From the NCBI GenBank assembly GCA_903944085.1, contig CAJAQO010000286.1:11009-75008 (forward strand): a stretch of DNA of 64,000 nt, in the 5' to 3' direction. The first letter of the stretch is position 1. Each line of letters begins with the position of its first letter. This document shows positions 1 to 64,000 of this stretch, in pieces. Both the position numbers and the translations under genes were made by a program. The notes beneath the pieces are model-generated. The model ran no database searches and had not been told where the DNA came from. It saw nothing but the letters and a program-made list of their open reading frames with translations. This stretch comes from an uncultured Verrucomicrobia subdivision 3 bacterium. Lineage in GTDB: Bacteria; Verrucomicrobiota; Verrucomicrobiia; Limisphaerales; UBA11358.

Positions 1-479
1 CGCTGATGAAAATCCGCGAGCAGCGCAAATAAATTTTTCGCGGAGTTGAGCCGGTCAATTTTTTTCAAGTCATTCAGAATTGGTTTCAGGCCCAACTGCT
101 CGATGTGGTTGGTATCCATGACCGAGGTAAAAAAATCGCCCACCTCGCGCTGGGGCGAATGTGCGGCAACCGGTTGGTTCGGCGATGCGGCCTCATCCAG
201 AATTTCGTGGATCAAATACCAGTTGCGCTCCGCCAGTTCGGTGAACGCGGCCCAGCGCGATTTGTCGGGCGGCACCGGATTATCTTTCAACCATTGCCCG
301 TCGGCGAAATGATAAAAATCGGCGCCGGGACTCACGGAGCGGTCCATATAAGCCATCGAGAACGCCGGCACGCGCGGTGCCGCCGGCGATAAATTGGTGA
401 CTGCTTCATCCGCCGCCAACGCCCTGAAGCTGGCGGCAAATAGTGAAATAATGGCGTAAAAATTCGCGGTCGTTTTCAT
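1..479 (-). CDS. M13 family zinc metallopeptidase (PepO/neprilysin-like), N-terminal part only; gene runs off the left edge
   Basis: Own translation of the minus strand from ATG at 479-477: MKTTANFYAIISLFAASFRALAADE (signal peptide) ... MDRSVSPGADFYHFADGQWLKDNPVPPDKSRWAAFTELAERNWYLIHEILDEA. This matches the DFYxYxNGxW ... P.D.s.w..F block typical of M13 peptidase N-termini. It is absent from the ORF track because no stop lies inside the window. Confidence 0.6.
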   Translation of the reverse strand, partial: MKTTANFYAIISLFAASFRALAADEAVTNLSPAAPRVPAFSMAYMDRSVSPGADFYHFADGQWLKDNPVPPDKSRWAAFTELAERNWYLIHEILDEAASPNQPVAAHSPQREVGDFFTSVMDTNHIEQLGLKPILNDLKKIDRLNSAKNLFALLADFHQ

Positions 480-571
480 GATGGAATTGGCGCAGTAATA
501 TTGTTTTAAGTGGAACGCAGTGACTGATGAGGTTGGAATAAAGGCAAACTTGGTGAAAGCGTTTTAGTGGT

Positions 572-1840
572 TCAGAGCAAAAATCCGGCGAGACACGCGG
601 TCATGTAGGCGGCGAGCAAGCCGCCGATCATCGCGCGAAAACCGAGCTGCGCCATTTCGCTGCGGCGCTCCGGCGCGAGCGAGCCGATGCCGCCGACCTG
701 GATCGCGATGCTGGAAAAATTCGCGAAGCCGCACAGCGCATAAGTCGCAATCGTGAAGCTGCGCGGATCAAGCGCGAGCGTTTTCGCGTTCTCGGTCAAA
801 TCCAGATAGCCGACAAATTCGTTCAGCACGATGCGTTCGCCGAGGATTTGCCCGATCTTCAGGCAATCCTGCGTCGGCACGCCCATGAGCCAGGCGAACG
901 GTGCGTTGACCCAGCCGAAAATATTTTGGAGTGTGAATGCGTGCGTCATCCCAACGTGCAATTGCGCGAAGGCAAAAACATAATTCGCCAGCGCAATGAT
1001 GGCGATGAAAGCTATCAGCATGGCGCAAATGTTCAGCGCCAGTTGAAAGCCGTCGCCTGCGCCGCGACAAATGGCGTCCACGGAATTGGCCGTGGTGCGC
1101 GGCACCGTGGCGGGCGAACTGCCGGCGGTTTCGCTGACCTGCGTTTCCGGCAGCATGATTTTGGCGATGAGCAGCGCCGCCGGACAGTTCAGCACCGACG
1201 CCGTGAGCAGATGCCCGGCGGTGTTCGGATAGCCGGCGGCCATGCCCATCGCCGCGTAAACCGCTGCCACGCCGCCGGCGATGTGCGCCATGCCGCAGAC
1301 CATGATGGTCATGAGTTCGCTGCGTGTCATGCGCGGGACGTAAGGCCGGATGACGAGCGGTGCCTCGGTCTGGCCCATGAAAATATTCGCGGCGGCGGAG
1401 AGCGTCTCGCTGCCGCTGGTGCCCATCGCCTTGCGCATCACCCACGCGACCGCACGCACGACGCGCTGCAAAATGCCCCAGTGATAAAACAGCGATGACA
1501 GCGCGGCTACAATGACCACCGTGCCGCAAACCAAAATGGCGAAAACCAAACCGTGTCCGGGTCCGAAGTTTTTGCCAAGCAGATCCGCATCCGCGAGCGG
1601 CCCGAAAACAAATTTCGTTCCGTCGGTGGAAAACTGGATCAGCTTCTGCACGACCTTGCCGGCGAATTCAAAAAGCTTTGCGCCCCACGGCGTGTCGAGC
1701 ACGAGAATGGCCAGCGTGAGTTGCAGGCCAAGTCCCCAAATGACCGTGCGCCACGGAAAATTTCTGCGGTTGTAGGAAATGCCCCAAGCGAACAGCAGCA
1801 TCGCCGCCCAGCCAAACAGGTTCGCAAAATGCAGGTGCAT
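572..1840 (-). CDS. nupC: NupC/CNT family concentrative nucleoside transporter
   Basis: 422-aa polytopic ORF with CNT blocks GTKFVFGP, NIFMGQTEAPLVIRPY, MVCGMAHIAGG and GFANFSSIAIQVGG. Its ATG overlaps the hpt stop by 1 nt (TAATG on the coding strand). Confidence 0.85.
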   Translation of the reverse strand: MHLHFANLFGWAAMLLFAWGISYNRRNFPWRTVIWGLGLQLTLAILVLDTPWGAKLFEFAGKVVQKLIQFSTDGTKFVFGPLADADLLGKNFGPGHGLVFAILVCGTVVIVAALSSLFYHWGILQRVVRAVAWVMRKAMGTSGSETLSAAANIFMGQTEAPLVIRPYVPRMTRSELMTIMVCGMAHIAGGVAAVYAAMGMAAGYPNTAGHLLTASVLNCPAALLIAKIMLPETQVSETAGSSPATVPRTTANSVDAICRGAGDGFQLALNICAMLIAFIAIIALANYVFAFAQLHVGMTHAFTLQNIFGWVNAPFAWLMGVPTQDCLKIGQILGERIVLNEFVGYLDLTENAKTLALDPRSFTIATYALCGFANFSSIAIQVGGIGSLAPERRSEMAQLGFRAMIGGLLAAYMTACLAGFLL

Positions 1841-2544
1841 TATTTCTGGATGACGCGTTGGATGACTTCCTTGTAAATGTGCGGGTGCAGCACGCCGACG
1901 AACGGCAGGTTGCGGTAGCGCTCGGCAAAATCAAGCCCGTAGCCGACGACAAATAAATCCGGAATTTCGAAGCCGACGAAATCCGCCTCAATGTCAAATG
2001 TCCGGCGCGCGGGCTTGTCCAGCAGCACGCAGGTTTTGATGCGGCGCGGCTTGAGCAGCTCCAGCTTGGGCAGCACGCGGCTCATGGTTTTGCCGGTGTC
2101 GAGAATGTCATCCACCAGCAGCACGTCGCGTCCGCGCACGTCGAGGCGCAGTTCCTTGGTGAAAACCAGTTCGCCGGATTCGGTGCCGAGGCCGTAGCTG
2201 GAAACGCCGATGAAATCCAGGCGCAGCGGCAAATTCAAATGCCGGATCAAATCCGCGAGAAACATCACCGTGCCGCTCAACAGCGAGACCACGACCATTT
2301 CGCGCCCGCGAAAATCTTTTTCAATTTCCCGCGCCAGAATTTTGATGCGCTTGGCGAGTTGTTCGTCGGTGATGAGGATGCGCTCGACTTCCTGGCGCCA
2401 GCGCACCGGCACAGTGGGCTTGGTTTTGGTTTTTTTAGTTTTGGGTTGGGTGCTCACAAAATGCGATGGCCGGAATCGTAAAGTTTTTTTGCCGCTTGCC
2501 GAGAAATATTTGCGTCCGCGCATCCGGCCGAGGCCGCTGCCCAT
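1840..2544 (-). CDS. hpt: hypoxanthine(-guanine) phosphoribosyltransferase
   Basis: PRTase signature: MVVVSLLSGTVMFLADLIRHLNLPLRLDFIGVSSYG ... DVLLVDDILDTGKTM ... KTCVLLDKP. The ORF is open to 2655, but the recognisable region starts near 2400. The true start is unresolved (ATG 2544 or 2523, or GTG 2457). Confidence 0.85.
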   Translation of the reverse strand: MGSGLGRMRGRKYFSASGKKTLRFRPSHFVSTQPKTKKTKTKPTVPVRWRQEVERILITDEQLAKRIKILAREIEKDFRGREMVVVSLLSGTVMFLADLIRHLNLPLRLDFIGVSSYGLGTESGELVFTKELRLDVRGRDVLLVDDILDTGKTMSRVLPKLELLKPRRIKTCVLLDKPARRTFDIEADFVGFEIPDLFVVGYGLDFAERYRNLPFVGVLHPHIYKEVIQRVIQK

Positions 2545-2676
2545 TTCAAGGAGAATTTTGCGCCGCTCGAAATCAGCCTCGCAAACCGCGCGGCCCCCTT
2601 TGCCCGCGCAGATCAATGGCTGAACCGCAAAGCTGGGTTTGCCGCTGATGATCAATGGAAGCGCGGCACCCTGCCG

Positions 2677-3270
2677 TCAATTATGAAGCAAGCGCAGTTT
2701 TTTCAGCGTGCGGCTCAAAAAGCGAAGCGGCTGGTCACTGCTGGAGTTGGTCTGGAGCTGTGGCATTGGCCGGTGCGTGGAACTATTGGACCGGTGCCGG
2801 GGCTGCGGAGTTGGCACCAAGTTTTTGGCCGGGCAGCGAATTTGCTCGGCCACGTTTTCCACCGGGGAGCTTTTGAGCAGGTAGCCCGATGCCCCATTGC
2901 TGAACGCCCGTTCCTGCCAGGCCGGATTAAAGCAGGAGGTGAACATCAGCACGCGGGTCGAACGGGTGAGCGATTTGATCGGGCGCACAGCGTCCAATCC
3001 GTTGCGGTCGCCCATCTGGACATCCATCAAAATGACATCCGGCCCGGGCTGGCTCGCGAGTTCGCTCAGCAACGCGTCCGGCGAGGAAAAATGGCGGGCG
3101 CATTCTATGCCGCCCTGAAGGCTTAGCAATTCGGCCAGCAGCCTGCGGATTTCGTCATCATCATCCACCAGCCAGACTTTCACCTTTGGCGACAAGGATT
3201 CGCTAGGTTGCCCGGCAACCGCAGTGGTCCCGGTTGGTGGCGGAGTGGCGGGCAAAGAGTTTTCATCCAT
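2677..3270 (-). CDS. stand-alone response-regulator receiver domain protein
   Basis: KVWLVDDDDEIRRLLAELL ... DVILMDVQMGDRNGLDAVRPIK ... VLMFTS ... GYLLKS is a CheY-like receiver with the phospho-acceptor Asp, and no output domain is visible. Start taken at MDENS (3270); the ORF is open to 3366. Confidence 0.7.
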   Translation of the reverse strand: MDENSLPATPPPTGTTAVAGQPSESLSPKVKVWLVDDDDEIRRLLAELLSLQGGIECARHFSSPDALLSELASQPGPDVILMDVQMGDRNGLDAVRPIKSLTRSTRVLMFTSCFNPAWQERAFSNGASGYLLKSSPVENVAEQIRCPAKNLVPTPQPRHRSNSSTHRPMPQLQTNSSSDQPLRFLSRTLKKLRLLHN

Positions 3271-3464
3271 CGCCGGCTTGAAGCTTTCCCAATGCCAACC
3301 GCCATGCTTTGAATGCCGACCTCGAAAATCGCCTGTCATTGCAAGGGTAAATTTATGAAGGCACAAAGTCTCGCCGGGACTTCGCTGTCGTGGTGGCGGA
3401 AAACCCTTGCGGGATTTTAGTCAACGGGTTTGAAAATTAACATCCGGCCGGTGCTCGGGCTGTG

Positions 3465-3544
3465 TCTTAATCCTAAGCGTCATCGTAATCTTAATCTGCT
3501 TCAAACCACGATTACGATTAAGAACAAGATTAAGATTAGGATTG
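3465..3544. repeat. inverted pair of short TAATC-type / GATTA-type tandem units (no cargo)
   Basis: Left arm: tcttaatcctaagcg ... cgtaatcttaatct (3465-3497). Right arm: cgattacgattaaga ... agattaagattagg (3509-3540). The arms are reverse complements at 13/15 and 12/14 positions. Intergenic, upstream of the nucleoside hydrolase gene. Confidence 0.7.
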
Positions 3545-3599
3545 CACCGGCGCTCGACGAAAATTGACGCAGCGGCGGTTCCGGCACACAATTCCCGAC

Positions 3600-4643
3600 A
3601 TGTCCGCGCCCGCACTCATCAACTTTTCCGCCGCGTGTTTCTCATCGTGGCGACTCGGTTTCTGTCTCGCCTTGCTCGGCATGGGCTTGGCATTCCCGCC
3701 CGCATCCGCCCGCGCCGCCGAAACCGCCGCCGTCAAGGCCGCTCCCATTCCCGTCATTCTCGACACCGACATCGGCGACGACATTGACGATACTTGGGCG
3801 CTCGCGCTCCTGCTCAAATCTCCCGAACTGGACCTGAAACTCGCGGTGGGCGATTACGGCAAAGCCGAATACCGCGCGCGTTTGCTCGCGAAGTTGCTCG
3901 CACGCTCCGGGCGCGGGGATGTGTCCGTGGGCCTCGGCCTTGATGTCGCGCCGCGCGGCGGGGGCCGGCAGGACGCGTGGGTGAAAGACTACGAACTCAA
4001 ATCCTATCCGGGCAAAGTCTTCACCAACGGAGTGCAGGCCATCATTGACACGATCATGAACTCGCCGCAGCGCGTGACCTTGATCTGCATCGGCCCGGTG
4101 CCGAACATTGCCGCCGCACTGCAACGCGAGCCGCGCATTGCCCGGCACGCGCGCTTCATCGGCATGGACGGCAGCGTGCGCCTGGGTTATGGCGGCGCGC
4201 CGTCGCCTTGCGCAGAATGGAACGTGAAGGCCGATCCGAAATCCTTGCAACAAGTTTTTGCCGCGCCTTGGGACATTACCATCACGCCGCTCGACACCTG
4301 TGGCCGGGTGAGCCTCGCCGGCGAAAAATATCGGCGCGTCCGTGACACGACCGACCGCACCGCCGCCGACGTGATCGCCAACTACCGGCTCTGGCTGGGC
4401 AGCGACCCGGCATCGTCGCCGAACGCTGCCGACCAGCACAGCAGCACCTTGTTTGATCCCGTGGCGGTTTATCTCGCCCTTCAGCCGGAGCTTTGCGTGA
4501 TGGAGCGAATGAACCTTCGCGTCACCGATGAAGGTTTTACCGTCCTGGACCCGCAGGGCAGGCCGGTCAACGTGGCGACGAAATGGAAAGACCTGGGCGC
4601 GTTCGAGGATTTTCTGGTGACCCGCCTGACGGGAAAACCTTGA
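3600..4643 (+). CDS. secreted inosine/uridine-preferring nucleoside hydrolase family protein
   Basis: Signal peptide MSAPALINFSAACFSSWRLGFCLALLGMGLAFPPASARA, then PVILDTDIGDDIDDTWALALLL, the DxDxxxDD motif of the IUNH family. The ORF is open from 3564; ATG 3600 is preferred. Confidence 0.8.
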   Translation: MSAPALINFSAACFSSWRLGFCLALLGMGLAFPPASARAAETAAVKAAPIPVILDTDIGDDIDDTWALALLLKSPELDLKLAVGDYGKAEYRARLLAKLLARSGRGDVSVGLGLDVAPRGGGRQDAWVKDYELKSYPGKVFTNGVQAIIDTIMNSPQRVTLICIGPVPNIAAALQREPRIARHARFIGMDGSVRLGYGGAPSPCAEWNVKADPKSLQQVFAAPWDITITPLDTCGRVSLAGEKYRRVRDTTDRTAADVIANYRLWLGSDPASSPNAADQHSSTLFDPVAVYLALQPELCVMERMNLRVTDEGFTVLDPQGRPVNVATKWKDLGAFEDFLVTRLTGKP

Positions 4644-4887
4644 GGCCCATCAACACTTCCTAAACCGGAATGACGCGGTTGAAAAGTGAAGCGGCGATGC
4701 GCGTAGCTGCGACGCCTCCGTTGCCGAGGGTGCCGGCGACGCCTCATCGCCGACTCCAGCCACCCAACCAAATGGTGGGTTTGGTTTAGCGCGCGATGCG
4801 GGCGTCGCGCCCACTTTCTGCGACGGGGCGTCGCCGCCACGGCCGCCGGCAGCGGCAGCGTTCCGGCTAAAAAGCGATAGTTTTCGG

Positions 4888-4956
4888 GTTCCCGAACCAA
4901 CCGCGCTGGCCCTGGGTGGATTGGGAGCCTTGTTATTGCGGTTCCGTCACTGGCGA
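4888..4956 (+). pseudogene. orphan PEP-CTERM-like sorting-signal remnant
   Basis: Frame 1 reads VPEPTALALGGLGALLLRFRHWR (PEP, hydrophobic helix, Arg-rich). There is no protein-like sequence or ATG upstream (stop at 4687) and no stop directly after the basic cluster. Confidence 0.35.
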
Positions 4957-5157
4957 CATTCTTCGCGGGGGCAAGGAAATCATGAAACCATTTGGCTTTC
5001 TCGACATTTGCCATGGGCGACAGGGAAGTTGTCGCGCCGCGACAAAGAATCCGTGTTTCATCCGTGGCTAAAAACAATTGGTCACCCCGTCCTGCTCCCA
5101 GCCGCCAGGCGCGGGGATGCAAAAACGCCGATTTTTGATGGATGTATATGTTTTTTG

Positions 5158-5500
5158 GACAAAGCCGTTGTTTCGGCAGGCCACTCCGGTGATTTTTTAG
5201 GCTACTCCGTTGCTGCGGATGGCCACTCCGGTAAATTTTTTGACCACTCCGTTGTCGCCGACGACCACTCCGGTGATTTTTCAGCCTGCTCCGGGGAAAT
5301 TTTAGTCCGCTCCATTGTCGCGGATCATCACTCCGGTGAAATTTAAGGCTGCGCCGTTGATTTTGAACGTCGCGCTGTTGCCGCCGATGGTCACTCCCTT
5401 GATTTTGAAGTCCACTCCGTTGATTCCGAAGCCCACTCCGTTGCCGCAAGTGCTTACTCCGTAGCTTCAGAAGGTCACGCCGTTGGCTTGGACGCCCGCA
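5158..5500. repeat. degenerate tandem array of about 16 units of about 21 nt (20-22 nt variants)
   Basis: Units share the core CACTCCGKT, e.g. gccactccggtgattttttag / gctactccgttgctgcggatg / gccactccggtaaattttttga / ccactccgttgtcgccgacga ... gtcacgccgttggcttggac. On the minus strand they read as heptads of the form x-N-G-V-x-F-x, interrupted by stops and frameshifts. Confidence 0.75.
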
Positions 5501-5632
5501 CCCGGCGGCAGCAACCGGCTCCCTTGCCGTGAACGGTCAATGTTGCGCCCGCCACTTCGGGTGACGGTGCTTTAGGTGGGGCGGAAGTTTTCCGTGCGGC
5601 GGGCGGCGGGTGGGTGCCGGCCGCAGTTATGG

Positions 5633-6028
5633 TCACGCAGCTTTGTTTTCGCTGGGAGTTGTCGGCGGCGGGTCATTCGGCTTCGACGGATGCAGCGGCA
5701 GGTTGATGCGATACGGCTTGAGTTCGGCGTAGATGGATTGCGCGAGGCCGGACTTGGTAAAGCCGACGGCTTTGGCACCTTTGACTCCAAAAAACGTCTC
5801 AAACTCCGCCGCCGTGAAATGCTGCACGACGGGATAGTGCGTGAAATCTTTCAACACCTCCTCGCGGCTGGCTTCGGCGATGTCCGTGGTGATGAGGACG
5901 AAATGCAGCTTGCCCTTGTTCGCGCGCAGCGTGTCGCGGCCCACGAGCAGCGCGCGGGTTTTCAGCACGAACGGGAACAGCCGTTCGACGGAATGGGGTT
6001 GGACTGGTTCGGAGTCGCTCATTTGCAA
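5633..6028 (-). CDS. L7Ae/L30e-fold RNA-binding protein (YlxQ-like)
   Basis: 131 aa. The stretch LLVGRDTLRANKGKLHFVLITTDIAEASREEVL ... VGFTKSGLAQSIY follows the YlxQ/L7Ae pattern (xxSGxxxvxkxxxxgkxxLVxxaxDasxxtxkk). Pattern recognition only. Confidence 0.55.
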   Translation of the reverse strand: MQMSDSEPVQPHSVERLFPFVLKTRALLVGRDTLRANKGKLHFVLITTDIAEASREEVLKDFTHYPVVQHFTAAEFETFFGVKGAKAVGFTKSGLAQSIYAELKPYRINLPLHPSKPNDPPPTTPSENKAA

Positions 6029-6036
6029 TTTATTTC

Positions 6037-6093
6037 GGCTGCGCGGCAGCGCAGCCCTACCAACATTGGTAGGGCGAAGCTGCGGCTTCGCCC
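6037..6093. repeat. three consecutive GC-rich hairpins (REP-like cluster)
   Basis: Three stems: ggctgcgc-ggca-gcgcagcc (6037-6056), ccctacc-aacatt-ggtaggg (6055-6074) and gggcgaagc-tgcg-gcttcgccc (6072-6093). Located between the deaD stop and the start of the L7Ae-like gene. Confidence 0.65.
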
Positions 6094-6109
6094 ATTTTCT
6101 TTATCCCGC

Positions 6110-8218
6110 TCACGCCACTTTTACTTTCACTTTGATGCCTTTGATCTCGGCGCGGTTCAGCTTGGCGATGATGCCGTTGGCGTGCTCGCTCGCCACGTCC
6201 ACGAACGAATGCCGTTCGCGCACGTCCACCGTGCCGACGACTTTGCCCGGCAAGCCGGTTTCGCCGGCGACGGAATTCACGAAATCAATCGGCACGACGC
6301 CTTGTTCCTTGCCGACGCTGATCCAAAGCCGTGTTTGGTCCGGTGGCGTCGCGCGGCTGACCTTGGGCCTGGGCGCGGCGACCGGTGCGGACTTGGGCTT
6401 GAGAAATAATTTCGATTCCGGCTTCGGTTCGGGAGTTTTTACCGAGGCCAGAATTTCCGCATCGGAATACGTTTTCACCGCGTCCGCTTTGGTTTCAATG
6501 GGACTGGCCGCTTCTTTCGGGCTGCTCACCGGTTGTTCCGCGTGGGCGGGCAGGGGAGTGGCCGCCTTGCTTTCAACCAGTTTCGCCGCCGGCGGGACAA
6601 TGTTTTTTGCCGGCTGCGAGGGCAAAGCTTTCCACGGCGCGGTTTTACTTTTTTGCGGAGCGCCAAACTCCGCTTCGGCGCGCGGCGAAAAAGCTTTGGG
6701 ACTGGCCGATCTGGAGATCGGCGCTCCGGCGCGCGGCGGACGGTCTTCAAACCGGCGCGGACGTTCGTCACGACGATCCTCAAAACGTGGGCGGCGGTCT
6801 TCGCGTTGCGGGCCACGGTCAGCGAATCGGTCACGCGGGCCGCGATCCTCGCGGTCGCGGAACGCCGGACGTTCATCGCGTTCCGGTCGGTCATATTCCT
6901 CGGTCTTGGGCGCGGATTTGCCCGCGCTTTCGCCGGTGTGCAATTGATGAATCAGCGCGGACACGATGTCGTTGGCCGCAAAACCTTCTTCGGTCAGCCG
7001 CTCGACGAGGCGGTCTTGTTTTTCAAATTCGCCGCTGGTCAAAAGCGAGCGGAGCTTGTCGAGGAAAACATTTTCGCGCGCGGCTTCGACTTCGTGCTCG
7101 GTCGGAATGCGCCCGCGCTGGATGCGGACGTTGGTGAAGCGCTCAATGTTGCGGATTTGAAACAGCTCGCGGCCGGGCACGAGTGAAATCGCCTTGCCGC
7201 TTTTGCCCGCGCGGCCCGTGCGCCCGATGCGGTGGACGTAATCTTCCACGTCGTAAGGCAAATCGTAATTGAACACCACCTGCACGTCGTCCACGTCAAT
7301 GCCGCGCGCCGCGACATCCGTGGCCACGAGAAACTCCAGGCCGGATTTTCGAAATTTGTTCATCACGCGGTCGCGCATGTTCTGCGTCATGTCGCCGTGC
7401 AAGCGGTCGGCCTGATAACCTTGCGCTTCGAGATGGTCCACCAAGTCGTCCACCATGCGCTTGGTGTTGCAAAAAATAATTCCCAGCTTCACGTCGTAAA
7501 TGTCAATCAGCCGCGTGAGCAGTTCGATCTTGTAACGGCGGTCCACTTCAAAATAAACCTGCTCGACGGTCGGCACGGTCATCGCCTTTTGCTCGACCTT
7601 CACGTTCTGCGGATCGCGCGAATATTTTTCGATGAGATCGCGGATCGGCTTCGGCATCGTGGCGGAAAAGAACGCGGTCTGGCGCTCCTTCGGCGCGTCT
7701 TTCAAAATGGTTTCGATGTCGTCGCGGAAACCCATGTTGAGCATCACGTCGGCCTCGTCGAGAATGACCATCTTGATGTTATCCAACCGCAATGTGCCGC
7801 GCCGCATGTGATCCATCACGCGGCCCGGCGTGCCGATGACAATCTGCGCGCCCTGCCGCAGGCCGTAAAGCTGGCGGTCATAAGATTGCCCGCCGTAGAT
7901 CGGCAGCGCGATGATGCCGCGCTTGAAAAAAGCGAGCTTGTGAATTTCCTCCGAAACCTGCATCGCCAGTTCGCGCGTGGGGGCGAGGATCAGGATTTGC
8001 ACGGCGCGTTTGTTCGCGTCCACTTTTTCCACGGCGGGGATGCCGAAGGCGCAGGTTTTGCCGGAGCCGGTCTGCGATTGGCCGACGATGTCCTTGCCTT
8101 CCATCAGCAACGGAATGGCCGCCGCCTGGATGGGTGCCGCCTGTTCAAAGCCGAGTTTGTCAATGGCCTTCAGCACTTCGGCGGAAAGTCCCATTTCGGA
8201 AAAAAGTTTTGGTGTCAT
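6110..8218 (-). CDS. deaD: DEAD-box ATP-dependent RNA helicase with Arg/Asp-rich linker and C-terminal DbpA-type RNA-binding domain
   Basis: Motifs: Q-motif F..LGL..A..AAIP, GSGKTCAF, PTRELA, DEAD, SAT and HRIGRTGRAG. The C-terminus RLWISVGKEQGVVPIDFVNSVAGETGLPGKVVGTVDVRERHSFVDV is DbpA-like. Confidence 0.9.
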   Translation of the reverse strand: MTPKLFSEMGLSAEVLKAIDKLGFEQAAPIQAAAIPLLMEGKDIVGQSQTGSGKTCAFGIPAVEKVDANKRAVQILILAPTRELAMQVSEEIHKLAFFKRGIIALPIYGGQSYDRQLYGLRQGAQIVIGTPGRVMDHMRRGTLRLDNIKMVILDEADVMLNMGFRDDIETILKDAPKERQTAFFSATMPKPIRDLIEKYSRDPQNVKVEQKAMTVPTVEQVYFEVDRRYKIELLTRLIDIYDVKLGIIFCNTKRMVDDLVDHLEAQGYQADRLHGDMTQNMRDRVMNKFRKSGLEFLVATDVAARGIDVDDVQVVFNYDLPYDVEDYVHRIGRTGRAGKSGKAISLVPGRELFQIRNIERFTNVRIQRGRIPTEHEVEAARENVFLDKLRSLLTSGEFEKQDRLVERLTEEGFAANDIVSALIHQLHTGESAGKSAPKTEEYDRPERDERPAFRDREDRGPRDRFADRGPQREDRRPRFEDRRDERPRRFEDRPPRAGAPISRSASPKAFSPRAEAEFGAPQKSKTAPWKALPSQPAKNIVPPAAKLVESKAATPLPAHAEQPVSSPKEAASPIETKADAVKTYSDAEILASVKTPEPKPESKLFLKPKSAPVAAPRPKVSRATPPDQTRLWISVGKEQGVVPIDFVNSVAGETGLPGKVVGTVDVRERHSFVDVASEHANGIIAKLNRAEIKGIKVKVKVA

Positions 8219-8531
8219 GTAAATTAAATTGCCAGCATCGCAATAATAACCGAACCGGCGGCGAAAGCAGAGCTAAATCTGGGGAGGTTAATTTACCGCC
8301 TGCGCGGATTGAGATTTGGAGAATGCGGGCAAATCATCCATCCGGTATCGTGTTTGTTACACACACGATTGATTGCTGTATGGTTCAGAAGCATTTTTTA
8401 TTTGGGCCTTTCGCTTGGCGATAATTCCGGGACTTACGCATACCGACGATCCCGACTGCCACAATCACCGTCCGGCCAGAGCGTAAGTTTTAAGCGCCGG
8501 GAAATTCTTTTCCTCTGCCGGCTGTCGGATT

Positions 8532-10166
8532 ATGCTCCGGCGCATGAAATCCATTCTTTGCCTGTCGCTGGCCGTGTTGTCGCTAGTTGCGCTGGAGCGC
8601 AATGCACTTGGCGCGGAAACCAATCATAATTTTGCGGTTTGGGAAAAGGAAATTTCCGCCTACGAAAAAATGGACGCCACCAATCCGCCGGCGAAAGGCG
8701 GATTTGTGTTCACCGGCTCCTCGACCATCCGGTTTTGGAAAACGCTCGCGCAAGATTTCCCCGGCCAGCCGGTGCTGAATCGCGGGTTCGGCGGCTCGGA
8801 ACTTTGCGACGCGACCCATTTCGCGGACCGGATTATTTTTCCCTACGCGCCCACAAGAATTTTTCTGCGCGCGGGCGGCAACGACATTGCGAATGGCAAA
8901 TCGCCGGAGCAGGTCTTCGCGGATTTTCAGGAATTCGTCGCGCTCGTTCACGCGAAGCTGCCGACGACGGAAATCTATTTTATTTCGTGGAGCCCGAGCG
9001 GGCTGCGCTGGAAACAGCACGACAAGGAAAAGGCTCTGGACCTGATGGTCGCTGATTTTATCCGGGGCAAAGCTCACCTCCAATACATTGAAACCTACGA
9101 TCTGCCGCTCGGCACCGACGGCTTGCCGCGACCGGAATTGTTTGTCGCGGACAGGTTGCATTTCAGTCCCGCCGGTTATCAGTTGCTGGCCGCGCGCGTG
9201 CGGCCGTTTGTCACCAATTCTGTCGCCGCCGAAATAAAATCTGCCGGCTGGACCGCCGACAAACCGACGGCGCCGGCGGTGCTGCCCGGCAGCGGCCTCG
9301 CGCAACATGATTTCTTTTACGCCGGCGAAGCCAAGACGCGCGACATGTATGTCGTGCAGCATGGCCAAGTGGTTTGGGCTTACAACGATGCCACCAACCG
9401 GGGCGAAATCAGCGATGCCGTCCGGCTGTCGAACGGAAATATTTTGTTCGCGCACCAGTTCGGCGTGACGCTCATTTCTCCGGACAAACAAGTGCTCTGG
9501 AATTATGACGCGTCGCCCCAATGCGAAACGCACACCGCGCAGCCCATTGGCACCAATCACGTCATCTTCATTCAGAACGGCCCGGCGCCGAAATTGTTTG
9601 TGGCCAATCTTGCTTCCGGCCAGATGGAAAAAGAAATTTCCCTGCCGGTCAGAAACCCCAACAGCACGCACGGACAATTCCGTCACGCGCGCCTGACTGA
9701 TGCCGGCACTTATCTCGTCGCGCACATGGATTTGGGCAAAGTGGTGGAATACGATGAGACGGGCGCGGCGGTCTGGTCCGTGGACGCACCCGGCGTGTGG
9801 TCGGCGGTGCGCCTGCCCAACGGCAACACACTTATTTGTGGCAAGACGGTGCGTGAGATTAAAACGTCCGGCGAGACCGTTTGGGAATTTACATCCGCCG
9901 ATGTGCCGGATTACAAATTCAATTCGATGCAGCTTGCGTCGCGCCTGCCCAATGGCGACACATTGATCAACAACTGGGTCAACCAGTGGAATGGCAACGT
10001 GGATTTGGCCACCGCGCCGGTGCAGGCGCTGGAAATTTCACCGGACAAAAAAATCGTATGGGCTTTGCGCGCTTGGACAAATCCCAATTTGGGACCGGCC
10101 ACAACCATTCAATTGCTCGACGAACCCGCCGCGCCGGAGAATGTGCATTTTGGCCGGTTCAAGTAA
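8532..10166 (+). CDS. secreted SGNH/GDSL hydrolase fused to a beta-propeller-like C-terminal domain
   Basis: Signal peptide, then SGNH blocks FVFTGSSTI, GFGGSE, GGNDI and DRLHFS. The C-terminal roughly 300 aa has repeated G..VW / NG..L strands, which I infer to be propeller-like. Confidence 0.65.
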   Translation: MLRRMKSILCLSLAVLSLVALERNALGAETNHNFAVWEKEISAYEKMDATNPPAKGGFVFTGSSTIRFWKTLAQDFPGQPVLNRGFGGSELCDATHFADRIIFPYAPTRIFLRAGGNDIANGKSPEQVFADFQEFVALVHAKLPTTEIYFISWSPSGLRWKQHDKEKALDLMVADFIRGKAHLQYIETYDLPLGTDGLPRPELFVADRLHFSPAGYQLLAARVRPFVTNSVAAEIKSAGWTADKPTAPAVLPGSGLAQHDFFYAGEAKTRDMYVVQHGQVVWAYNDATNRGEISDAVRLSNGNILFAHQFGVTLISPDKQVLWNYDASPQCETHTAQPIGTNHVIFIQNGPAPKLFVANLASGQMEKEISLPVRNPNSTHGQFRHARLTDAGTYLVAHMDLGKVVEYDETGAAVWSVDAPGVWSAVRLPNGNTLICGKTVREIKTSGETVWEFTSADVPDYKFNSMQLASRLPNGDTLINNWVNQWNGNVDLATAPVQALEISPDKKIVWALRAWTNPNLGPATTIQLLDEPAAPENVHFGRFK

Positions 10167-10200
10167 GCTTGAAGCCAGCCTTTCGGCTTTACCAGAAACC

Positions 10201-10593
10201 TTAGCTTTTTTTCTTATACATTTGTTCAGGCGTGAGCAGTTGCGCCTCGGTGGTCTTGAACGTCTCGCCATTGCCCTCGACCGAGCGGAAGAAACAGGAA
10301 TTATAGCCCTCGTGGCACGCCGGGCCTTTTTGCTCGACCTGAATCAAGAGCGTATCGCCGTCGCAATCGAAGGCGATGTCTTTTACGGTTTGTGTGTTGC
10401 CGCTTTCTTCGCCTTTCATCCAGTATTTTTGGCGCGAACGGCTCCAGAAATGCGTCTTGCCCGTTTTGATGGTGTCTTCCAGCGAGGCGCGGTTCATCCA
10501 CGCCATCATCACCACGCGGCCGGTTTTCTGTTCCTGAATGATCGCGGGAATCAATCCGTTGGCGTCAAATTTTAATTTGTCGTAGAAGCTCAT
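10201..10593 (-). CDS. hisI: phosphoribosyl-AMP cyclohydrolase
   Basis: [56 protein letters not shown] ... [27 protein letters not shown]. Confidence 0.9.
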
Positions 10594-10600
10594 GGGAAGA

Positions 10601-10668
10601 ATTTACGATATGCGATTTGCGATTTACGAGCCTTAAATCAGCCGGCGCGTAAATCGTAAATCGAAAAT
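10601..10668. repeat. cargo-less inverted heptamer arrays (ATTTRCG)x4 / (CGTAAAT)x3
   Basis: Left arm: atttacg atatgcg atttgcg atttacg (10601-10628). A 19-nt spacer follows. Right arm: cgtaaat cgtaaat cgaaaat (10648-10668). This fills most of the gap between the TPR-gene stop and the hisI start. Confidence 0.85.
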
Positions 10669-10677
10669 GGTAATCCA

Positions 10678-11769
10678 CTACGGTTTTTGTTCGCGCAACG
10701 GCGGCGGCGCGGCCAGCAAACGAATTGTCTTCGGCGTCGCCACCGGTGGATTGGCGGGCGCGGGCGCGGCATTGGTCGCGGCAGGCAGCGGATTGGTGAC
10801 CACGCTCACACGGTTCGTCACAATCTCGGGAATGGAATTTGTGGGCGGATTTTTGTGGTCGTTCAGGCTGCGAATCAACCGGGTTTTCATGTCGGCAAAA
10901 GCGCGGTTGGTCACGGCGTCGAGCTGCGCCTGCGCTTCGTCGTAAAAGCCGGCGGAGATTTTCACGCGCGCTAGGTGAATGCGCACGCCTTCGCGCTCGT
11001 TGTCATCCTTGGCGATGTTAAATGCATTGGTCCACGCGGCCAGCGCGTCGTTCGTGCGCAGCGGGCGGATGCCGTAATAGCTTTCAGCATAATCCGTCGC
11101 GAGGACGAGATTTTCCGGCGCGAGTTTCATGGCCTGCTGATAAAGCCCCAGCGCCTTGTCGAACACCTGCTGCTCGTTGATGCCGTAAAATTGCTTGGCG
11201 TCGGTGCGATAAAGATAAACGGTCGTGGCGAAATTCTGGTAATAAGTCGGCTCGGTCGGGTCCAGGCGGATGGCTTCGGTGTAATCCGCGAAGGCGTTTG
11301 TCAGCCCGCCATGTTCGCCGAAATAATTGGCCAGCTGATTCCACACGGCGGGATTTTTCGGATCGAGCTGCTTGGAATTTTCGTATTGCACCTTCGCGCC
11401 GTCCTCATCGCCGATGTCGTTCAAAAAGCTGCCGTAGGCGAGAAACCCGCGTGCGTGATCGGGATGATTGCGGAGAAAATTTTCGTAGCCGTGCTTCACC
11501 CCGTCAAACCGCGCGATGATTTTTTGGTTCAGCGCGGCTGTGCCGTTGGTGTCCGTGCGGGGAATCTGGTTGGTGCTGATCCAAGCGTTCACTTCGTCCA
11601 GCGCGGCATCATCGGCGATCATCAGATTGCGCAACTCGCTTTCCACCGGATCGTTGGCAGCCACGATCGGCACCGAGACGCCGGTGTGCTCCTGCACCAG
11701 ATTGCTGACGGCTTGCGGCTGGTTGGTGGCCAGCAGCGCGCTCAAAAGTCCAATGGTCAAATCACTCAC
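10678..11769 (-). CDS. secreted TPR-repeat protein
   Basis: N-terminal hydrophobic signal, then repeated A..Y..A..L.P.N motifs (e.g. AFADYTEAIRLDPTEPTYYQNFA, ALGLYQQAMKLAPEN). Pro/Ala-rich C-terminal tail. Confidence 0.6.
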   Translation of the reverse strand: MSDLTIGLLSALLATNQPQAVSNLVQEHTGVSVPIVAANDPVESELRNLMIADDAALDEVNAWISTNQIPRTDTNGTAALNQKIIARFDGVKHGYENFLRNHPDHARGFLAYGSFLNDIGDEDGAKVQYENSKQLDPKNPAVWNQLANYFGEHGGLTNAFADYTEAIRLDPTEPTYYQNFATTVYLYRTDAKQFYGINEQQVFDKALGLYQQAMKLAPENLVLATDYAESYYGIRPLRTNDALAAWTNAFNIAKDDNEREGVRIHLARVKISAGFYDEAQAQLDAVTNRAFADMKTRLIRSLNDHKNPPTNSIPEIVTNRVSVVTNPLPAATNAAPAPANPPVATPKTIRLLAAPPPLREQKP

Positions 11770-11881
11770 GCGTTCAAGGTATCAATCCTGAAAACAAAAG
11801 ACAGAATTACCAGAATGGACATAATTTCCACCGGTGAGTTCAGCTTGAAAAAACGTTTTGAAATTTTGTCCCAGACTTTTT

Positions 11882-12325
11882 TCACTTCACCAGATCGTGC
11901 GGCGAAAAGCGGAAGACGAAATAAGTCGCGCGGTTGGTGCCGATGTTGCGCAGGCCGTGCATTTCGTTTGACGCCTCGAAAATAATTCCGCCGGCCTCAA
12001 CGATGTTTGTCTTGTCGCCCTGTAGTGCCGCCAGCGTGCCTTCCTTGATAACCATCAATTCCTCGTCCGCGTGCTGATGTGGCGGATGCGGCGATTCGCC
12101 GGGATTAAGTGTCGTGATATGGCACTCGAAATCCGCGAGCGCCGGCGTGGGCGCGTCAAACACCGTGCGCCGCGCGCCCTGTTTGGTTGGCACGACTTTG
12201 AGGTCGGCCCAGTTGAAGACGGCGGAATGCATCACCGGCTTGCCGCTGGATTCCGCCAGCGCGAGGCCCGCGACGGCGATGGACATGGAAACGGCCGCCA
12301 CACACAAATCTCGACGGGTAATCAT
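11882..12325 (-). CDS. secreted cupin-domain protein
   Basis: MITRRDLCVAAVSMSIAVAGLALA looks like a Tat-type signal. Cupin motifs are GESPHPPHQHADEEL and GGIIFEASNEMHGLRN. The ORF is open to 12490; ATG 12325 is preferred. Confidence 0.65.
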   Translation of the reverse strand: MITRRDLCVAAVSMSIAVAGLALAESSGKPVMHSAVFNWADLKVVPTKQGARRTVFDAPTPALADFECHITTLNPGESPHPPHQHADEELMVIKEGTLAALQGDKTNIVEAGGIIFEASNEMHGLRNIGTNRATYFVFRFSPHDLVK

Positions 12326-12568
12326 CCGCGCATTTCGGCGGGAAAGCGAAATGAAGTCAAGCGGACAATTGCCGAACCAGTCGCCGCCATTCGCAAGCCG
12401 CTGAAGCCTTTCTGCTCCAGTGCTGCCAAAACCACCCGAAAGAGTGGCTGGCAGTTTTGCCCGCGCCTCATAAACTAGCGCCACAACCAAGTCTGCAACC
12501 GCGATTTTTTAGGCTGGGAAATTCTGGCCGGAAACTGCCGAGTGGACTTTGAAATCAATTACAACACC

Positions 12569-13225
12569 ATGAAAAATAAAACTTGTTTGATCCGCTGGTC
12601 GTTTGTCCCGCTGATGTTTGCGTCTGCCGCGATTTTGCTGGCCGGCTGCCAATCCTCAAAAACCAGTTGCTGTCAGAAACCGGAAACGGTGGCAGCGCCC
12701 GCAGCGGCGGCATCGGCAGTCGCGCCCGTGGTCACGCCGACTGCAACGCCGGCTTCGGCGGTTGCTGAATCAACTTTTCCCCTGCGCATCAAGGCCGGCC
12801 TCACCACGCCGCTCAAGGATGCGGATGGCAACACTTGGCTGCCGGAAACTGGCTTCGCGGATGGCGACACGATTGAGCGCGAAGACCTACAGATTGAAAA
12901 CACCAAGACGCCGGCGTTGTATCGCTCCGAGCATTACAGCATGAGCAAGTTTTCCGTGAATGTGCCCAACGGCAAATACACGGTGAAGCTGCATTTTTGC
13001 GAAACGTTTGACGGCATCGAAGGGCCGGGGCAGCGCGTGTTTTCCTTCAATGTCCTGGGCCATGAATTCAAGGATTTCGACGTGTGGGTCAAGGCGGGCG
13101 GCCCGCGCAAGGCTTATGTGGAAACCGTCACCGGGGATGTGACCGGCGGCAAACTGGAGATCAATTTCACCAGCAACATCGAGAATCCGCAGATCAACGC
13201 CATCGAAATCATTCCGGCGTCGTGA
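12569..13225 (+). CDS. malectin-domain lipoprotein
   Basis: Lipobox LLAGC after the signal peptide. C-terminal IKAG....KDADGNTW.PE ... LYRSEHY ... Y.VKLHFCETF ... GQRVFSFNV.G ... INAIEI matches the malectin (PF11721-type) pattern. Confidence 0.7.
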   Translation: MKNKTCLIRWSFVPLMFASAAILLAGCQSSKTSCCQKPETVAAPAAAASAVAPVVTPTATPASAVAESTFPLRIKAGLTTPLKDADGNTWLPETGFADGDTIEREDLQIENTKTPALYRSEHYSMSKFSVNVPNGKYTVKLHFCETFDGIEGPGQRVFSFNVLGHEFKDFDVWVKAGGPRKAYVETVTGDVTGGKLEINFTSNIENPQINAIEIIPAS

Positions 13226-13244
13226 TCTGAATTGTGCGGCAGAA

Positions 13245-13592
13245 CTATTTTTGTTTCGGACGTCGTTTGGGCTTGGCGGCTGCGATTTTTAGGGCGCGTT
13301 GCGCCCAAGCCGTGAGTTCGTGCGGCTGCTCCAGCACGTCCGGCGGCACCTCGTGATACGCCATCGTCATCGCCTTGTCGTTCATTTCGTAAGTGAACGG
13401 CCCCATGCCGCGCGCCGTGTAATCGGCTTGAGACGCCGCGTCAGTTTTGAAGAACAACCGGCCTTCGTCCAGAAGGCCGAAGAATTTTTCGCCGCTATAC
13501 AATCCATGCGCGCCGAACATCGCCTTGGCGCGCAAGTCCGGCACCGCGTGCAATTGGTCCAACACAAACGCGTTGAAAGAATCATCTGCCAT
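13245..13592 (-). CDS. TfoX N-terminal domain protein
   Basis: FVLDQLHAVPDLRAKAMFGAHGLYSGEKFFGLLDEGRLFFKTD ... YHEVPPDVLEQPHELTAWAQRAL follows the TfoX_N pattern. Confidence 0.65.
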   Translation of the reverse strand: MADDSFNAFVLDQLHAVPDLRAKAMFGAHGLYSGEKFFGLLDEGRLFFKTDAASQADYTARGMGPFTYEMNDKAMTMAYHEVPPDVLEQPHELTAWAQRALKIAAAKPKRRPKQK

Positions 13593-13775
13593 GCGGGCAG
13601 TTTAAACGCGCGGCCGTGTTCCGGCAACCGCGCGGCATCATTTTTGTCTCGACATTTCGACGGAAATGGCAATTCATTAAACCAATCAAGAAAGATGTGC
13701 GTTCAAAGTCCATGAAACATTAACCGACGATTGCGGGACGGATCGGTCGTCCAGCCATTCAACCATGACAAAATT

Positions 13776-14078
13776 ATGACCCTGACCAAACGCGACTTAG
13801 TTGTGCGCATCAGCGAGGAAACCGGGCTGATCCAAACCCAGGTTTTTGATGTCGTGCAAAAAACGCTGGACTACATTGCCGAGGCGCTGGCCAAGGGCGA
13901 CAAGGTGGAGTTGCGCAACTTCGGCGTGTTCGACGTGAAAATCCGCAAGGCGCGTGTCGGGCGCAACCCCAACAAGCCGGCGACCGACGTGCCGATCCCG
14001 GCGCGCGCGATGGTGAAATTCAAGGCCGGCAAGGAAATGCGCGCCGAAGTCCTGAAGCTCACGCCGGGCACCAAGTAA
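13776..14078 (+). CDS. HU/IHF family DNA-binding protein
   Basis: MTLTKRDLVVRISEETGL ... LAKGDKVELRNFGVFDVKIRKARVGRNPNKPATDVPIPARAMVKFKAGKEM. The ORF-track start at 13731 is an alternative-codon extension. Confidence 0.85.
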   Translation: MTLTKRDLVVRISEETGLIQTQVFDVVQKTLDYIAEALAKGDKVELRNFGVFDVKIRKARVGRNPNKPATDVPIPARAMVKFKAGKEMRAEVLKLTPGTK

Positions 14079-14087
14079 CCAAACGAC

Positions 14088-14168
14088 TTTATCCGCAGAT
14101 GACGCGGATTAACGCAGATTGTCCGAAGTGGTTTTAATCTGCGAACATTCGTGTCATCTGCGGATAAA
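14088..14168. repeat. 81-nt composite palindromic element (REP-like)
   Basis: The outer arms tttatccgcagatgacgcg (14088-14106) and cgtgtcatctgcggataaa (14150-14168) are 18/19 complementary. Inner cgcagatt / aatctgcg also pair. Sits between the HU/IHF gene stop and the hisS start. Confidence 0.7.
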
Positions 14169-14214
14169 TCTGATTCGTCTTCTCTTTTCACCGCCAATTT
14201 TTTAGACTAGCCGG

Positions 14215-15453
14215 ATGGAACGACTGCCTGGATTCCGCGATTTTTATCCCGAACCGCTCCCGCACCAAGACGTGTGGAGCGCCGACGCGCGCCAGTATAT
14301 TTTTGAAAAATGGCGGGCCATCGCCCGCCGCTACGGATTCCGCGAATACGACGGCCCGCCGCTGGAGCCGCTCGAACTCTTCACCACCAAGAGCGGCGCG
14401 GAGATCGTCGGCCAGCTCTACAATTTCATGGATAAAGGCGAACGCGCCGTCTCGCTGCGGCCGGAAATGACGCCGACGCTCGCGCGCATGGTCGCCGCGC
14501 ACGAACGCAATTACAAAAAGCCCATCAAGTGGTTCGCCATTCCGCAGCTCTTCCGCTACGAGCGCCAGCAGAAAGGCCGCCTGCGCGAACATTTTCAGTT
14601 CAACGCCGACCTCATCGGCGAGACCGATCCGGCGGCGGATGCGGAATTGATCGCGCTGCTCATTGACACGCTGCGCGCGTTCGGCCTGACCGCCGAGGAT
14701 TTTGTCATCCGCCTGAGCAGCCGCAATGCGTGGCACGATTTTTTCAAACACGGCGGCGGCGACACCGCGCACGAATACGATTTTTTCCAGGTAATTGACA
14801 AGCTGGAACGCAGCGCGCCGGAGGAGTCGGAAAAAAAACTTTCCGCGATGGGTTTTTCCGTGGCGCAGGTGAATGAGTTTATTACTTCGGGAAAACCGAC
14901 GGCGGAGTTGCAAAGCATCCTCGACAATCTGGCGGCGCGCGGGCTGAAGGATTTTGTAAAAATTGATTACCAGGTGATTCGCGGGCTGGCGTATTACACC
15001 GGCGTCGTGTTCGAGGCGTTTGACCGCAAGGGCGAGTTTCGCGCCATCGCGGGCGGCGGCCGCTACAACAATCTCGTGAAGCTCATCAGCGGCGGGAAGG
15101 TGGATTTGCCCGCGCTCGGCTTCGGCATGGGCGACGTGGTGCTGCTGGAAATTTTGAAAGCGCGCGGCCTGCTGCCGAAATTTGATTCGCCGATGGACGT
15201 GTATGTGCTAATCGAAGACGAGGCGCTGCGGCCCGATTCGCTGAAACTCATTCACGAATTGCGCGCCGCCGGCTACGCGGTGGAATATCCGCTCACGCCA
15301 ACGAAATCGGACAAGCAATTCAAGCGCGCGCAAGAATTGAAAGTGGCCCGCACCGCGCGTTTGGAGAACGATTCTTATGTTCGCATCCGCAATTTGAAAA
15401 CACGCGAGGAAATCGTCACCGGCATTGCCGGCGCGGCGAATCATCTCGGCTGA
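14215..15453 (+). CDS. hisS: histidine--tRNA ligase
   Basis: Class II aaRS HisRS blocks: PGFRDFYPE, LRPEMTP, RYERPQKGRLREHFQ-like (FRYERQQKGRLREHFQFN), GGGRYNNL and an anticodon-binding C-terminus. Confidence 0.92.
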   Translation: MERLPGFRDFYPEPLPHQDVWSADARQYIFEKWRAIARRYGFREYDGPPLEPLELFTTKSGAEIVGQLYNFMDKGERAVSLRPEMTPTLARMVAAHERNYKKPIKWFAIPQLFRYERQQKGRLREHFQFNADLIGETDPAADAELIALLIDTLRAFGLTAEDFVIRLSSRNAWHDFFKHGGGDTAHEYDFFQVIDKLERSAPEESEKKLSAMGFSVAQVNEFITSGKPTAELQSILDNLAARGLKDFVKIDYQVIRGLAYYTGVVFEAFDRKGEFRAIAGGGRYNNLVKLISGGKVDLPALGFGMGDVVLLEILKARGLLPKFDSPMDVYVLIEDEALRPDSLKLIHELRAAGYAVEYPLTPTKSDKQFKRAQELKVARTARLENDSYVRIRNLKTREEIVTGIAGAANHLG

Positions 15454-15475
15454 ATTTTTTTATAAATATAAAACT

Positions 15476-15507
15476 CCGGCGCTGACTTGTTCACCGCCGG
15501 TTTTTTT
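15476..15507 (+). terminator. intrinsic terminator after hisS
   Basis: Stem ccggcg (15476-15481), 13-nt loop, cgccgg (15495-15500), followed by ttttttt (15501-15507). Confidence 0.7.
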
Positions 15508-15732
15508 GCGCCGTTTTGCGGTGAATAACTCAATGGGTGCAACAGTCGGAAACCTTGATTTTACAAGTGAATCTGAATTATTCATCCGTTGCTCACCGCG
15601 CATTTTTGGTGGATAAGTTGTGCATATCAAATCGTAGGCAAAAACAGGAACTATGATATGATGTTTTCAGTTCATTGAAAGAACGAAGCGGGCAGTGGAA
15701 AGTAAAATTGACGCTGTTCGTTTCAAGATAAT

Positions 15733-16541
15733 CCCAGGCGACTGGGGAAAAGTCAGGTCAGGCTGGTTGATCTGGCTCCTCAAAAACCGGAGCGCAAGTT
15801 TCGGCGAGGCAGAATTCACCAGTTCCTCTGGCGGTGTTCGCACACCGTCACATGCGAATGAGGGACTTGGCGGCGAGGAACGATGAGAAGCCGTTCCAAA
15901 CCGAGTCAAGTATTTCAGGAAAGTTTCGATCCTGAATGAATCGCAGTCACCCAGAGGGTGAACGGTTGCTACTGTGTATCAGCACGGACGGATGACTCTG
16001 GCGGGTTCAAAAATAAAAAGTTGGGACCGCCAAAAGAAAGACGCTGAAAGGCGGGACAAAGGGAGCATTCGAACCGGGAAGACCACGACGGCCAGGCAAG
16101 CCGCGTGAAAAACTTCCGAGCGCCGGCGATGTTAAAAACGACACCGCTGGACTGTGAGATAAAATGCAACTTGAGAGAGCAGAGGCGAGACCCGTGGTTT
16201 TGGGCGAACGCACCGCCAAAAGCGGTGGCTGACCCGGAGCCAGTGGTCAAGACGCGAACAAAAAAATCGCAGGCGTGTCTTGACCTGGTTCGCAGGCCGG
16301 TGGCGCAACCACCAGCCGAAGCGAGCTGAAAAGCCTCACTCAAAATTCGCGCGGCGCAAGCCGCCGGACGGCCCTGCTACGAGGCCGACAACTCCGCTTG
16401 CCGTGGAGAATGGCGTCGGGAAACCAGCAGCCGCTGAAAAGCGTGCGCCAAATGCTGGCACGGGAAAGAGAGCTTGGCGAACTCCCATCCCCCATTTGTC
16501 CCGGTCTGACCGCAAGGTTGGACCGGGACTTATTGTTTTCA
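15733..16541 (+). ncRNA. candidate large structured RNA (family not recognised); boundaries approximate
   Basis: ORF-poor 1.3-kb gap between convergent hisS and acnA. On the + strand there are at least 11 local hairpins, five capped by GNRA or GNRA-like loops: GCGA 15738-41, GCAA 15794-97, CGCAA 16304-08, GCAA 16356-59, GCAA 16512-15. The last is a 14-bp stem followed by a T-rich tail (16499-16541). No covariation evidence is available. Confidence 0.3.
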
Positions 16542-16760
16542 GGTTGAAAGAATTCTAGTCAAGCCTGCTTTCGCTCATCGCACGAAGGTGATTTTCAAGC
16601 GGATCGGTTCGCCAATTGACTGGTAAAGCAGGGTTTTCGAAAAAATAGGATCGAGTCCCGCTTCAATCAAAAAACGTCTCTCATCAGCGCGCACCCGATT
16701 GCGATCAAAATACGTCGAATGAACAAAGACCAAAGGCGTTTTCCCTTGGCCTTTAATTAT

Positions 16761-19586
16761 TCAAGCCTTTGCCACCAACTGCCGCAACACATACGGCAAA
16801 ATGCCGCCATGCTGGTAGTAGTCAATTTCGATGGGCGTATCAATGCGGCAGCGGACGGCGACATTCTCCACGGAGCCGTCCTTGCGCGTGATCTTCAGCG
16901 TGAGGTCCTGCTGCGGCTTGATGTTTGCGTCGAGGCCAACGATGTCGTAGGTCTCCGTGCCGTCGAGTTTCAAGGTCTGCGCGGTGGTGCCTTCCTTGAA
17001 CTGTAGCGGCAACACGCCCATGCCGACGAGATTGCTGCGGTGGATGCGCTCAAAACTCTGCGCCACGACGGCTTTCACGCCGAGGAGATTGGTGCCTTTC
17101 GCGGCCCAGTCGCGGGACGAGCCGGTGCCGTATTCCTGTCCGGCCAAAATCACGAGCGGCGTGCCGCGTTTCTGATATTCCATGGACGCGTCGTAGATCG
17201 AAACTTTTTTGCCTTCCGGTTGCAGCAACGTGTCGCCGCCTTCCTGGCCGGCGAGCATCAGGTTTTTGATGCGCACGTTGGCGAACGTACCGCGCGTCAT
17301 CACGCGGTCGTTGCCACGTCGCGAGCCGTAGCTGTTGAAATCTTCCGCCGTCACGCCGTTCTCGATGAGATATTTTCCGGCCGGCGAGGTTTTCTTGATG
17401 GAACCGGCGGGCGAAATGTGATCGGTCGTTACGCTGTCGCCGAAAATCGCCAGCGCGCGGGCGCCGGTGATCGGCGCGAGGCTGCCGGGCGTCAACGCGA
17501 AGTTCGTGAAGAACGGCGGCTCTTGGATGTAGGTGGACTTGCGGTCCCACTCGTAAACGTTGCCGGTGCTGGAAGGAATTTCGTTCCACTTCGGATTTTG
17601 CGCGGCGAAATCCTTATACAAGCGGCGGAACACATCCGGCTCGAGCGCGGCCTGCATCAAGTCGCGGACTTCTTTCAGGCTCGGCCAGATGTCGCGCAGG
17701 TGGACGGGCTTGCCGTCCTTGCCGGTGCCGAGCGCGTCGTTGGCCAGATCAATATCCACGCGGCCCGCCAGCGCAAACGCCACGACAAGCGGCGGCGACA
17801 TGAGGAAATTTGCCTTGATGTTCTGGTGGACGCGCGCCTCGAAATTGCGGTTGCCGGAAAGCACCGACGCGGCGACCAAATTATTTTTTACAATCGCATC
17901 CTCGATGGCCGGATGCAGCGGGCCGGAGTTGCCGATACAGGTGGTGCAGCCGTAGCCGACGAGATTGAAACCGAGCTTGTCGAGGAACGGTTGCAAACCC
18001 GTCTTGTCCAAATAATCGCTGACGACGCGCGAGCCGGGCGCGAGCGAGGCCTTGACCGTGGAGTTGACCGTCAGACCTTTTTCCACGGCCTTCTTCGCGA
18101 GCAAACCGGCGGCGAGCATCACGGAAGGATTGCTGGTGTTGGTGCAGCTTGTGATGGCGGCGATCAGCACGGAACCATTGCGCACGTGGCCGTCCAGCCG
18201 CGGAGCCTTGGCGTGAATCGGATCGGCGGTCGGATGCTCAATGGCCATCTCGCGCTCGCTGGGCGGCAGTTGGCTGTTTGGGATGGCCTGCTGGCTGCCA
18301 CCACTCGGATGAATTTCGCCGCCGGCGGAAACATGCACGGAGCGCGACAACTCCTCGGCCTTCATGCCAAAACCGCTTTCCGTGACCGGCTTGCTGAACG
18401 CGCTGATGAATTCGTTTTTGAGTTTCGGCAGTTCGATGCGATCCTGCGGTCGTTTTGGGCCGGCTACGCTCGGCAACACGGTGCTGAGATCCAGTTCGAT
18501 TTCTTGCGAGTAGGTAATGTCACCCTTCTTCGGAATGCCCCACAAGCCTTGCGCCTTGTAATAATTTTCGTAGGTCTTGACCGCTTCATCCGTGCGGCCG
18601 GTGGCGCGGAGATAATTGACGCACTCGGCATCAATCGGGAAGAAGCCCATCGTCGCGCCATATTCGGGCGCCATGTTCGCGATGGTCGCGCGGTCCACGA
18701 GCGGCAACGCCGCCGCGCCGGGGCCTAAAAATTCCACAAACTTGCCGACGACTTTCGCCTTCCGCAAAATCTGCGTGACGGTGAGCGCGACATCGGTGGC
18801 GGTGACGCCCTCGCGAATCGAACCGGTGAGGTGAACGCCCACGACATCCGGCGTGAGAAAATAAACCGGCTGGCCCAACATGCCGGCTTCCGCCTCGATG
18901 CCACCGACGCCCCAGCCGACGATGCCGAGACCGTTGATCATCGTGGTATGCGAGTCCGTGCCGACGAGCGTGTCGGGATAATAAATTTCGCCCGCGTTCA
19001 GCACGCCCTTGGCGAGATATTCCAAATTGACTTGATGCACAATGCCGATGCCCGGCGGCACGACCTTGAACGTGTCGAACGCCTGCATGCCCCACTTCAA
19101 AAACTGGTAGCGCTCGCGGTTGCGCGTAAATTCCAAATCCAGATTCTTCGCCATCGAATCCGCGCCGCCGGCAAAATCCACCTGCACGGAATGATCCACG
19201 ACCAAATCCACCGGCACGAGCGGCTCGATGATTTTGGGGTTTTTGCCGATCTTGGCGACCGCAGTGCGCATCGCCGCCAAGTCCACCAGCAGCGGCACAC
19301 CGGTGAAATCCTGCAGCACGATGCGCGCGACCACGAACGGGATTTCCGCCGTGCGCGTCTCGGCGGCTTGCCAGTTGGCGAGCTCTTTGATATTCGCTTC
19401 GCTAACTTTCTTGCCATCGCAATTGCGCAGGACGGATTCCAGCACAAGTCGGATGGAAACCGGCAGTTTCGCGATCGGGCCGACGCCGGCTTTTTCCAGC
19501 GCGGGCAATGAATAGAATTTTCCCGGCTGGCCATTGCCGAGTTCAAACGTTTGCAGTGTGCCAAAAAGATTGTGTGGTGTGCTCAT
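16761..19586 (-). CDS. acnA: aconitate hydratase A
   Basis: 941 aa, collinear with AcnA/IRP: [51 protein letters not shown] and SGNRNFEAR. Confidence 0.93.
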
Positions 19587-19752
19587 TTAATTCCTATAAT
19601 TAAAAAAATAACGGCAAGAAAATGAAGTCTGCGCGCGACGGTGTCAAGCGAAGCGCACGAAAAGTCACCAGTTAATCGGCACCCGGCGCGACGCGCGAAT
19701 TATCCGGAAATGCGCCCAGAATTAGGACTTGGATTTTGATGACAAACGGGAA

Positions 19753-20133
19753 TCAAGTGGCTAATGGCACGAGGTTCAGCAATTCGCCAATGCGTTTTTC
19801 CAGGCGGGCCAAGTCAAGCGGTTTGGTGAAAAAATCCTCGGCGTGCATCGTGGCGGTGCGCTTGGTGATGTCGCCCGTGAGCGCGCTCATGAAGATGACC
19901 GGAATTTTTTTGGTGCCCGGCTGGCGGCGCAAAATTTCGCAGACGGACAGGCCATCGAGATCGGGCAGCAAAATATCAAGCAGGATGAGATTCGGCTTTT
20001 GCGTCCGCGCCTGGCTCAACGCATGAACGCCGTCGTTGGCCACGATCAGCTCATAGCCATGCCCCGCGAGTTTGTATTGCAACAGCTCGATGAAATCATT
20101 CTCGTCATCCACGATCAAAATACGCGGCACCAT
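19753..20133 (-). CDS. CheY-like single-domain response regulator
   Basis: MVPRILIVDDENDFIELL ... LILLDILLPDLDGLSVCEILR ... IPVIFMSA ... KP. Confidence 0.75.
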   Translation of the reverse strand: MVPRILIVDDENDFIELLQYKLAGHGYELIVANDGVHALSQARTQKPNLILLDILLPDLDGLSVCEILRRQPGTKKIPVIFMSALTGDITKRTATMHAEDFFTKPLDLARLEKRIGELLNLVPLAT

Positions 20134-20251
20134 CCTGACAACTTAGCTTACTCTGCGCCGAACACAAAGACGGCCCGGTTAAAACCAAGTGACGAACTGG
20201 CAACGAAGAAATCATTTCGTCGCCGGCGGCTGTGGCGGAATTCCATTTTGC

Positions 20252-23200
20252 TCAAAATTGCAACTCGCCATCGCTGTGAACCCGATTGCCCGCCGGGTCC
20301 ACGATGGTCGCCGTGACGAAGATCACTACCTCCTTGCCGTTGGCTTTTGTCTTTCGTTTGACCACCACGCCGTTGACATAATTTTCCACCGGCAAACCGC
20401 CAAGCACGGCCGTCTGGTCGTCCCACAAATTCAAGGTTGTCGTCATTTGCCGGACGGCGAAACGGGGCAATACTCTCGGCAGATCAATTTTTTCACCGGC
20501 GCGATTGTAAGCCGCCGTGGTGTTGGTGGACTTGTCGTAGCCCAGAAACTCCGTCAAAGAAGGGATGAGCGCCAGATTGATGGTATAGCCATCCGCCAAA
20601 ACATAAGGCACCACGTCCAAAATCGGGCCGGTTTCAACCGTCGTGGTTTGGGGGACGATGGCATTGGAAACCACCAGCCCGTTTTGATTGGTGTAAATTT
20701 CTTCAAAGGCCGTGTTGGTGACGACCGTAATCATGGTGGTCGCCCGCATTTGCGTTTGCCGACCGCTGAGCGTGGTCACTTCCGGCTCGGCCAAAACTTC
20801 AATGCCTGATTGGGCTTGCAGCGCGTGCCTGACCGCAGTCGCATTCGTGGTGGTGAGAATTCCCGTGAACTGCGCCGCCGAATTTGACAACACTCCAAAT
20901 TTCTGCAAGCCGAGCAAAGTTTCCCTCGGCACTTTGTAAAACCGCGCCTTGATGTGGATTTGCGGCGGAACCTGGTTGAGCACTTGGATGGAGCGCTCAA
21001 TCGTGTCTAAATCGTCCTCCGTCGCTTTGACAAAAAGGTAGCCGAGGCGGTCGTTGAAAAAAACCGCCTTGCCCGGCGGTTCCTGAAGATTGACGCCCAA
21101 ATTGGCGAAGAACATCCGGGCCAGCGTGCTCGGCGTCGTGGTGTTAGTTTTCGTGGTGGCGTATGGCAACCCGTCCGGACCGACGCCGATGTCTATGCTT
21201 CGGTTGCTGACGTTTTCCAAACCGAGGTAAAAAGCGTGGGGATCCACGCGGAAGGTGCGCATGAAAAGCTGTGGAGGTTCTTCGGAACTTTTGGCTGAAA
21301 ATATGACGTCGGAATCCCGAATACTATACTTGATCGGGTGTTCCGCCACCAACACGATGGCATCCAGCACATCTGCGAGCCGCACGTCCGTCAAGTTCGG
21401 TATCTTGATTGTCATCGCGCCGACATCCTCCGACGCGGCGGTGTTTGTCCCGCCAGAATTGATGGCGAAATCAATTCCCTTCCGCTCCGGATCACGCCAT
21501 TTGGATTCTCCATTAAGCTGCGCCAGCACTTCGCGCAACGGCTTGCCGGCCTCACCGGTGGAAAATTTCTCCAGGCGGATTCGGTCCAGCTTGGCGACGA
21601 TATTCGTGTGCGTCGCGGCATAATAAACAGGCGGCGAATCAATTCGATTGACGCCCCGGCCACTGATCGTGGTGACTTCGGGTTCAGCCAACGAGCCAGC
21701 GCCGCCACGCTGTTGCAAAGCCCGCAGCGCGGCTTGAAAATTTGTGCCGGACAAAATCCCCGTGCCGTTGGTCGGATTCTGCGGCAAAGCAGGCTGGGGC
21801 GGCGTTCCCGGCGGAATTTCGGGTAGCACGCGAAGGGCTTTTTCAATTAAATCCAAATCCACAGCCGTGGCTTTCACGAAAAAAACTCCGCGCGTGGCGT
21901 TGTAAAAAAGTGTCTGGCCCTTGGGCGATTCCATGTTTATGCCGAGATTTTTGATAAAACTTCCCATCACTTCCGACGCCGAGCCGGCTGGCGGCGTGCC
22001 CATTGCCTGCATGGCGGTGTAGAGAACATTGGTGTCCAATTTGAACGTGCGATTGAAAAGCTGCACCGGCCCCGGCACTTTGGCGGAAAACACGACGGCA
22101 AAATCCTGAACGGAATACTTGATGGGATGATCCGCAGCCAACACAACGGCATCGAGCAAGTCGGCAAAGCACATGTTGGTCAGGCTGGGAATTTTGATGA
22201 GACAGGAACCGACATCCACCGGTTCATTGGTGGTTGCCGCTGTTTCGGCGGTCGGCCCCGCAACCGGCTGCCCCGAACGGTCCGGATTATTGTTGATCAG
22301 GAAGTTGATGCCTTTGCGTTCGGGATCACGCAATCTGGATTGTCCGGCCAACTGCCTGAGCACTTCGGTCAGCGGCAAGCCGCGGTCGCTTGTGGAGAAA
22401 TTTTCCAGCCGGATCGTTTCGAGCTGGCGGATAATTTGCTGTCGGCCGGCGCTGGTTTGAACAAGCTTTGGACCTTGCCGGTTGGTTTGAATCAATCCCA
22501 AATAATAATTTGCCGTTGCGTTTTGTGGGTCCGCAGCCAGGGCTGCTTCCAATTTCATTTGCGCCGCATCCAGTTTGCCCATTTCAAAAAGCAGTTTGCC
22601 ATCCTGCACCAATTGCTTTTCCTGGCTTGGCGCGCTCATCGCGTTGGTATTTCCCAACGGCACCAGCCGTTGCTCGAAATGTTTCGCCGGCGAATTGGTG
22701 ACCAACTCCACGCCGATGACCGCGACCAGATTGCTCGCCGTGAGTCCATCCAGGCGAATCACCACGCCGCCTAAATTTTCCGCCGAAGCGCTGGCGCGAA
22801 ATTGATTGGTCAAAAGCTTGTTTCCAGCGCCATCAACCACTTGGCCGTGAACCGCCATAGCGATCCGTTCGCCGTTCACAACTGGCGTGCAATCAAGTTC
22901 GATGCTGTTGGTGCCATTGCCCACATACATTTGCGCCGGCGTGCTGCTCGAAGTTAGGACACGTGGCGAAATCAGCGGACTCAGACCGTAAATCGCCACC
23001 GTGTTTTTCAGCGTTCGATACAGCCAGGGTGAAGCTGACCACCAAGAATCCTCGTTGGCGCCACTGTGGTTAAATTGCAAATTGGCCACCAGGTTTTTGA
23101 AATCGTCGGTCCGCATTTGGTAGATTTGCGCTGACACGACGACGGCGGGGCAATTTGTTTGTGGCACCGAACCAGATGGCGAATTAGTGGCCGCCGAGGC

Positions 23201-24280
23201 TGGCGCGGCAAGTGGAGTTTTTTCCGTCGGTGCCGGCCCTTCGCCCATCGGCAATGCCACCGCGCTGAAAGCAAAAATTCCGCAGAGCGACGCGAAGGTC
23301 AGCCCGGCTCTGCGCGGCGCGCGAAAATCCACCAACCGCTCGATGCGCTGCCGCAGCGCGCTCCGCGATTCCATGATGCCAACCAGGCCGAGACTCAGCA
23401 GCGGTCGGCGAAAGGCCAGCTTGGCGACTTCGAGCAGCGTCGGCGCATAGCTGTCCGCTTCGTCGCGCAGGGCCAGCATTACCGCATCGTCCACTGCTTC
23501 CTCGCGCACGCGGCGGATGCGCGCGTTTGCGACCCACAGCAGCGGATGCCACCAGTAAACAATTTGCAGCAACGCCTGCGCGCAGTTCAACCAGACATCC
23601 TTGCGCCGGAGATGAAACAATTCGTGCAGCAGCACGGCGCGCAATTGTCCGGCGGAAAGTCGTTCCGCCAGCGCGCGCGGCAGCAAAATCACCGGACGAA
23701 ACAGGCCGCACACGGCGGGCGACATGCGGGCGTCCGTAATCTTCAAACGCGCCGAGGAACGCCATCCGGCGGATCGTCGCGCCTCGTGGAGCGGTTCAAA
23801 AATATTTTCGGAGACGATTGCCTGGCGAACCATTTGGCGCACCTGCCACCAGCGAAACGCCAGCCACAACAGCAGTCCGGCGCTCACGGACTCGGAAGCC
23901 AGCAAAGTCCAGCCAGCCCCATCCAACTTTGGCGCGGGCGGCTCAGGCGGGACGAAAGATTGCGCCGGCAAATCCAACTGGGGCGCGACGTTGTCGTAAG
24001 TAACGACGTAATTTTTTATCGCGGGCGCTTTCATCGGCGGTTTGGCGGGAAAGAGCCACCAGGCCGCGCCGGTGGGCAGGGCAAGCGCAGGCGGCAATAG
24101 CAATTTCACCAGCACCGCCAGCCACAGCGCGTAGCGGACAGCCGCGCGGATTTTTCGCGCCAGCAGAAAATCGAGCGCGAGGACGAACCCGATGAGCAGG
24201 CTGGATTGCCAAAGCATTGGCCACGCGAACTGCAAAAATTGTCCGCCCAATTGATTCACGGTTTCAATCAAAGCATTCAT
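20252..24280 (-). CDS. BlaR1-type M56 sensor-metalloprotease fused to a large periplasmic region with duplicated STN-like modules and secretin-type domains
   Basis: N-terminal TM helices plus HELFHLRRKD (HExxH, aa 219-223, nt 23612-23626). Secretin-type blocks appear in three places. The first is VVVSAQIYQMRTDDF ... ISPRVLTSSSTPAQMYVG (aa about 379-455). The second is LAEPEVTTISGRG (aa 864-876). The third is a full C-terminal domain: QIHIKARFYKV ... IEVLAEPEVTTLSGRQTQM ... GPILDVVPYVLADGYTINL ... LWDDQTAVLGGL ... VIFVTATIV. Confidence 0.8.
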   Translation of the reverse strand: MNALIETVNQLGGQFLQFAWPMLWQSSLLIGFVLALDFLLARKIRAAVRYALWLAVLVKLLLPPALALPTGAAWWLFPAKPPMKAPAIKNYVVTYDNVAPQLDLPAQSFVPPEPPAPKLDGAGWTLLASESVSAGLLLWLAFRWWQVRQMVRQAIVSENIFEPLHEARRSAGWRSSARLKITDARMSPAVCGLFRPVILLPRALAERLSAGQLRAVLLHELFHLRRKDVWLNCAQALLQIVYWWHPLLWVANARIRRVREEAVDDAVMLALRDEADSYAPTLLEVAKLAFRRPLLSLGLVGIMESRSALRQRIERLVDFRAPRRAGLTFASLCGIFAFSAVALPMGEGPAPTEKTPLAAPASAATNSPSGSVPQTNCPAVVVSAQIYQMRTDDFKNLVANLQFNHSGANEDSWWSASPWLYRTLKNTVAIYGLSPLISPRVLTSSSTPAQMYVGNGTNSIELDCTPVVNGERIAMAVHGQVVDGAGNKLLTNQFRASASAENLGGVVIRLDGLTASNLVAVIGVELVTNSPAKHFEQRLVPLGNTNAMSAPSQEKQLVQDGKLLFEMGKLDAAQMKLEAALAADPQNATANYYLGLIQTNRQGPKLVQTSAGRQQIIRQLETIRLENFSTSDRGLPLTEVLRQLAGQSRLRDPERKGINFLINNNPDRSGQPVAGPTAETAATTNEPVDVGSCLIKIPSLTNMCFADLLDAVVLAADHPIKYSVQDFAVVFSAKVPGPVQLFNRTFKLDTNVLYTAMQAMGTPPAGSASEVMGSFIKNLGINMESPKGQTLFYNATRGVFFVKATAVDLDLIEKALRVLPEIPPGTPPQPALPQNPTNGTGILSGTNFQAALRALQQRGGAGSLAEPEVTTISGRGVNRIDSPPVYYAATHTNIVAKLDRIRLEKFSTGEAGKPLREVLAQLNGESKWRDPERKGIDFAINSGGTNTAASEDVGAMTIKIPNLTDVRLADVLDAIVLVAEHPIKYSIRDSDVIFSAKSSEEPPQLFMRTFRVDPHAFYLGLENVSNRSIDIGVGPDGLPYATTKTNTTTPSTLARMFFANLGVNLQEPPGKAVFFNDRLGYLFVKATEDDLDTIERSIQVLNQVPPQIHIKARFYKVPRETLLGLQKFGVLSNSAAQFTGILTTTNATAVRHALQAQSGIEVLAEPEVTTLSGRQTQMRATTMITVVTNTAFEEIYTNQNGLVVSNAIVPQTTTVETGPILDVVPYVLADGYTINLALIPSLTEFLGYDKSTNTTAAYNRAGEKIDLPRVLPRFAVRQMTTTLNLWDDQTAVLGGLPVENYVNGVVVKRKTKANGKEVVIFVTATIVDPAGNRVHSDGELQF

Positions 24281-24292
24281 ACGCGTCCCAGG

Positions 24293-24682
24293 TTATTTTT
24301 TTGCTGCCTTCTTTCGCGCCTTGATCATCGCCTCCAACTCTGCCAGTTCCTTCGTGTTCAAATCCTTGCTGTCGAGCAGGCATTGCACCATCGGCGTGAG
24401 CGCGCCATTGAAAGCGTGCTTGAGCGCGTAAAATAATTCGCCGCTCTGCGCCTGCGCGCGCGTGACGGCCGACTGGTAAATCGTCAACTTGCCTTCTTTC
24501 TTCGCCTTGAGCATGCCTTTGGCGACCATGCGGTCCATCAAGGTGCGGACGGTCGAGTAATGCCAGCCGGTCGGCTTGAGCAGTTTTTCCTGGATGGCGG
24601 GCGCGGTGCAGGGTTCGGTTTCCCAAACGGCCTTGATGACGGACCATTCGGACTCGGTGAGTTCCACCGTGGGCTTGGACAT
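24293..24682 (-). CDS. blaI: BlaI/MecI/CopY family transcriptional repressor
   Basis: LTESEWSVIKAVWETEPCTAPAIQEKLLKPTGWHYSTVRTLMDRMVAKGMLKAKKEGKLTIYQ is the winged-helix Penicillinase_R pattern. It lies immediately upstream of, and co-oriented with, the M56 gene. Confidence 0.85.
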   Translation of the reverse strand: MSKPTVELTESEWSVIKAVWETEPCTAPAIQEKLLKPTGWHYSTVRTLMDRMVAKGMLKAKKEGKLTIYQSAVTRAQAQSGELFYALKHAFNGALTPMVQCLLDSKDLNTKELAELEAMIKARKKAAKK

Positions 24683-24694
24683 GTGCCTAGATTC

Positions 24695-24708
24695 TCTACA
24701 AATGTAGA
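24695..24708. promoter_or_regulatory. putative BlaI operator 1 (TCTACA-AA-TGTAGA)
   Basis: Perfect 6+2+6 dyad containing the TACA/TGTA half-sites typical of BlaI/MecI operators, 13 nt upstream of the blaI ATG. Confidence 0.6.
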
Positions 24709-24725
24709 TAATGTCAAGCGGAATA

Positions 24726-24739
24726 TTTACAAATGTAGA
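24726..24739. promoter_or_regulatory. putative BlaI operator 2 (TTTACA-AA-TGTAGA)
   Basis: A second copy of the same dyad, 31 bp centre-to-centre from operator 1 (about 3 helical turns). Confidence 0.55.
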
Positions 24740-24805
24740 TATTGCGGCAAATAAAAAGAGCGAAAGGAAATCCTCTCGCTCTTCGGAAAAAACTGTTTTG
24801 TGAAT

Positions 24806-25282
24806 CTACTTCAGCTTTGCCAGTGTTGCCTTGACGGCTTCAAAATTCGGCAAATCCTTCGGCGTCGGCGTCTGTTCGCTGTATTGCACCACGCCGCTTT
24901 TATCAATGACAAACGCCGCGCGTGCGGACGTGTCGCCCACGCCCGCGAGCATCGGGAACACCACGTCGTAAGCCTTGGTCACGGTTTTGTTCAAATCGCT
25001 GGCGAGCGTGATGCCGATTTTTTCCTGCTTGGCCCACGCGGCCTGCGCAAACGGGCTGTCCACGCTGACGGCGATGACCTCCGCGCCGAGGCTGGCATAC
25101 GCGTCGAGGCCGGCGGTGAGGCTGCACATTTCCGCCGTGCAAACGCCGGTGAACGCGAGCGGAAAGAACAGCAGCACGGTGTTTTTCTTGCCGAAATTGT
25201 TGCTTAACTTGACTTCCACATCCACGGGAGATTTGGATTTGAGGGTGAAATCAGGAGCTTTGGAGCCGACGGGAATTGCCAT
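24806..25282 (-). CDS. peroxiredoxin (AhpC/TSA family, AhpE-like)
   Basis: GSKAPDFTL ... VLLFFPLAFTGVCTAEMC ... VIAVSVDSPFAQAAWA. Confidence 0.85.
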   Translation of the reverse strand: MAIPVGSKAPDFTLKSKSPVDVEVKLSNNFGKKNTVLLFFPLAFTGVCTAEMCSLTAGLDAYASLGAEVIAVSVDSPFAQAAWAKQEKIGITLASDLNKTVTKAYDVVFPMLAGVGDTSARAAFVIDKSGVVQYSEQTPTPKDLPNFEAVKATLAKLK

Positions 25283-25873
25283 AATGTTATTTGTGTAATT
25301 TGGTTGATTGGTTATGCCACCGCCAAATTTTTACCATTCACCGCGCCGCTGTCAAATGGGGATTTTGTGAAAGATCCGATCCGGGCCACAGTCGCCAAGG
25401 AGGCGGGACAGGGGATGTCCACTGAAGAAACGACTGTGCGCCCGGATCAAAATTGGTGTGTATTCGCCTCCACGTTGCCCGCCGCTGAACCTGGCGGCAA
25501 CGTTTCCTGTAGCCAAGGCACGCCGCAATGAAACCCCGTCTCGTCTTCAAAGCCAACGGGCACTTGCGGGGTTATCGCCTGCCGCAATTGGGCGGCGACC
25601 CGCTCCATCCAGGCGGCATGATTTTGAACTGCCGGCTCGCGATCGTATCGCGCCGTTGCCAATCGGTTCGTGCATTTTTTCGAAAAATGACAGCCAAAGT
25701 TCATGCTTCAACTATCGAGCGGACTTCGAAATGCATCTAACCATATTTAGCCAGACATCTTACAAATATTGTTAAAACAAGCTGGCAAGCCCTTGAAGCA
25801 CAACGCCGGAAAATGGTGAGCCGGTCAAAGGGGAGCAAGAGCGGAAGTCGAGCGCCGCCGCCGGCGGCGTCCG

Positions 25874-26347
<474 letters not shown>

Positions 26348-26387
26348 AAATTTTCAACTGCCGATAAATGCGTCGGGGAATGTTGTT

Positions 26388-26999
26388 TCATCCGCGTTTA
26401 TCCGGATTTTTATTTTTTGCCGGTAAACTGGCGGGGTGCGCGCCAAGCTGCTGGCTGCCGTCCCAGACGTAAAGCAGACCGGAAGCGGCGGTGAAAAGGC
26501 CGGCGCCAAGAAGCCAGAGCGGCAGGAAACGTCCGTGAAAGCTGACATCCCAGCGCAGCAAAATCCAGAGCACCACGATCATCTGAAACACCGTGGCGAT
26601 TTTGCCGGTGAGGCGCGGCTGCACAGTGAGTTTGCCGACCACCAGCCGCACGATCACCGCGCCGAGGCCCAGCAGCAGATCGCGGCCGATGATGGTGCCG
26701 GTGAGCCAAAGGGGAATCGTCGCCAGCCGCGGCGCATGGTCGAAGCTCAACACCACGATGCCGGAGACCAGCAGCAGTTTGTCCGCGAGCGGGTCCAGCA
26801 CCGTGCCGAGTTCGCTCGATTGGTGGTAGCGCCGGGCGACATAGCCATCCACGCCGTCGAGAATCGCCGCCACGGCGAAGGTGAGCAGTGCCGCCAGCCG
26901 GTGCAGTTCGTTGCCCGTCTCGACGTAATAAAGAATCTCCACCACGAAAACCGGGATCAGCAAAATTCGCAGGATGGTGATTTTGTTTGCCGTGGTCAT
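26388..26999 (-). CDS. pgsA: CDP-alcohol phosphatidyltransferase (phosphatidylglycerophosphate synthase-like)
   Basis: NKITILRILLIPVFV ... DGVDGYVARRYHQSSELGTVLDPLADKLL is the D(x)2DG(x)2AR...G(x)3D(x)3D motif. The ORF is open to 27038; MTTANK start preferred. Confidence 0.8.
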   Translation of the reverse strand: MTTANKITILRILLIPVFVVEILYYVETGNELHRLAALLTFAVAAILDGVDGYVARRYHQSSELGTVLDPLADKLLLVSGIVVLSFDHAPRLATIPLWLTGTIIGRDLLLGLGAVIVRLVVGKLTVQPRLTGKIATVFQMIVVLWILLRWDVSFHGRFLPLWLLGAGLFTAASGLLYVWDGSQQLGAHPASLPAKNKNPDKRG

Positions 27000-27084
27000 C
27001 GTCGCCGGGATTCTCGCATGTTTGGTGGAAAATTCCATGAATTAAACCGGCCCCGCCGGACCGAGAGTTTGCTTGCGCGCCCAG

Positions 27085-27112
27085 CGTAAATCGTAAATCG
27101 TAAATCGCAAAT
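27085..27112. repeat. solo heptamer array (CGTAAAT)x3 + CGCAAAT
   Basis: cgtaaat cgtaaat cgtaaat cgcaaat. The last unit supplies the A and T of the acpS ATG (27111). Same unit as the right arm at 10648-10668. Confidence 0.85.
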
Positions 27113-27488
27113 GATTCTTGGCACCGGCATTGACATCATCGAAGTGGCGCGCATCGCGGCGTCGTTTGAGAAATTCGGCGAACGGTTTGTGAACCGGATT
27201 TTGCGGCCCGATGAAATCGCGTATTGCCGGTCGCACAAAAATCCCGCGCCGTTTCTGGCCGTGCGCTTTGCGGCGAAAGAGGCGATTTCCAAAGCGTTCG
27301 GCACCGGCATCGGGGCGCAACTCGGCTGGCTGGACGTGGAAATCCGGCGGAAGGAATCCGGCGAACCGTTCGTGGTGCTGCATGGCAAGGGCCTGGATTT
27401 ACTCGCCAATCGCGGGGCAAAAAATTTGCACGTCAGCCTGAGCCACACGGAACATTACGCCGCCGCCACGGCGATTTTGGAAAATTAA
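27111..27488 (+). CDS. acpS: holo-[acyl-carrier-protein] synthase
   Basis: MILGTGIDIIEVARI ... FAAKEAISKAFGTGIG ... SLSHTEHYAAATAILE. Confidence 0.9.
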   Translation: MILGTGIDIIEVARIAASFEKFGERFVNRILRPDEIAYCRSHKNPAPFLAVRFAAKEAISKAFGTGIGAQLGWLDVEIRRKESGEPFVVLHGKGLDLLANRGAKNLHVSLSHTEHYAAATAILEN

Positions 27489-27563
27489 GCGGTGCGCGCA
27501 GGCGGCGCGGAATGTTTGCATCCTAACAGATAATGGACGGCCGGTTTTGCAGAGCTCTCTAAA

Positions 27564-27620
27564 AGCCGTTAAAACGGCTGTTGCCGCCGGGCTCCGAGAT
27601 CACCGGGCTGAAGCCCGGTG
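27564..27620. repeat. two REP-like hairpins between convergent acpS and the ABC-F gene
   Basis: agccgt-taaa-acggct (27564-27579) and caccgggc-tgaa-gcccggtg (27601-27620). Confidence 0.6.
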
Positions 27621-27774
27621 CTAATATGAAAGTCAGGCTCAGCTTGAACGCGAACTAGACCAAGCTTTCGCCCGGCGCGGAAAAGGCAGCGCGGTTCCAC
27701 CGTTTCCCGTCGTCGAGCCAAAATGCGCGTCGTCCGCCCGGAAGCGCGCCGGCCAATAGCGGAAATAACCGGGA

Positions 27775-29679
27775 TCAGCCGTTTCCGGCGGCCGCCCGGA
27801 TGGCCTCCAACTTCTCCCAGCGCGAATAAAGCTGCGTGACTTTTTCCTTCGCCGCGTCGAGTTCGTGAGTGAGGTCATTCACCTTGGCCGCGTGCTTGCG
27901 AAAAAATTCCGGGTCGGCGAACAAGCCTTCGATGCGCGCCACTTCCGCCTCGATGGTGTGAATCTGCGCTTCCATGCCTTCCAGCTCGCGCTGCTCCTTG
28001 AATGAAAGCTTGCGCGGCTTGGATTTCTGCGCAGCGGCGTCGCGGGAGAGCGCCGCTGATTTATTAATTGCAAGGATTGCGGCGCTCTGCCGAGACGCCG
28101 CGGCGGCGGCTTTTTCTTTCTTCTCCAAATAATAATCGTAGTCGCCGACGCTGTGATGAATTTTGCCGTCGCCTTCAAACGCCAGAATGTCGGTGCAAAC
28201 GCGATTGAGAAAATAGCGGTCATGGCTGACCACGCACGTCACGCCGGGAAACGCAATTAGCGCCTCCTCCAGCACGCGCAACGTCGGGAGATCGAGATCG
28301 TTCGTCGGTTCGTCAAGAATCAGGAAATTGCCGCCGCTTTTCAAAATGCGCGCAAGCAGCAGCCGGCTGCGTTCGCCGCCGGAAAGTTTTTTCACCAGCG
28401 TCATGATCCGGTCGTCTGCGAACAGAAACCGTTTCAGATACGAACGCACGGAAATTTTCGTCTCGCCCCATTGCACGAATTCCGTGCCGTCGGAAACTTC
28501 ATCCAGCACCGTGCGCTCTTCATTCAGTTGCAGCCGGCCCTGATCAACATAATTGAACTTCGTTAGCTGGCCGGTTTTCACCGTGCCTTCCGTCGGCGCC
28601 TGCTGGCCGATGATGATGCGCAGCAGCGTGGATTTTCCGAGCCCGTTGCGTCCGCAGATGCCGACGCGCTTACCGTTTTCAAAGGTGAAATTGAAACCGG
28701 AAAATAATTTCTTCCCGGCGATTTCCATGCCGAGGCCGGCGACCTCGACGGTGCGATTGCCAAGCTGCGGCGGCGGCGGGATGACCAGTTCCACGTCTTC
28801 CTCAATCACAGGTCCGTCTTTGGCCGCTTCGTTGTAATAGCGCTCGAAACGGTCTTTTTGTTTGCTGCGTTGCGCGCGCGGGCCTTGGCGCACCCACGCG
28901 AGTTCCTTTTTCAGAAACATCTGACGCTTGTGCTCGATCACCGCGTCGGCGGACTGGCGTTCGGCCTTGTCGAGCAGGTAATCGGTGTAATTGCCGGCGT
29001 GTGAAAAAAACTTGCCGTCGCACAATTCGAGAATGCTGGAGGCGACGCGATCCAAAAAATAGCGATCATGCGTGACGACGAGAAAGCTGCCGCCAAAATT
29101 TTCCAGAAACTCCGCGACCCACTCGATGGATTCTGGGTCAAGATGGTTCGTTGGCTCGTCGAGCATCAGGAAATCCGGACGCGAAACAATCGCGCGGCAC
29201 ATCGCCACGCGCCGCTTCTCGCCGCCGGAAAGCGTTTCGATGCGCCGCTCGCCGGCGGGACAATTCAGGTGCGCCATTGCGATCTCAATGCGCCGGTCCA
29301 CCGTCCAGCCATCCAGCACCGCGATGCGTTGCTCCAGTTCCTCGTGCCGTTTCGAGTCATGCGGCAGCGACTCAAACTCTTTGATCAAATCCAGAACGTG
29401 TTGCGCGCCATCGTGGATATTTTCGGCCACGGTTTTCGTGGCATCCAGCATGAAATCCTGCGGCAAATAACTTGCGACGAGATCGCGCTGCCGGGAAACT
29501 TCGCCGCTGTCCGGCGCTTGCAGGCCGGCAAGAATTTTCAGGAACGTCGTCTTGCCGCAGCCGTTGCGGCCGACGAGGCCGATGCGGTCGCCTTCCTGGA
29601 TGCCGAGCGTAATATCGTCGAGCACCGTGTGCTGATTGTAGCGCACGGTGACGTCGGAGGCGGAAATGATGGTGGACAT
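27775..29679 (-). CDS. ABC-F family ATPase (Uup-like, two ABC domains plus C-terminal coiled coil)
   Basis: Two Walker A sites (GRNGCGKTT, GRNGLGKST), two LSGGE signatures and no TM domain. Coiled-coil tail ELEGMEAQIHTIEAEVARIE. Confidence 0.85.
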   Translation of the reverse strand: MSTIISASDVTVRYNQHTVLDDITLGIQEGDRIGLVGRNGCGKTTFLKILAGLQAPDSGEVSRQRDLVASYLPQDFMLDATKTVAENIHDGAQHVLDLIKEFESLPHDSKRHEELEQRIAVLDGWTVDRRIEIAMAHLNCPAGERRIETLSGGEKRRVAMCRAIVSRPDFLMLDEPTNHLDPESIEWVAEFLENFGGSFLVVTHDRYFLDRVASSILELCDGKFFSHAGNYTDYLLDKAERQSADAVIEHKRQMFLKKELAWVRQGPRAQRSKQKDRFERYYNEAAKDGPVIEEDVELVIPPPPQLGNRTVEVAGLGMEIAGKKLFSGFNFTFENGKRVGICGRNGLGKSTLLRIIIGQQAPTEGTVKTGQLTKFNYVDQGRLQLNEERTVLDEVSDGTEFVQWGETKISVRSYLKRFLFADDRIMTLVKKLSGGERSRLLLARILKSGGNFLILDEPTNDLDLPTLRVLEEALIAFPGVTCVVSHDRYFLNRVCTDILAFEGDGKIHHSVGDYDYYLEKKEKAAAAASRQSAAILAINKSAALSRDAAAQKSKPRKLSFKEQRELEGMEAQIHTIEAEVARIEGLFADPEFFRKHAAKVNDLTHELDAAKEKVTQLYSRWEKLEAIRAAAGNG

Positions 29680-29797
29680 GCCAATTTTAGAATATCCAAA
29701 ACCACGGGCGGAGTCGAATCAAAGTCGTCGCGGCCTCGCCAGTTTTTGCCGCCGATTAAAGTGGACTTTCGGTGGTGGCGAAATAAATAATTACTTT

Positions 29798-31819
29798 ATG
29801 AACCTAATTAAATGCCTGACGCGGGAGCTTTTGTTTTCAAAGCGCACAGTTCTATTTTCCATTTTCACCGGCGCAACCGTGATGCTGGCGCAAGCGCAGA
29901 CGAATGCGCCGGTGCCGGTTCTGCAAATCAAAGCCGATCAGGTGACCACGAAAGTCAGCCCGGTGCTTTACGGCCTGATGACGGAGGAAATTAATTATTC
30001 CTACGAAGGCGGGCTTTACGGTGAACTCATCCGCAACCGCGCCTTCAAGGCGAACGCGACGAACGCGGTGTTTTGGAACCTGATCGGCAACGGCGCCATT
30101 TCGCTCGACCCGACCGCGCCGCTGAACGACGCGTTGAATACCAGCTTGAAACTGGACGCGACGCAGGCGGCGAAAAATGCGCCGGCGGGAATTGCCAATG
30201 GCGGCTACTGGGGAATTCCGGTGAAACCGAAGTCGAGCTACCAGGTTTCGTTTTATGCCAAAGCTGCGGGCGGATTTAGCGGCCCGCTGACCGTGAGCAT
30301 TGAAAGCGCGGACGGCAAAAAAGTTTTTGCCCGCGCCGAGATTTCCGGCCTCACCGGCGATTGGAAAAAATATGACGTCACGTTGAAAATTAAAAATGTG
30401 AAGCCGTCGAAAGACAACGTTTTCAAAATCACCACGGTGTCGCCCGGCACGATCTGGTTTCAAAATGTTTCGCTGTTTCCGCCGACGTTTGCCAATCGCG
30501 CGAATGGCAACCGGCCTGACATCATGCAACTGCTTGCGGACATGCACCCGAAATTTCTGCGGCTGCCCGGCGGCAATTATCTGGAAGGCGATTACATCAA
30601 CGAGCGCTTTGATTGGAAGAAAACCATCGGCGACGTTTCGCAGCGGCCCGGCCACCGCAGCCCGTGGAATTATTGGTCCACGGACGGTTTCGGCCTGATG
30701 GAATATCTCGGGTGGTGCGAGGATTTGAAAATGGAGCCGCTGCTCGCGGTGTTCGCCGGCTACGCGCTGCGGCACGATTACATCAAGCCCGGTCCCGACC
30801 TTGAGCCTTACGTTCAGGATGCACTCGATGAAATTGAATACGTCACCGGCGACGCCGCGACGACGAAGTGGGGCGCGCAACGCGCGAAAGACGGCCATCC
30901 CGCGCCGTTTCCGCTGCATTACGTCGAAGTGGGCAACGAAGATTGGTTTGACCGTTCCGGCAGTTACGACGGACGGTTCACGCAATTTTTCAACGCCATC
31001 AAGGCGAAATATCCCAGCCTGCAAATCATCGCCACGGCCGATGTCAAAAGCAGCGTGCCGGATTTGCTTGATGAGCATTACTACAAATCGCAGGAGGAAA
31101 TGGAATCGCAGTCGCACCTGTATGACACACGCGAACGCGGCGGGCCGACCAAGGTCTTCGTCGGCGAATGGGCCACGCGCGTTGGCCGGCCCACGCCGAA
31201 CATGGCGGGCGCGCTCGGCGACGCCGCCTGGATGTGCTGCATGGAACGCAATTCCGACCTCGTCCTTTTGGAATCGTATGCGCCGCTGTTTGTCAACGTC
31301 AGCGACCTGGCCCGCGGCGGCTCGATGCAATGGCCGAGCGACCTCATCGGCTACGACGCGCTCACCAGCTACGGTTCGCCATCGTATTACGCGCAGGTGA
31401 TGTTCAGCACGCATCACGGCGACAATGTGCTGGCGACGGATTCGCAAAACATTCCCACCTACGAATGGAAAGTTCCCACGCGCCGCCGCAACGGAGCGGA
31501 CCAGCCGGCCTCGACCCGGCAGGTGCCCGCGCTGTTCTTTGACGCCACGCGCGACAGCGCCAGCGGCGTCATTTATCTCAAAGTCGTCAACCGCCAAAGC
31601 ACGCCGCAGCCGGTGGCCATTGACATCAGCGGCGTCGCCGCCATCGCCGCCAAAGGCCACGCCACCGTCATGAAAGCCGGCAAGCCGGACGACACGAATT
31701 CACTGCAAGATCCAAAGCACATTATTCCCGTCTCCGAAAAGGCCAAAGGTCTCGGCAAAAATTTTACGCGCATCTTCCCGCCTTACTCCATCACGATTTT
31801 GGAACTGAAGACGAAGTAA
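29798..31819 (+). CDS. abfA: secreted alpha-L-arabinofuranosidase (GH51-like) with N-terminal carbohydrate-binding module
   Basis: Signal peptide MNLIKCL...AQAQ. FLRLPGGNYLEGDYINERFDWKKTIG, GLMEYLGWCEDLKMEPLLAV and YVEVGNEDW (acid/base Glu) fit GH51. The ORF is open from 29648. Confidence 0.8.
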   Translation: MNLIKCLTRELLFSKRTVLFSIFTGATVMLAQAQTNAPVPVLQIKADQVTTKVSPVLYGLMTEEINYSYEGGLYGELIRNRAFKANATNAVFWNLIGNGAISLDPTAPLNDALNTSLKLDATQAAKNAPAGIANGGYWGIPVKPKSSYQVSFYAKAAGGFSGPLTVSIESADGKKVFARAEISGLTGDWKKYDVTLKIKNVKPSKDNVFKITTVSPGTIWFQNVSLFPPTFANRANGNRPDIMQLLADMHPKFLRLPGGNYLEGDYINERFDWKKTIGDVSQRPGHRSPWNYWSTDGFGLMEYLGWCEDLKMEPLLAVFAGYALRHDYIKPGPDLEPYVQDALDEIEYVTGDAATTKWGAQRAKDGHPAPFPLHYVEVGNEDWFDRSGSYDGRFTQFFNAIKAKYPSLQIIATADVKSSVPDLLDEHYYKSQEEMESQSHLYDTRERGGPTKVFVGEWATRVGRPTPNMAGALGDAAWMCCMERNSDLVLLESYAPLFVNVSDLARGGSMQWPSDLIGYDALTSYGSPSYYAQVMFSTHHGDNVLATDSQNIPTYEWKVPTRRRNGADQPASTRQVPALFFDATRDSASGVIYLKVVNRQSTPQPVAIDISGVAAIAAKGHATVMKAGKPDDTNSLQDPKHIIPVSEKAKGLGKNFTRIFPPYSITILELKTK

Positions 31820-31826
31820 AAGATTT

Positions 31827-31910
31827 TTGGAGTGCGGCGACGCGTTGCCGCTTTCCAACTGGGAGACAGGTCTCCCAGTTCCAAAGCCCGGCCACGTCCG
31901 CGCACTCCAA
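31827..31910. repeat. 84-nt nested palindromic element (REP-like) between convergent genes
   Basis: Outer arms ttggagtgcg (31827-36) and cgcactccaa (31901-10) are perfectly complementary, as are inner aactgggagac (31857-67) and gtctcccagtt (31870-80). It fills the entire gap between the abfA stop (31819) and the next gene's stop (31912). Confidence 0.75.
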
Positions 31911-31911
31911 G

Positions 31912-32763
31912 TCAAAACGCCGCTTCCGGATTCGCCGCCAGCCATTCGCTCAATCGTGGCAATGGCGTGGATAAAATTTTCTGCACCTTGGAAATATCCA
32001 GCGATGTGTCCAAGGCGCGCAGTGGCCCCGGAAAATCTTTCGCCGAACCGGAGGCGATCTTCGTTGCCACCTCGGGCCAGCGTTTGACGAGCAGTTCGCC
32101 GATTTGCCGCCGCGACAATTTCTCCGCGCCGGCAACGTGATAAATGCCCGCGCCATTTTTCTCCACCAGCTTCCCAACCGCCCGCGCCGTTTCCACCGCC
32201 GGAATGGGACAGCGAAATTCATCCGTGAAAAGTGTCATCGGTTGCGCGGCCGACTGCAACGAGCGGCGCAACTGCTCGTTGAATGCGCGGCTGCCGGACG
32301 GCGATGCGCCGCCGTTGAGGGAAGTGCGGACGACCAGATGGCGCGGATTTTTCAGGATGATTTCTTCCGCCGCCAGCTTCGTCTCGCCATAAACATGCAG
32401 CGGATTCGGCGCGTCCGTCTCGGCATAATTTCCTTTGCGCCCGTCGAAAACCAAATCGGTGGAGAAAAACACGAACGGAATTTCCGCCGCCAGTTCCGCG
32501 AGCTGCTTGGTGGCCTCGACATTCACGCGCCAGGCGAGCGTCGGATTTTTCTGCGCTTCGCTGACGACGGTGATGGCGGCGCAGTGAATGACAAGTTGCG
32601 GTTTGTCCTTCTGAAAGGCTCGTTCGATGGCGGCGAAGTCGAGCAAATCAAAATCCGCGCGCGTCAGCGCCCGCACGCGCCAGTGAGGGGCAAAGTGGGG
32701 CGCGGTCTGGACGAGATAATTGCCAATCAGCCCGTTCGCGCCGGTGATCCAAACCAGTTTCAT
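31912..32763 (-). CDS. RmlD-like NAD(P)-dependent sugar-nucleotide reductase (SDR family)
   Basis: MKLVWITGANGLIGNYL (Rossmann GxxGxxG) ... VIHCAA ... STDLVFDG ... PLHVYGETKLAAE (YxxxK). The ORF is open to 32901. Confidence 0.7.
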   Translation of the reverse strand: MKLVWITGANGLIGNYLVQTAPHFAPHWRVRALTRADFDLLDFAAIERAFQKDKPQLVIHCAAITVVSEAQKNPTLAWRVNVEATKQLAELAAEIPFVFFSTDLVFDGRKGNYAETDAPNPLHVYGETKLAAEEIILKNPRHLVVRTSLNGGASPSGSRAFNEQLRRSLQSAAQPMTLFTDEFRCPIPAVETARAVGKLVEKNGAGIYHVAGAEKLSRRQIGELLVKRWPEVATKIASGSAKDFPGPLRALDTSLDISKVQKILSTPLPRLSEWLAANPEAAF

Positions 32764-33205
32764 CCGGCGAATTTTACCGTTTGGCAACCCATTTGCAAAT
32801 ACCGCGAAAACCACGTTCGCCACTGAAAAACGGAAAGCTGCGCGGGGTGACATTTTGCGCGTGGGCACTTCTGTCGGTGGGACGTGGGCGAAAGCCGTCA
32901 TTGCTTGGAACCGCCGGACAAACGAAGTGTGTTCGGGGCAGCTTGAGGCGGCACAGGATTTGATTACTGGCTGTTGAAATTTGACGGCGTGACCGGCAAC
33001 AAGGACAAGGAGCTGGACGATCCGAAGGGTTACGGCGCGATTGAATATGCGGATTACCTGATGGTGCAGCCGGCACGAGTGACCGGAACGGTGCGATCAG
33101 CCTGACCGCCGACTAAAAAACTATTATGCCGAACCTTTCCCCAACCGAGCGCGCCAGGAAATACGGCGCGCTCTTTTTGTCCTGGTGGATGGCCAGCCGC
33201 CCGCT

Positions 33206-34633
33206 TCAGCACACCCGCGCGACTTCGAGCTCCAGTAGTTGGCCGAGTTTGTTGATTTTATCGGCGATGCGGCCGACGCCGACGGCGCAATGATGCGCCG
33301 GGCCGTGGGCGTTCCAGTCGTTCACAAATTTTCGCGCGCCGATGCTGAAGCGATAACGACTGTTCGTGTTGCCAATTTCAAGAATCGGGCCGGGCACGGA
33401 TTCGCCCTCGGCCACGAGCAACTTTAATTTTCCATCCGCCGTTTCCACGACTGAGAGCAAGGTCACCGGGCCATGCTTCACGGACATTTCCACCGAAAGT
33501 CCCCGGCCCACTTTGCCGTGATACACTTTCAGCGGACGCACTTTGGTTTTGCCTTCCGCAATTTTGATGTGGCCCGGTCCGTCGTGGCCCATCAAAACGA
33601 CGTCGTCAGCAAAATCCATCGCATAATATTCCGTGAACGAGCCGCCCACGCCGAACGTGTCCATGATTTTCATGGCCTGCGCATTTTTCACTTCGTATTC
33701 GCCGGCGACGGGAATGCCGCGCGCGGTGAGCAATGAGTTCCCGAGAATGATCGAGCTGATGACGTCTTCATTTTCCGCGTTGCCGGTGCCGCTGTAAAAA
33801 TAGGCGAGCGAGCCGAGGTCGTGTTCTTTCACCAAGCGGTCGAGCGCGACGGAAGTTTTGGCGGCGCGTTCCAGCTCCGCCCGCGAACAGTCGGCCTGCA
33901 CGGCAAAAACCTTTCTAAATTGCGCGACGCGTGCTTTGATTTGGGCGGCGGAAACTTCGCGGCGCAAGGCGGCGAGTTCCTCCACTTCTAGAATTTCCAA
34001 GTGGCCGCCGAACGTGGCGCATTGCAGCGTCGTGTCGGAATAAATATCCAGCATCCCGCCGTAATAATGGCCCAGCAAGCCGAGGCGGTTGTGAAACATC
34101 GTGTGCGCCACGCGCGCGGCTTCGATCCACGCATCCACTTCGTTCCAGCAAACCGGATCGTCGTGCAGCATCCCGGTGACCTGATGAAAATCAATGCCGG
34201 CGCGGCTGAAGACGTTGGCGATTTCCGGCACCGGGCACGCGGCGCAATGCGCCAGCCAATCGCCGGTCATCGCCGTGCGGTCGCCCAGCGCATTGAACTT
34301 GGCATAATCAATCGCGGCGGCGGGTTGCAAATTCAAAATGATGACGGGCACTTTCGCGCGCTGCACCACCGGCAAAACGGTGGACGAAAGGGCATAAGTC
34401 GTGACGTGGAGAAAAATCACGTCCACATCCGCCGCGCGAAATTGATGGCCGGCTTCGAGCGCCTTCACCGGATTGTCAATCAGGCCGAGATTCACAACCT
34501 CGACGCCGGGACGTTCCAGCTTTTTTTGGACGGCGCGGACGTAGCCTTCGAGGCGCGGTTTAAGCCCTTTGAACTGCGGCCAATAGGTGTCGAGCCCGAT
34601 GCCGAAAAGACCGACGCGAAGTTGGCGTTTCAT
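33206..34633 (-). CDS. L-arabinose/L-fucose isomerase family protein
   Basis: 475 aa. N-terminal LRVGLFGIGLDTYWPQF ... VDVIFLHVTTYALSS and C-terminal GPAHHCAVGVG follow the AraA/FucI-family layout. Neighbours are a mutarotase and an arabinofuranosidase. Confidence 0.7.
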   Translation of the reverse strand: MKRQLRVGLFGIGLDTYWPQFKGLKPRLEGYVRAVQKKLERPGVEVVNLGLIDNPVKALEAGHQFRAADVDVIFLHVTTYALSSTVLPVVQRAKVPVIILNLQPAAAIDYAKFNALGDRTAMTGDWLAHCAACPVPEIANVFSRAGIDFHQVTGMLHDDPVCWNEVDAWIEAARVAHTMFHNRLGLLGHYYGGMLDIYSDTTLQCATFGGHLEILEVEELAALRREVSAAQIKARVAQFRKVFAVQADCSRAELERAAKTSVALDRLVKEHDLGSLAYFYSGTGNAENEDVISSIILGNSLLTARGIPVAGEYEVKNAQAMKIMDTFGVGGSFTEYYAMDFADDVVLMGHDGPGHIKIAEGKTKVRPLKVYHGKVGRGLSVEMSVKHGPVTLLSVVETADGKLKLLVAEGESVPGPILEIGNTNSRYRFSIGARKFVNDWNAHGPAHHCAVGVGRIADKINKLGQLLELEVARVC

Positions 34634-34731
34634 TTTGTTAAAGGATTAAGAATGGCAACCGCGAACCATCGCAGAATACGCGAACCATTTTTAATTTCGC
34701 CTGGTTTGCGTATTGCTCGGTTCAATCATTT

Positions 34732-35121
34732 TCAGCCGGAAATCAAAATGGTGTTCGCATATTGCGTGGTGTCGCCGGTGCGGATGAGGCCGATGGCGTG
34801 CGGCACGCGCTTCTTGAATTCGCCATGCGCCTCGAACTTGGTGGGAATGCGCTTGAGCGCGCGCGCAAACTTCTCCTGCATCGTCTTGAAATTATTTTTT
34901 TGAAATTCCTTCGCCATGTAGGCCTGCGTAAAATTGTGGTTTTTGCGCAGGGCGGTGATGAGCTGCAGCACGGTCGGCAAATCGTCCACGACGGAAACAT
35001 CCACCGTCTCGATTTCCGGCCAGAAGGGAAAGCCCCGGTCGGCGATGACGAGCGCGTTGGTGTGCCGCACACGGGCGAGCAGGGAAAGGATTTGCGGATT
35101 GAGAATGCCGGTGTTGATCAT
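34732..35121 (-). CDS. RbsD/FucU family sugar mutarotase
   Basis: GILNPQILSLLARVRHTNALVIADRGFPFW ... IRTGDTTQYANTILISG. Confidence 0.8.
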   Translation of the reverse strand: MINTGILNPQILSLLARVRHTNALVIADRGFPFWPEIETVDVSVVDDLPTVLQLITALRKNHNFTQAYMAKEFQKNNFKTMQEKFARALKRIPTKFEAHGEFKKRVPHAIGLIRTGDTTQYANTILISG

Positions 35122-35133
35122 AGTCCGGAGAAT

Positions 35134-36555
35134 CTAATTGCCCAGCAGCTGCTCGCCAAGCCTCAAAAGTTTCTGCACGGCGGCATCCGATGTCGCCTCG
35201 GCGTAAATGCGCAGCACCGGCTCGGTGCCGGAGCCGCGCAGCATCAGCCACGTCGAATCGGCCGCGACAAATTTCACGCCGTCGCGCGCGTCCACTTTCG
35301 CCAGCGGCGAGCGGAGGAGTTTTTTGGGCGGATTGCTTTTCAGGCGTTCCATGAGCGCGGCGCGTTTTTCCAGCGGATAGTGCGCGTCGAAGCGGGCATA
35401 ACGATGCGGACCAAATTCCTTTTCCAGGCACGCATAAATTTTGTTCACGGAAATTTTTTCCATGGCCAGCATTTCGAGCAGGAACAAGCCGGCCGCCAGC
35501 CCGTCGCGTTCGGGAATGTGATTCGCAAAGCCGACCGAGCCGCTTTCTTCCGCGCCGAACAGCGCGCCGGGCTTCATCAGCTCCGGCGCGATGAAGCGGA
35601 AGCCGATGCCGACTTCCGTGAGCGGCAGATTCCACGCGGCGCACATCTTGTCCACCATCGCGGTAGTATTAAAAGTCTTTGTCACCACGCCGCGATCGCC
35701 GCGATTGCGCACGAGATGATGCAGCAACAGCGCGATGACCTGCTGGTTGGTCAGCGGGCCACCGCGACCGTCCATCGCGCCGATGCGGTCGGAATCGCCG
35801 TCAGTCACGAGGCAAATGTCGTGCGGATTGCGCCGCAACTGCGCGCCACCAAGCGCGTAATTTTTCGGCAACGGTTCCGGGCAGATGCCGCCGAACAGAA
35901 TGTCATGCGCGCCGTTGAGCGTCGTGACGTGGCAAGAAGTTTTGGCGAGCAGCGTTTCAAAGACGCCCGCGCCGACACCAAACAAGGCATCATGCGCCAC
36001 GCGCAATTTTGATTGCGCGATCAACTTGAAATCCACGAGCCGCTTGATGGCGGCGAAGTGCGCGGGGCGGACGTCCAAATTGGCGATTGGCGATTGGCGA
36101 TTGACGATTGATTTGGGAGCGGTTGCGTCCAGAAGTTTTTCCACGGCCTGACATTCTTCCGCGCTGCTGCTGCCGCCGAAATGCGACTTGAGTTTGAAGC
36201 CGTTGAAAATCGGCGGATTATGGCTGGCCGTAATCATCACGCCGCCGACGGCGCCAAGATTTTTTACCGCATAGGAAATGGATGGCGTCGGCGTCGGTTC
36301 CGGCGTGAGCACGACCTTAAAATCATTGCCGGCAAAAACCTCGGCGGTGAGTTGCGCGAAACGGTCGGACAAAAAACGCCGGTCGTAGCCGATGACCACC
36401 TTTGGCTCGCGCCCGAAAATTTCCGATTTCCGATTTCCGATTTCCGATTTCCAAAAATCCGCCGTCGCCTGCGCCACGCGCGCGACGTTGGCAAAAGTAA
36501 AATCTTCCGCGATAACCGCGCGCCAGCCGTCGGTGCCGAATTTGATTTGAGTCAC
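35134..36555 (-). CDS. alpha-D-phosphohexomutase (phosphoglucomutase/phosphomannomutase)
   Basis: FGTDGWRA, ITASHNPPIFNGFK (catalytic Ser loop), VTDGDSDR (Mg site) and GEESG. Carries two translated heptamer arrays (see repeats 36079 and 36421). Confidence 0.85.
   Translation of the reverse strand: MTQIKFGTDGWRAVIAEDFTFANVARVAQATADFWKSEIGNRKSEIFGREPKVVIGYDRRFLSDRFAQLTAEVFAGNDFKVVLTPEPTPTPSISYAVKNLGAVGGVMITASHNPPIFNGFKLKSHFGGSSSAEECQAVEKLLDATAPKSIVNRQSPIANLDVRPAHFAAIKRLVDFKLIAQSKLRVAHDALFGVGAGVFETLLAKTSCHVTTLNGAHDILFGGICPEPLPKNYALGGAQLRRNPHDICLVTDGDSDRIGAMDGRGGPLTNQQVIALLLHHLVRNRGDRGVVTKTFNTTAMVDKMCAAWNLPLTEVGIGFRFIAPELMKPGALFGAEESGSVGFANHIPERDGLAAGLFLLEMLAMEKISVNKIYACLEKEFGPHRYARFDAHYPLEKRAALMERLKSNPPKKLLRSPLAKVDARDGVKFVAADSTWLMLRGSGTEPVLRIYAEATSDAAVQKLLRLGEQLLGN
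36079..36113. repeat. in-frame heptamer array (ATTGGCG)x3 plus 2 degenerate units inside the phosphohexomutase CDS
   Basis: attggcg attggcg attggcg attgacg attgatt, translated on the minus strand as SIVNRQSPIANLD. Confidence 0.85.
36421..36455. repeat. in-frame heptamer array (TTCCGAT)x4 plus 1 degenerate unit inside the phosphohexomutase CDS
   Basis: ttccgat x4 then ttccaaa, translated on the minus strand as WKSEIGNRKSEIF. Confidence 0.85.
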
Positions 36556-36714
36556 GCCATGAGCTTGCTCAAAAACCGGCGGCTTGCCAAGTTCGCTTGA
36601 ATCTCCGCGCAGACCGGCGGCTGCTTCGCGCCCGGTCTTTGTGCTGCATTTCGAAAACGACGGGTAGGGTTTTACCCCATTTCGTTTGATGGGTTTTGAG
36701 GCGATGCTGGGCTC

Positions 36715-37161
36715 ATGAAAAACATAACATTGTTCGTCACCTTACTTTCCGCCGCGAGTTTTGCCGTGGGTTGCGACAAGGAAAAAACCACCGCCCAACA
36801 AATCGAAACGGTCAAGACCGAAACCAAGCAGGCCGCGCAGGACATGAAAGATTACACGTTTGCGCAAAAGGCTGAATTCGTCGCGGCCATGCAGGCGCAG
36901 TTGACCACGCTGAATCAGGATTTGGACAAGCTTTCGGCCAAAATTGACAGTTCCACTGACGCCGTCAAAGCCGAGGCCAAACCCAAGCTGCAAGCGTTGC
37001 GCGAGCAGGCCACGAAATTAAATCAGCAATTGACCGAGGCCCAGAACGCCACGGAATCCACCTGGGACAGTGTCAAAGCTGATTCCAAAAAAGCTTACGA
37101 CTCATTGGCGAACGGTTTCACGGAAGCCCGCCAATGGGTGAGCGACAAAATCGCCCCGTAA
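36715..37161 (+). CDS. hypothetical helical lipoprotein
   Basis: Signal plus lipobox (SFAVGC). The remainder is Lys/Glu/Gln/Ala-rich and predicted helical. No family recognised. Confidence 0.5.
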   Translation: MKNITLFVTLLSAASFAVGCDKEKTTAQQIETVKTETKQAAQDMKDYTFAQKAEFVAAMQAQLTTLNQDLDKLSAKIDSSTDAVKAEAKPKLQALREQATKLNQQLTEAQNATESTWDSVKADSKKAYDSLANGFTEARQWVSDKIAP

Positions 37162-37205
37162 AAAATTTCGCCGATCATCAAACGTCCATAACCGAAAGCG
37201 TTGTT

Positions 37206-37355
37206 ATGTTATACACGATTGCAATGGTGCTGTTAATCCTCTGGCTGCTGGGCTTGGTGTCCGGGGCCACGCTGGGAGGTTTCATTCATGTGCTGCTCGT
37301 CATCGCCATCGTGATGATTTTGATCCGGCTCATCTCCGGGAGAAAAGTGGTATGA
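37206..37355 (+). CDS. lmo0937-family small membrane protein
   Basis: MLYTIAMVLLILWLLGLVSGATLGGFIHVLLVIAIVMILIRLISGRKVV matches the characteristic 2-TM roughly 50-aa family pattern (ILWLLG...G..IHLLLVIA...I....GR). Confidence 0.6.
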   Translation: MLYTIAMVLLILWLLGLVSGATLGGFIHVLLVIAIVMILIRLISGRKVV

Positions 37356-37567
37356 ATGCAAAAACCATCTTCGCCGTGGTGTTGATCACGCTGGGCATTG
37401 TCGTGCTGGCTTATTCGGGCCTGAGTTTCACGACGCCGGGCAAACCAATTGAGTTTTTGGGAATGCATATTGCGACCACGGACAGCCATTTCATCCCGCC
37501 CGCGGTCGGCGCGCTCGCACTCGTTGGCGGCATCGTGCTGCTGCTCGTCAAACCTAAAAGCGTGTGA
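37352..37567 (+). CDS. small two-TM membrane protein
   Basis: 71 aa with two clear hydrophobic helices. ATG overlaps the preceding stop (ATGA). Family uncertain. Confidence 0.45.
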   Translation: MNAKTIFAVVLITLGIVVLAYSGLSFTTPGKPIEFLGMHIATTDSHFIPPAVGALALVGGIVLLLVKPKSV

Positions 37568-37952
37568 TGAACCAAGCCGAACCGACCGCCGCCAACATCG
37601 TTGCCAAATGCCTGCGGCGTTTGAAATGGAACGAACGAGTCCAGGTTGGCGACTTCGTTGAGGATGGCAAAGCGGGGTTTGAACCGTGGACGGGCCCAAG
37701 CGGTTTCCGCGCCGATGCGTTTGTGAAAACAATTTACCGCCGGCTGCGACCCGTTGCCGCCCGGAAATCAGCATGAATATTCTAAAGCGTCTCGGCCTGA
37801 AGATTGGACAATTTTTTGAACGGCGAAAGCGGGCGACCAGCTTGAAGGCATTTGAAGTCGAGCGACTCGATCGCATCCGCAATCCGTCAAAGTATGCTGG
37901 AAAATAATTATGCAATGCGCTCGGGCCGGTCGATAATGAACGATTATTTAAA

Positions 37953-38852
37953 ATGAGCTGGACTCCACTCAACCTCACCGTCCGCGTTGGCTGCCATCTC
38001 GCCTACGAAACCACCGTGCAAACGCCCGTGCTGTTTGTGCTCAAGCCGCGGCTCGAAGGCAAGGTGCTCGTCATGCAGGAGCGGCTGTCGTTCGGCATCG
38101 GCCTGCCGTCGTATGAATTTCAGGACAGCCATGGCAACATCACCTATCGCTCCACGTTCATGCCGGGCCGGAATGAAATTCGTCATGACGCGCTCGTCGC
38201 GGTATCTTCGCTGCCCGACAGCCGGGAAATTTATGGCCCTCTGCGGCCCGTCGGCCAGCTCCCGCACGAATTGTTGCGCTACACACTGCCCAGCCGCTAC
38301 TGCGATTCCGACAAGCTGATGAATTTTGCGTGGAATAATTTTGGCCAGATTCCCCACGGCTTGCCGCGCGTGCAGGCCATCTGCGACTGGGTTCACAACA
38401 ATATTGAATACCGCTTCGGTTCTGGCCGTCCGGATCTGTCCGCTTCGGAAGTAATTGCGCGCCGGCATGGTGTCTGCCGTGATTTTGCGCACACCGCCAT
38501 TGCGCTCTGCCGCGCGTTCAATCTGCCCGCCCGCTATGTCACGGGCCATTTGCCAGACATCGGCTTTAATGACCCCGGCACGCCGATGGATTTTCATGCC
38601 TATTGTGAAGTTTATCTCGGCAACGAATGGCTTACCTTCGACGCACGCTATAATGTTCCGCGCATCGGCCGCGTCAAAGTCGCGCACGGTGCGGACGCGG
38701 TGGACGGCGCCTTTGCGACGATCTATGGCGAGGCGAACCTGACTTATTTTCAAATCTGGGCTTATCAGGTGAATCCGCAGCAAGTGTCCGTCGGCGATCC
38801 GATTGACCTGTCCAAACGACTCGATGGCACAACGACACTGCGGTTCAATTAA
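37953..38852 (+). CDS. transglutaminase-like cysteine protease family protein
   Basis: N-terminal Bact_transglu_N-like region, then RHGVCRDFAHTAIALCRAFNLPARYVTGHL (catalytic Cys) ... DFHAYCEVYL (His) ... FDAR (Asp). Confidence 0.85.
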   Translation: MSWTPLNLTVRVGCHLAYETTVQTPVLFVLKPRLEGKVLVMQERLSFGIGLPSYEFQDSHGNITYRSTFMPGRNEIRHDALVAVSSLPDSREIYGPLRPVGQLPHELLRYTLPSRYCDSDKLMNFAWNNFGQIPHGLPRVQAICDWVHNNIEYRFGSGRPDLSASEVIARRHGVCRDFAHTAIALCRAFNLPARYVTGHLPDIGFNDPGTPMDFHAYCEVYLGNEWLTFDARYNVPRIGRVKVAHGADAVDGAFATIYGEANLTYFQIWAYQVNPQQVSVGDPIDLSKRLDGTTTLRFN

Positions 38853-38872
38853 CCGGTGGTCCGCCGAATGAT

Positions 38873-40135
38873 TTACTGAACGTAAATGACCGAGGGAATA
38901 TTCACCCGCAGCCGGACTTCGGACGGCAGCTTGAATTCCTTCGGATGGGCGGCGGAAAGATTGTTCAGCATCTGGCCGGCGATGATGTGAAAACTTTGCG
39001 CCCAAGCGAGTGGCGTATTGTGGCCGGTCTGTCCGCCCAGATACATTTCCGGCACGCACCCTTCCGGCGTCATGTTTTTTTCCAGTTTCTCGAAATAGTG
39101 AACGGCCTTGTCGAAGTAGGCGCGACGCTGTGCCTCGTCGAGGTGAACCGGCTTGTGAAAGTGATCAAAATCGCGCCCATGCTCGGCAAGCTTCGCGTAA
39201 CAAATCGCCAGCCACGCGAGGCCCAGCGGCCATTCGGCGGTTTCATTGTCGCCGGGCACCAGCCCTTTGCCGCAATAGACATCGTTCGGATAACGCCGCA
39301 CGCCGCGCTCGCCGACGAGGTGCGTTTCGATATTGTGGAGAATGATTTTCTTCGTGTGAAAATCCACGATGTTGTAAGGCCAGATGAGGCTTAACTGCGA
39401 CATGTCATAAGGCCGGCTCTCCGACTCGCGCGGCAACACGCGCGCCAACGCCTTCGTGCCATCGGCGATCATGCGTTCGCTGATGGGAACGTAGTGGCTG
39501 ATCTCGATCTTGTGCTTGTATTTGTAATCATAAAAGCCCTGATCAAACCACATCATCAAACCGCCCAGCACCGCGCCGAAGCTGCTGGAATGTTCCTCCG
39601 GCCCTTCCTCCCACATGCCGTAATCCGGCTCGAAACCCATGTTGAAAATGTAATTGCGGATGTGGCTTAACAGGAAAAAATCCTCCTGCTTGAACCGGAA
39701 GCCGTAACCTTTTTTGATCAGGTCACCCATTTTATACATGAACAAACCATACACATCGAGCTGGTGATGACCCCACGCATCCGTGATGGTATCCAGCGTC
39801 GTCGGATGCACGCGCGCCGGCATGAACTGGCCGGTCTGATGCCGCACGTCCGGCTTGATGATGGACGCCTGGATGATGCGAGCGTGATAGCGTTTGAAAA
39901 TATCCAGCACGAGCCGGAAACTCTCGACCATTTTGTCAAAGCAGCCAAGATATTCGTTGGCGTAAGTCGCGAACATGATGTCGCGAATCCAGAAAACATT
40001 GTAGGCATCGCCCGAACCATCTTCGGCGGTGTAAGGACTGGCGATGTAACCGCCGTTCGGCCGGCGCATCCGCTCGAGCTGCTGGTGGGAAACATTGATG
40101 CGTTCCTCCAGCGTAAGTTCGTAAAAAGTTTTCAT
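38873..40135 (-). CDS. glycoside hydrolase family 15-like (glucoamylase/glucodextranase superfamily)
   Basis: NGGYIASP ... YNVFWIRD ... WGHHQLDVYGLF ... MWEEGPEEHSSSFGAV ... fits an (alpha/alpha)6 barrel catalytic region pattern. Confidence 0.7.
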   Translation of the reverse strand: MKTFYELTLEERINVSHQQLERMRRPNGGYIASPYTAEDGSGDAYNVFWIRDIMFATYANEYLGCFDKMVESFRLVLDIFKRYHARIIQASIIKPDVRHQTGQFMPARVHPTTLDTITDAWGHHQLDVYGLFMYKMGDLIKKGYGFRFKQEDFFLLSHIRNYIFNMGFEPDYGMWEEGPEEHSSSFGAVLGGLMMWFDQGFYDYKYKHKIEISHYVPISERMIADGTKALARVLPRESESRPYDMSQLSLIWPYNIVDFHTKKIILHNIETHLVGERGVRRYPNDVYCGKGLVPGDNETAEWPLGLAWLAICYAKLAEHGRDFDHFHKPVHLDEAQRRAYFDKAVHYFEKLEKNMTPEGCVPEMYLGGQTGHNTPLAWAQSFHIIAGQMLNNLSAAHPKEFKLPSEVRLRVNIPSVIYVQ

Positions 40136-40312
40136 GGTAAAAGCAAATAGCCGTCGGAATGACGTTTATTTGGGCCGCCTCCTTAAATTGGCGAATCCAA
40201 ATGCGGCGGCAAGTTGCCAGCAATTGTTATCGGAATCAAGCCCGCTTGTAAAACACCGCGAACGCGAATGCTCACCGGCGCACCAGCCGACGACAGCTTC
40301 GGCCGGCGGCGG

Positions 40313-41683
40313 TTACAGATTCACCACCGCCGGGTCGCCGTAGAGCGTGAAGGAACCGGTGCGCTCGATTTTTACCTCCATGAGCTGCCCCTGATGGCGA
40401 GTGCTGCCATCAAACAGCACGATGCGGTTGCAGCGGGTGCGGCCGGTATAGCGCGCCGCATTTTTCTTGCTCGGCCCTTCGACGAGAATTTCCACCTGCC
40501 GCCCGATGAAGGCGTCGTATTTTTTTGCCGCGATTTCATTGACGAGATTCAGCAGGCGTTCATTGCGTTCCTCGCGGATTGTCTGCGGCACTTGGTCGGG
40601 CATTTCAGCGGCAGGCGTGTCACGCCGCGGCGAATACTTGAAAATGTAGGCGTTGTCGAACTGCACTTCGCGGCAGAGCGAGAGCGTCAGTTCAAAATCC
40701 TCTTCGGTCTCGCCCGGAAAGCCGACGATGATGTCCGTGGTGATGCCGATCCCCGGTTTGGCGCGGCGAAGTTTTCCGACAATGCCGAGAAACTTTTCGC
40801 GCGAGTAGCCGCGGTGCATCAATTTCAAAATGCGGTCGCTGCCGCTTTGCAGCGGAATGTGCGCGCTCTCGCACAATTTCGGCAGCCGCGCGTATGCCTC
40901 AACCAGATCATCGCCATAGCCTTTCGGATGCGGCGAGGTAAAACGGATGCGGTCCAAACCGTCAAGCTCGTGAACGGCGTCGAGCAGTTGGACAAAACCG
41001 GATTTGCCGTCGAGCCCAGGGTAGTCGCGTTTGCCGAAGCTCGTGACAATCTGGCCAAGCAAGATTATTTCCCGCACGCCGCGCGCCACCAGTTCGCGAC
41101 ATTCGGCGACAATGTCCGGAATGGTGCGGCTGCGTTCTTCGCCGCGCGTGGCCGGCACGATGCAAAATGTGCAATGCTGATTGCAGCCCTGCATGATGCT
41201 GACGAACGCGGACACGGAAGTCTTCGCGCTGCCATTGAGCAAATGTTCGCGGATGGTCGCCTCGCTTTTTTCTTCCGCGGCCACGTCCACGATTTTTTTG
41301 CGGGTGCCGGCGAGCAGTTCATCGAGGTATTCCGCCGCGCGATGAAATTTTTGCGTGCCGAGCACCAAGTCCACATCCGGCAGCTTGTCAATCAACTCCT
41401 GCCCGCGGCTCTGCGCCATGCAGCCCATGAAGCCGACGATCTGGTCGCGTTTTTCGCTGCGCGCGGTGCCGACGATGTTTTGCATCTTGTTGATGGCTTT
41501 CTGCTCGGCGAAATCGCGCACACTACAGGTGTTCAGCAGCACCACATCGGCGGTGGCCTCGGACTTGGCGAGTGAATAGCCCTTGGCCACGAGCTGCGCC
41601 GCGACGGCTTCGCTGTCGCGCTCGTTCATCTGGCAACCGTAAGTTTTTATGTAAACGCTCGGCATGGTTTGAGAGAAAGCCAA
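40313..41683 (-). CDS. miaB: tRNA-2-methylthio-N6-dimethylallyladenosine synthase
   Basis: VYIKTYGCQMNERDSE, radical-SAM CNQHCTFCIVP and a TRAM domain at the C-terminus. Confidence 0.92.
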   Translation of the reverse strand: MAFSQTMPSVYIKTYGCQMNERDSEAVAAQLVAKGYSLAKSEATADVVLLNTCSVRDFAEQKAINKMQNIVGTARSEKRDQIVGFMGCMAQSRGQELIDKLPDVDLVLGTQKFHRAAEYLDELLAGTRKKIVDVAAEEKSEATIREHLLNGSAKTSVSAFVSIMQGCNQHCTFCIVPATRGEERSRTIPDIVAECRELVARGVREIILLGQIVTSFGKRDYPGLDGKSGFVQLLDAVHELDGLDRIRFTSPHPKGYGDDLVEAYARLPKLCESAHIPLQSGSDRILKLMHRGYSREKFLGIVGKLRRAKPGIGITTDIIVGFPGETEEDFELTLSLCREVQFDNAYIFKYSPRRDTPAAEMPDQVPQTIREERNERLLNLVNEIAAKKYDAFIGRQVEILVEGPSKKNAARYTGRTRCNRIVLFDGSTRHQGQLMEVKIERTGSFTLYGDPAVVNL

Positions 41684-41851
41684 GTTAAATCATTCGCGCG
41701 GACTTGGAAAGGCGGCAGTGCGGACAAATCCGATTAAAGAATTAGCAAAAAAGGGCTGGCAATTTCAGAGAGGCTGCGTTTAATTGGCCGTGGTCATGAG
41801 AGCAACACCAACAGTTCAACGACCGTCAACCTTCAACCTGGAGGCATTCCA

Positions 41852-42106
41852 ATGGACTTGCATCACCCGTTCGTAAAAGAGTTCCCGGCGCACCGCGAAA
41901 CCATCCGCTCGCTCAAGCTGGCGGATACGAAGTTCCGCGCATCGTTCGAGGAGTATCACCAACTGGACGACGAAATCTGCCGCATCGAGGAAGACGTCGA
42001 ATATGCCAGCGACCAGCAGATTGACGAACTCAAATTCAAGCGCGCGAAATTGAAAGACGCGCTTTATACCGCCGTCCAGAAGCACGAAGCGGCGGTGGCG
42101 CGTTAG
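41852..42106 (+). CDS. DUF465 (YdcH-like) protein
   Basis: HPFVKEFPAHRETIRSLKLADTKFRASFEEYHQLDDEICRIEE. Confidence 0.75.
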   Translation: MDLHHPFVKEFPAHRETIRSLKLADTKFRASFEEYHQLDDEICRIEEDVEYASDQQIDELKFKRAKLKDALYTAVQKHEAAVAR

Positions 42107-42312
42107 ACGCCACGCGCGACAAACAACTCCGCAGCGCAGCCGCTGCGCGTTGAATGGAGCTGCCCGCTTTCGGCGTTGCCGTGGAACGCGCGATTCCGAG
42201 TAATGCCGGCAGACAAAACTCGGTTTATTCGCGCGACCAATGCCTGCGACGCGCGCAATTACAAAACCCCGGCCCGAAAATTCGCGCCGGGGTTTTTGGC
42301 GAAAACGGATGG

Positions 42313-43803
42313 CTACGGCCCGCCGTTGTGGCAGTCAATGCAGGAGGGATTGTCGTCCAGATCGCCGCCGGGGTGGATGAACTTCTGGCCGGCGGGCGCC
42401 AGTTTGTCGAGTTCGGCACCGGCACCTTGCGCGAGAATCGTGTGACAAGTATTGCAATCGTTGGCCTTGATGGTCAGCTTTTTGTCCTCGGTCTTGTGCT
42501 GGCCATCGTGGCAGCGGAAGCAGCCGGGCCAGATCATGTGCCCCACGTTGTCCGGATAGGAAATCCAACTGGCCTTCATTTCCGGGAAAAAATTATCGGC
42601 GTAAATTTCCTGCACCACTTCCGTGGCCGCTTTGATGCGCGCATCGGTCGGATACTTCGCCGCGAGCGCGCTGGCGATGCCGTCTTTCGCCTCGTCGTCG
42701 GATTTGTAAGGCCGCGTCAGCACATACAGCGCGTTGGTTTTGATCCACGGAATCGTCGGATCGATTTTGTTCAGCGCCATCGCCTGGTTCACCGCTTTTT
42801 CCGGCGAAAGATACCGGTGCGAAGGACGGGTGTGGCAGTCCATGCAATCCATCGTGCGCATTTCGGCCTTGGAAACATCGTTCGTAAAGTTTTTCGTCTT
42901 GAACACGGTGACTTTGCCCTGCGCATCGGTTACGCGCACCCAAGGAATTTTCTGGCGGGCATTGTCGGTGGCAATGTATTCGACCTTGTTGCCAGGCAAG
43001 TTGTGCCAGTGAATGCCGCCGACCGGCCCGCGGCGCGGATCGCTGCCGCCGATCTTCAGGAGCAGGCGAATCGAATAAGGCGAGTTTGACGCGTCGCTCT
43101 GGAAATAATTAAACGTCCGGTCCAGATTGCCGACGAACGACTGCGGCCAGTGGCATTCTTCGCAGGTGTCGCGCGCCGGGCGCAAATTATGAATCGGCGT
43201 GCCGATCGGCCGCGAGTATTTGTTGAAGGCCACGGAATAAAGCTGATACGAGCCGGAAATTTTCGACTTCACAAACCACGAGACGCCCTTGCCAACGTGG
43301 CATTCCACGCAGGCTACGCGCGCGTGCGGGCCGTGGTCATGCGTGACTTTCTCCGGCTTCATGACCTTGTGGCAGGTCTCGCCGCAGAACGTCACCGACT
43401 CGGTGAAATTAAACGCGTTGTAAGAACCGATGGCCGTCAGCAAAAGAAACACCACGCTGCCCGTGACGAACGTCACCAGCACGCGCCGGTCGCGCGGATT
43501 GTTCAAATCAATCTTCAACGACGCCGGCCCGGTGCCCGCCGCGCGACGGCGGCGTTCCAGCCACGCGCCAAAAAACGAGAGCGCAATGCCGCCGATCAAA
43601 AACGCTGGCACGCCCATGTAAGTCAAAATGCTGACATAGGGGTTGGCGAATTTGGACAGCGCGTCCAGCACGAACAGCAGCAGGAACGAAAACAGCGCGC
43701 CGATGGCCACCACCATGCCGACAAAACTGATCCAGTTGCGAAACAACGAAGGCGGCTTGGGCGGGGCAGATTCAGAATTCATGGGGACAGGATTATTTAA
43801 CAA
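42313..43803 (-). CDS. membrane-anchored multihaem c-type cytochrome (7 CxxCH, NapC/NirT-like N-terminus)
   Basis: Two N-terminal TM helices. Haem motifs: CGETCH, CVECH, CEECH, CMDCH, CFRCH, CNTCH and CIDCH. Confidence 0.75.
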   Translation of the reverse strand: MLNNPVPMNSESAPPKPPSLFRNWISFVGMVVAIGALFSFLLLFVLDALSKFANPYVSILTYMGVPAFLIGGIALSFFGAWLERRRRAAGTGPASLKIDLNNPRDRRVLVTFVTGSVVFLLLTAIGSYNAFNFTESVTFCGETCHKVMKPEKVTHDHGPHARVACVECHVGKGVSWFVKSKISGSYQLYSVAFNKYSRPIGTPIHNLRPARDTCEECHWPQSFVGNLDRTFNYFQSDASNSPYSIRLLLKIGGSDPRRGPVGGIHWHNLPGNKVEYIATDNARQKIPWVRVTDAQGKVTVFKTKNFTNDVSKAEMRTMDCMDCHTRPSHRYLSPEKAVNQAMALNKIDPTIPWIKTNALYVLTRPYKSDDEAKDGIASALAAKYPTDARIKAATEVVQEIYADNFFPEMKASWISYPDNVGHMIWPGCFRCHDGQHKTEDKKLTIKANDCNTCHTILAQGAGAELDKLAPAGQKFIHPGGDLDDNPSCIDCHNGGP

Positions 43804-43827
43804 GTTGTATCAAGCTCGATCTCAATT

Positions 43828-43874
43828 AAAAAAAACTGGCTGCCGAACGGAACCATAAACCGTCCGGCAGCCAG
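43828..43874 (-). terminator. strong intrinsic terminator between the two cytochrome genes
   Basis: The minus-strand RNA reads ctggctgccggacgg-tttatggtt-ccgttcggcagccag followed by tttttttt. That is a 15-bp stem with one G-U pair and a U8 tract ending 25 nt upstream of the multihaem gene ATG. Confidence 0.75.
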
Positions 43875-43887
43875 AACCACAACCAAA

Positions 43888-44217
43888 TTATTTTTTCAAA
43901 CCGTGAACATAGGCCACGAGCGCCTTCACTTCATCATCGGTCAAAGTGTCAAACGGCTTCATCAAAGTTTTGTCTTCCGGGGATTTCAAGCCTTCCTTGA
44001 TGGCCTTGGTGGCGGCGTCATCTTTCAAGTCGGCCTGCACTTTGGCATCGGTGAAATCCTTGCAGCCGAGTTTCTGGCCCATCTTGGTGTCACCCTTGCC
44101 TTCGGCGCCATGGCACTTCGCGCACAGATTGTCCCAGTTTTCCTTGGCGTCCGCCGCTTTGGCGGACAGCGCCGCCGCAAGGCCAAACAGCGTGACTAAC
44201 AGAATAATTTTTTTCAT
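43888..44217 (-). CDS. secreted monohaem cytochrome c
   Basis: Signal MKKIILLVTLFGLAAALSAKA, one CAKCHG site and a distal Met region (KTLMKPF). The ORF is open to 44259. Confidence 0.75.
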   Translation of the reverse strand: MKKIILLVTLFGLAAALSAKAADAKENWDNLCAKCHGAEGKGDTKMGQKLGCKDFTDAKVQADLKDDAATKAIKEGLKSPEDKTLMKPFDTLTDDEVKALVAYVHGLKK

Positions 44218-44427
44218 CGTCGTATGTCGGTTGAGGTTCATGTTGCCGGTGCAAAGCACCGGATTCAGTCCAAATTATCACCCACCAGACGATTTTCAAC
44301 TAACCATTTTTTGACCAATGGTTGACATTTTTTGATAAGTCGCACGGTTACGACCGATTCATTGCCGGGACAAAACCTGTTCGTTTGAAAGTGGCGAAGG
44401 TAAAATCAAAGCGAAAAATGGGCGAAA

Positions 44428-45144
44428 TTGATTGTTTTCACGCGCGCCGCCGCTTTAATTGTCAGGTCTGTGGCTGAACCCATCGTCAAAATCCGCGAGC
44501 TGACCAAGCTGTATTCCCAAGGCGAAATCCAAGTGACCGCGCTCGACCGCATCACGCTCGACATCGCCGCCGGGGAATTCCTCGCGCTCATGGGACCGTC
44601 CGGCTCCGGCAAATCCACGCTGTTGCACATCATCGCCGGCGTGGACCGCCCGACCAGCGGCCAATGTCTTGTGCAAGGTGTGGATGTGACCAAGCTGAAC
44701 GAATCGGCACTCGCCGACTGGCGCAACCACAATGTCGGCTTCATTTTTCAAACCTTCAATTTGATTCCCGTTTTGACCGCTGCCGAAAATGTGGAACTGC
44801 CGCTGCTGCTCACGCGGTTGAGCCGGACGCAACGTCGCAAGCAAGTTGAAACCGCGCTCGAAGTCGTCGGCCTCGCTGACCGCGCGAAACATTTGCCGCG
44901 CCAGCTTTCCGGCGGACAGGAACAGCGCGTGGCCATCGCCCGCGCGCTCGTGACCGACCCGGCGCTCATCGTCGCCGACGAGCCGACCGGCAATCTCGAT
45001 TCGCACAGCGCGCAAGAAGTTCTTGGAGCGTTGCAATCGCTCCGCAAGGACGCCGGCAAAACCATCATCATGGTCACGCACGATCCGAAAGCGGCGGCGT
45101 TCGGCACGCGGCAAATCCATTTGGAGAAAGGCGAGCTGTCTTGA
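44428..45144 (+). CDS. ABC transporter ATP-binding protein (MacB/LolD type)
   Basis: [11 protein letters not shown] (Walker A), [15 protein letters not shown] and [11 protein letters not shown] (Walker B). Exact start uncertain. Confidence 0.88.
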
Positions 45145-45145
45145 T

Positions 45146-45563
45146 TTCCAATTTTCAATTGCCAATCGCCAATTTGAAATTATGAACGCCGAAGAGATGA
45201 AATTGCGCACGAAAAAATTCGCGCTGCGAATCATGAAGCTGGCGGATTCTTTGCCACGCTCGCCATCGGGTCGAACGTTGGCTGGACAAATTGTGCGGTC
45301 CGGAACTTCTGTAGCGGCCAATTACCGAGCGGCGGGCAAAGGTCGTTCCAAGGCTGAATTCATCGCCAAACTGGGCATTGCCGAGGAAGAAGCCGATGAA
45401 ACTCAATTTTGGCTGGAGTTGATTATCGAGTCTGGAGTGGTGAAAGAAAATTTGATCCAGCCATTATTGCAAGAAGCCCGCGAGTTGACCGCCATCATTG
45501 CCGCCTCGCGGAAATCAACCGCGCAGAATAAATAAATTGGCAATTGGCGATTGAAAATTGGAA
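45146..45563 (+). mobile_element. 418-bp cassette: four-helix-bundle gene bounded by inverted heptamer arrays, inserted at the ATPase/permease junction
   Basis: Left array: ttccaat tttcaat tgccaat cgccaat ttgaaat (45146-45180). Right array: attggca attggcg attgaaa attggaa (45536-45563). The reverse complement of the right array matches the left at 26/28 positions. No transposase is present. Confidence 0.45.
45182..45535 (+). CDS. four-helix-bundle protein (23S rRNA intervening-sequence protein family, TIGR02436/PF05635-like)
   Basis: MNAEEMKLRTKKFALRIMKLADSLP ... GQIVRSGTSVAANYRAAGKGRSKAEFIAKLGIAEEEADETQFWLELI carries the family signature GTS..ANY.EA ... S..(D/E)F..K...A.KEA.ET..WL. Confidence 0.85.
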   Translation: MNAEEMKLRTKKFALRIMKLADSLPRSPSGRTLAGQIVRSGTSVAANYRAAGKGRSKAEFIAKLGIAEEEADETQFWLELIIESGVVKENLIQPLLQEARELTAIIAASRKSTAQNK

Positions 45564-45572
45564 ATACCCGAG

Positions 45573-46718
45573 ATGACCATCCCGACGTTCATCCTAAAAA
45601 ACGCCCTGCGCAACAAGCGCCGCGCGCTGCTTTCCATTTCCAGCGGGGCGGTCAGCTTGTTTCTGTTGGTTACGTTGCAAGTCGCGCTGCGCGAACTCAC
45701 GCTGCCGCCGCAGAGCGCGGGCGCGGAACTGCGTGTCGCGGTGCGAAACAAAATTTCGATCACCAATCCTTTGCCGGTCCGGCAGCGCGGCATCATCGAG
45801 AAAATTCCCGGCGTCGAGGCCGTCACGCCGTTCACCTGGTTCGGCGGAAAATATAAAGGTGAGGAGGGCATGAGCTTTGCGCAATTTGCGATGGACGCGG
45901 ACAAGCTGCATTCCGTTTTTGGCGAGGCGAAGATGAACGGGGACGGCTACGAAAAATTTAACGCCACGAAAGACGCCTGCGTCCTCGGCAAAATCACGGC
46001 GGACAAATATCATTTGAAAGTCGGCGACCAGATGACGCTCGACAGCACGATTTATCCCGGCTCACTTTCGTTTCACATCGCCGGTATTTATTTCGGCACG
46101 CCGGACGACCGCAACATGCTTTTTCGCCAGGATTATCTGGACGAGTCCATCGGCGAACCGGGCTACGTCGGCATGTGGTGGCTCAAGGTGAAATCCGCCG
46201 ACGACATGGTGCCCGTCATCAAGGCAATCAACGCCGCGTTTCAAAATACTTCCGCCGAAGTGCGCGCGGAAAGCGAGCGCAACTTCCAGCTCGGTTTCAT
46301 TTCCATGCTCGGCAACATCAAAACGCTCATCGCGTCCATCAGCACCGTGGTCGTGTTCACGCTCGTGCTCGTCACCGCCAGCACAATGAGCATGGCCGTC
46401 CGCGAACGGTTTCGCGAGCTGGCCATTTTGAAAGCGCTGGGTTTCCGCCGACGCGAATTGTTTGCCTTCATCCTCGCCGAAAGTTTTGGCCTCGCCGTCG
46501 CCGGCGCGTTGCTCGGAATTGGCGGCGCTTACTGCCTCTACACTTTTGGCGACATCGGCAAAATGACGGCGGGAATTTTTGTTTCGTTTGAAGTCACGCC
46601 GCGCATCATGGGCGTTGCGGCGCTCGTCGCTGCGTTGCTCGGAATTATTGCCGCCGTCGCGCCGTCGCTGTCCGTCGCGCGCATGAGCGTGGTGAACGGC
46701 TTGAAAACATTGGATTAA
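45573..46718 (+). CDS. ABC transporter permease (FtsX/MacB-like)
   Basis: N-terminal TM, a large periplasmic loop and a C-terminal FtsX 3-TM bundle with ELAILKALGFRRREL. Confidence 0.85.
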   Translation: MTIPTFILKNALRNKRRALLSISSGAVSLFLLVTLQVALRELTLPPQSAGAELRVAVRNKISITNPLPVRQRGIIEKIPGVEAVTPFTWFGGKYKGEEGMSFAQFAMDADKLHSVFGEAKMNGDGYEKFNATKDACVLGKITADKYHLKVGDQMTLDSTIYPGSLSFHIAGIYFGTPDDRNMLFRQDYLDESIGEPGYVGMWWLKVKSADDMVPVIKAINAAFQNTSAEVRAESERNFQLGFISMLGNIKTLIASISTVVVFTLVLVTASTMSMAVRERFRELAILKALGFRRRELFAFILAESFGLAVAGALLGIGGAYCLYTFGDIGKMTAGIFVSFEVTPRIMGVAALVAALLGIIAAVAPSLSVARMSVVNGLKTLD

Positions 46719-46719
46719 A

Positions 46720-47883
46720 ATGGCTTTGCCGCTGACATATAATTTCCGCAATGTATTCGTCCGCTGGCGCGCGACGCTGGCGACGATTCTCGGCATCGGG
46801 CTGGTGGTCGCGGTGTTCGTGCTGGTGCAGGCGCTGGCGGTCGGATTGGAAAAATCCGCCAGCAACACCGGCGACCCGCGCAACATTATGATTGTCCGCA
46901 AAGGCTCGACCGCTGAATCCACCAGCATGGTTTCGCTCGCGCAATTTCAAATCATCCGCTACTGGGAACAAATCGCGCGCAACGAAGCCGGCGTGCCGCT
47001 GGTTTCCGCCGATGTCATCACGCTCATCAGCCAGCCGCGCATTGACGGTCGCGGCGAGGCGAATGTTTCCGTGCGCGGTTTGACGCCGGTGGGAATGTCG
47101 CTGCGTCCGCAGGTAAAATTAATTTCCGGCCGCTGGTTCACGCCGGGCAAACGCGAGGTGGCCGTGAGTCAAAAACTGGCGCGACGCTTTGCCGGTTTTC
47201 ATGTCGGCGACACGTTTCGCACCGCCGGCAACACGCTCACGGTGGTCGGCGAATTTGACGGCAGCAACAGCGCCTTTGATTCCGAGGTCTGGATGGACGC
47301 CGATGAAACGCGCTCGCTGTTTGACCGGCAGAATTATTCCAGCCTGCTCGTGCGTGCGGCGAGTCCGGCGGCGGGCAAGAAAATCATTTCGCGTATCGAA
47401 GCCGACAAGCGGCTGCCGCTGCTGGCGGAACCGGAAGTGAAATATTATGGCGACCAGACCGCGACGGCGCTGCCGATCAAAATTCTCGGCAACTTTCTCG
47501 CCACCGCCATGTCCATCGGCGCGGTGTTCGCGGCGATGAACACGATGTATGCGAGCGTCGGCTCGCGCACGCGCGAGATCGGCACGTTGCGCGTGCTGGG
47601 ATTTCGCCGACGCACCATCCTCGCGGGCTTCATCATCGAAGGCGCACTGCTGGCGGCTATCGGCGGCGTGATTGGTTGTGTGCTGGCGCTGCCGTTGGAC
47701 GGCATGTCCACCGGCACGATGAGTTTTAATTCATTCAGCGAAACGGTTTTTGAATTTCGCATCACGCCCTGGCTTGCAGCGAAGGGAATGATTTTCGCCG
47801 TGGTCGTCGGCGTCATCGGCAGCCTGCTGCCGGCCATCCGCGCGTCGCGATTGCCGGTCATCACCGCCTTGAAATCCGTCTGA
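46720..47883 (+). CDS. ABC transporter permease (FtsX/MacB-like), second copy
   Basis: Same architecture; EIGTLRVLGFRRRTIL motif. Confidence 0.85.
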   Translation: MALPLTYNFRNVFVRWRATLATILGIGLVVAVFVLVQALAVGLEKSASNTGDPRNIMIVRKGSTAESTSMVSLAQFQIIRYWEQIARNEAGVPLVSADVITLISQPRIDGRGEANVSVRGLTPVGMSLRPQVKLISGRWFTPGKREVAVSQKLARRFAGFHVGDTFRTAGNTLTVVGEFDGSNSAFDSEVWMDADETRSLFDRQNYSSLLVRAASPAAGKKIISRIEADKRLPLLAEPEVKYYGDQTATALPIKILGNFLATAMSIGAVFAAMNTMYASVGSRTREIGTLRVLGFRRRTILAGFIIEGALLAAIGGVIGCVLALPLDGMSTGTMSFNSFSETVFEFRITPWLAAKGMIFAVVVGVIGSLLPAIRASRLPVITALKSV

Positions 47884-47913
47884 CCATCGGTTAATTCATT
47901 CACAACGCTTTTC

Positions 47914-48912
47914 ATGAACACTGAAAAATTAAAAGCCCTGCAAATCGCGCCGGCGGAAAAAATCCGGCCGCAGCGCGCGTTTTGGAGCATCGTGATCGTG
48001 GTCGCCGCCGTGCTGCTGGGCACGATTGTGTTCATCAAACCGTGGGCGAAGGACAAACGTGAACTCGCCGGCAACGGTGCCGACGCTGCCAGCAATTCCA
48101 TTTCCACCGGAACCGACGCTGCGAAAACAGCCACGGCTCCGCCGGCAGAAAAAAATTCCACCGCCGCCAGCAATGACAGCGTGCTGACGGTCAACGGCTA
48201 CATCATCAACCGCGAGCGCATCGAAATCAGCCCGCGTTTCCTCGGCATGGTGAAATGGATCGGCGTGAAAAAAGGCGATGCCGTGACCAACGGCCAAGTG
48301 GTTGTGCAGTTGGACGACACCGAGTATCGCGCACAGCTGCATCAGGCCGAAGGCCAGTTGAACAACGCCCGTGCCGCCGTGGAACGCGACGAACTGAATT
48401 ACCAGCGCATCACCAATCTCATCAGCAGCGCGGTTGAATCCAAGCAGGCCGAGGACAACGCGCGGCTTGCGCTGGCGGCCGACCGCGCCAGCTTGCAGGC
48501 GGCGCAGGGCGCTTACGACCTGGCGAACACTTACGTGGGCTGGTGCGTGATCCATTCGCCCATCAATGGCGTCGTGCTGGAAAAGCTCGTCAATCCGGGC
48601 GAGCTGGTGATGCCGCAAAGTTTCGGCGGCGCGCGCGGCCCGAGCACGGCGCTGATGGCCGTGGCTGATTTGAAAGATTTGCAGGTGGAGATTGATGTGA
48701 ACGAAGCCGATCTTTCCAAAATTTCGCTGAACCAAAAATGCCGCGTCAGTCCGGAAGCCTATTCCGAAAAAACTTACGAGGGTTACGTCGCCGAAATCGC
48801 GCCCGAAGCCGACCGCGCCAAAGGCACCTTGCAGATCAAGGTGCAGATTGTGAATCCGGACAAATATCTGACGCCGCAGTTGAGCGCGAAGGTGGATTTT
48901 CTGAAGGATTAA
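47914..48912 (+). CDS. efflux periplasmic adaptor (HlyD/MacA family)
   Basis: N-terminal TM, a lipoyl-like VKKGDAVTNGQVVVQLDD, a coiled-coil hairpin and a beta-barrel C-terminus (GTLQIKVQIVNPD). Confidence 0.85.
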   Translation: MNTEKLKALQIAPAEKIRPQRAFWSIVIVVAAVLLGTIVFIKPWAKDKRELAGNGADAASNSISTGTDAAKTATAPPAEKNSTAASNDSVLTVNGYIINRERIEISPRFLGMVKWIGVKKGDAVTNGQVVVQLDDTEYRAQLHQAEGQLNNARAAVERDELNYQRITNLISSAVESKQAEDNARLALAADRASLQAAQGAYDLANTYVGWCVIHSPINGVVLEKLVNPGELVMPQSFGGARGPSTALMAVADLKDLQVEIDVNEADLSKISLNQKCRVSPEAYSEKTYEGYVAEIAPEADRAKGTLQIKVQIVNPDKYLTPQLSAKVDFLKD

Positions 48913-49065
48913 TTTGATCGCCCATTTTTCGGTGAGAAAAAGTGGTGGCAGCACCAGCATTGAACCGGGGACGCTGCGCGCACTTTTTCAACTTTTTAAA
49001 ATCTTTCGCCCGGAAGTTGCGCCATTCAAGCTCATGCGTCCTTTTTTCTGGCATCGTTTAATCAA

Positions 49066-51924
49066 GTGAGTTTTACTGGTTCCATGCCAGATTTACCCCG
49101 CCGTCTTCCTTTGCAGGTTGCACTTGGGGCGCTGGTGCTTTACACGCTGACCTTGAGTCACGGCGTGACGATGAACAGCTTGGCGCTGACCGCCAAGATT
49201 GCCGGCTGGAACTCGGAGCCAATGCTGGGACAACCGTTGCTTTGGCTGCTGACGCTGCCATTGCGGCTGCTGCCGGAAGCTTGGACGGCATGGGAGCTCA
49301 ATTTTTTTTCCGCAGTCATCGCCGCGCTGACGCTGGGATTGCTGGCCCGTTCGATCCAATTATTGCCTTGGAACAAGCCTTGGGAAAATGCCCAAGCTGG
49401 CGCGTTGCCAGTTTTGTTGGCGTGCGTTCTTTGTGGCTTGGAATTCAACTTCTGGCAGGAAGCCACCGCCGCCACCGGCGAGATGCTGGACTTGCTGCTG
49501 CTGGCAACGTCCGTCTGGCTGCTGCTGGAATACCGTGTCCGCCGTGAATCCCGCTGGGTGAACGCGGCGGCTTTCGTTTGGGGGCTGGGCATGACGGAAA
49601 ACTGGCTGATGCTGCTGACGCTGCCGATTTTTGTCGTGAGCCTGATCTGGCTGCGCAAACGGCACTTCCTGCGACCGAGCTTTTTGTTGCGGATGGCCGG
49701 ACTTGGTCTGGCCGGATTTTCTTTTTACGTCCTGCTGCCGCTGGCTAATGGATTGAATCCGCATTCTCCCTGGAGCCTGGGGCAGGCCTGGCTCGCCAGT
49801 TTGCGGCAGTCCAAAAACCTGATCCAAATATTTTACCATCAATTCTGGATGTCGCACCAGTTGGTAACGCTGGCGGTGGCGGTGTATTTTCTGGTGCCCA
49901 CGCTGGCCTGTCTGGTGCGGCTCCGCGAGGATGGCGTTAAAAACAAATCGCGGGTGGAGCGTTTTCAACTGTGGATTTACTGGCGGGTGCGGCTGGCCTT
50001 GCTGCTGGCCTGCCTGGTGCTGGCGTTTGACCCGGTCATCGGCCCGCGACAAATTCTGCATCAACAATTGGGCGTCTCCATGCCGCTGCTGACGTTTGAT
50101 TATTTGAACGCCGTGGGCGCCGCCTTTTTGGCCGGCAACTTGATGCTGATTTCACAGCGCGCGGGGCTGCGCCGCCAGCGTTCTAAAAATAAAATCAAGT
50201 GGCGGCAACTGGTGTTCCCATTCGGTGCCGCCTGCCTCGGCCTGCTGATCTTGGGGCTCGTTGGAAAAAATGCCGGAGCCATTCTGAATCCAAATTTTCA
50301 TCCCTTGCAACGCTTCGGTGAACTGGCCTTTGAGTCCTTGCCCGCCGGTCCGGGAATAATGTTGGCCGACGAACCGCAGAAACTTTGGGTCTTTCAAGCT
50401 GCCTTGGCCCATCAGCGACGGCGGGCAGATTGGCTGGCCGTGGATACGCACCAGTTGCCAAACGTGGCCTATCGCGCCCGGCTCGAACACCGGCGGGCGC
50501 TCGGCTGGCTGACCGATGAAAACCGGCACGAACTGTCGCCCATCGAAACCACGCATTTGCTCGAACAAATCGCCCGCACCAACCGCTTGTTCTATCTGCA
50601 TCCCAGCTATGGTGCTTTTTTCGAGCGGTTCTATCTGGAGCCCAACGGTGCCAGTTACAAAATGATCCTGCGTGAAAGCCAAAACCCGGAGCTTCCCCAG
50701 TTATCCGCCGCCGTCGTGAACGCAAATGAAAACTTCTGGAACAATGCCTGGCAAAACGAACTGGAGCCGCTCGTGCCTGCGGCTGCCCGACGGCTGACGG
50801 ACAGACAGATCAAACTCGAAAAACTCGGCTTCACCCGGACGCCGCGGATACAGAATCTTCTGCTGGCCGACTGGTATTCGATGACGCTAGACGGCTGGGG
50901 CGTGATGCTGCAAGGTCAAGGCCGTTGGTCCGGGTCGCAGCAACGCTTGGAACAGGCGTTGCAATTGAACACGAATAATTTTTCGGCGCGGATCAGTCTG
51001 GTCTGCAACACCAACCTCCAGTCGGGCCGCAAGCTGGGGCTGGCCGAGTTACACACCGTGGCCGGCCAGTTGGAAAATCCCCGGCGCTTGAGCCTGCTGA
51101 TGAACCAATGCGGCCCGTTTGACGAACCGGTTTTTTGCTATCTGCTCGGCTGCACCTATGCGCAATCCGGTCTGCTGCTGCAGGCGGCCCGCCAGTTCGA
51201 ACGCACCCGCTCGCTCGCGCCCGGCGTGCCTGCTCCGGAATTTGCCCTCGCGGACGTTTACACCCGGCTCCAACAAACTGACCGTGCCCGGCCGATCATC
51301 AGTCATTTGCGGGATGAAGCCAAAAAAATTTCGGCTGATGGGGCCGTGGATTTTGAACTGGCGGTGCTGGAGGCGAATTTCTGGCTGGCGCAAACCAACA
51401 TCGCCAACGCCCGCAATGCGCTCCAGTCGGTTTTGCAGCAGCATCCCGATGATCCCCAGATCCGGAATCGGGTAATGAGCGCCTACCTGGCTTTTGGAGA
51501 TTTCACCAACGCCCTCCAGATCGTCAACGCGCAGCTCGATCAGTCACCGGACGACGTGCCAGGGCTGAACCGCCAGGCCGCCATTTTGATTCAGTCGGGC
51601 AATCCCGCCGCCGCCATTCCGGTGCTGAACCGCGTCCTCACCCTCACCAACCAGCCGATGGCCCGGCTCAATCGAGCCATCGCCCAATTGGCCTGTCAGG
51701 ATTTCGCGGCGGCGGAAACCGATTTCCGCGACCTCGACAAATCAGGTTGGGAACCCGGCCGTGTCAACTATGGCTTGGCGGCGATTGCCGAGCAGCGGCA
51801 CGACACGAACCAAATTGTGCATTGCTTGCGGCTTTGTCTCAGCAACACCCCGGCGGGAACGCTCTTCTGGCACGAAGCCAGCATCCGGTTGCAGCGGCTT
51901 GGAGCCGATCCCAGCGCACGCTAG
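49066..51924 (+). CDS. large polytopic membrane protein (DUF2723/glycosyltransferase-C-like N-terminus) with C-terminal TPR repeats
   Basis: About 12 hydrophobic segments in the first roughly 400 aa. The C-terminal roughly 350 aa has TPR-like A..F....L.P motifs. Family assignment is from pattern only; start is GTG 49066 or ATG 49084. Confidence 0.5.
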   Translation: MSFTGSMPDLPRRLPLQVALGALVLYTLTLSHGVTMNSLALTAKIAGWNSEPMLGQPLLWLLTLPLRLLPEAWTAWELNFFSAVIAALTLGLLARSIQLLPWNKPWENAQAGALPVLLACVLCGLEFNFWQEATAATGEMLDLLLLATSVWLLLEYRVRRESRWVNAAAFVWGLGMTENWLMLLTLPIFVVSLIWLRKRHFLRPSFLLRMAGLGLAGFSFYVLLPLANGLNPHSPWSLGQAWLASLRQSKNLIQIFYHQFWMSHQLVTLAVAVYFLVPTLACLVRLREDGVKNKSRVERFQLWIYWRVRLALLLACLVLAFDPVIGPRQILHQQLGVSMPLLTFDYLNAVGAAFLAGNLMLISQRAGLRRQRSKNKIKWRQLVFPFGAACLGLLILGLVGKNAGAILNPNFHPLQRFGELAFESLPAGPGIMLADEPQKLWVFQAALAHQRRRADWLAVDTHQLPNVAYRARLEHRRALGWLTDENRHELSPIETTHLLEQIARTNRLFYLHPSYGAFFERFYLEPNGASYKMILRESQNPELPQLSAAVVNANENFWNNAWQNELEPLVPAAARRLTDRQIKLEKLGFTRTPRIQNLLLADWYSMTLDGWGVMLQGQGRWSGSQQRLEQALQLNTNNFSARISLVCNTNLQSGRKLGLAELHTVAGQLENPRRLSLLMNQCGPFDEPVFCYLLGCTYAQSGLLLQAARQFERTRSLAPGVPAPEFALADVYTRLQQTDRARPIISHLRDEAKKISADGAVDFELAVLEANFWLAQTNIANARNALQSVLQQHPDDPQIRNRVMSAYLAFGDFTNALQIVNAQLDQSPDDVPGLNRQAAILIQSGNPAAAIPVLNRVLTLTNQPMARLNRAIAQLACQDFAAAETDFRDLDKSGWEPGRVNYGLAAIAEQRHDTNQIVHCLRLCLSNTPAGTLFWHEASIRLQRLGADPSAR

Positions 51925-52040
51925 AAGAATGTTTAATCAGAGATATAAATTTCTTCTAAAGTGGGTTGACGGGCAACGCGGCTTTTGTTTTAATTCGCTG
52001 TAACGAAGCGAACTGTGCAGAATAATCACCAAAAAAATCT

Positions 52041-52721
52041 ATGAGTTTAAAAATTGCCGGACAATTCTCAATGGCTGTTACCTGCGCGGCTGGTTTGACG
52101 TGCGCCATGCTTCCAATTTCCGCAAATGCCCAATCAACCATTCCCGGTGTTTTTAGCACGGGGGTTGATAGTTTGGGAAATCTCCTGCCTGGCGCACAGA
52201 TTGACCCGCACTACACGATCACCAGTTCTCCGCTCGGCAGCAGTTCAGCCTATGCCACTTCGCCGATAAATCCATATTGGGGGGCAAACACCGTCACCTC
52301 GGCTTGGATCAATCAAACCGGGGATGCCACTGGACCCACCGATGATGAACCGGCGGGAACTTATGTTTATACCTTGACGTTTAATCTGGTCGGATTCAAT
52401 CCGGCCACGGCAAACATTACCGGCGAATGGCTTTCCGACGACTCCTCAAGCATCTGGCTTAACGGGGTTCAAACTGCATTTTCAAATACCTCCAACACCG
52501 CGTTTGCCTTTTTCACGCTCAATAGCGGATTTACCGCCGGCGTCAACACGCTGCAGTTTTACATAACCCAGATCGCCCAAGGCCCGATTAACCCCGAAGG
52601 CTTGCAGGCAAACATTTTCACTGCAACTGCGGTGGCAGTGCCTGAACCGGCACCGGTCAGCCTTTCACTCATCGGCTGCCTGAGCTGGTTTCTGATCCGA
52701 AAGCTTAAAAAGCAGGTTTGA
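52041..52721 (+). CDS. PEP-CTERM-anchored secreted protein
   Basis: N-terminal signal peptide. The C-terminus VPEPAPVSLSLIGCLSWFLIRKLKKQV has PEP, a TM helix and a basic tail. Confidence 0.8.
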   Translation: MSLKIAGQFSMAVTCAAGLTCAMLPISANAQSTIPGVFSTGVDSLGNLLPGAQIDPHYTITSSPLGSSSAYATSPINPYWGANTVTSAWINQTGDATGPTDDEPAGTYVYTLTFNLVGFNPATANITGEWLSDDSSSIWLNGVQTAFSNTSNTAFAFFTLNSGFTAGVNTLQFYITQIAQGPINPEGLQANIFTATAVAVPEPAPVSLSLIGCLSWFLIRKLKKQV

Positions 52722-53168
52722 TATTTTCTTAAGTGTTAGGTGTGGCGTTGAAGAAGGCGGCGCGGGCTTTGTAGCGCTGAACCGGGTTTTTTTGATCTCG
52801 GCCTCAATCGCAGCCAATTGGCGCTGATGCTCGATGATTTTATCTGGATCTCCCGCGTCGAATGTTTCGACCAACTCCTCGCGCTATTGCGCCAACCGTT
52901 GCAACTGGTGTTCGGGCGTCTCGCCCGATGATCGAACTGGCGGTGAGACGCCGCCGGCACTCGCCGCCGAGGACGGCCGCGCTACCTTGGCTCCGGTTCA
53001 GGGATGCAAGGCGCGAAATTCGTTCTCGAGAAATTCTTGCGGACACCCTTGCTCGGCACATGGGGGGCGATTGCCCGTCAAGTCAGCCGTGAAGCCAAAG
53101 CCAATTTTTATTTCGCCGCCGGTCGCTTCCTGCTAAAACTTTTGCAGGTGGATTTACCCAAACCAGCC

Positions 53169-56100
53169 ATGTCTCCGGTCACCGGCGAACGCCTCGTGCG
53201 CTTCATCGGCGACAAAATCCTTTTCTCCATCAACGCCGGCAGGAATTTCGCCGCGCCGAAAAACTGGCGCGCGCGACTCCGCACCAATCTCGGCCGCGCC
53301 GCCGCCCGCCGCCAAGAAATCATCTCCGCCCATGCCGGCCGGGCGGTGGTCGCCAATTCCTCCTGGCGGGACGTGCCGATGCAACCAACCGCCGAAGGCT
53401 GGGCCATTGAGCTGCCGCTCGCGGAAGTCGGCTACTTTCAGGCCAAGGCTTACCTGCTCGACGAAAAAAACTGGCAGCACTGGCCCGATGGCGCGGACGC
53501 CGGCATTTCGGTGCATCCGAATTTTGCCCGGACGGCGAACACCCTTTACTGCGCCTTCACCCGGCTTTTCGGGGCGACCAAAAATCTCGCGGCCACCGCC
53601 GATGAAAAATTGGATACGCAGTTGAAATCGCTGGAAGCGCAAGGCTACGCCACGCTGCCGCCGTCGGGCAAATTCCGCGACCTCACGCGGCAGTTGCCCT
53701 TCATCGTCAACCAACTCGGCTGCCGGATCATTCATCTCTTGCCGGTGCATCCGACGCCCACGACCTACGCGCGCTTCGGTCGTTTCGGCAGTCCTTACGC
53801 CGCGCTGGATTTGACGGCGGTTGATCCCGCGCTCGTCGAATTCGACCAATGCACCACCGGTATTGACCAGTTTTGCGAACTAACTTACGCGGCACATTCG
53901 CTCGGCGCGCGCGTGTTCATTGATATCGTCATCAACCACACCGGCTGGGGTTCGAGCTTGCAGGAAAATCACCCGGAGTTTTTCCTGAAAAATCCCGACG
54001 GCTCATTCGCCAGTCCCGGCGCGTGGGGCACGGTCTGGGAAGATTTGGTGGAACTCGAACAGCACAGCGTCAAACTTTGGGATCTCATCGCCGACTCGCT
54101 GCTCGTCTGGTGCCGGCGCGGCGTGGATGGTTTTCGCTGCGACGCCGGCTACAAAATTCCCGCGCCCGCCTGGCAATACATCGTCGCCCGCGTGCAGGAG
54201 GAATTTCCCGAAACCATTTTTCTGCTCGAAGGTCTTGGCGGCTCGTGGGACGCGACGGAACTTTTGCTAACCGAAGGCGGGATGCAATGGGCGTATTCCG
54301 AATTGTTCCAAAATTATTCCGGCAAAGAGGTCGCGTGGTATCTCGACTACGCCAGCCGGCAAAATGAACGCGTCGGCAGCTACGTGAATTATTCCGAAAC
54401 GCACGATAACGACCGTCTCGCGAAAAAAGGCCGCGCCTGGTCGCTCCTGCGAAATCGGCTGTGCGCGCTGACCAGTCCGAGCGGCGGTTTCGGTTTCACC
54501 TGCGGCGTGGAATGGCTGGCGACGGAAAAAATAAAAGTCCACGGCAACACCGGCCTGAACTGGGACGCCGCCGAAAACATCGTGCCCGAACTCGCGCAGC
54601 TCAACCAGCTCGTCGCCGATCATCCATGCTTTTTCGACGGCGCAAGACTCACGCGCCTGAGTGCGCCCGATTCACCAGTTTACGCGCTGCTCCGCGAATC
54701 CGCCGAAGGCAAGGATTTCGTTTTAATTTTGGTCAACACGGAGCTGGAAAATCCAAACGCGCTGACGCTCGAAGTTTCCGCTTTCCACTTTCCGCTTTCC
54801 GCTTTTGCGTTTGATTTGCTCGGCCAGCCGCTCCCGAAAATTTCCGCCACCAAAAACGAAATCGCGTTCACACTTCCGCCGGGCGCAGTCTTCTGCCTCG
54901 CGCCGACCGAGAAACCTGCCGGTTTGAGCGGCGATAATTACCGCCGTGTCCGCGCGCAAGCCGCCTGGGCCTTGGAATCATTGAATAAAATCGTTGCCGC
55001 CGAAACCATTGACGGCCTCGACTGGCTGTGGCTCGCGGCGCAGGTTGAATCGTCGCCGAAAAATTTTCTCGCCGCTGCCAGCGAATTCGCCGCGCGCGAA
55101 GCCAAAACTTCGCTCGCCGATTTGTTGGCTGAAGTCAGCGCCGGAAAGGTTTTTCCCCGCGTGGTCGAATGGACATTGCTGGATGCCCGCCGCGTCACGC
55201 TCGTGCCGCCCGGTCATTGGCTGCTGATTGAAGATTCCGCGCCGTTCCGGGCCGAATTGCGAAGTCAGAAGCCAGAAGTCAGAAGTCAGAATGAAACTGC
55301 GGTCACGTGCCACATCCAGTCCATCGCCGTCGGCGACCGGCACATCGCAACATTTGCGCCGCGCGATACAACGGCCGAATCCAATTTAATTGTGGAACGC
55401 TACGCGACCACTTCGCCAAAAGTTTCCGCCGCCATTCGTTTTCTTTCCGCCAATCCGCAATCCGCAATCCGCAATCCGCAATCCGGCGACCTGGTTTTAT
55501 TGACGAATGGTATCGGCGGCATGGCGCGGCTGTGCGTGGACCTGGGCCGCATAAATTCCAAATACGACTGCGCGCTCGGCGCAAATCTGAATCCCGCCGT
55601 GCCGGTGGACCGCCACGTTTTGGTGAAGCGAATCCGCGCCTGGGTGAATGCGGACGGTTTTCTGTCGCCGTTGGATTTCAAAAATCTCGCGTCGTTCCAG
55701 CCCGGCTCGCCGGCCGTCTGGAATTTTGTGGCGAACGCCGGCGACGGCCGCACGGTGGAAATTGAACTGCGCGCGGAAATGCTCGACGGCAAAAACACCA
55801 CCGTTTTTTACTTTCGCCGGCCCACGGAAAAACTCGCACAGGGAAAACAGTTGCCTGCCGACGCCGATGTGCGCTTGACCGTGCGCGTGGACATCGAAGA
55901 CCGGAATTTTCACAGCGAAACCAAACGCAACAGCGGCGCGGATTTCCATTTCGCGTCGAATTGCCATCCGATTGGTAGCAGCCGACGTGAGGAGGCTCAT
56001 TCTAAAAAGGCGCAAGGCGGAAGGCAGAAGGCGGAAATTAATTTGAGCCTCGTCACCTCGGCTGCTACAGAATTATTAACGGGCTTCATCTTCACGCCCG

Positions 56101-57587
56101 CCCCTGACCGCCAGTTGCGCGTCTTTGCCGACGCCGGCGAATATCATCCGCAGCCAGAGTGGTGCGAAAACATTCCGCATCCGGTCGAGCAGACGCGCGG
56201 CCAAACCGGCAGCGGCGATGCCTACAGCCCCGGCTGGTTTGAAATTCCGCTCGCAAAAGGCACCGAGGCAACGCTGGTGCTGACGGCGGAAACGGAGCAA
56301 AGCAAAAGCGGAAAGCGGAAAGCGGAAAGCGGAAAGGCAGAAGCCAATTTTGAAGCGCAACTTGCACGCGCGGCGAAACAATTCGTCGTGCGCCGCGATG
56401 AGGGCAAAACGGTCATCGCCGGCTACCCGTGGTTTCTCGACTGGGGTCGCGATTCGCTGATTTGTGCGCGCGGGCTTTTAGCCGCCGGCATGGTTGACGA
56501 GGTGAGGCAGCTTTTGCTCACGTTCGCCAAATTTGAAAAAGACGGCACGCTGCCCAACACGATTCACGGCAACGACGTTTCCAACCGCGACACGTCGGAT
56601 GCACCGCTGTGGTTCGCGGTCGTGTGCGAAGAAATTTCCAAGATTAAAAATCCGAAATTAAAAACCAAAGATTTTTACGCGACGCTGGTGGATGAAAATG
56701 GCCGCACCCTCCGCGACGTGCTCGCGAGCATCGCCGAAAACTACGCCAAAGGCACGCCGAACGGCATCCGCATGGACGCCGATTCCGCGCTCATCTGGAG
56801 TCCGAGCCATTTCACCTGGATGGACACGAATTTTCCCGCCGGCACGCCGCGCGAAGGTTATCCCGTCGAAATTCAAGTGCTGTGGATTCGCCTGCTGCGG
56901 CTGCTGGCAACTATTTCCGCCAAGACCGATCAAAAGAAATGGCAGGATCTCGCCGAACACGCGCTGGCCTCGTTTGAAAAACTTTTCTGGCTCGAAAATA
57001 AAGGCTGGTTTGCCGACGTGTTGATCGCCAAATCAAATGTCATCGCGCGCGACGCCGCGGCGAGCGATGCATTGCGCAGCAATTGTCTTTTCGCCGTCAG
57101 CCTCGGCCTCGTCACCGGCGAACGCGCGAAACGCTGCGTCGCGGCGGCGCAAAAATATCTCGTCGTGCCGGGCGCGCTGCGCTCGCTCGCACCGCTGCCG
57201 GTGGCCGTGCCGCTGCCGATTTTCAGCAACGACGGACGGCTGATCAACAATCCGCCGGAGCCGTATTGGCCGCGTTACGAAGGCGATGAGGACACGCGCC
57301 GCAAGCCCGCGTATCACAACGGCACGGCGTGGACGTGGACGTTTCCCAGCTTTTGTGAGGCGATCGTGCGTGCATGGGATTTTTCGCCGGCAGCCGTGGT
57401 GGCGGCAAAAGCGCATTTAGTCAGCGCGGAAAAAATTCTGAATGAAGGCTGCCTCGGACAAATCCCGGAAATTCTCGACGGCGACGCGCCGCACACGCAG
57501 CGCGGCTGCGATGCGCAGGCGTGGGGTGTGACCGAAACGCTACGCGTGTGGAAAATGTTGAATTCGCACGCTGCGCAGGCAAAATGA
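53169..57587 (+). CDS. bifunctional-looking GH13 alpha-amylase-family domain + glycogen-debranching amylo-alpha-1,6-glucosidase (GDE_N/GDE_C) fusion
   Basis: GH13 regions: FIDIVINHTG, DGFRCDAGYK, FLLEGLG and YSETHDND. The central part LLTNGIGGMARL ... DRHVLV is GDE_N-like. The C-terminal part is GYPWFLDWGRDSLICARGLL ... YHNGTAWTWTFPSF ... CDAQAWG (GDE_C). The ORF is open from 53004; ATG 53169 is preferred. It contains five translated repeat insertions. Confidence 0.8.
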   Translation: MSPVTGERLVRFIGDKILFSINAGRNFAAPKNWRARLRTNLGRAAARRQEIISAHAGRAVVANSSWRDVPMQPTAEGWAIELPLAEVGYFQAKAYLLDEKNWQHWPDGADAGISVHPNFARTANTLYCAFTRLFGATKNLAATADEKLDTQLKSLEAQGYATLPPSGKFRDLTRQLPFIVNQLGCRIIHLLPVHPTPTTYARFGRFGSPYAALDLTAVDPALVEFDQCTTGIDQFCELTYAAHSLGARVFIDIVINHTGWGSSLQENHPEFFLKNPDGSFASPGAWGTVWEDLVELEQHSVKLWDLIADSLLVWCRRGVDGFRCDAGYKIPAPAWQYIVARVQEEFPETIFLLEGLGGSWDATELLLTEGGMQWAYSELFQNYSGKEVAWYLDYASRQNERVGSYVNYSETHDNDRLAKKGRAWSLLRNRLCALTSPSGGFGFTCGVEWLATEKIKVHGNTGLNWDAAENIVPELAQLNQLVADHPCFFDGARLTRLSAPDSPVYALLRESAEGKDFVLILVNTELENPNALTLEVSAFHFPLSAFAFDLLGQPLPKISATKNEIAFTLPPGAVFCLAPTEKPAGLSGDNYRRVRAQAAWALESLNKIVAAETIDGLDWLWLAAQVESSPKNFLAAASEFAAREAKTSLADLLAEVSAGKVFPRVVEWTLLDARRVTLVPPGHWLLIEDSAPFRAELRSQKPEVRSQNETAVTCHIQSIAVGDRHIATFAPRDTTAESNLIVERYATTSPKVSAAIRFLSANPQSAIRNPQSGDLVLLTNGIGGMARLCVDLGRINSKYDCALGANLNPAVPVDRHVLVKRIRAWVNADGFLSPLDFKNLASFQPGSPAVWNFVANAGDGRTVEIELRAEMLDGKNTTVFYFRRPTEKLAQGKQLPADADVRLTVRVDIEDRNFHSETKRNSGADFHFASNCHPIGSSRREEAHSKKAQGGRQKAEINLSLVTSAATELLTGFIFTPAPDRQLRVFADAGEYHPQPEWCENIPHPVEQTRGQTGSGDAYSPGWFEIPLAKGTEATLVLTAETEQSKSGKRKAESGKAEANFEAQLARAAKQFVVRRDEGKTVIAGYPWFLDWGRDSLICARGLLAAGMVDEVRQLLLTFAKFEKDGTLPNTIHGNDVSNRDTSDAPLWFAVVCEEISKIKNPKLKTKDFYATLVDENGRTLRDVLASIAENYAKGTPNGIRMDADSALIWSPSHFTWMDTNFPAGTPREGYPVEIQVLWIRLLRLLATISAKTDQKKWQDLAEHALASFEKLFWLENKGWFADVLIAKSNVIARDAAASDALRSNCLFAVSLGLVTGERAKRCVAAAQKYLVVPGALRSLAPLPVAVPLPIFSNDGRLINNPPEPYWPRYEGDEDTRRKPAYHNGTAWTWTFPSFCEAIVRAWDFSPAAVVAAKAHLVSAEKILNEGCLGQIPEILDGDAPHTQRGCDAQAWGVTETLRVWKMLNSHAAQAK
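54775..54816. repeat. in-frame heptamer array (TTTCCGC-type, 6 units)
   Basis: tttccgc tttccac tttccgc tttccgc ttttgcg tttgatt, translated as VSAFHFPLSAFAFD. Confidence 0.85.
55261..55295. repeat. in-frame heptamer array (GAAGTCA-type, 5 units)
   Basis: gaagtca gaagcca gaagtca gaagtca gaatgaa, translated as RSQKPEVRSQNE. Confidence 0.85.
55451..55485. repeat. in-frame heptamer array (CAATCCG)x5
   Basis: Five perfect copies of caatccg, translated as ANPQSAIRNPQSG. Confidence 0.9.
55975..56068. repeat. 94-nt in-frame palindromic element: 25-nt terminal inverted repeats around an (AAGGCGG)x4 array
   Basis: The left arm gtagcagccgacgtgaggaggctca (55975-55999) and the right arm tgagcctcgtcacctcggctgctac (56044-56068) are complementary at 23/25 positions. 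Inside lies aaggcgc aaggcgg aaggcag aaggcgg (56007-56034). Translated as SSRREEAHSKKAQGGRQKAEINLSLVTSAAT. Confidence 0.85.
56305..56339. repeat. in-frame heptamer array (AAAGCGG)x4 plus degenerate unit
   Basis: aaagcgg x4 then aaaggca, translated as KSGKRKAESGKA. Confidence 0.9.
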
Positions 57588-57591
57588 CGGG

Positions 57592-58077
57592 ATGAATTTC
57601 CGCAGTAAAATCATCGCGTGGGATCAGTTGCCAGCGTGGCGAAAAAGTTTTCGCGCGAGCGGCAGAAAACTCGTCGTCACCAACGGCTGCTTCGACATTT
57701 TGCATCTGGGCCACGTCACCTACCTGGAAGACGCGCGCAACCGTGGCGACGCGCTGCTCATCGGCGTCAACAGCGACGCGGCGGTGCGCGGCTTGAAAGG
57801 CGCGGGCCGGCCGGTGAATTCGGAGACGGACCGCGCCTCGGTGCTGGCCGCGCTGCAAAGCGTGGACGGTGTCTGCATTTTCACCGACACGACGGCGACG
57901 AAATTTCTCGCCGCCGCGCAGCCGGATATTTACGTCAAGGGCGGCGATTACACTTTGGAGACGTTGAATCAGGACGAGCGGCGCGCGGTGGAATCGACGG
58001 GTGGAAAAATTGTGCTCGTGCCGTTCGTGCCGGGCAAATCCACCACGGGGCTGCTGGAAAAAATTTCACGCCTGTGA
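57592..58077 (+). CDS. hldC: D-glycero-beta-D-manno-heptose 1-phosphate adenylyltransferase (RfaE domain II-like cytidylyltransferase)
   Basis: KLVVTNGCFDILHLGHVTYLEDAR ... LLIGVNSDAAVRGLKG..RPVNSE.DRA.VLAAL..VD.V.IF. Confidence 0.85.
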   Translation: MNFRSKIIAWDQLPAWRKSFRASGRKLVVTNGCFDILHLGHVTYLEDARNRGDALLIGVNSDAAVRGLKGAGRPVNSETDRASVLAALQSVDGVCIFTDTTATKFLAAAQPDIYVKGGDYTLETLNQDERRAVESTGGKIVLVPFVPGKSTTGLLEKISRL

Positions 58078-59138
58078 AAATCCTGGTCATCTCCCTCGCG
58101 GGCATCGGCGACACGCTGATCGCCACGCCGCTCATCCACGAGTTGCGCACCAATTTTCCCGACGCGACCATTGATGTGCTGACGAAAGAAGCCGGCGGCC
58201 GGGATTTGCTGGAAAGCAACCCGTGCGTCAACCGCGTCATCTACAAAAATTTGATGCAGTGCGGCACGTTGGAGACGCTGCGGTTTCTCTGGTCGCTGCG
58301 GCGCGAGCGTTACCAGCTTTCCGTCAATACTCATCCGCAAAGCCGCATTCATTACCGCGCTGCGGCCTTCATTGTGGGCGCGCAGGTGCGAATCAGCCAT
58401 GAATACGAATGTTTCACCTGGCTGGACCGCTGGCTGATCACCGGCACGCTGCCGCAGGATTACGCGCGCCATTCGATCGAAAATAATTTTGACGTGCTGC
58501 CCTTGATTGGCGCGAATAAAAAAATGGCGGCGCATGAAATGGAATTCTTTCTGACGCCGTCGGAAGAACGCTTCGCAGAAGATTTTTTGGTGAAGCACCG
58601 ACTGGTCGGACAGAAAATCCTGGGAATCCACGTCGGTTCCGGCGGCACCAAAAATCTGAGGCTGAAACGCTGGCCCTTAAAAAATTACGCCGGACTGGTG
58701 CGACAATTGAACAAGGAACGACCGGACATCCGCGTCTTGCTTTTCGGCGGACCGGAGGAGGCAAAAGACCATGAAATCATTCTGGCGCAGGCGAACCGCG
58801 AGCTGACGCTGGAGGCGAAGACGAAAAATCTGCGCGAGACGGCGGCGCTGATGAAGCGTTGCAGCGCGTTTTTGAGCGTGGACACGGCGCTGATGCACAT
58901 CGCGGCGGCGATGAAGGTGCCGAATCAAATTGTCATCGAAGCGCCGACGTTGAATGTGACGAACTGGCCTTACGGAAATAATTTCACGCTCGTGAAAAAT
59001 CCGGTGGTGAATGGGCGCGGCCTGGATTTTTACCGCTACGACGGCGGCGACATCAAAGGCACGCGCGAGGAATTGCTCGCCTGCATGGAATCGGTGAAAG
59101 TTCCGGATGTTTTTGCGACCGTGACGAAATTGATTTGA
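58074..59138 (+). CDS. glycosyltransferase family 9 (LPS heptosyltransferase-like)
   Basis: VKILVISLAGIGDTLIATPLIHEL ... KRWPLKNYAGL ... LFGGPEE ... FLSVDTALMHIAAA. GTG start overlaps the hldC stop (GTGA). The upstream part of the 506-aa track ORF is rejected. Confidence 0.8.
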   Translation: MKILVISLAGIGDTLIATPLIHELRTNFPDATIDVLTKEAGGRDLLESNPCVNRVIYKNLMQCGTLETLRFLWSLRRERYQLSVNTHPQSRIHYRAAAFIVGAQVRISHEYECFTWLDRWLITGTLPQDYARHSIENNFDVLPLIGANKKMAAHEMEFFLTPSEERFAEDFLVKHRLVGQKILGIHVGSGGTKNLRLKRWPLKNYAGLVRQLNKERPDIRVLLFGGPEEAKDHEIILAQANRELTLEAKTKNLRETAALMKRCSAFLSVDTALMHIAAAMKVPNQIVIEAPTLNVTNWPYGNNFTLVKNPVVNGRGLDFYRYDGGDIKGTREELLACMESVKVPDVFATVTKLI

Positions 59139-59861
59139 TCAGAGCGAAAAGCCTGCCGCTTTGGCGTCGTTGGCGAACATCTTCACGGTGTCGAGCGAAA
59201 GTTCGTCCAAATCCATGCCGGCCATTTTGATTGCTTTGGCCAGAATATCGTGTGGCACGGTGACAATGTGCGAACCACAGTCGTTCGCCTGAAAAATGTT
59301 CAGCACTTCGCGCACGCTGGCCCAGAGGAGTTCGGCGTGCGGCAAATCTTTCAAAACGGTTTTGCTCTGGGCCATGATGGCCACCGGATCAACGCCCGTG
59401 TCCGCGATGCGGCCGGCAAAAACGGAAACGACGGCCGGAACATTTGGGTTCAAAGCCTCAGTTACGCCCTCAACCTGGGCCAGGGAGAGAATCGCCGTGA
59501 CGTTTAATTTCACGCCTTCCTTCGCCAGTTCCTTGATGAGCGGCAGCGACGATTCTTTGCGCGTGTTGGTGATGGGGATTTTGACGTAAACATTTTTCCC
59601 CCAGCCATTGATCTTCAAACCTTGGCGCTTCATTTCGGAAAACTCGTCGGAAAACACTTCGAGCGACAGCGGCTTGACGGTGATGGTTTGCAGCACGTCC
59701 CGCGCGAACGCCTCGAAATCCGTCAGGCCGGCCTTGCGCATCAGCGTCGGGTTCGTGGTCAAACCTTGGATGAGCGGATTGGCATTCAATTCCAACATGC
59801 CTTTTTTGTCGGCGCCGTCGGCAAAAATTTTCACCGACAAATCTTTCAGGGTTCGCTTCAT
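59139..59861 (-). CDS. transaldolase / fructose-6-phosphate-aldolase family protein
   Basis: VKIFADGADKKGM ... IQGLTTNPTLM ... NVYVKIPITN (Schiff-base Lys) ... LNVTAI ... SVFAGRI. Confidence 0.8.
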   Translation of the reverse strand: MKRTLKDLSVKIFADGADKKGMLELNANPLIQGLTTNPTLMRKAGLTDFEAFARDVLQTITVKPLSLEVFSDEFSEMKRQGLKINGWGKNVYVKIPITNTRKESSLPLIKELAKEGVKLNVTAILSLAQVEGVTEALNPNVPAVVSVFAGRIADTGVDPVAIMAQSKTVLKDLPHAELLWASVREVLNIFQANDCGSHIVTVPHDILAKAIKMAGMDLDELSLDTVKMFANDAKAAGFSL

Positions 59862-59865
59862 AAAA

Positions 59866-60405
59866 TTATTTGTTCGTTTGGGCCAAGATAATGTCAGCCG
59901 CCTCGCCCAGATTGCGAGCGGAAAAATCAGGTTTCTGCTTCAACTCCTCGGCATACCCACGATCAATAAAAATTGTTTTACAGTCCGCCGCATGGCCGCA
60001 ATCCACATCGCGCCAGCGGTCGCCGACCATCCAGCTTTGCGCGAGATCAATGCCAAGTTCACGCGCGGCGCGCAGCAACATGCCGGGTTTGGGTTTGCGG
60101 CAATCGCAGTCGGACAAACCTTTGCCGGCGTGAAAACAAACTTCGACGCGATCAATCGGCAGTTGCGCCAGCATGTGCGCGTGAATTTTTTCGACGACTT
60201 CCTGCTTCAATGTGCCACGGCCGACATCCGGCTGGTTCGTGGCCACCACCAATAAAAATCCGGCGGCTTTCAGTTTGGCACACGCGGCGGGAACTTCGGG
60301 AAGAATTTCAAATTCGGCGAGGCTCGTCGGCGGATATGGCTTGGATTCCTTTTCCAACGCACGATTAATCACACCATCGCGATCGAGAAAAACCGCGCGA
60401 CGCAT
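59866..60405 (-). CDS. gmhB: D-glycero-D-manno-heptose 1,7-bisphosphate phosphatase (HAD-IIIA)
   Basis: MRRAVFLDRDGVIN, VVATNQPDVGRG, CDCRKPKPGML and MVGDRWRDVDCG. The track ORF extends to 60570 through the repeat and into gmhA; ATG 60405 is preferred. Confidence 0.85.
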   Translation of the reverse strand: MRRAVFLDRDGVINRALEKESKPYPPTSLAEFEILPEVPAACAKLKAAGFLLVVATNQPDVGRGTLKQEVVEKIHAHMLAQLPIDRVEVCFHAGKGLSDCDCRKPKPGMLLRAARELGIDLAQSWMVGDRWRDVDCGHAADCKTIFIDRGYAEELKQKPDFSARNLGEAADIILAQTNK

Positions 60406-60434
60406 TTCCGCTTTCCGCTTTCCGCTTTCCGCTT
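60405..60434. repeat. solo heptamer array (TTTCCGC)x4 filling the whole gmhA-gmhB spacer
   Basis: The coding strand reads TAA-aa-gcggaaa-gcggaaa-gcggaaa-gcggaaA-TG. The array runs from the gmhA stop directly into the gmhB ATG. Confidence 0.9.
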
Positions 60435-61031
60435 TTACTTCGTGCTTTCCCATTTGGTCTGGGCAACTTTCAATTTCGGATGCGACACGAACAAATGCCA
60501 GATGACGCCTTGAAACGCCTCGCTGTGCGGCGTGACGTGCGTGGGATTCACCGTCGGGACGATTACGCACGCGGTCGCCTGCTGCGCCGTGTAACCGCCA
60601 TCGCGGCCGACGATGCCGACCACCGAGGCCCCGACCGATTTGGCCACCTGAATCGCGCTGACGAGATTGGGGCTGACATTTTTTTCAAGGTTGCCGCCGC
60701 CAACCGAAAAAATCAGGAGTCCGTCCTGCGCATTGATGCGACTGCCCTTCAACCATTCGGAAAAAACCGTCGCCCAGCCTTCGTCATTCGTGCGCGCCGT
60801 GAGTTCGGAAACATTGTCCGTGGGCGCGTAAGCCTCAAAGCCGCAGATTTTGCGGAAATCATTCACCGCATGGCCGGCGTTGCCTGCGCTGCCGCCCACG
60901 CCGAGGATGAACAGCCGTCCGCCGCGCGCGCGGATGGCGGCCAGTTCGTCCGCGCATTTTTCAATGGCCGCTTCGTCGAGTTGGGCCGTGATCTGCTGCG
61001 CTTCGGCGAGAAATTGTCTGGTAAAACTCAT
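60435..61031 (-). CDS. gmhA: SIS-domain sedoheptulose-7-phosphate isomerase
   Basis: RLFILGVGGSAGNAGHAVNDF ... LLIFSVGGG ... VVGIVGRDGG; context with gmhB, hddA and hddC. Confidence 0.8.
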   Translation of the reverse strand: MSFTRQFLAEAQQITAQLDEAAIEKCADELAAIRARGGRLFILGVGGSAGNAGHAVNDFRKICGFEAYAPTDNVSELTARTNDEGWATVFSEWLKGSRINAQDGLLIFSVGGGNLEKNVSPNLVSAIQVAKSVGASVVGIVGRDGGYTAQQATACVIVPTVNPTHVTPHSEAFQGVIWHLFVSHPKLKVAQTKWESTK

Positions 61032-61076
61032 GGAAATTTCAAATTACGAATTTTTAATGCCGATTGAAAGCAGAGT

Positions 61077-61787
61077 TTATCGCGGCTTCAAAATTGTTTC
61101 CAACTCCGCCAAACCCGCCGGCGAACCCATTTCGTAAAATCGCTCCAGCACTTCGTAGCCGGCCAGTTGCTTTTCGCGGACGAGCCGGCCCATGACTTCG
61201 GCGAGATCAAAAACCTGGTCGGCGGCATACGCATCAAACACCGACGACTTGAACAGGCTCAAGCCGTAGTCAATGTGCCGCATTTCGGGTAGCTTCTGTT
61301 TTTTGTCGTAGATTTTTATTTCGCCGTCGGCAAAAACCACATTGCTCGCGTCATATTTGCCGTCATTGCGATAAACCGTCATTAGGCCGAGCTTGCCGCT
61401 GCGATGAAAGGTTTCCGCGACGGGCGCGTAAGGAATCGGCAGATACGAATCGCCGTAGAGAATAAAAAACTCTTCGCCCAGCTTGGGCAGCGCGCGCTTG
61501 ATCGCGCCGCCGGTGCCGAGCAATTTTTCGCCGTCGAAGGAATAATCGAGCTGGATGCCGAACGCTTCGTTGCCAAATTCGCGCTGAATCATTTCGCCAA
61601 GAAAGCCGATGCACAAAACGACGCGGCGAATGCCGCGCGCGTGGAGCATTTCCAATTGGTGCGCGAGAAACGGCCGCCCCGCGACCGGCACAAGCGACTT
61701 GGGAATTTTTTCCGTGATGGGCCGCAACCGCGTGGCGAGTCCGCCCGCGAGAATGGCGACGGGAATGTTTTCCTGCGTGACGCTCAC
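61077..61787 (-). CDS. hddC: sugar-1-phosphate nucleotidyltransferase (D-glycero-alpha-D-manno-heptose-1-P guanylyltransferase-like)
   Basis: VAILAGGLATRLRPITEKIPKSLVPVAGRPFL. GTG start overlaps the hddA stop (GTGA). Confidence 0.75.
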   Translation of the reverse strand: MSVTQENIPVAILAGGLATRLRPITEKIPKSLVPVAGRPFLAHQLEMLHARGIRRVVLCIGFLGEMIQREFGNEAFGIQLDYSFDGEKLLGTGGAIKRALPKLGEEFFILYGDSYLPIPYAPVAETFHRSGKLGLMTVYRNDGKYDASNVVFADGEIKIYDKKQKLPEMRHIDYGLSLFKSSVFDAYAADQVFDLAEVMGRLVREKQLAGYEVLERFYEMGSPAGLAELETILKPR

Positions 61788-62764
61788 GAGATCACCAGTT
61801 TCGTGCCCTCGAAATCAAATCGGAAGCGCACTTCCTTCAAACCGCTTTGGCGCATCGCGTGACGCAGCTTCGCCTTGGCTTCCGCGTAAAACATCAGGAA
61901 GCCGCCACCGCCCGCGCCGATGAGCTTGCCGCCGAGCGCGCCGTTGGCCAGCGCGAGGTCATACCATTCGTTAATTTTCGGATTGCTCATGCCGCCGCTG
62001 CGCTGTTTTTTGCGCTGCCAGTGGACATCCATCAGCCGCGCGAATTCGTGCAGATTGCCCGATTCCAGCGCGGCTTTGCTTTGCAGACCGAGATCCTTGA
62101 CGAAGTGCAAATTCTCAATCATGGACTTGTCGTCCGCTTTGGATTTGGTGTCCTGTTCCTTCAGAATCGCCGAGGCGCTGCGCGAATAGCCGGTGAAAAA
62201 CAACAGCAGATTATCTTCCAGATTGTCGCGCGTCTCATCGGAAACTTTCAGCGGCCACGCCTCCACTTTTCCGCCTGGCAAAAAGTTGAAGCACGTCAAA
62301 CCGCCGAACGCGGCGATGTATTGGTCCTGCTTGCCGATGGGTTCGTGCAGGCGGTTCAATTCGATGTCGCACGCTTGTTCGGCGAGTTCGGCGGGATGAA
62401 TGAGATCCTTTTTTTGCGCGTGCAAGGCTTTCAGCAACGCCGTCGTGAAACTGCCGGAAGAACCCAGACCGGTGCCGGACGGGATGTCCGCCATCGAGGT
62501 CAGCTCCAGCCCTTGCCCGTCGAGGCCAACGAGATCAAATGCCTCACGAATGATGGGATGCTCGACCTTGGCGGCGCTTTCGACCCGCTCCAGCCGCGAG
62601 TATTTGACAATCAGGTCAGGCGTGAAGTTTTCGTGCAACGTGATGTAAACGTAGCGGTCAATCGCCCCGGCGATGAGAAAGCCGCCGAACTTTTCGTAAT
62701 ACGACGGCAAATCCGTGCCGCCGCCGCCGAGCGAAATGCGCAAGGGTGAACGGGCAATGATCAT
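61784..62764 (-). CDS. hddA: GHMP-family sugar kinase (D-glycero-alpha-D-manno-heptose-7-P kinase-like)
   Basis: MIIARSPLRISLGGGGTDLPSYY ... DIPSGTGLGSSGSFT ... GKLIGAGGGGFLMF. Confidence 0.8.
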   Translation of the reverse strand: MIIARSPLRISLGGGGTDLPSYYEKFGGFLIAGAIDRYVYITLHENFTPDLIVKYSRLERVESAAKVEHPIIREAFDLVGLDGQGLELTSMADIPSGTGLGSSGSFTTALLKALHAQKKDLIHPAELAEQACDIELNRLHEPIGKQDQYIAAFGGLTCFNFLPGGKVEAWPLKVSDETRDNLEDNLLLFFTGYSRSASAILKEQDTKSKADDKSMIENLHFVKDLGLQSKAALESGNLHEFARLMDVHWQRKKQRSGGMSNPKINEWYDLALANGALGGKLIGAGGGGFLMFYAEAKAKLRHAMRQSGLKEVRFRFDFEGTKLVIS

Positions 62765-62768
62765 AAGC

Positions 62769-63220
62769 AAAAGCGGAAAGCGGAAAGCGGAAAGCGGAAA
62801 CTCCCGCGACTACGGTTAAATTTCGTTCTCATAAAATTTTCTTCGTTTTGCGGCCAATGGTAATCAAAATTGCCAGTAATTGACCAGACTCGTCCAGCAG
62901 TTCAGCGATTTGTGCTTCAGATCCAAGACCAGTATCCTGGCAAATTTCCAACCAATAAACCGTCTCGGCGGCTTCCTTTTCCGCCACACCGATTTTGTGA
63001 ACGAAATCGCTTTTGGATTCGGTGCGATTCGCTTCTCGGTAGTTTGCCCCGATTGAAGTGCCAGCCTTAAGCAATTGCCGTCCGATAATTTGTCCCTCGG
63101 CGTTTTTGGGAAAAGCCGCAACCGTTTTGACCACTTGCACGGCAAACTTTCGCGTCCGTTCTTCCAATTCGGTTCGCATACAAATTCAATTTCCGCTTTC
63201 CGCTTTCCGCTTTCCGCTTT
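62769..63220 (-). mobile_element. 452-bp cassette: four-helix-bundle gene bounded by a perfect 31-nt inverted repeat made of GCGGAAA heptamers
   Basis: aaagcggaaagcggaaagcggaaagcggaaa (62770-62800) is the exact reverse complement of tttccgctttccgctttccgctttccgcttt (63190-63220). It sits between the oxidoreductase 3' end and the hddA ATG. No transposase is present. Confidence 0.45.
62829..63179 (-). CDS. four-helix-bundle protein (23S rRNA intervening-sequence protein family)
   Basis: MRTELEERTRKFAVQVVKTVAAFP ... GRQLLKAGTSIGANYREANRTESKSDFVHKIGVAEKEAAETVYWLEI, the same signature as the 45182 gene. Confidence 0.85.
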   Translation of the reverse strand: MRTELEERTRKFAVQVVKTVAAFPKNAEGQIIGRQLLKAGTSIGANYREANRTESKSDFVHKIGVAEKEAAETVYWLEICQDTGLGSEAQIAELLDESGQLLAILITIGRKTKKIL

Positions 63221-64000
63221 GATAAATCTGTTCCACAACGCTCAAAGCTGCTTTCGCCTCCTTCAATCCCGGCACCGGACAACGTTTCAAACGGATGTCT
63301 TCAAAAAATTCCGCCATCTCAATTTTCCACGACTCGTCGCCGCGCGGGAACTCGTAAATGGTCGTTTCCGGCGGGCCCATTTGCGGCAGCATTTTGTAAT
63401 AGGTCAGCCGTTCGATGCCGTAGCTGCCGCCCAGTCCTTCCCAGTGCAATTTGGCGTCGCGCCCATAAATTTCGAGGCTGAAAAGATTTTTCCACTCGCT
63501 GCAACTGACGTGTAGCCAGGCCGTGTTGCCGTTGGCATTGCGCAGGCTTAAAAACGCGTTGTCATCCACGGGCATTTTCCAGAAATACGTTGCCGCATGG
63601 CCTTCGACCGTGGTGAACTCGCCGAGAAAAATTCCCGCGAGATCAATCAGGTGAACACCTTGATCAATTAACTCGCCGCCGCCGGAAAGCTGCGGGTCCG
63701 CGCGCCATTCCTTTTCGTAGCCGATGCGCCCGCCCTGGCCGTAGCGCCCGCGCACAAACATCATCGGGCCGAGCGCGCCGCTGCGGAAAATTTCCAGCGC
63801 CTTCAAGCCGGCCGGATGATAGCGGTGATTATAACCGACGCGGACGAGCGCGCCGGTTTTTTGCGCAGCAGTTTCCAGCGCTTCAAGTTCATTCACCGAA
63901 ATCCCCGCCGGCTTTTCCACCAGCACATGTTTGCCGTTTTTTACCGCCGCCAGCGCGATGGGCGCGAGCAGGGAATTCAGCGTGGCGATGAAAATTACTT
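63186..64000 (-). CDS. Gfo/Idh/MocA family oxidoreductase, 5' end beyond the window
   Basis: HVLVEKP (continues upstream of the track start, own translation: VIFIATLNSLLAPIALAAVKNGKHVLVEKP) plus the C-terminal alpha/beta domain. The last 10 residues, SGKRKAESGN, are encoded by the heptamer array. Confidence 0.8.
   Translation of the reverse strand, partial: VIFIATLNSLLAPIALAAVKNGKHVLVEKPAGISVNELEALETAAQKTGALVRVGYNHRYHPAGLKALEIFRSGALGPMMFVRGRYGQGGRIGYEKEWRADPQLSGGGELIDQGVHLIDLAGIFLGEFTTVEGHAATYFWKMPVDDNAFLSLRNANGNTAWLHVSCSEWKNLFSLEIYGRDAKLHWEGLGGSYGIERLTYYKMLPQMGPPETTIYEFPRGDESWKIEMAEFFEDIRLKRCPVPGLKEAKAALSVVEQIYQSGKRKAESGN

What the first reader, a model, noticed from the sequence alone, without database searches (positions are those of the whole stretch)
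3465..63220. Window-wide family of tandem heptanucleotide arrays: at least 7 unit types at about 15 loci
Short arrays of 3-6 tandem 7-nt units recur across the window. The unit types and start coordinates are:
- GCGGAAA-type at 54775, 56305, 60405, 62770 and 63190
- ATTGGCG/CGCCAAT at 36079, 45146 and 45536
- CGTAAAT/ATTTACG at 10601, 10648 and 27085
- TTCCGAT at 36421
- GAAGTCA at 55261
- CAATCCG at 55451
- AAGGCGG at 56007
- a looser TAATC-type pair at 3465-3544

They occur in four settings: inverted pairs around a gene, inverted pairs with no cargo, solo arrays in intergenic spacers, and in-frame arrays inside CDSs. Every perfect-unit array has a period of 7, so the length is conserved while the sequence is not. 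The closest described analogue I know is the cyanobacterial STRR heptanucleotide repeat. STRRs are not known to flank four-helix-bundle genes, and this gene content does not look cyanobacterial.
Basis: seen in the sequence. Interest (0 to 1): 0.75.

Follow-up and report, generated by a model that had tools for sequence, protein, structure and literature searches.

The report
Seven-base repeat arrays around IVS genes
A freshwater Verrucomicrobia genome carries many ~31-base arrays of 7-base repeats, the kind long known but unexplained in cyanobacteria and Xanthomonas, and these arrays bracket one small four-helix-bundle gene family in many phyla, which gives the old puzzle a testable partner protein.

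Summary
The window has 15 period-7 arrays, 8 of them perfect with at least 3 copies. Periods 4-6 and 8-15 give none, and 50 dinucleotide shuffles give none. The 3465-3544 pair is period 6.

The organism is a Verrucomicrobia subdivision 3 (Limisphaerales-type) MAG. The same period-7 excess appears in 2.3 Mb of related genomes.

Arrays are about 31 nt (4.4 units). They sit at the same orthologous sites across species that share 63-91% protein identity. The heptamer differs between species, while different sites within one genome tend to share a unit.

The two genes bracketed by inverted arrays are PF05635/TIGR02436 "23S rRNA IVS proteins", which are Avd-like. Their arms fold into 33-38 bp stems.

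The main new result is that PF05635 genes have heptad-periodic inverted flanks in most cases examined. This holds in Verrucomicrobiota, Cyanobacteriota, Chloroflexota, Bacteroidota, Spirochaetota and IMG/VR contigs. It agrees with published heptamers in the Coxiella IVS and next to Xanthomonas XCC0516.

So these are STRR-type arrays, most likely the dispersed-repeat part of an IVS-like cassette system. What they do, and whether the protein acts on them, remains inferred.

The parts
62770..62800 (+). AAAGCGG x4.4 (31 nt, perfect). This is the downstream arm of the IVP1 cassette in mRNA sense, where it reads TTTCCGC. It ends 5 nt before the GHMP-kinase ATG.
62829..63179 (-). IVP1: a 116-aa PF05635 / TIGR02436 four-helix-bundle protein, inserted between the GFO_IDH and GHMP-kinase genes of a sugar-nucleotide operon.
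   Evidence: Pfam E 1e-21. TIGR02436 at 91.8 bits. PDB 2RLD at E 4e-18. Gene context.
63190..63220 (+). TTTCCGC x4.4 (31 nt, perfect). This is the upstream arm of the IVP1 cassette. It also encodes the last 11 residues (qsgkrkaesgn) of the GFO_IDH_MocA ORF.
   Evidence: A 33-bp terminal stem with 62770-62800 (z -5.3 for the fold of the whole 471-nt region).
45144..45175 (+). Upstream arm of the IVP2 cassette: a mixed heptad array (ATTTCCA, ATTTTCA, ATTGCCA, ATCGCCA).
   Evidence: period 7, 76% matches. A ~38-bp stem with 45534-45565 (z -4.4 for the fold of the whole 441-nt region).
45182..45535 (+). IVP2: a 117-aa PF05635 / TIGR02436 protein, inserted between the ABC-ATPase and FtsX-permease genes.
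45534..45565 (+). Downstream arm of the IVP2 cassette (AAATTGG-type, mixed units).
60405..60435 (+). Solo TTTCCGC x4.4. It exactly fills the spacer between the SIS-domain gene stop and the HAD-phosphatase start (29 nt, against 8 nt in species without an array).
54775..54805 (+). In-frame TTTCCGC x4.4 in the GDE CDS (orthologous site ~591). It is complementary to 56305-56336.
55261..55291 (+). In-frame GAAGTCA x4.4 in the GDE CDS (site ~753).
55446..55485 (+). In-frame CAATCCG x5.6 in the GDE CDS (site ~817).
56007..56036 (+). In-frame AAGGCGG x4.3 in the GDE CDS. It lies in the loop of a ~95-nt palindromic dispersed element (55975-56068).
56299..56336 (+). In-frame AAAGCGG x4.6 in the GDE CDS (site ~1101).
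36079..36111 (+). ATTGGCG x4.6, in frame in the PGM/PMM-family CDS on the minus strand (site B; sense strand reads CCAATCG).
36419..36452 (+). ATTTCCG x4.9, in frame in the same CDS (site A; sense strand reads GGAAATC).
27085..27112 (+). Solo CGTAAAT x4.0. It runs into the acpS start codon (ATG at 27111) and places TAA in all three frames just upstream.
10601..10673 (-). Cargo-less inverted pair (ATTTACG x4.1 / CGTAAAT x3.7). It forms a hairpin between the stop of a TPR gene and the start of hisI.
   Evidence: dG -26 kcal/mol, z -3.5
3465..3544 (.). Inverted pair of period-6 (not period-7) degenerate repeats, forming a hairpin between the response-regulator and nucleoside-hydrolase genes. At most a relative of the family.

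Best explanation
**What it is.** These are STRR-type heptanucleotide arrays. I read them as the dispersed-repeat component of an IVS-like cassette family built around PF05635 genes ("23S rRNA IVS protein", an Avd-like four-helix bundle).

**Anatomy (shown).**
- One module is about 31 nt, or 4.4 units of 7 nt.
- Two modules in inverted orientation bracket each PF05635 gene. They pair into a 33-38 bp stem that closes the ORF as a loop.
- The same modules also occur in three other forms. They form cargo-less hairpins. Single copies fill operon junctions and 5' leaders. Others lie in frame in hypervariable, insertion-tolerant segments of proteins.

**Dynamics (pattern shown, mechanism inferred).**
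- Arrays persist at orthologous sites for long periods, but their unit is replaced.
- I infer two processes. One is slipped-strand gain and loss in 7-nt steps; inside genes only net 21-nt changes survive, giving collapse to about 1.5 units and re-expansion to about 4.5. The other is copying of whole arrays between sites of one genome, by template switching or gene conversion.

**Function (inferred by analogy with 23S IVS).**
- When two complementary arrays lie in one transcript, the long perfect helix is most likely an RNase III-type processing or stability element. It would cut the PF05635 cistron out of the operon mRNA and segment operons.
- Solo and in-frame copies are probably mostly tolerated passengers or spacers.

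**Candidate factor (speculative).** The PF05635 protein has five chains in both crystal entries. It is the best candidate for a factor that recognises the arrays.
For: **Period-7 specificity**
- Window: 8 perfect arrays at period 7, 0 at other periods and 0 in shuffles.
- 80 orthologous GDE loci (1.49 Mb): 83 at period 7, at most 7 for periods 5-6 and at most 1 for periods 8-15.
- 80 PGM loci (0.82 Mb): 43 at period 7, at most 5 for periods 5-6 and at most 1 for periods 8-15. Period 4, whose 12-nt arrays arise more easily by chance, gave 31 and 18 in the two sets.

**Fixed module size**
- Length mode is 31-33 nt both inside and outside CDSs.
- Solo AAAGCGG arrays are 31-32 nt, the same as the IVP1 arms.

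**Cassette anatomy**
- PF05635/TIGR02436 hits.
- Terminal stems of 33 and ~38 bp.
- A compensatory AGAGCGG/CCGCTCT change in both arms in L090-L092 compared with the window.
- IVP1-like genes at different operon junctions keep AAAGCGG-type arms.

**Cross-phylum link between the gene and heptad flanks**
- Flanks of 25 PF05635 genes give mean self-match 0.445 at lag 7 and 0.413 at lag 14, against about 0.27 at other lags. Control windows give 0.255 at lag 7. Twenty of 25 have lag 7 or 14 as their best lag.
- An independent IMG/VR set gives 13 of 16.
- Arrays were read directly on plasmids of Nostoc, Planktothrix, Gloeocapsa, Euhalothece, Chlorohelix, Bernardetia and Treponema.
- The Coxiella IVS has heptamers in front of the S23p ORF, with the RNase III cut at the first repeat (PMC4990558).
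- Xanthomonas XCC0516 (PDB 2GSC) has a GGGAATC array at its start.

**Site conservation with unit turnover**
- Six GDE sites and two PGM sites show it.

**21-nt steps**
- 42 vs 63 nt, 51 vs 72 nt, and 8 vs 29 nt alleles; L139 is a 21-nt block duplication.

**Within-genome sharing of units**
- 14.6% vs 2.6% identical units; none of 2000 permutations reached this.
- L020 has two identical 33-mers with the same alternating variant units at two different sites.

**Same junction, alternative occupants**
- The SIS/HAD junction holds a heptad array, a PF05635 cassette, a cassette shell without the gene, or a palindromic element, depending on the species.
Against: - There are no expression, end-mapping or binding data, so RNase III cleavage and protein-array recognition are both inferred.
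- A sense-versus-antisense comparison of flank pairing in 40 cassettes showed no strand bias (18 vs 22; G-U pairs 357 vs 395). Nothing therefore favours an RNA-level role over a DNA-level palindrome. The test was noisy.
- Most arrays are solo and have no complementary partner in the same transcript.
- At GDE site 753 the unit matches conserved local coding sequence (E-M-Q/R-N, also present in the most distant orthologs). This fits birth in place by slippage and needs no cassette.
- Some PF05635 genes lack clear period-7 flanks. Four of the 14 plasmid genes (Anabaena, one of two Chlorohelix genes, Monoglobus, Gloeocapsa) and three of the 16 IMG/VR loci (two distinct genes) did not peak at lag 7 or 14, and one (L089 no. 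1) reads closer to period 8.
- Arrays reach 12-15 units in Bernardetia and Euhalothece, so the cap of about 5 units is not universal.
- PF05635 has no known catalytic motif.
Confidence: 0.55

Rival explanations
1. These are ordinary heptamer microsatellites made by a general bias of the replicative polymerase toward 7-nt slippage (the hypothesis of Mrazek and colleagues, as quoted in PMC4692102). They would be essentially neutral. On this view the PF05635 link is secondary: the gene, or its cassette, lands preferentially in the loops of hairpins that pre-existing inverted arrays already form, as IVSs land in rRNA helix loops. The protein would have nothing to do with the arrays.
For: - Units match the local ancestral sequence, and "empty" alleles keep about 1.5 units.
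- Duplications of 7-, 14- and 21-nt blocks are visible (L124, L135, L111, L139).
- Heptamer over-representation in many bacteria and the polymerase-footprint idea are already published.
- Solo arrays far outnumber cassettes.
Against: - The excess is lineage-specific: present in Xanthomonas but reported absent from other gamma-proteobacteria, and absent from most of the distant verrucomicrobial orthologs.
- Array length is sharply peaked at about 31 nt even outside genes.
- There are no indels among 8 strains.
- Different sites in one genome share units, and in one case whole variant patterns.
- IVP lineages carry their own unit to new sites.
Confidence: 0.3
2. The arrays are phase-variation (contingency) loci. 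Gain or loss of units would switch genes on and off.
For: Heptanucleotide tracts do this in Haemophilus (papers listed). A 7-nt unit shifts the reading frame.
Against: - No copy-number difference at 8 arrays among 8 strain contigs that carry 62 SNPs and 0 indels.
- In-frame arrays keep the ORF open in about 160 orthologous loci.
- The genes involved are housekeeping enzymes, not surface structures.
Confidence: 0.02
3. The arrays are non-B DNA or G-quadruplex regulatory elements, as proposed for the GGGAATC repeats of Xanthomonas and the GGGGAYT repeats of Nostoc.
For: The architecture is the same as in PMC4692102: about four units, solo or inverted pairs, and conserved positions between species.
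Against: No unit in the window has a run of three or more G (AAAGCGG, CGTAAAT, ATTTCCG, GAAGTCA and the rest). G4 formation is therefore not possible for most arrays.
Confidence: 0.04
4. The arrays are selected at the protein level, as short peptide repeats or linkers.
For: The array-encoded peptides are partly conserved (KSEIxNxKSEI at PGM site A; F(K/R)F(Q/P)(I/L)S at GDE site 591).
Against: - Exact 7-nt periodicity has no meaning at the protein level. It cycles through all three frames, and 31 nt gives only 1.5 copies of a 7-residue peptide.
- Identical arrays also lie in non-coding spacers and leaders.
Confidence: 0.02

Closest known systems
Cyanobacterial STRR (short tandemly repeated repetitive) heptanucleotide sequences
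   Same: Both have 7-nt units and several unit types per genome. Both have arrays of a few units and hairpin-forming inverted pairs between genes of an operon. Function is unknown in both, with proposals of transcript stability or translational coupling (PMC2670836). I show here that cyanobacterial arrays also bracket PF05635 genes.
   Different: STRRs were described as a trait of heterocystous cyanobacteria, whereas this is Verrucomicrobia subdivision 3 at 57% G+C. The present data add in-frame arrays at conserved protein sites, unit turnover at fixed sites, and the gene link.
G-rich heptameric repeats of Xanthomonas and Nostoc (Rehm et al. 2015, PMC4692102)
   Same: In both, most arrays have four units. 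Solo copies and about 70 inverted pairs occur. [quoted passage not shown] Some are intragenic and they are transcribed. One array abuts XCC0516, a PF05635-type protein.
   Different: The Xanthomonas arrays belong to one unit family (GGGANTN) and were interpreted as G-quadruplex formers. Here there are at least 7 unit types without G-runs. That study did not note any link to the gene family.
23S rRNA intervening sequences carrying an S23p ORF (Coxiella, Leptospira)
   Same: The protein family is the same (PF05635). The ORF is enclosed by complementary ends that form a stem. In Coxiella, tandem GACAGAT heptamers lie in front of the ORF and RNase III cuts at the first repeat (PMC4990558).
   Different: The cassettes here lie between protein-coding genes of operons, not inside a 23S rRNA helix. 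No rRNA gene is in the window. Cleavage is not shown.
REP / REPIN elements and their RAYT genes
   Same: The architecture matches. A single gene is flanked by two inverted copies of a short repeat. The same repeat is dispersed as singlets and as hairpin doublets. Each gene lineage has its own repeat sequence (PMC3116915).
   Different: RAYT is an HUH tyrosine transposase, whereas PF05635 is a 116-aa four-helix bundle with no known catalytic motif. REPs are palindromes, not tandem heptads.
Avd, the accessory protein of diversity-generating retroelements
   Same: The fold is homologous (PF05635 resembles Avd; PMC10053308). Both PF05635 crystal entries hold five chains. Avd is reported to form a pentamer, but that is from my own memory.
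   Different: None of the genes adjacent to either cassette in the window is a reverse transcriptase. A template/variable repeat pair was not searched for.
Rickettsia palindromic elements (RPE) - from memory, not checked here
   Same: Both are small repeats inserted in frame into protein-coding genes at tolerated positions.
   Different: RPEs are palindromic elements of about 100-150 nt with a conserved sequence, not 31-nt tandem heptads.

Membership tests
STRR / heptameric SSR class | Tandem repeats with a 7-nt unit, over-represented relative to neighbouring periods. | tested here: met
   Window 8 vs 0. Shuffles 0. Related genomes 83 vs at most 7 and 43 vs at most 5 for periods 5-6 (at most 1 for periods 8-15; period 4 gave 31 and 18).
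STRR / heptameric SSR class | Several different units in one genome; arrays of a few units; inverted pairs able to form hairpins between genes. | tested here: met
   At least 7 unit types. Hairpin at 10595-10680. Cassette stems.
STRR / heptameric SSR class | Restricted to heterocystous cyanobacteria (original description). | tested here: not met
   The organism is Verrucomicrobia subdivision 3 / Limisphaerales. The restriction is already outdated given Xanthomonas.
PF05635 / TIGR02436 four-helix-bundle (23S rRNA IVS) protein | Profile match above the curated cut-off. | tested here: met
   IVP1: Pfam 77.5 bits against a cut-off of 33.8, and TIGR02436 91.8 bits against 24. IVP2: 66.4 and 90.3 bits. 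Sequence match to PDB 2RLD and 2GSC.
23S rRNA intervening sequence (IVS) | Located within a 23S rRNA helix (helix 25 or 45). | tested here: not met
   No rRNA in the window. The cassettes lie between GFO_IDH and GHMP kinase, and between ABC ATPase and FtsX.
23S rRNA intervening sequence (IVS) | Complementary ends forming a long stem around the ORF. | tested here: met
   Terminal stems of 33 bp and ~38 bp.
23S rRNA intervening sequence (IVS) | Excision by RNase III. | not testable with these tools
   Needs RNA end mapping. Shown only for Coxiella in the literature.
REP/RAYT (REPIN) system | Gene flanked by inverted copies of a repeat that is also dispersed as singlets and doublets. | tested here: met
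REP/RAYT (REPIN) system | The gene encodes an HUH/Y1 transposase. | tested here: not met
   The gene is PF05635. No Y1_Tnp hit.
Diversity-generating retroelement | Reverse transcriptase plus a template/variable repeat pair next to the Avd-like gene. | tested here: not met
   The immediate neighbours are sugar-nucleotide enzymes and ABC-transporter genes. The whole window was not scanned for an RT, and TR/VR pairs were not searched for.
Phase-variable contingency locus | Copy-number polymorphism between closely related strains. | tested here: not met
   0 indels in 11.2 kb across 8 strains. The 4 SNPs inside arrays are point changes.

The most novel reading that the evidence does not exclude
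PF05635 "IVS proteins" are sequence-specific heptad-array binding proteins. A pentamer would read up to five 7-nt units, about 35 nt, which is the upper limit of array length in this lineage. Each paralog would be matched to the unit of its own flanks. Together with host enzymes, these proteins would drive copying, homogenisation or processing of arrays across the genome. That would make a REP/RAYT-like or TRAP-like gene-and-repeat system present in many phyla. It would explain why heptamer repeats are over-represented only in some lineages. Xanthomonas has one dominant unit family, and the one PF05635-type gene I know of there abuts it. Nostoc and this verrucomicrobium have many PF05635 paralogs and many units. 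It would also give a function to a large orphan family related to DGR Avd.
Probability: 0.22. Interest if true: 0.9.

Novelty: new variant of a known kind. Interest (0 to 1): 0.72.

Why it matters
- Heptanucleotide repeats (STRR) have been known in cyanobacteria for decades, by my recollection since about 1990. Heptamer over-representation in bacteria was reported in 2007 (as cited in PMC4692102). No origin or function has been agreed for either.
- PF05635/TIGR02436 is a large family with two crystal structures and no known role outside DGRs.
- The two orphans turn out to be physically coupled in at least five phyla examined here. They are also coupled in Coxiella and Xanthomonas according to published tables. 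That turns two open questions into one testable one: does the protein bind, process or propagate the arrays?
- The comparative data give a rare clean case of concerted evolution of a repeat inside essential-type coding sequence. Site and length stay fixed while the unit is rewritten.
- In practice, such arrays and cassettes split or extend ORF calls in MAG annotation. Examples are the GDE gene called as 887 + 640 aa in one assembly, and extended HAD and GFO ORFs.

Tried and rejected
- **Copy-number slippage between strains.** I looked for it in 8 near-identical contigs and found none. SNPs are only mildly enriched in arrays (4 observed vs 1.46 expected, p 0.058).
- **RNA-level versus DNA-level test.** I compared sense and antisense pairing energy and G-U counts for 40 cassettes. 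There was no bias, and the duplex fold over 150-nt flanks over-pairs, so the result is inconclusive.
- **General complementarity between GDE sites 591 and 1101.** It holds in the window, L024 and L033 but not in L015, L018, L026 or L032. I rejected it as a general rule.
- **Orthologs of the acpS-leader array and of the ABC/FtsX junction (IVP2 site)** in the second locus set. Synteny is not kept, so no comparison was possible.
- **Phage records.** Only 2 PF05635 hits; not followed.
- **Elhai et al. 2008 (small dispersed repeats nested in heptamer repeats).** Not held in the library, so that comparison rests on memory.
- **Literature searches for a stated STRR-PF05635 link.** Nothing found. Absence from this library is not proof of novelty.
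- **Shared "AA + 5" unit pattern.** I considered it, but cyanobacterial units such as GGGTGTG and GTCGGAG break it.

Full report

Yes. Perfect arrays of at least three copies number 8 at period 7 and 0 at every other period from 4 to 15. A mismatch-tolerant scan gives 10 at period 7 and none at other periods. Fifty dinucleotide-preserving shuffles give none at any period.

There are two corrections. The 3465-3544 pair is period 6, although it is a hairpin. The 45144 and 45534 arrays are mixed-unit arrays rather than ATTGGCG arrays.

**2. What organism, and is this a property of the lineage?**

The window matches a lake-metagenome MAG, GCA_903944655.1. A scan with the 1527-aa glycogen-debranching-type protein returned 80 orthologous loci. 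Most are labelled Verrucomicrobia subdivision 3, Limisphaerales or Verrucomicrobiia.

- In these 1.49 Mb, perfect arrays with at least 3 copies number 83 at period 7, against 7, 4 and at most 1 at periods 5, 6 and 8-15.
- A second, independent set of 80 metagenome loci around the PGM/PMM-family gene (0.82 Mb) gives 43 at period 7, against at most 5.
- Period 4, whose 12-nt arrays arise more easily by chance, gave 31 and 18 in the two sets.
- Array length is sharply peaked at 31-33 nt inside and outside genes. The range is 22-38 nt, plus one 112-nt array at a contig end.

**3. Behaviour at orthologous sites**

Arrays in the GDE gene fall at six fixed positions across species sharing 63-85% protein identity. 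The heptamer differs from species to species. At site 591, for example, the units include TTTCCGC, ATTTCAA, TCCGAAC, CGCAATC, AAAATTC and AAATCCG.

The PGM gene repeats the pattern:
- Site A is 72 nt long in 71 of 77 loci. It ranges from perfect arrays (GGAAATC, GAAATCC, GAAATCA, AAGTCCA, AGAAGTC and others) to decayed ones.
- Site B carries more than ten different units. In array-bearing species the array has replaced an ancestral 84-nt segment.

Alleles with and without an array differ by exactly 21 nt:
- 42 vs 63 nt at GDE site 753, where the short allele keeps AATGCAGAATG, about 1.6 units.
- 51 vs 72 nt at GDE site 591.
- 8 vs 29 nt in the non-coding SIS/HAD spacer.
- L139, which carries a 21-nt block duplication.

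Within one genome, arrays at different sites share the identical unit 14.6% of the time, against 2.6% between genomes. None of 2000 permutations reached the observed value. L019 has ACGCATC at three sites and L044 has AACTCCG at three. L020 has two identical 33-mers with the same alternating variant units at two sites. That last case points to copying of whole arrays.

Eight strain contigs at 99.66-99.91% identity show 62 SNPs and no indel. Four of the SNPs lie in arrays, against 1.46 expected (p 0.058). These are therefore not hypermutable contingency tracts.

**4. The bracketed genes**

Both small genes flanked by inverted arrays are PF05635 / TIGR02436 "23S rRNA intervening sequence" four-helix-bundle proteins. 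They are the only two in the window.
- IVP1 sits between the GFO_IDH and GHMP-kinase genes of a sugar-nucleotide operon.
- IVP2 sits between the ABC-ATPase and FtsX-permease genes.

Their arms pair into terminal stems of 33 and ~38 bp that enclose the ORF. L090-L092 carry a compensatory change in both arms relative to the window. IVP1-like genes at 65-100% identity, found at other operon junctions, keep AAAGCGG-type arms.

The SIS/HAD junction holds a solo array in the window. In other species it is occupied by a PF05635 cassette with degenerate-heptad arms, by the arms without the gene, or by a ~95-nt palindromic element.

**5. The link holds across phyla**

A tblastn of IVP1 against 72,556 plasmids gave 31 records, mostly Nostocales and other cyanobacteria.
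- Five of the six genes first inspected are bracketed by inverted heptamer arrays, each with its own unit. These are Nostoc punctiforme (two genes), N. flagelliforme, Planktothrix and Chlorohelix. The Anabaena cylindrica gene has a clear array downstream only, with a degenerate upstream arm. No arrays of periods 5, 6 or 8-10 occur in those loci.
- Eight further genes mostly show the same. They come from Bernardetia, Chondrinema, Monoglobus, Treponema, Gloeocapsa, Pseudanabaena, Euhalothece and a second Chlorohelix plasmid.
- Self-match of the 100-nt flanks of 25 genes peaks at lag 7 (0.445) and lag 14 (0.413), over a background of about 0.27. Control windows give 0.255 at lag 7. Twenty of 25 genes have lag 7 or 14 as their best lag.
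- Sixteen further homologs from IMG/VR contigs give 13 of 16.
- After removing orthologous and duplicate cases I count about 25 of 31 independent genes. That count is my own tally.

Published data agree:
- The Coxiella 23S IVS has three or four GACAGAT heptamers in front of its S23p ORF. RNase III cuts at the first repeat (PMC4990558).
- In Xanthomonas campestris, a species known for abundant GGGAATC heptamer arrays, repeat no. 15 of Rehm et al. lies between bccP and XCC0516 and overlaps the XCC0516 start. XCC0516 is PDB 2GSC, which matches my PF05635 profile at E 2e-14.

I found no paper that states this association.

**6. How it most likely works**

*Shown:*
- The period-7 specificity.
- The module size of about 31 nt.
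- The cassette anatomy and stems.
- Persistence of sites with turnover of units.
- The 21-nt steps.
- Within-genome sharing of units.
- The gene-array association.

*Inferred:*
- Arrays change by 7-nt slipped-strand events, filtered to 21 nt inside genes, and by copying between arrays.
- Paired arrays act as RNase III-type processing or stability stems, as in 23S IVSs.
- Solo and in-frame copies are mostly tolerated passengers.

*Speculative:*
- The PF05635 protein recognises the arrays. Both crystal entries hold five chains, and 5 x 7 = 35 nt equals the length cap seen in this lineage.

The main rival is plain polymerase-slippage microsatellites, with the gene landing secondarily in hairpin loops. 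Birth of units in place from local sequence favours that view. The lack of strand bias in cassette pairing means that an RNA-level role is not demonstrated.

**7. Comparison with what is known**

- The arrays meet the sequence definition of STRR / heptameric SSRs (PMC2670836; PMC4692102), but they lie outside cyanobacteria.
- The cassettes resemble 23S IVSs in gene family and stem, but they are not in rRNA.
- The architecture parallels REP/RAYT (PMC3116915), but the gene is not a transposase.
- The protein is an Avd homolog (PMC10053308), but none of the genes adjacent to the two cassettes in the window is a reverse transcriptase.

**8. Verdict**

This is a real, strongly non-random feature. 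As a repeat class it is a new lineage of a known kind. The fixed-site, rewritten-unit behaviour inside coding genes appears not to have been described. The cross-phylum coupling to PF05635 genes also appears undescribed, and it makes an old question testable. Function remains unproven.

Noticed in passing
window 15726-16485 (+): Full-length match to the MISL RNA family (RF03079): 606 bits against a gathering score of 275, E 1e-183.
   Followed up: no
window 55975-56068; also L018, L034, L038, L049, L069, L076, L085 at the SIS/HAD junction: A ~95-nt palindromic dispersed element (GTAGCAGCCGACGTGAGGAGGCTC ... reverse complement; dG -53 kcal/mol, z -6). In the window it is inserted in frame in the GDE gene, with a heptad array in its loop. 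In other species it fills an operon junction. It matches in 15 of the fetched loci.
   Followed up: partly
GDE site ~1101 and PGM site B in L034-L088 and L122-L187: Other small palindromic elements are inserted in frame at the same hypervariable protein segments. The encoded peptides include GVQALACD..TLKRELQ, SGHPLP..GEGRGEG and ERRSPTR..HAGPEAG. These segments act as landing pads for several repeat classes.
   Followed up: partly
L009, L022, L030 at GDE site ~1101: A short GC-rich hairpin is nested inside an AAAGCGG array and splits it. This recalls the small dispersed repeats nested in heptamer repeats reported for Nostoc (recalled from memory; the paper is not held).
   Followed up: no
window 5151-5293 and 5392-5443, inside ORF 4481-5449 (-): Tandem repeats of 42 nt (x3.4) and 21 nt (x2.5) lie in an ORF with no Pfam match. 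They are probably a repetitive protein and are unrelated to the heptads.
   Followed up: no
plasmid loci L097, L099, L100, L102, L103, L105, L106, L108: PF05635 genes sit between adjacent, functionally related genes (the genes of one operon or system), often of defence systems. Examples:
- cas2 | cas1
- csx2 | cas1
- hsdS | hsdR
- DUF1156 | Swt1-HEPN
- helicase | N6-methylase
- RND adaptor | permease
   Followed up: partly
L038, L055, L068 junctions: Another repeat type with a ~10-nt period (ATCCGTGTCC ATCTGTGTCC ATCCGTGG and its complement) recurs in intergenic insertions of several species.
   Followed up: no
window 53004-57587: In one public assembly the same GDE gene is called as two ORFs of 887 and 640 aa. 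This is possibly a frameshift or an assembly difference; I did not check whether it lies at or near an array.
   Followed up: no
window 27085-27112: CGTAAAT repeated four times places TAA in all three reading frames immediately before the acpS start codon. Any stop-containing heptamer array acts as a three-frame translational stop, because 7 is not a multiple of 3. Arrays inside genes use only units with no stop in any frame.
   Followed up: partly

Follow-up and report, generated by a model that had tools for sequence, protein, structure and literature searches.

A MISL RNA gene in the hisS-acnA gap of a Verrucomicrobiota genome, with a conserved array of DnaA-type 9-mers upstream of its predicted promoter

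Which gene, if any, lies in the long interval between hisS and acnA of this uncultured Verrucomicrobia subdivision 3 bacterium? Within the window, that is, the whole 64,000-nt stretch of DNA analysed here, hisS (14215-15453, +) and acnA (16761-19586, -) are convergent, both are confirmed by Pfam, and their stop codons are separated by 1307 nt. Relatives of this HisS come from Verrucomicrobia subdivision 3/Limisphaerales MAGs. An earlier note, made by inspection of the letters, had left the class of a presumed structured RNA in the gap unmatched by eye; a scan against Rfam identified it at once as the catalogued family MISL. The stretch 15726-16485 (+) matches RF03079 (MISL RNA) at 606.2 bits and E = 1e-183 (cmscan), the Rfam cut-off for RF03079 being 274.6 bits. 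In the window, 161 of the 177 model pairs are canonical, and the remaining ones, in stems that vary, are mismatched or affected by small deletions. The ten internal hairpins that the note had listed all proved to be helices of the mapped Rfam MISL consensus:

15726..16485, +, MISL RNA core, RF03079 model positions 1-751 of 751
15733-46, 15787-804, 15831-48, 15877-97 and 15914-36, +, first five of the note's hairpins, helices of the MISL consensus
15947-61, 16211-27, 16245-85, 16299-313 and 16351-64, +, next five of the note's hairpins, helices of the MISL consensus

The description of the region as dense in GNRA-capped hairpins stood in part: 4 of the 19 model hairpin loops are exact GNRA tetraloops and the others are not, while GCAA closed by one extra pair caps three further hairpins, including the terminator described below.

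The assignment of the gap region to the MISL family is virtually beyond doubt. We put the probability that the gap is a single-copy, free-standing MISL RNA gene, encoding a large structured non-coding RNA of Verrucomicrobiota, at about 0.93. The class is already known through its Rfam entry (RF03079, type 'Gene; sRNA'), and the window copy is an ordinary member, sharing the helices, the phylum and the single-copy, free-standing gene type, with nothing that distinguishes it from other members. Its own genome carries one copy. MISL was found in 30 of 41 relatives. Across the phylum, 32 of 401 genomes gave matches above the cut-off, and 14 control genomes gave none. A pattern search of public genomes returned 120 matches, every one of them MISL, in records nearly all titled Verrucomicrobiota; the genera named in these titles include Opitutus, Lacunisphaera, Nibricoccus and Pedosphaera. 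MISL is thus conserved across orders and in several Verrucomicrobiota lineages, beside varying neighbours, and the conservation of sequence and structure that the note had asked about extends far outside the strain. At E ≤ 1, no other Rfam family, introns included, matched the + strand of the region; on the opposite strand there is a weak P26 match of 20.8 bits, under its cut-off of 36. Housekeeping RNAs (RNase P, 6S, SRP and tmRNA) were considered and rejected, as their family models do not match here. RNase P, 6S and SRP RNA are located elsewhere in the genome, and all that was found of tmRNA is a fragment below threshold at the end of a contig.

RF03079 presumably stems from the survey of Weinberg and colleagues of 2017, judged by its accession range. 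The main text of that survey (PMC5737381) does not name MISL. In our full-text search, the one distinct paper that names MISL takes it from Rfam to test a chemical mapping method, and the large-RNA literature found in our searches does not mention it.

We then evaluated the fold in a MAFFT alignment of 64 distinct homologues that was not fitted to the structure. Across these sequences, 88.4% of cells of the MISL pairs are paired, compared with 36-42% when partners are slid, and changes occur on both sides in 133 of 171 pairs; none of 500 shuffles reaches the observed values. About 110 positions of the RNA are invariant, and these invariant nucleotides lie mostly in linkers, not in loops. Beyond the consensus line reported by cmscan, four extra helices, two of them long-range, are paired in 93.8% of cells against 24-45% with slid partners, scores that are somewhat favoured because the helices were chosen by mutual information from overlapping sequences. 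Most of the top mutual-information pairs were two-state clade signals and were dropped, and helices with several pair types were kept. These four helices, some of which the Rfam seed may already annotate as pseudoknots, are the following:

15837-42/15853-58, +, pseudoknot PK1, loop UUCGCA with UGCGAA, 89% of cells paired, changes on both sides in 3 of 6 pairs
15964-69/16166-71, +, long-range helix LR1, GGUUGC with GCAACU, paired in 98.7% of cells, changes on both sides in all 6 pairs, about 200 nt between strands
16123-27/16146-50, +, helix extension, CCGGC with GCUGG, paired in 87.5% of cells, covariation in 3 of 5 pairs, enclosing hairpin 16130-43
16152-57/16267-72, +, pseudoknot PK2, linker CUGUGA with loop sequence UCGCAG of the 11-bp hairpin, paired in 98.4% of cells, covariation in 5 of 6 pairs

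From these data, the RNA would comprise about 20 hairpins, one long-range junction helix, at least two pseudoknots and one further long-range helix. Given the support for the long-range helices and pseudoknots, the arrangement suggests a compact three-dimensional fold rather than a loose string of hairpins, a point of relevance to structure determination efforts. The + strand assignment made in the note was right. All 64 sequences have U-G at alignment columns 725/764, for instance, and conserved G-U pairs of this kind would turn into A-C mismatches if the opposite strand were transcribed; the Rfam match, the predicted promoter and the terminator all lie on the + strand as well.

The RNA core is flanked by signals from which the limits of the transcript can be predicted:

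15476..15507, +, hisS intrinsic terminator, CCGGCG/CGCCGG stem and T-run, read from the sequence
15635..15662, +, predicted σ70-type promoter (promoter scan), -35 TAGGCA (15635-40), 16-nt spacer, extended -10 TGnTATGAT (15654-62)
15669..15725, +, predicted 5' leader of 56 nt, outside the Rfam model
15670-84, +, 5' motif GTTCATTGAAAGAAC, at a fixed distance in 142 of 147 homologues
15682-87/15717-22, +, predicted leader stem, with a predicted inner stem at 15693-97/15712-16
16486..16498, +, C-rich 3' linker CATCCCCCATTTG, not covered by RF03079
16498..16539, +, intrinsic terminator (terminator scan), 14-bp GCAA-capped stem (16498-16529) followed by TTATTGTTTT

The -35 hexamer and TGnTAnnnT are kept in 82 Limisphaerales-like loci, with a variable spacer, and transcription would start near 15669. 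In the leader, an anchored test gave a stem complementarity of 6.7 within a sequence against 4.5 between sequences, and the helix sequences vary by clade (AACGAA/TTCGTT, CTGAGA/TCTCAG, CAGTCGC/GCGACTG). The proposed stem rests on this test, since RNAalifold on the MAFFT-aligned leader did not recover it and found only the first Rfam hairpin. At the 3' end, the C-rich linker is present in nearly all homologues. The last hairpin pointed out in the note, the 14-bp GCAA-capped stem, was found by the terminator scan and covaries in relatives: eight stem pairs covary, canonical pairing reaches 97-100% in 147 sequences, and this intrinsic terminator closes the RNA in all clades. The predicted MISL RNA would thus run for about 870 nt, from near 15669 to the terminator at 16498-16539, and these boundaries are probably correct. 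This length, the full-length family match and the covariation agree with the note's proposal of a large structured RNA of 0.8-0.9 kb on the + strand. The 220 nt between the terminator and acnA show no similarity to related loci, and no remnant gene was seen there.

The conserved unit is larger than the 751-position model, since it includes the 56-nt leader, the C-rich 3' linker, the terminator and, upstream of the MISL promoter, a conserved array of DnaA-type 9-mers. The elements of this array in the window are:

15487-95, reverse, weak DnaA-type box TTGTTCACC, in the loop of the hisS terminator
15520..15528, +, distal DnaA-type box GGTGAATAA, near -150 relative to the predicted start
15578..15597, -, degenerate reverse pair TTATTCATC-cg-TTGCTCACC, 2-bp gap, assigned by position
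15608..15627, +, promoter-proximal DnaA-type pair GGTGGATAA-gt-TGTGCATAT, 2-bp gap, ending 7 nt upstream of the -35 hexamer

Across 127 loci, 2.6 boxes per 165 nt were counted upstream, compared with 0.02 far upstream, 0.04 downstream and 0.1 in the RNA body. Another count gave 1.88 boxes against 0.07 in shuffled sequence. The boxes peak at set positions, in either orientation and in each of the major clades, including a peak at -150 in 56 of 151 loci. When 7-mers repeated within a locus were ranked with no prior, the top ones were TTATTCA, TATTCAC and TGTTCAC, which correspond to the DnaA-type box. At about -187, the motif cttgttcacc is also found in relatives that have a gene other than hisS upstream. 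The degenerate pair at 15578..15597 is the positional homologue of TTGTTCACA-nn-TTGTTCACC of relatives and was assigned by position because, in the window, its boxes have 2 and 3 mismatches to TTATNCACA. Between neighbouring boxes of the same orientation, the gap is 2 bp in 99 cases and 3 bp in 22, and every other gap of 0-30 bp occurs in at most 6 cases. PMC11317965 describes a preference of E. coli DnaA for boxes spaced 2-3 bp apart.

Within the genome, an exact match to the upstream element TGTGCATATCAA at the promoter-proximal pair occurs only here in 5.8 Mb, an exact match to the 3' linker likewise only here, and the 5' motif is also unique; the idea that these flanking motifs are general genome features was therefore rejected. 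The genome's own dnaA (contig C124) has TGTGAATAA at -335 and GGTGAATAA at -41 from its start. Perfect DnaA-type boxes number 47 in the whole genome. Clusters of 3 boxes in 200 nt number 9, against about 4-5 expected by estimate, so that within one genome such a cluster is not rare enough alone.

Known DnaA-regulated promoters and non-origin box clusters, such as those of the E. coli DnaA regulon, the B. subtilis clusters, datA and DARS, offer a close comparison. The MISL locus resembles them in having several 9-mers that match TTATNCACA, mostly, as at E. coli targets, in same-orientation pairs 2-3 bp apart. As with the intergenic DnaA-box clusters of B. subtilis, the boxes lie upstream of a promoter and away from oriC. 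It differs in that the target here is a gene for a large structured RNA and not for a protein, and in that the local consensus TTRTTCACC ends in C, not A, with Verrucomicrobial DnaA binding putative. The chances that DnaA really binds these boxes are about even, and a different factor with a similar site could be the one that does.

Few bacterial non-coding RNAs that lack a known function are longer than MISL, and the array gives a testable lead to that function through DnaA binding, DnaA depletion and ori/ter ratios. In the mechanism we propose, DnaA would bind the paired boxes, both those next to the -35 hexamer and those farther up, and this binding would make MISL synthesis depend on the cell's state of replication initiation. 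The RNA might then work in trans, either as a compact scaffold that binds proteins or as a self-assembling particle, and would not serve as a base-pairing regulator or cis element. A scaffold or particle function is a tentative suggestion, with the odds against it. That MISL is controlled by DnaA, with a level that tracks initiation potential, and that the RNA or the locus feeds back as a DnaA sink on replication or cell-cycle homeostasis, is likewise speculative and on present evidence unlikely to hold as a whole. If true, this would make MISL the first large structured RNA assigned to a DnaA regulon and give the orphan RNA class a physiological context; our literature search found no DnaA-controlled large non-coding RNA.

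Alternatively, the box array itself could be the primary element, a titrating or cycling locus like datA, DARS or the B. subtilis clusters, with MISL transcription modulating or accompanying it. The multiple boxes in a fixed arrangement conserved across orders would fit such a locus, as would the small number of clusters of this density (only 9 in the 5.8-Mb genome) and the stable DnaA complexes that PMC2533591 describes at a few intergenic clusters in B. subtilis. However, the constraint on the RNA is far stronger and more extensive, with about 110 invariant positions and 133 covarying pairs, so MISL RNA cannot be a by-product; the proximal box pair, moreover, abuts the -35 hexamer, as at regulated promoters. 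We therefore consider an array-first locus rather improbable, although it and DnaA regulation of MISL are not mutually exclusive.

A DnaA-box cluster beside a strongly promoted non-coding transcript could also mark the chromosomal origin or terminus, with MISL as an origin-associated transcript, and in the complete Opitutaceae genome G229 the gene does lie about 160 kb from a GC-skew switch. That switch, however, is of the + to -, or terminus, type. In genome G100 the skew keeps the same sign for 400 kb either side of MISL, dnaA lies between 0.16 and 2.2 Mb away from MISL in seven complete genomes, and at 15.5 kb of the window the skew does not switch. The GC skew and the positions of dnaA thus contradict an oriC or terminus at the MISL locus, and the probability of such an arrangement is very small.

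The genomic neighbourhood bears on whether MISL is a cis-acting leader or riboswitch-like element for a neighbouring gene, such as the cysK that follows it in many relatives. Of 186 loci, 39 do have a PLP-dependent enzyme gene (PF00291) downstream on the same strand, with a median distance of 196 nt. Here, however, the downstream gene is the convergent acnA, the conserved covarying terminator intervenes in all clades, and neighbours change between clades, which leaves a cis role with a negligible probability. Among 186 loci, no neighbour family exceeds 41 (22%), and none is a constant protein-gene partner. The recurrent neighbours reflect clade-specific synteny: HrpB helicase, BipA and Rho in Opitutaceae, and HisS, M23 peptidase or PLP enzyme in Limisphaerales. 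Linkage of hisS to MISL is confined to some of the close relatives, and that of acnA to this genome.

A decayed protein gene or a mobile-element RNA (group II intron, retron or IS-associated guide RNA), to which the chance ORFs of up to 124 aa and the differing genomic position between relatives might point, is no less remote a prospect, as the region has no codon periodicity, indels not in threes, compensatory changes in its stems, one copy per genome, no reverse transcriptase or transposase among recurrent neighbours, and no intron or other Rfam match at E ≤ 1. The gap pointed out in the note is real: ORFs of 40-124 aa are present on both strands, yet none is conserved, and 3-base periodicity is absent from the MISL region. 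Indel lengths there are mostly not multiples of 3 (remainder 1, 2 and 0 in 818, 341 and 111 cases), and the note's own counter-scenario, a protein gene at the homologous region, was seen in no relative.

Returning to MISL as a free-standing RNA gene, we compared it with other large or multi-hairpin RNAs. ROOL and GOLLD are commonly encoded close to tRNAs or within prophages, and OLE shares an operon with the genes of its partner proteins. MISL has its own predicted promoter and terminator and no constant protein-gene neighbour, and it shows no sequence or structure match to them. It resembles them in being longer than 500 nt, heavily structured, lineage-restricted and rich in invariant nucleotides, without known biochemistry. 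OLE, ROOL and GOLLD are described as homo-oligomeric particles by cryo-EM (PMC12286853), and on this analogy an oligomeric MISL is a reasonable guess. The CsrB/RsmZ-type sponge RNAs are likewise dominated by a long series of local hairpins, but the MISL loops lack a repeated GGA-type motif, and its linker-centred invariant nucleotides, long-range helices and pseudoknots point instead to a compact fold.

The genes hisS and acnA are convergent and separated by 1307 nt. The large structured RNA that the earlier note had proposed for this gap proved to be a full-length match, on the + strand, to MISL RNA, a large non-coding RNA family of Verrucomicrobiota. Scanned against Rfam, the whole window gave this single match above threshold, at 606.2 bits (cut-off 274.6) and covering model positions 1-751 of 751.

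14215-15453, + strand, hisS (Pfam)
15726-16485, + strand, MISL RNA (RF03079)
16761-19586, - strand, acnA (Pfam)

With the consensus structure mapped onto the window, 161 of the 177 model pairs were canonical in this copy. All ten internal hairpins listed in the earlier note correspond to helices of the model; the eleventh (16498-16529, with TTATTGTTTT) is an intrinsic terminator that the model does not include. The reported density of GNRA loops held in part, with exact GNRA tetraloops in 4 of 19 model hairpin loops and GCAA closed by one extra pair in three further hairpins, the terminator included. MISL is a known Rfam family, of which the window copy is an ordinary member. Directly upstream of hisS, Pfam identified a gene for an HU/IHF-family DNA-binding protein (13731-14078, +), preceded by a malectin-domain protein gene (12542-13225, +), neither with an evident link to MISL. 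The ~220 nt from the MISL terminator to the acnA stop (16540-16760) showed no similarity to related loci or flanking proteins, and a hairpin at their acnA-proximal end could be the acnA terminator.

The MISL fold is real. We aligned 64 distinct copies with MAFFT, so that the alignment was not fitted to the MISL structure, and then used the window's row to carry the Rfam structure over to the alignment. Standard pairs filled 88.4% of cells, compared with 36-42% when the 3' partners were slid by 1-3 columns; both-sided changes occurred in 133 of the 171 pairs, and 0 of 500 shuffles reached the observed pairing values. The + strand, previously assigned from the loop sequences, was confirmed by conserved G-U pairs, such as the U-G that every one of the 64 sequences has at alignment columns 725/764. 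We scanned 147 extended sequences for mutual information and then counted pairs on the independent 64-sequence alignment; together these steps supported four helices missing from the cmscan consensus line:

15837-42 with 15853-58, pseudoknot PK1; 89.4% of cells paired, both-sided changes in 3 of 6 pairs
15964-69 with 16166-71, long-range helix LR1; 98.7% of cells paired, both-sided changes in 6 of 6 pairs
16123-27 with 16146-50, helix extension; 87.5% of cells paired, both-sided changes in 3 of 5 pairs
16152-57 with 16267-72, pseudoknot PK2; 98.4% of cells paired, both-sided changes in 5 of 6 pairs

Combined, these helices, which were picked from data overlapping the test set, were paired in 93.8% of cells versus 24-45% when slid. 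Some of them may already be marked as pseudoknots in the Rfam seed.

No coding signal was found in the MISL region, where column variability was equal across the three phases. Indel lengths were mostly not multiples of three (818, 341 and 111 with remainders 1, 2 and 0), and the window copy has 3-10 stops in every frame. The window's own genome has genes for RNase P, 6S and SRP RNAs at other sites, and MISL is therefore no replacement for any of them. No tmRNA above the Rfam cut-off was found in that genome, which gave sub-threshold tRNA-like matches and one fragment (model positions 56-185); the fragment lies at a contig end (C47:58-171), probably marking an assembly break through ssrA.

The conserved unit exceeds the Rfam MISL model, with the following elements in the window:

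15635-40, + strand, -35 element TAGGCA of a predicted σ70-type promoter
15654-62, + strand, extended -10 element TGnTATGAT of the same promoter
15670-84, + strand, near-invariant 5' motif (C)AGTTCATTGAAAGAAC
16486-98, + strand, conserved 3' linker CATCCCCCATTTG, directly 3' of the MISL model

In 82 Limisphaerales-like loci, the -35 hexamer and the extended -10 (TGnTAnnnT) are shared and the spacer between them varies; 6-7 variable bases then lead to the 5' motif. Of 147 homologues, 142 have this motif, 44-52 nt ahead of the model start; its Opitutaceae counterpart at the same place is GTTCCTTGATAGAAC. The terminator, which comes after the 3' linker, has 8 covarying pairs that are canonical in 97-100% of 147 sequences. 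We infer that transcription runs from a σ70-type promoter, with a start predicted near 15669 from the placement of the promoter elements and the 5' motif, to this terminator, giving a predicted primary transcript of roughly 870 nt (~15669-16539). The promoter-upstream element, 5' motif and 3' linker each have one exact occurrence in the 5.8-Mb genome. After the 5' motif, and ahead of the model start, comes a leader stem, AACGAA/TTCGTT in the window and CTGAGA/TCTCAG or CAGTCGC/GCGACTG in other clades, and the longest complementarity in the leader averaged 6.7 bp within sequences versus 4.5 bp between sequences. This stem is the weakest of our structural claims, because RNAalifold did not recover it on the MAFFT alignment.

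A genome search found MISL once in the window's own genome. Of 41 relatives, 30 likewise have a single copy scoring above the cut-off, and 14 control genomes have none; going by HisS (up to 95% identity), the nearest relatives are MAGs whose titles read Verrucomicrobia subdivision 3 or Limisphaerales. Among 401 sampled genomes of the phylum, 32 carried MISL above the cut-off, most of them from one further family of the same class and 2 from other classes. That family is Opitutaceae, since one member genome is identical over MISL to a Nibricoccus sp. record. A degenerate 25-nt pattern, taken from the MISL block with the highest conservation and run across 185,579 species genomes, matched at least 120 contigs; among the matches listed, 120 of 120 were MISL by nhmmer and almost all titles were from Verrucomicrobiota (Limisphaerales, Pedosphaera, Opitutaceae, Lacunisphaera, Nibricoccus, Chthoniobacteraceae). 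One 858-nt scaffold of a Stutzerimonas marianensis isolate assembly (L185, NZ_JALGRD010000041.1) is a MISL fragment and probably stems from Verrucomicrobial contamination. Some contigs with MISL or hisS sit in MAGs that bear the titles Bifidobacteriaceae, Dongiaceae, Saccharimonadales, Acidiferrales and Methylomirabilota and look mislabelled or mis-binned.

MISL is a free-standing gene. The most frequent flanking protein family accompanies at most 41 of 186 distinct loci; hisS lies upstream in a subset of close relatives only, and acnA downstream in the window's genome only. Recurrent neighbours are clade-specific, namely a PLP-dependent enzyme (PF00291), M23 peptidase and HisS in Limisphaerales, and a divergent HrpB-type DEAH helicase upstream with BipA/TypA and then Rho downstream in Opitutaceae (e.g. 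loci L178, L201 and L255). The Opitutaceae neighbours are all RNA- or ribosome-related, an arrangement not seen in Limisphaerales.

Putative DnaA-type boxes cluster upstream of MISL, and in the window we found:

15487-95, weak box TTGTTCACC, within the loop of the hisS terminator
15520-28, distal box GGTGAATAA, at about -150
15578-97, degenerate reverse pair TTATTCATC-cg-TTGCTCACC
15608-27, proximal pair GGTGGATAA-gt-TGTGCATAT, ending 7 nt upstream of the -35

With no more than one mismatch to TGTGNATAA/TTATNCACA allowed, boxes numbered 1.88 per locus between -140 and -35 versus 0.07 in shuffles, with positional peaks in both orientations and both major clades. Across 127 loci, their density was 2.6 per 165 nt upstream of MISL, against control values of 0.02 far upstream, 0.04 downstream and 0.1 in the RNA body, and 107 of these loci had at least two boxes. 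Neighbouring same-orientation boxes were separated by 2 bp in 99 cases and 3 bp in 22, other gaps being rare. DnaA of E. coli is reported to favour box pairs with such spacing (PMC11317965). The 7-mers repeated within a locus, obtained with no prior motif, were TTATTCA, TATTCAC, TGTTCAC and TTCACCG, and the local box consensus is TTRTTCACC. The window's own genome has only 47 perfect boxes; its dnaA carries TGTGAATAA and GGTGAATAA within 340 nt upstream.

GC skew and dnaA positions contradict a replication origin or terminus at the MISL locus and make the array a non-origin DnaA-box cluster. No GC-skew switch was seen at 15.5 kb of the window, and the distance between dnaA and MISL is 0.16-2.2 Mb across seven complete Opitutaceae genomes. 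Skew was sampled in 20-kb pieces in two complete Opitutaceae genomes: G229, with MISL at 4.393 Mb, switches at 0.9-1.2 Mb and ~4.22-4.24 Mb, and G100 keeps one sign for 400 kb on both sides of MISL. A few intergenic DnaA-box clusters of B. subtilis are described as stably bound (PMC2533591), and the MISL array of putative boxes is alike in kind.

The MISL gene is conserved, non-coding and present as a single copy; its fold is complex and covarying, and it has a conserved DnaA-box array. By analogy, DnaA may bind the paired boxes and so link MISL synthesis to the cell's initiation state, and the RNA would be a compact, trans-acting scaffold or particle. We favour a scaffold or particle over a base-pairing regulator because invariant nucleotides lie mostly in linkers between hairpins, not in hairpin loops, because long-range helices join distant parts of the RNA, and because other large bacterial RNAs of this kind are described as self-assembling particles (PMC12286853). 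What may not have been described previously are the wider boundaries of the unit, the four additional helices and the quantified evidence for the DnaA-box array.

In G229, dnaA lies at position 410 with negative skew on both sides and no switch there, and in G100, which has dnaA at 2.293 Mb, skew is negative throughout 2.05-2.85 Mb; these Opitutaceae may have their origin far from dnaA. The densest DnaA-box cluster of the window's own genome lies outside the window (C75:21649-21782; 5 boxes in 134 nt, both orientations) and is a candidate oriC or other DnaA-bound locus; dnaA is on contig C124, not on C75.

Follow-up and report, generated by a model that had tools for sequence, protein, structure and literature searches.

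In Gram-positive bacteria, the textbook example of a proteolytic switch that senses antibiotics is the BlaI/BlaR1 pair; among giant outer-membrane pores, secretins have the same standing. The solved BlaR1 of S. aureus is a dimer, whereas secretin rings contain 12-15 subunits. The FecR/PupR anti-sigma factors of cell-surface signalling are inner-membrane regulators whose periplasmic part is made from domains of outer-membrane machines (STN/N0-like). At the locus described here, a BlaR1-type protease and a secretin-type region lie in a single polypeptide. In the window, that is, the whole stretch of 64,000 nucleotides that was analysed, positions 20252-24280 had been read from the sequence alone as an ORF of 1342 amino acids, and this ORF is indeed a single open frame with zero internal stops. 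The plus-strand reading of the same interval contains many stops, which places the gene on the minus strand. The start codon is correct: public collections already contain an identical protein, and homologues of the fusion begin with the same N-terminal motif, MNxxIExxNQxGG. The host is a soil-type Verrucomicrobium. The fusion is not a one-off, since more than 1100 homologues were found in metagenome-assembled genomes of the Verrucomicrobiia/Limisphaerales. The M56-secretin architecture is real and is common in this bacterial order. The homologues carry only the name "M56 family metallopeptidase", while JGI product names list both domains; we found no papers on the M56-secretin fusion.

Architecture of the fusion protein

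The protein consists, in order, of an M56 protease, a small secretin-like beta domain, TPR-like helices, a duplicated N0+N1 module and a secretin domain; all features given below lie on the minus strand. The BlaR1-type M56 zinc protease (residues 1-346, 23243-24280) was delimited by Pfam, NCBIfam, hydropathy and conserved columns. Peptidase_M56 (PF05569) matched residues 22-315 at 132 bits against a cut-off of 31, covering profile positions 6-295 of 296. The zinc site HELFH, on which the sequence-only reading had based its BlaR1/MecR1-type assignment, lies at residues 219-223 (nucleotides 23612-23626), and a downstream acidic motif, REEAVDD, at residues 259-265. The NCBIfam model blaR1_generic (NF000326) also matched (E 4e-31), at 108 bits far under its cut-off of 400. 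A phmmer search of the M56 part against solved structures gave no match at E<=0.001, and the family profile run against the PDB matched secretins and not BlaR1. Because these structure-sequence searches returned no BlaR1 match, the M56 assignment rests on Pfam and NCBIfam.

Membrane helices at residues ~20-40, 48-70 and 326-346 exceeded the hydropathy threshold, and helix 3 (~123-145) fell just below it. The charge distribution around the helices agrees with a four-helix model that puts the protease between helices 3 and 4, with an extracytoplasmic sensor. Across 91 family sequences, the H, E and H of HExxH and the EEAVDD columns were near-invariant (>=90%). The M56 zinc protease is predicted to be catalytically intact and to lie on the cytoplasmic side of the four membrane helices. 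No transpeptidase, beta-lactamase or penicillin-binding domain was found in the fusion by Pfam and NCBIfam profile searches, in agreement with the earlier remark that a penicillin-binding sensor is lacking.

As had been proposed, helix 4 is followed by an extracytoplasmic part of ~1000 amino acids made of secretin-type domains. A Pro/Ala/Ser-rich linker modelled at low confidence (residues 347-378, 23147-23242; pLDDT 51-69) leads into a membrane-proximal beta domain (residues 379-527, 22700-23146; pLDDT ~95) whose fold is secretin-like but truncated; its top PDB fold match was the phage f1 pIV secretin (E 2.7e-5). This domain is specific to the fusion family and is missing from the pilus secretin paralogue described below, to which tblastn matches of the fusion start only at fusion residue 557. 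TPR-like helical hairpins occupy residues 553-619 (22424-22624): Pfam TPR_11 scored 25.3 bits at residues 561-598, just below its cut-off (E 1.2e-5), and the model contains four helices, consistent with the TPR-like segment noted before. Self-BLAST then identified a tandem duplication, with residues 607-875 and 885-1174 sharing 42% identity (E 1e-64). Repeat copy 1 (residues 607-875, 21656-22462) comprises an STN-like N0 domain, an N1 domain and a Pro-rich linker, and is closed by LAEPEVTTISGR (residues 864-875), a remnant of the start of a secretin domain. Repeat copy 2 (residues 885-1106, 20963-21628), supported by self-BLAST, the model and Foldseek, comprises an STN-like N0 domain at 889-996 and N1 at 1005-1102; the best stretch for the NCBIfam model Amuc_1098_fam was residues 891-1122.

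Residues 880-1342 were modelled with a pLDDT of 87.7. The two STN-like modules show the N0-type order beta-alpha-beta-beta-alpha-beta-beta, with an N1-type domain after each, and Foldseek returned the N0-N1 crystal structures of XcpQ, EscC and InvG among the secondary matches to this model. STN (PF07660) gave no Pfam match at E<=0.1 anywhere in the fusion. Of the three profiles suggested for checking the architecture, Peptidase_M56 and Secretin thus scored above their cut-offs and STN was absent at that threshold, so that the two STN-like modules stand as N0-type folds in the structure model and not as STN profile matches. All three of the segments noted for their secretin signatures proved real; they correspond to the beta domain, the remnant in repeat copy 1 and residues 1107-1342.

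The secretin domain, its pilus paralogue and a missing motif

The C-terminal secretin domain (residues 1107-1342, 20255-20962) was assigned from Pfam, Foldseek and profile matches to PDB secretins. Secretin (PF00263) matched residues 1153-1297 at 44.4 bits against a cut-off of 27.5, the match being confined to profile positions 1-123 of 169. In Foldseek, every one of the 29 best PDB matches was a secretin (best E 4e-11), fold matches included BfpB, PilQ, InvG, GspD and pIV, and the family profile matched pIV (9e-15) and BfpB (1.4e-10) in the PDB. The domain has kept its gate and beta-lip regions as well as the DPAGNRVHSDGELQF tail, and gate, lip and tail columns were >=90% conserved in the 91 sequences.

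Judged by its sequence, the periplasmic part of the fusion is a diverged paralogue of the genome's own Amuc_1098-family type IV pilus secretin, to which it is 45-74% identical. The pilus secretin lies on contig C320, adjoining an Amuc_1100-family gene, and is split into two ORFs that score 200.7 and 121.4 bits on the Amuc_1098 model. The fusion scored 147.6 bits on this family model (NF042912), below the cut-off of 750, and is for this reason classed as a paralogue and not as a member of the Amuc_1098 family.

The sequence-only reading had described the C-terminal secretin domain as complete, which did not hold. At residues 1292-1321 (VLGGLPVENYVNGVVVKRKTKANGKEVVIF, 20318-20407), alignment with the paralogue showed the fusion to be 15 residues shorter, and the missing segment holds the most conserved motif of the family, VPxLGDxPxxGxxF. 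In the alignment of the family profile to pIV, the motif of pIV shows up as an insertion. An amphipathic helical loop has been described as the most conserved sequence of secretins and tied to outer-membrane association (PMC6155069, PMC6532946, PMC8134430); it has been called a signature of every solved secretin and essential for membrane insertion (PMC8134430, PMC6155069), with a proposed role in concentrating monomers on the membrane surface (PMC6532946). Going by the wording of these papers, VPxLGDxPxxGxxF would correspond to this loop, through which secretins attach to the outer membrane. The motif was kept in 29 of 119 fusion family members and lost in the other 90, and was kept in 11 of 11 pilus paralogues; its distribution on the tree required at least 4-7 changes. 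Apart from the recurrent loss of this presumed outer-membrane-association motif, strong purifying selection acts on the secretin domain. Because the presumed outer-membrane loop is missing, neither "complete secretin" nor "envelope-spanning" is established for this member; an envelope-spanning sensor is a plausible idea. Taken as a whole, the sequence-only reading stood as an observation and in part as an interpretation: the protease, the secretin-type domains, blaI and the operators were upheld, and the complete secretin was not.

The repressor gene and its operators

A 129-residue winged-helix repressor of the BlaI/MecI/CopY family (blaI, 24293-24682; Penicillinase_R, 100.6 bits) is encoded 12 nt upstream of the fusion gene, and the genome contains one M56 gene and one BlaI gene. 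Two dyads of the TACAnnTGTA type bracket the -35 box of blaI. By sequence inspection, operator dyad 1, TCTACATTTGTAAA, lies upstream of the -35 box (24726-24739), and operator dyad 2, TCTACATTTGTAGA, overlaps the spacer and the -10 region (24695-24708); the -35 hexamer TTGACA (24712-24717) between them is conserved in position in relatives. The blaI mRNA is probably leaderless, since dyad 2 overlaps the -10 region and the blaI ATG follows only 12 nt past the dyad. A putative intrinsic terminator with a 13-bp stem and a T tract (24755-24784) would end the upstream peroxiredoxin gene and insulate the blaI promoter.

The adjacent blaI and operator dyads had been pointed out before, and both proved to be conserved across the family: blaI was directly upstream of the fusion in 5 of 5 further loci examined, and a dyad pair at the same spacing flanked TTGACA in 34 of 41 related species-representative loci. 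We searched for other targets with the operon's own dyad sequence in the 5.79-Mb assembly (96% complete, 335 contigs). TACAWWTGTA occurred three times, twice at the blaI promoter. TACANNTGTA occurred six times genome-wide; the four occurrences outside the blaI promoter were all single, and three of those lay inside long ORFs. With one mismatch allowed, paired dyads were found only at the blaI promoter and as one weak pair on contig C23. Because the dyad pair is unique in the genome when searched for in this way, its own operon is the sole detectable target of BlaI. A response-regulator gene downstream of the fusion was considered as part of the system and rejected, being syntenic in some relatives and absent in others. 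In relatives it is sometimes separated from the fusion by genes on the opposite strand.

Candidate functions and comparison with known systems

We tentatively propose, as the best of the readings considered, that the fusion and BlaI form a self-regulated proteolytic switch of the BlaI/BlaR type, with a paralogue of the pilus secretin, tethered to the inner membrane, as the sensing part. The input would be the assembly or conformational state of a tethered secretin-like array, presumably multimeric because outside a ring the secretin fold is not stable. BlaI would repress its own operon. By analogy with S. aureus BlaR1, a change in the state of the array would switch on proteolysis, and the signal may be relayed by the membrane-proximal beta domain together with the periplasmic loop that joins helices 2 and 3. 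If the protease acts as assumed from its family, it would cleave BlaI, giving more BlaI and more fusion protein. The fusion protein is probably effector as well as sensor, since no separate payload gene is detectable. The contrast between a dimeric S. aureus BlaR1 and secretin rings of 12-15 subunits speaks against this reading.

It is also conceivable, if unlikely, that the protein is a conduit across the envelope made from one polypeptide, 12-15 copies of which form a gated outer-membrane pore with its N-domain stack anchored to an inner-membrane M56 ring; the BlaI circuit would then mainly set dosage, and M56 would serve chiefly as anchor or platform. An N-terminal anchor is geometrically compatible with a secretin, whose N-terminus points to the inner membrane. 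The beta-lip, which is the membrane-spanning part of secretins (PMC6532946), the gate and the C-terminal tail hardly vary and closely resemble those of the pilus secretin, and about a quarter of the family retain the loop motif. Its repeated loss elsewhere would be explained if the four transmembrane helices made the monomer-concentrating role of the loop (PMC6532946) redundant. However, the present member lacks the motif called essential for membrane insertion (PMC8134430, PMC6155069), and a mere anchor would need neither near-invariant catalytic residues nor conserved BlaI operators. Nor were ATPase, pilin or platform partner genes linked to the fusion at the loci examined.

A tethered secretin copy might instead act as a sentinel or decoy subunit, co-assembling with the Amuc_1098-type pilus secretin or the partners in its assembly, or docking beneath them, and reporting failed or ongoing assembly to the cytoplasm. 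The identity of the two proteins extends to the lip and to an almost identical C-terminal tail, DPAG(N/S)RVHSD(G/D)EL, which could be a partner-binding site common to both. The loop motif that the fusion lacks would come from the pilus secretin, and nearly all genomes of the order, 143 of 151, had a match to the pilus secretin. We regard this reading as rather improbable, however. The secretin domains of the fusions do not group on the tree with the pilus secretin that their own genome encodes, so that gene conversion and co-evolution were rejected. The first 13 kb of contig C320, pilus cluster included, contains no operator-like dyad, and same-genus genomes exist with the pilus secretin and without the fusion.

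A one-component trans-envelope machine would combine the switch with a pore: a secretin pore in the outer membrane, its own or shared with the pilus secretin, and an M56 ring in the inner membrane, with the N-domain stack mechanically transmitting the opening or occupancy of the pore, or its failure to assemble, so that the repressor is cleaved. We consider this very unlikely. If true, it would account for the repeated loop loss, as inner-membrane tethering already concentrates the subunits. A conventional sensor of beta-lactams or cell-wall fragments, or a functionless decaying relic, is barely credible: the BlaR1 family name and the blaR1_generic match are the sole support, a sensor of this kind is opposed by the far sub-threshold score of that match and by the lack of any transpeptidase or penicillin-binding domain in profile searches, and a relic is ruled out by the intact frame, the more than 1100 homologues and the many invariant columns.

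Whichever function applies, this large family unites a BlaR1-type protease and a secretin in one polypeptide and has kept protease, repressor and operators intact. It offers a tractable model of how diderm bacteria tell the cytoplasm the state of an outer-membrane machine, and a natural experiment on which parts of a secretin can be dispensed with after membrane tethering. In resistome surveys, the fusion genes should not be taken for beta-lactam resistance sensors.

The fusion system shares several features with BlaR1-BlaI and MecR1-MecI of S. aureus and B. licheniformis: an M56 zinc protease, here predicted to have four membrane helices, in which HExxH is followed by a Glu/Asp motif; a neighbouring BlaI-family repressor that presumably regulates itself; and TACA/TGTA-type dyads that cover the promoter of the operon for repressor and sensor. 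Unlike them, it has a sensor of ~1000 residues of secretin-type domains in place of a class D beta-lactamase-like penicillin-binding domain, the gene order blaI then blaR, no divergent payload such as blaZ or mecA, a host with two membranes and a score far below the BlaR1 equivalog cut-off. With the Amuc_1098 pilus secretin (of the Akkermansia Amuc_1098-1102 cluster type) it shares the order TPR, N0, N1 and secretin, the beta-lip and the C-terminal tail. It differs in having an M56 membrane protease in place of the signal peptide, an extra membrane-proximal beta domain and a duplicated N0+N1 module, and in lacking VPxLGDxPxxGxxF, linkage to pilus genes and a score near the family cut-off. In contrast to free secretins, its N0 and N1 domains are tethered, and its N-terminus is a predicted four-helix membrane protein. 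The logic of regulated proteolysis leading to a transcriptional change resembles that of FecR/PupR and of the Bacteroidota M56-TonB_C fusions, in which the periplasmic part is a TonB C-terminal domain and of which M56-TonB homologues are mentioned in the literature. The predicted output differs from that of FecR/PupR in being repressor cleavage by an M56 protease, by analogy with BlaR1, instead of release of an ECF sigma factor; and whereas FecR/PupR and M56-TonB_C carry a single docking domain, the fusion carries a whole secretin subunit.

Architecture of the fusion protein

The fusion gene is a single open frame of 1342 codons on the minus strand (window 20252-24280, -); a plus-strand reading of the same coordinates was ruled out by stops throughout, so that the frame noted in the sequence-only reading was open as claimed but its strand is minus. 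The N-terminus proved to be the M56 protease that had been recognized there, with a match to Peptidase_M56 (Pfam, PF05569) over residues 22-315 (132 bits, the cut-off being 31) and HELFH at residues 219-223. The generic BlaR1 model of NCBIfam also matched, far under its equivalog cut-off; the fusion is a Pfam M56 member, but no BlaR1 equivalog. Hydrophobic segments were found at residues ~20-40, 48-70, 123-145 and 326-346, with positive charges after helices 1 and 3. These features suggest the topology of BlaR1 which, read from hydropathy and not from a dedicated predictor, would place the M56 protease on the cytoplasmic side and residues 347-1342 outside the cytoplasm.

Within this extracytoplasmic part, Secretin (Pfam, PF00263) matched residues 1153-1297 with 44.4 bits against 27.5, covering profile positions 1-123 of 169 only. 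The Amuc_1098 family of type IV pilus outer-membrane proteins (NCBIfam) matched in several stretches, far under its equivalog cut-off. Self-comparison revealed a tandem duplication, residues 607-875 versus 885-1174 (42% identity, E 1e-64), the first copy of which terminates in a remnant of the start of a secretin domain, LAEPEVTTISGR. Folds were modelled with AlphaFold2 from a 91-sequence family alignment. The model of residues 880-1342 (pLDDT 87.7) contained an N0-type domain of beta-alpha-beta-beta-alpha-beta-beta order, an N1-type domain and a secretin domain with a long beta-hairpin; its best 29 PDB matches were all secretins (BfpB, PilQ, InvG, GspD, pIV; best E 4e-11), and N0-N1 crystal structures stood lower in the match list. 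The model of residues 347-620 (pLDDT 85.4) comprised a disordered Pro/Ala/Ser linker, a well-defined beta domain at residues 379-527, for which the top PDB match was the phage f1 pIV secretin (E 2.7e-5), and four TPR-like helices. All three secretin-like segments proposed from the sequence alone are real, namely the C-terminal domain, the remnant, which had been the second signature, and the beta domain. So is the TPR-like segment, for which the modelled helices are joined by a Pfam match at residues 561-598 slightly under the cut-off. Of the three profiles named beforehand, Peptidase_M56 and Secretin were detected but STN (PF07660) had no match in the fusion at E<=0.1 in the Pfam search; the two supposed STN-like modules hold as N0 folds and not as STN profile matches.

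The pilus secretin paralogue and the loop motif

A tblastn search of the organism's own 5.79-Mb assembly returned one other locus matching the fusion, on contig C320, which aligns piecewise to residues 557-1342 with 45-74% identity. The locus holds genes for an Amuc_1100-family pilus-like protein, an unassigned product and an Amuc_1098-family secretin, and is thus the Verrucomicrobial type IV pilus-like cluster familiar from Akkermansia. By this alignment, the periplasmic part from the TPR region to the C-terminal tail and the organism's own pilus secretin are paralogues; the beta domain, which has no counterpart in the C320 secretin, belongs to the fusion family alone. In a tree of secretin domains (74 rows), the fusion domain and the pilus secretin of one genome did not cluster together, so the paralogy is old, and its upkeep by gene conversion with that secretin was ruled out.

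The C320 secretin (locus L008, 3945-6912) is itself divided over two ORFs, the first of 767 aa stopping mid secretin domain and the second of ~214 aa opening with a signal peptide of its own (MNTHRANNIFKLAFSALLVWSGLGAIGKVHAQ) and bearing the beta-lip, loop motif and tail. Since ORFs of 230-270 aa matching the second half alone occur in G226, G232, G289 and G285, genomes of the same order, the arrangement may be a natural "split secretin" rather than an assembly error.

The sequence-only reading had called the C-terminal secretin domain of the fusion complete. Aligning its C-terminus with those of ten relatives, of the C320 secretin and of three further secretins from this genome contradicted this: between strands VLGGL and VVIFVTATIV a segment of 15 residues is missing from the fusion, which is why the Pfam match ends at profile position 123. 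The segment reads KVPVMGDLPLFGRFF in the C320 paralogue and KVPLLGDIPLLGQLF in V. cholerae GspD, and when the fusion-family profile was aligned with pIV, the pIV motif appeared as an insertion. By the descriptions in published papers, and not by residue-numbered mapping, the deleted motif (VPxLGDxPxxGxxF) would be the amphipathic helical loop of secretins, which is essential for membrane insertion (PMC8134430). It is present in only 29 of 119 fusion homologues and in all 11 pilus paralogues examined; its states on the tree require at least four changes, seven being most parsimonious. Loss of the motif is a trait of the fusion family. In the gate-start, the beta-lip and the C-terminal tail (DPAGNRVHSD.EL), by contrast, column conservation reaches 90% or more, and these elements of the fusion are near-identical to those of the pilus secretin. 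This conservation, taken with frequent motif loss, argues that the domain is under the strong constraint expected of a ring-forming secretin and that the element for autonomous association with the outer membrane can be dispensed with. Either the ring would stay out of the outer membrane, or tethering to the inner membrane would make the loop's proposed "concentrating" role redundant.

Distribution and the blaI operon

A word-indexed search returned at least 1122 homologous proteins at E<=0.001, and nearly all among the homologues listed carry PF05569 and PF00263; at NCBI they go under "M56 family metallopeptidase" and at JGI under both domain labels. A full-text literature search found no paper on the M56-secretin architecture. 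The fusion was absent from all 150 genomes spread over the phylum, and a close M56 homologue occurred in ~28 of 151 genomes of the order. Close relatives were found in 41 species representatives; every one is a MAG under the label Verrucomicrobiia, Limisphaerales or subdivision 3, and a few have evidently mislabelled bin names. The architecture is real, widespread and unstudied, and not restricted to the window. Ten close M56 homologues were examined, seven of them secretin fusions and three with other C-terminal parts. These three (L021, L027 and L029, from genomes G211, G178 and G214) show 44-49% identity to the fusion over residues 1-350, and BLAST detected nothing similar to the secretin region in their C-terminal parts. 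Evidently, more than one kind of periplasmic part, indeed several, has become attached to the M56 module. The order-level search gave no M56 match in the same-genus genomes G226 (3.2 Mb) and G285 (2.3 Mb), both far smaller than the 335-contig assembly studied here (4.67% contamination). The fusion may have a patchy distribution in this genus; otherwise the bin, or its assignment to the genus, may be questionable.

The repressor gene blaI (window 24293-24682, -) encodes 129 aa, matches Penicillinase_R with 100.6 bits and ends 12 nt upstream of the fusion ATG; the genome contains one M56 gene and one BlaI gene. From 5' to 3', the region upstream of it consists of a strong terminator, the dyad TCTACATTTGTAAA, the -35 box TTGACA, the dyad TCTACATTTGTAGA, 12 nt and the blaI ATG. 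The adjacent blaI and operator dyads noted earlier were thus confirmed, and they recur elsewhere: two dyads 30-31 bp apart flank TTGAC(A) in 34 of the 41 species-representative loci, and in each of five more loci that were inspected, blaI immediately precedes the gene for the fusion. TACAWWTGTA has three copies genome-wide, two of them at the blaI promoter. With one mismatch allowed, paired sites were found at this promoter only, besides one weak pair, and the remaining single sites lie mostly within ORFs. No neighbour of the blaI-fusion pair was conserved beyond synteny in the loci examined. The unique dyad pair and the lack of a conserved neighbour leave its own operon as the one detectable target of BlaI, and the fusion protein is then probably effector as well as sensor. 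In most related loci (L033-L073; window 24680-24720) a conserved GAGAAT-like box stands 6-8 nt before the blaI start codon, leaving no space for a ribosome-binding site, so the operon transcript is probably leaderless.

The terminator upstream of the promoter ends an AhpC/TSA peroxiredoxin gene (window 24806-25282, -), which it sets apart from blaI; both here and in three relatives with the same synteny, one or two such genes stand immediately upstream of blaI. A receiver-only response regulator of 126 aa (window 19753-20133, -) is encoded 118 nt downstream of the fusion, followed by an aconitase gene. Three relatives keep this pair in synteny; in two of these, PIN or M50 genes on the opposite strand stand between it and the fusion gene, and it is therefore probably unrelated to the fusion.

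Proposed switch, its possible input and comparison with known systems

The best-supported of the readings, which we put forward tentatively, is a self-regulated BlaI/BlaR proteolytic switch, in which the assembly or conformational state of the tethered secretin paralogue would be the input and the M56 protease would cleave the BlaI repressor. The sequence analysis establishes the domains, the paralogy, the pattern of conservation and the uniqueness of the operators; cleavage of the repressor, the signal and where the ring sits are inferences. A true trans-envelope pore with the M56 part chiefly an anchor is considered unlikely. It is equally doubtful that the protein is a sentinel subunit mixing with or docking on the pilus secretin. 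That the protein is an ordinary beta-lactam sensor, or else a relic, is contradicted by the findings and highly improbable. The fusion is no Amuc_1098 equivalog, and it is no canonical secretin because both loop and signal peptide are absent; its predicted action on the cytoplasmic side is like that of BlaR1/BlaI.
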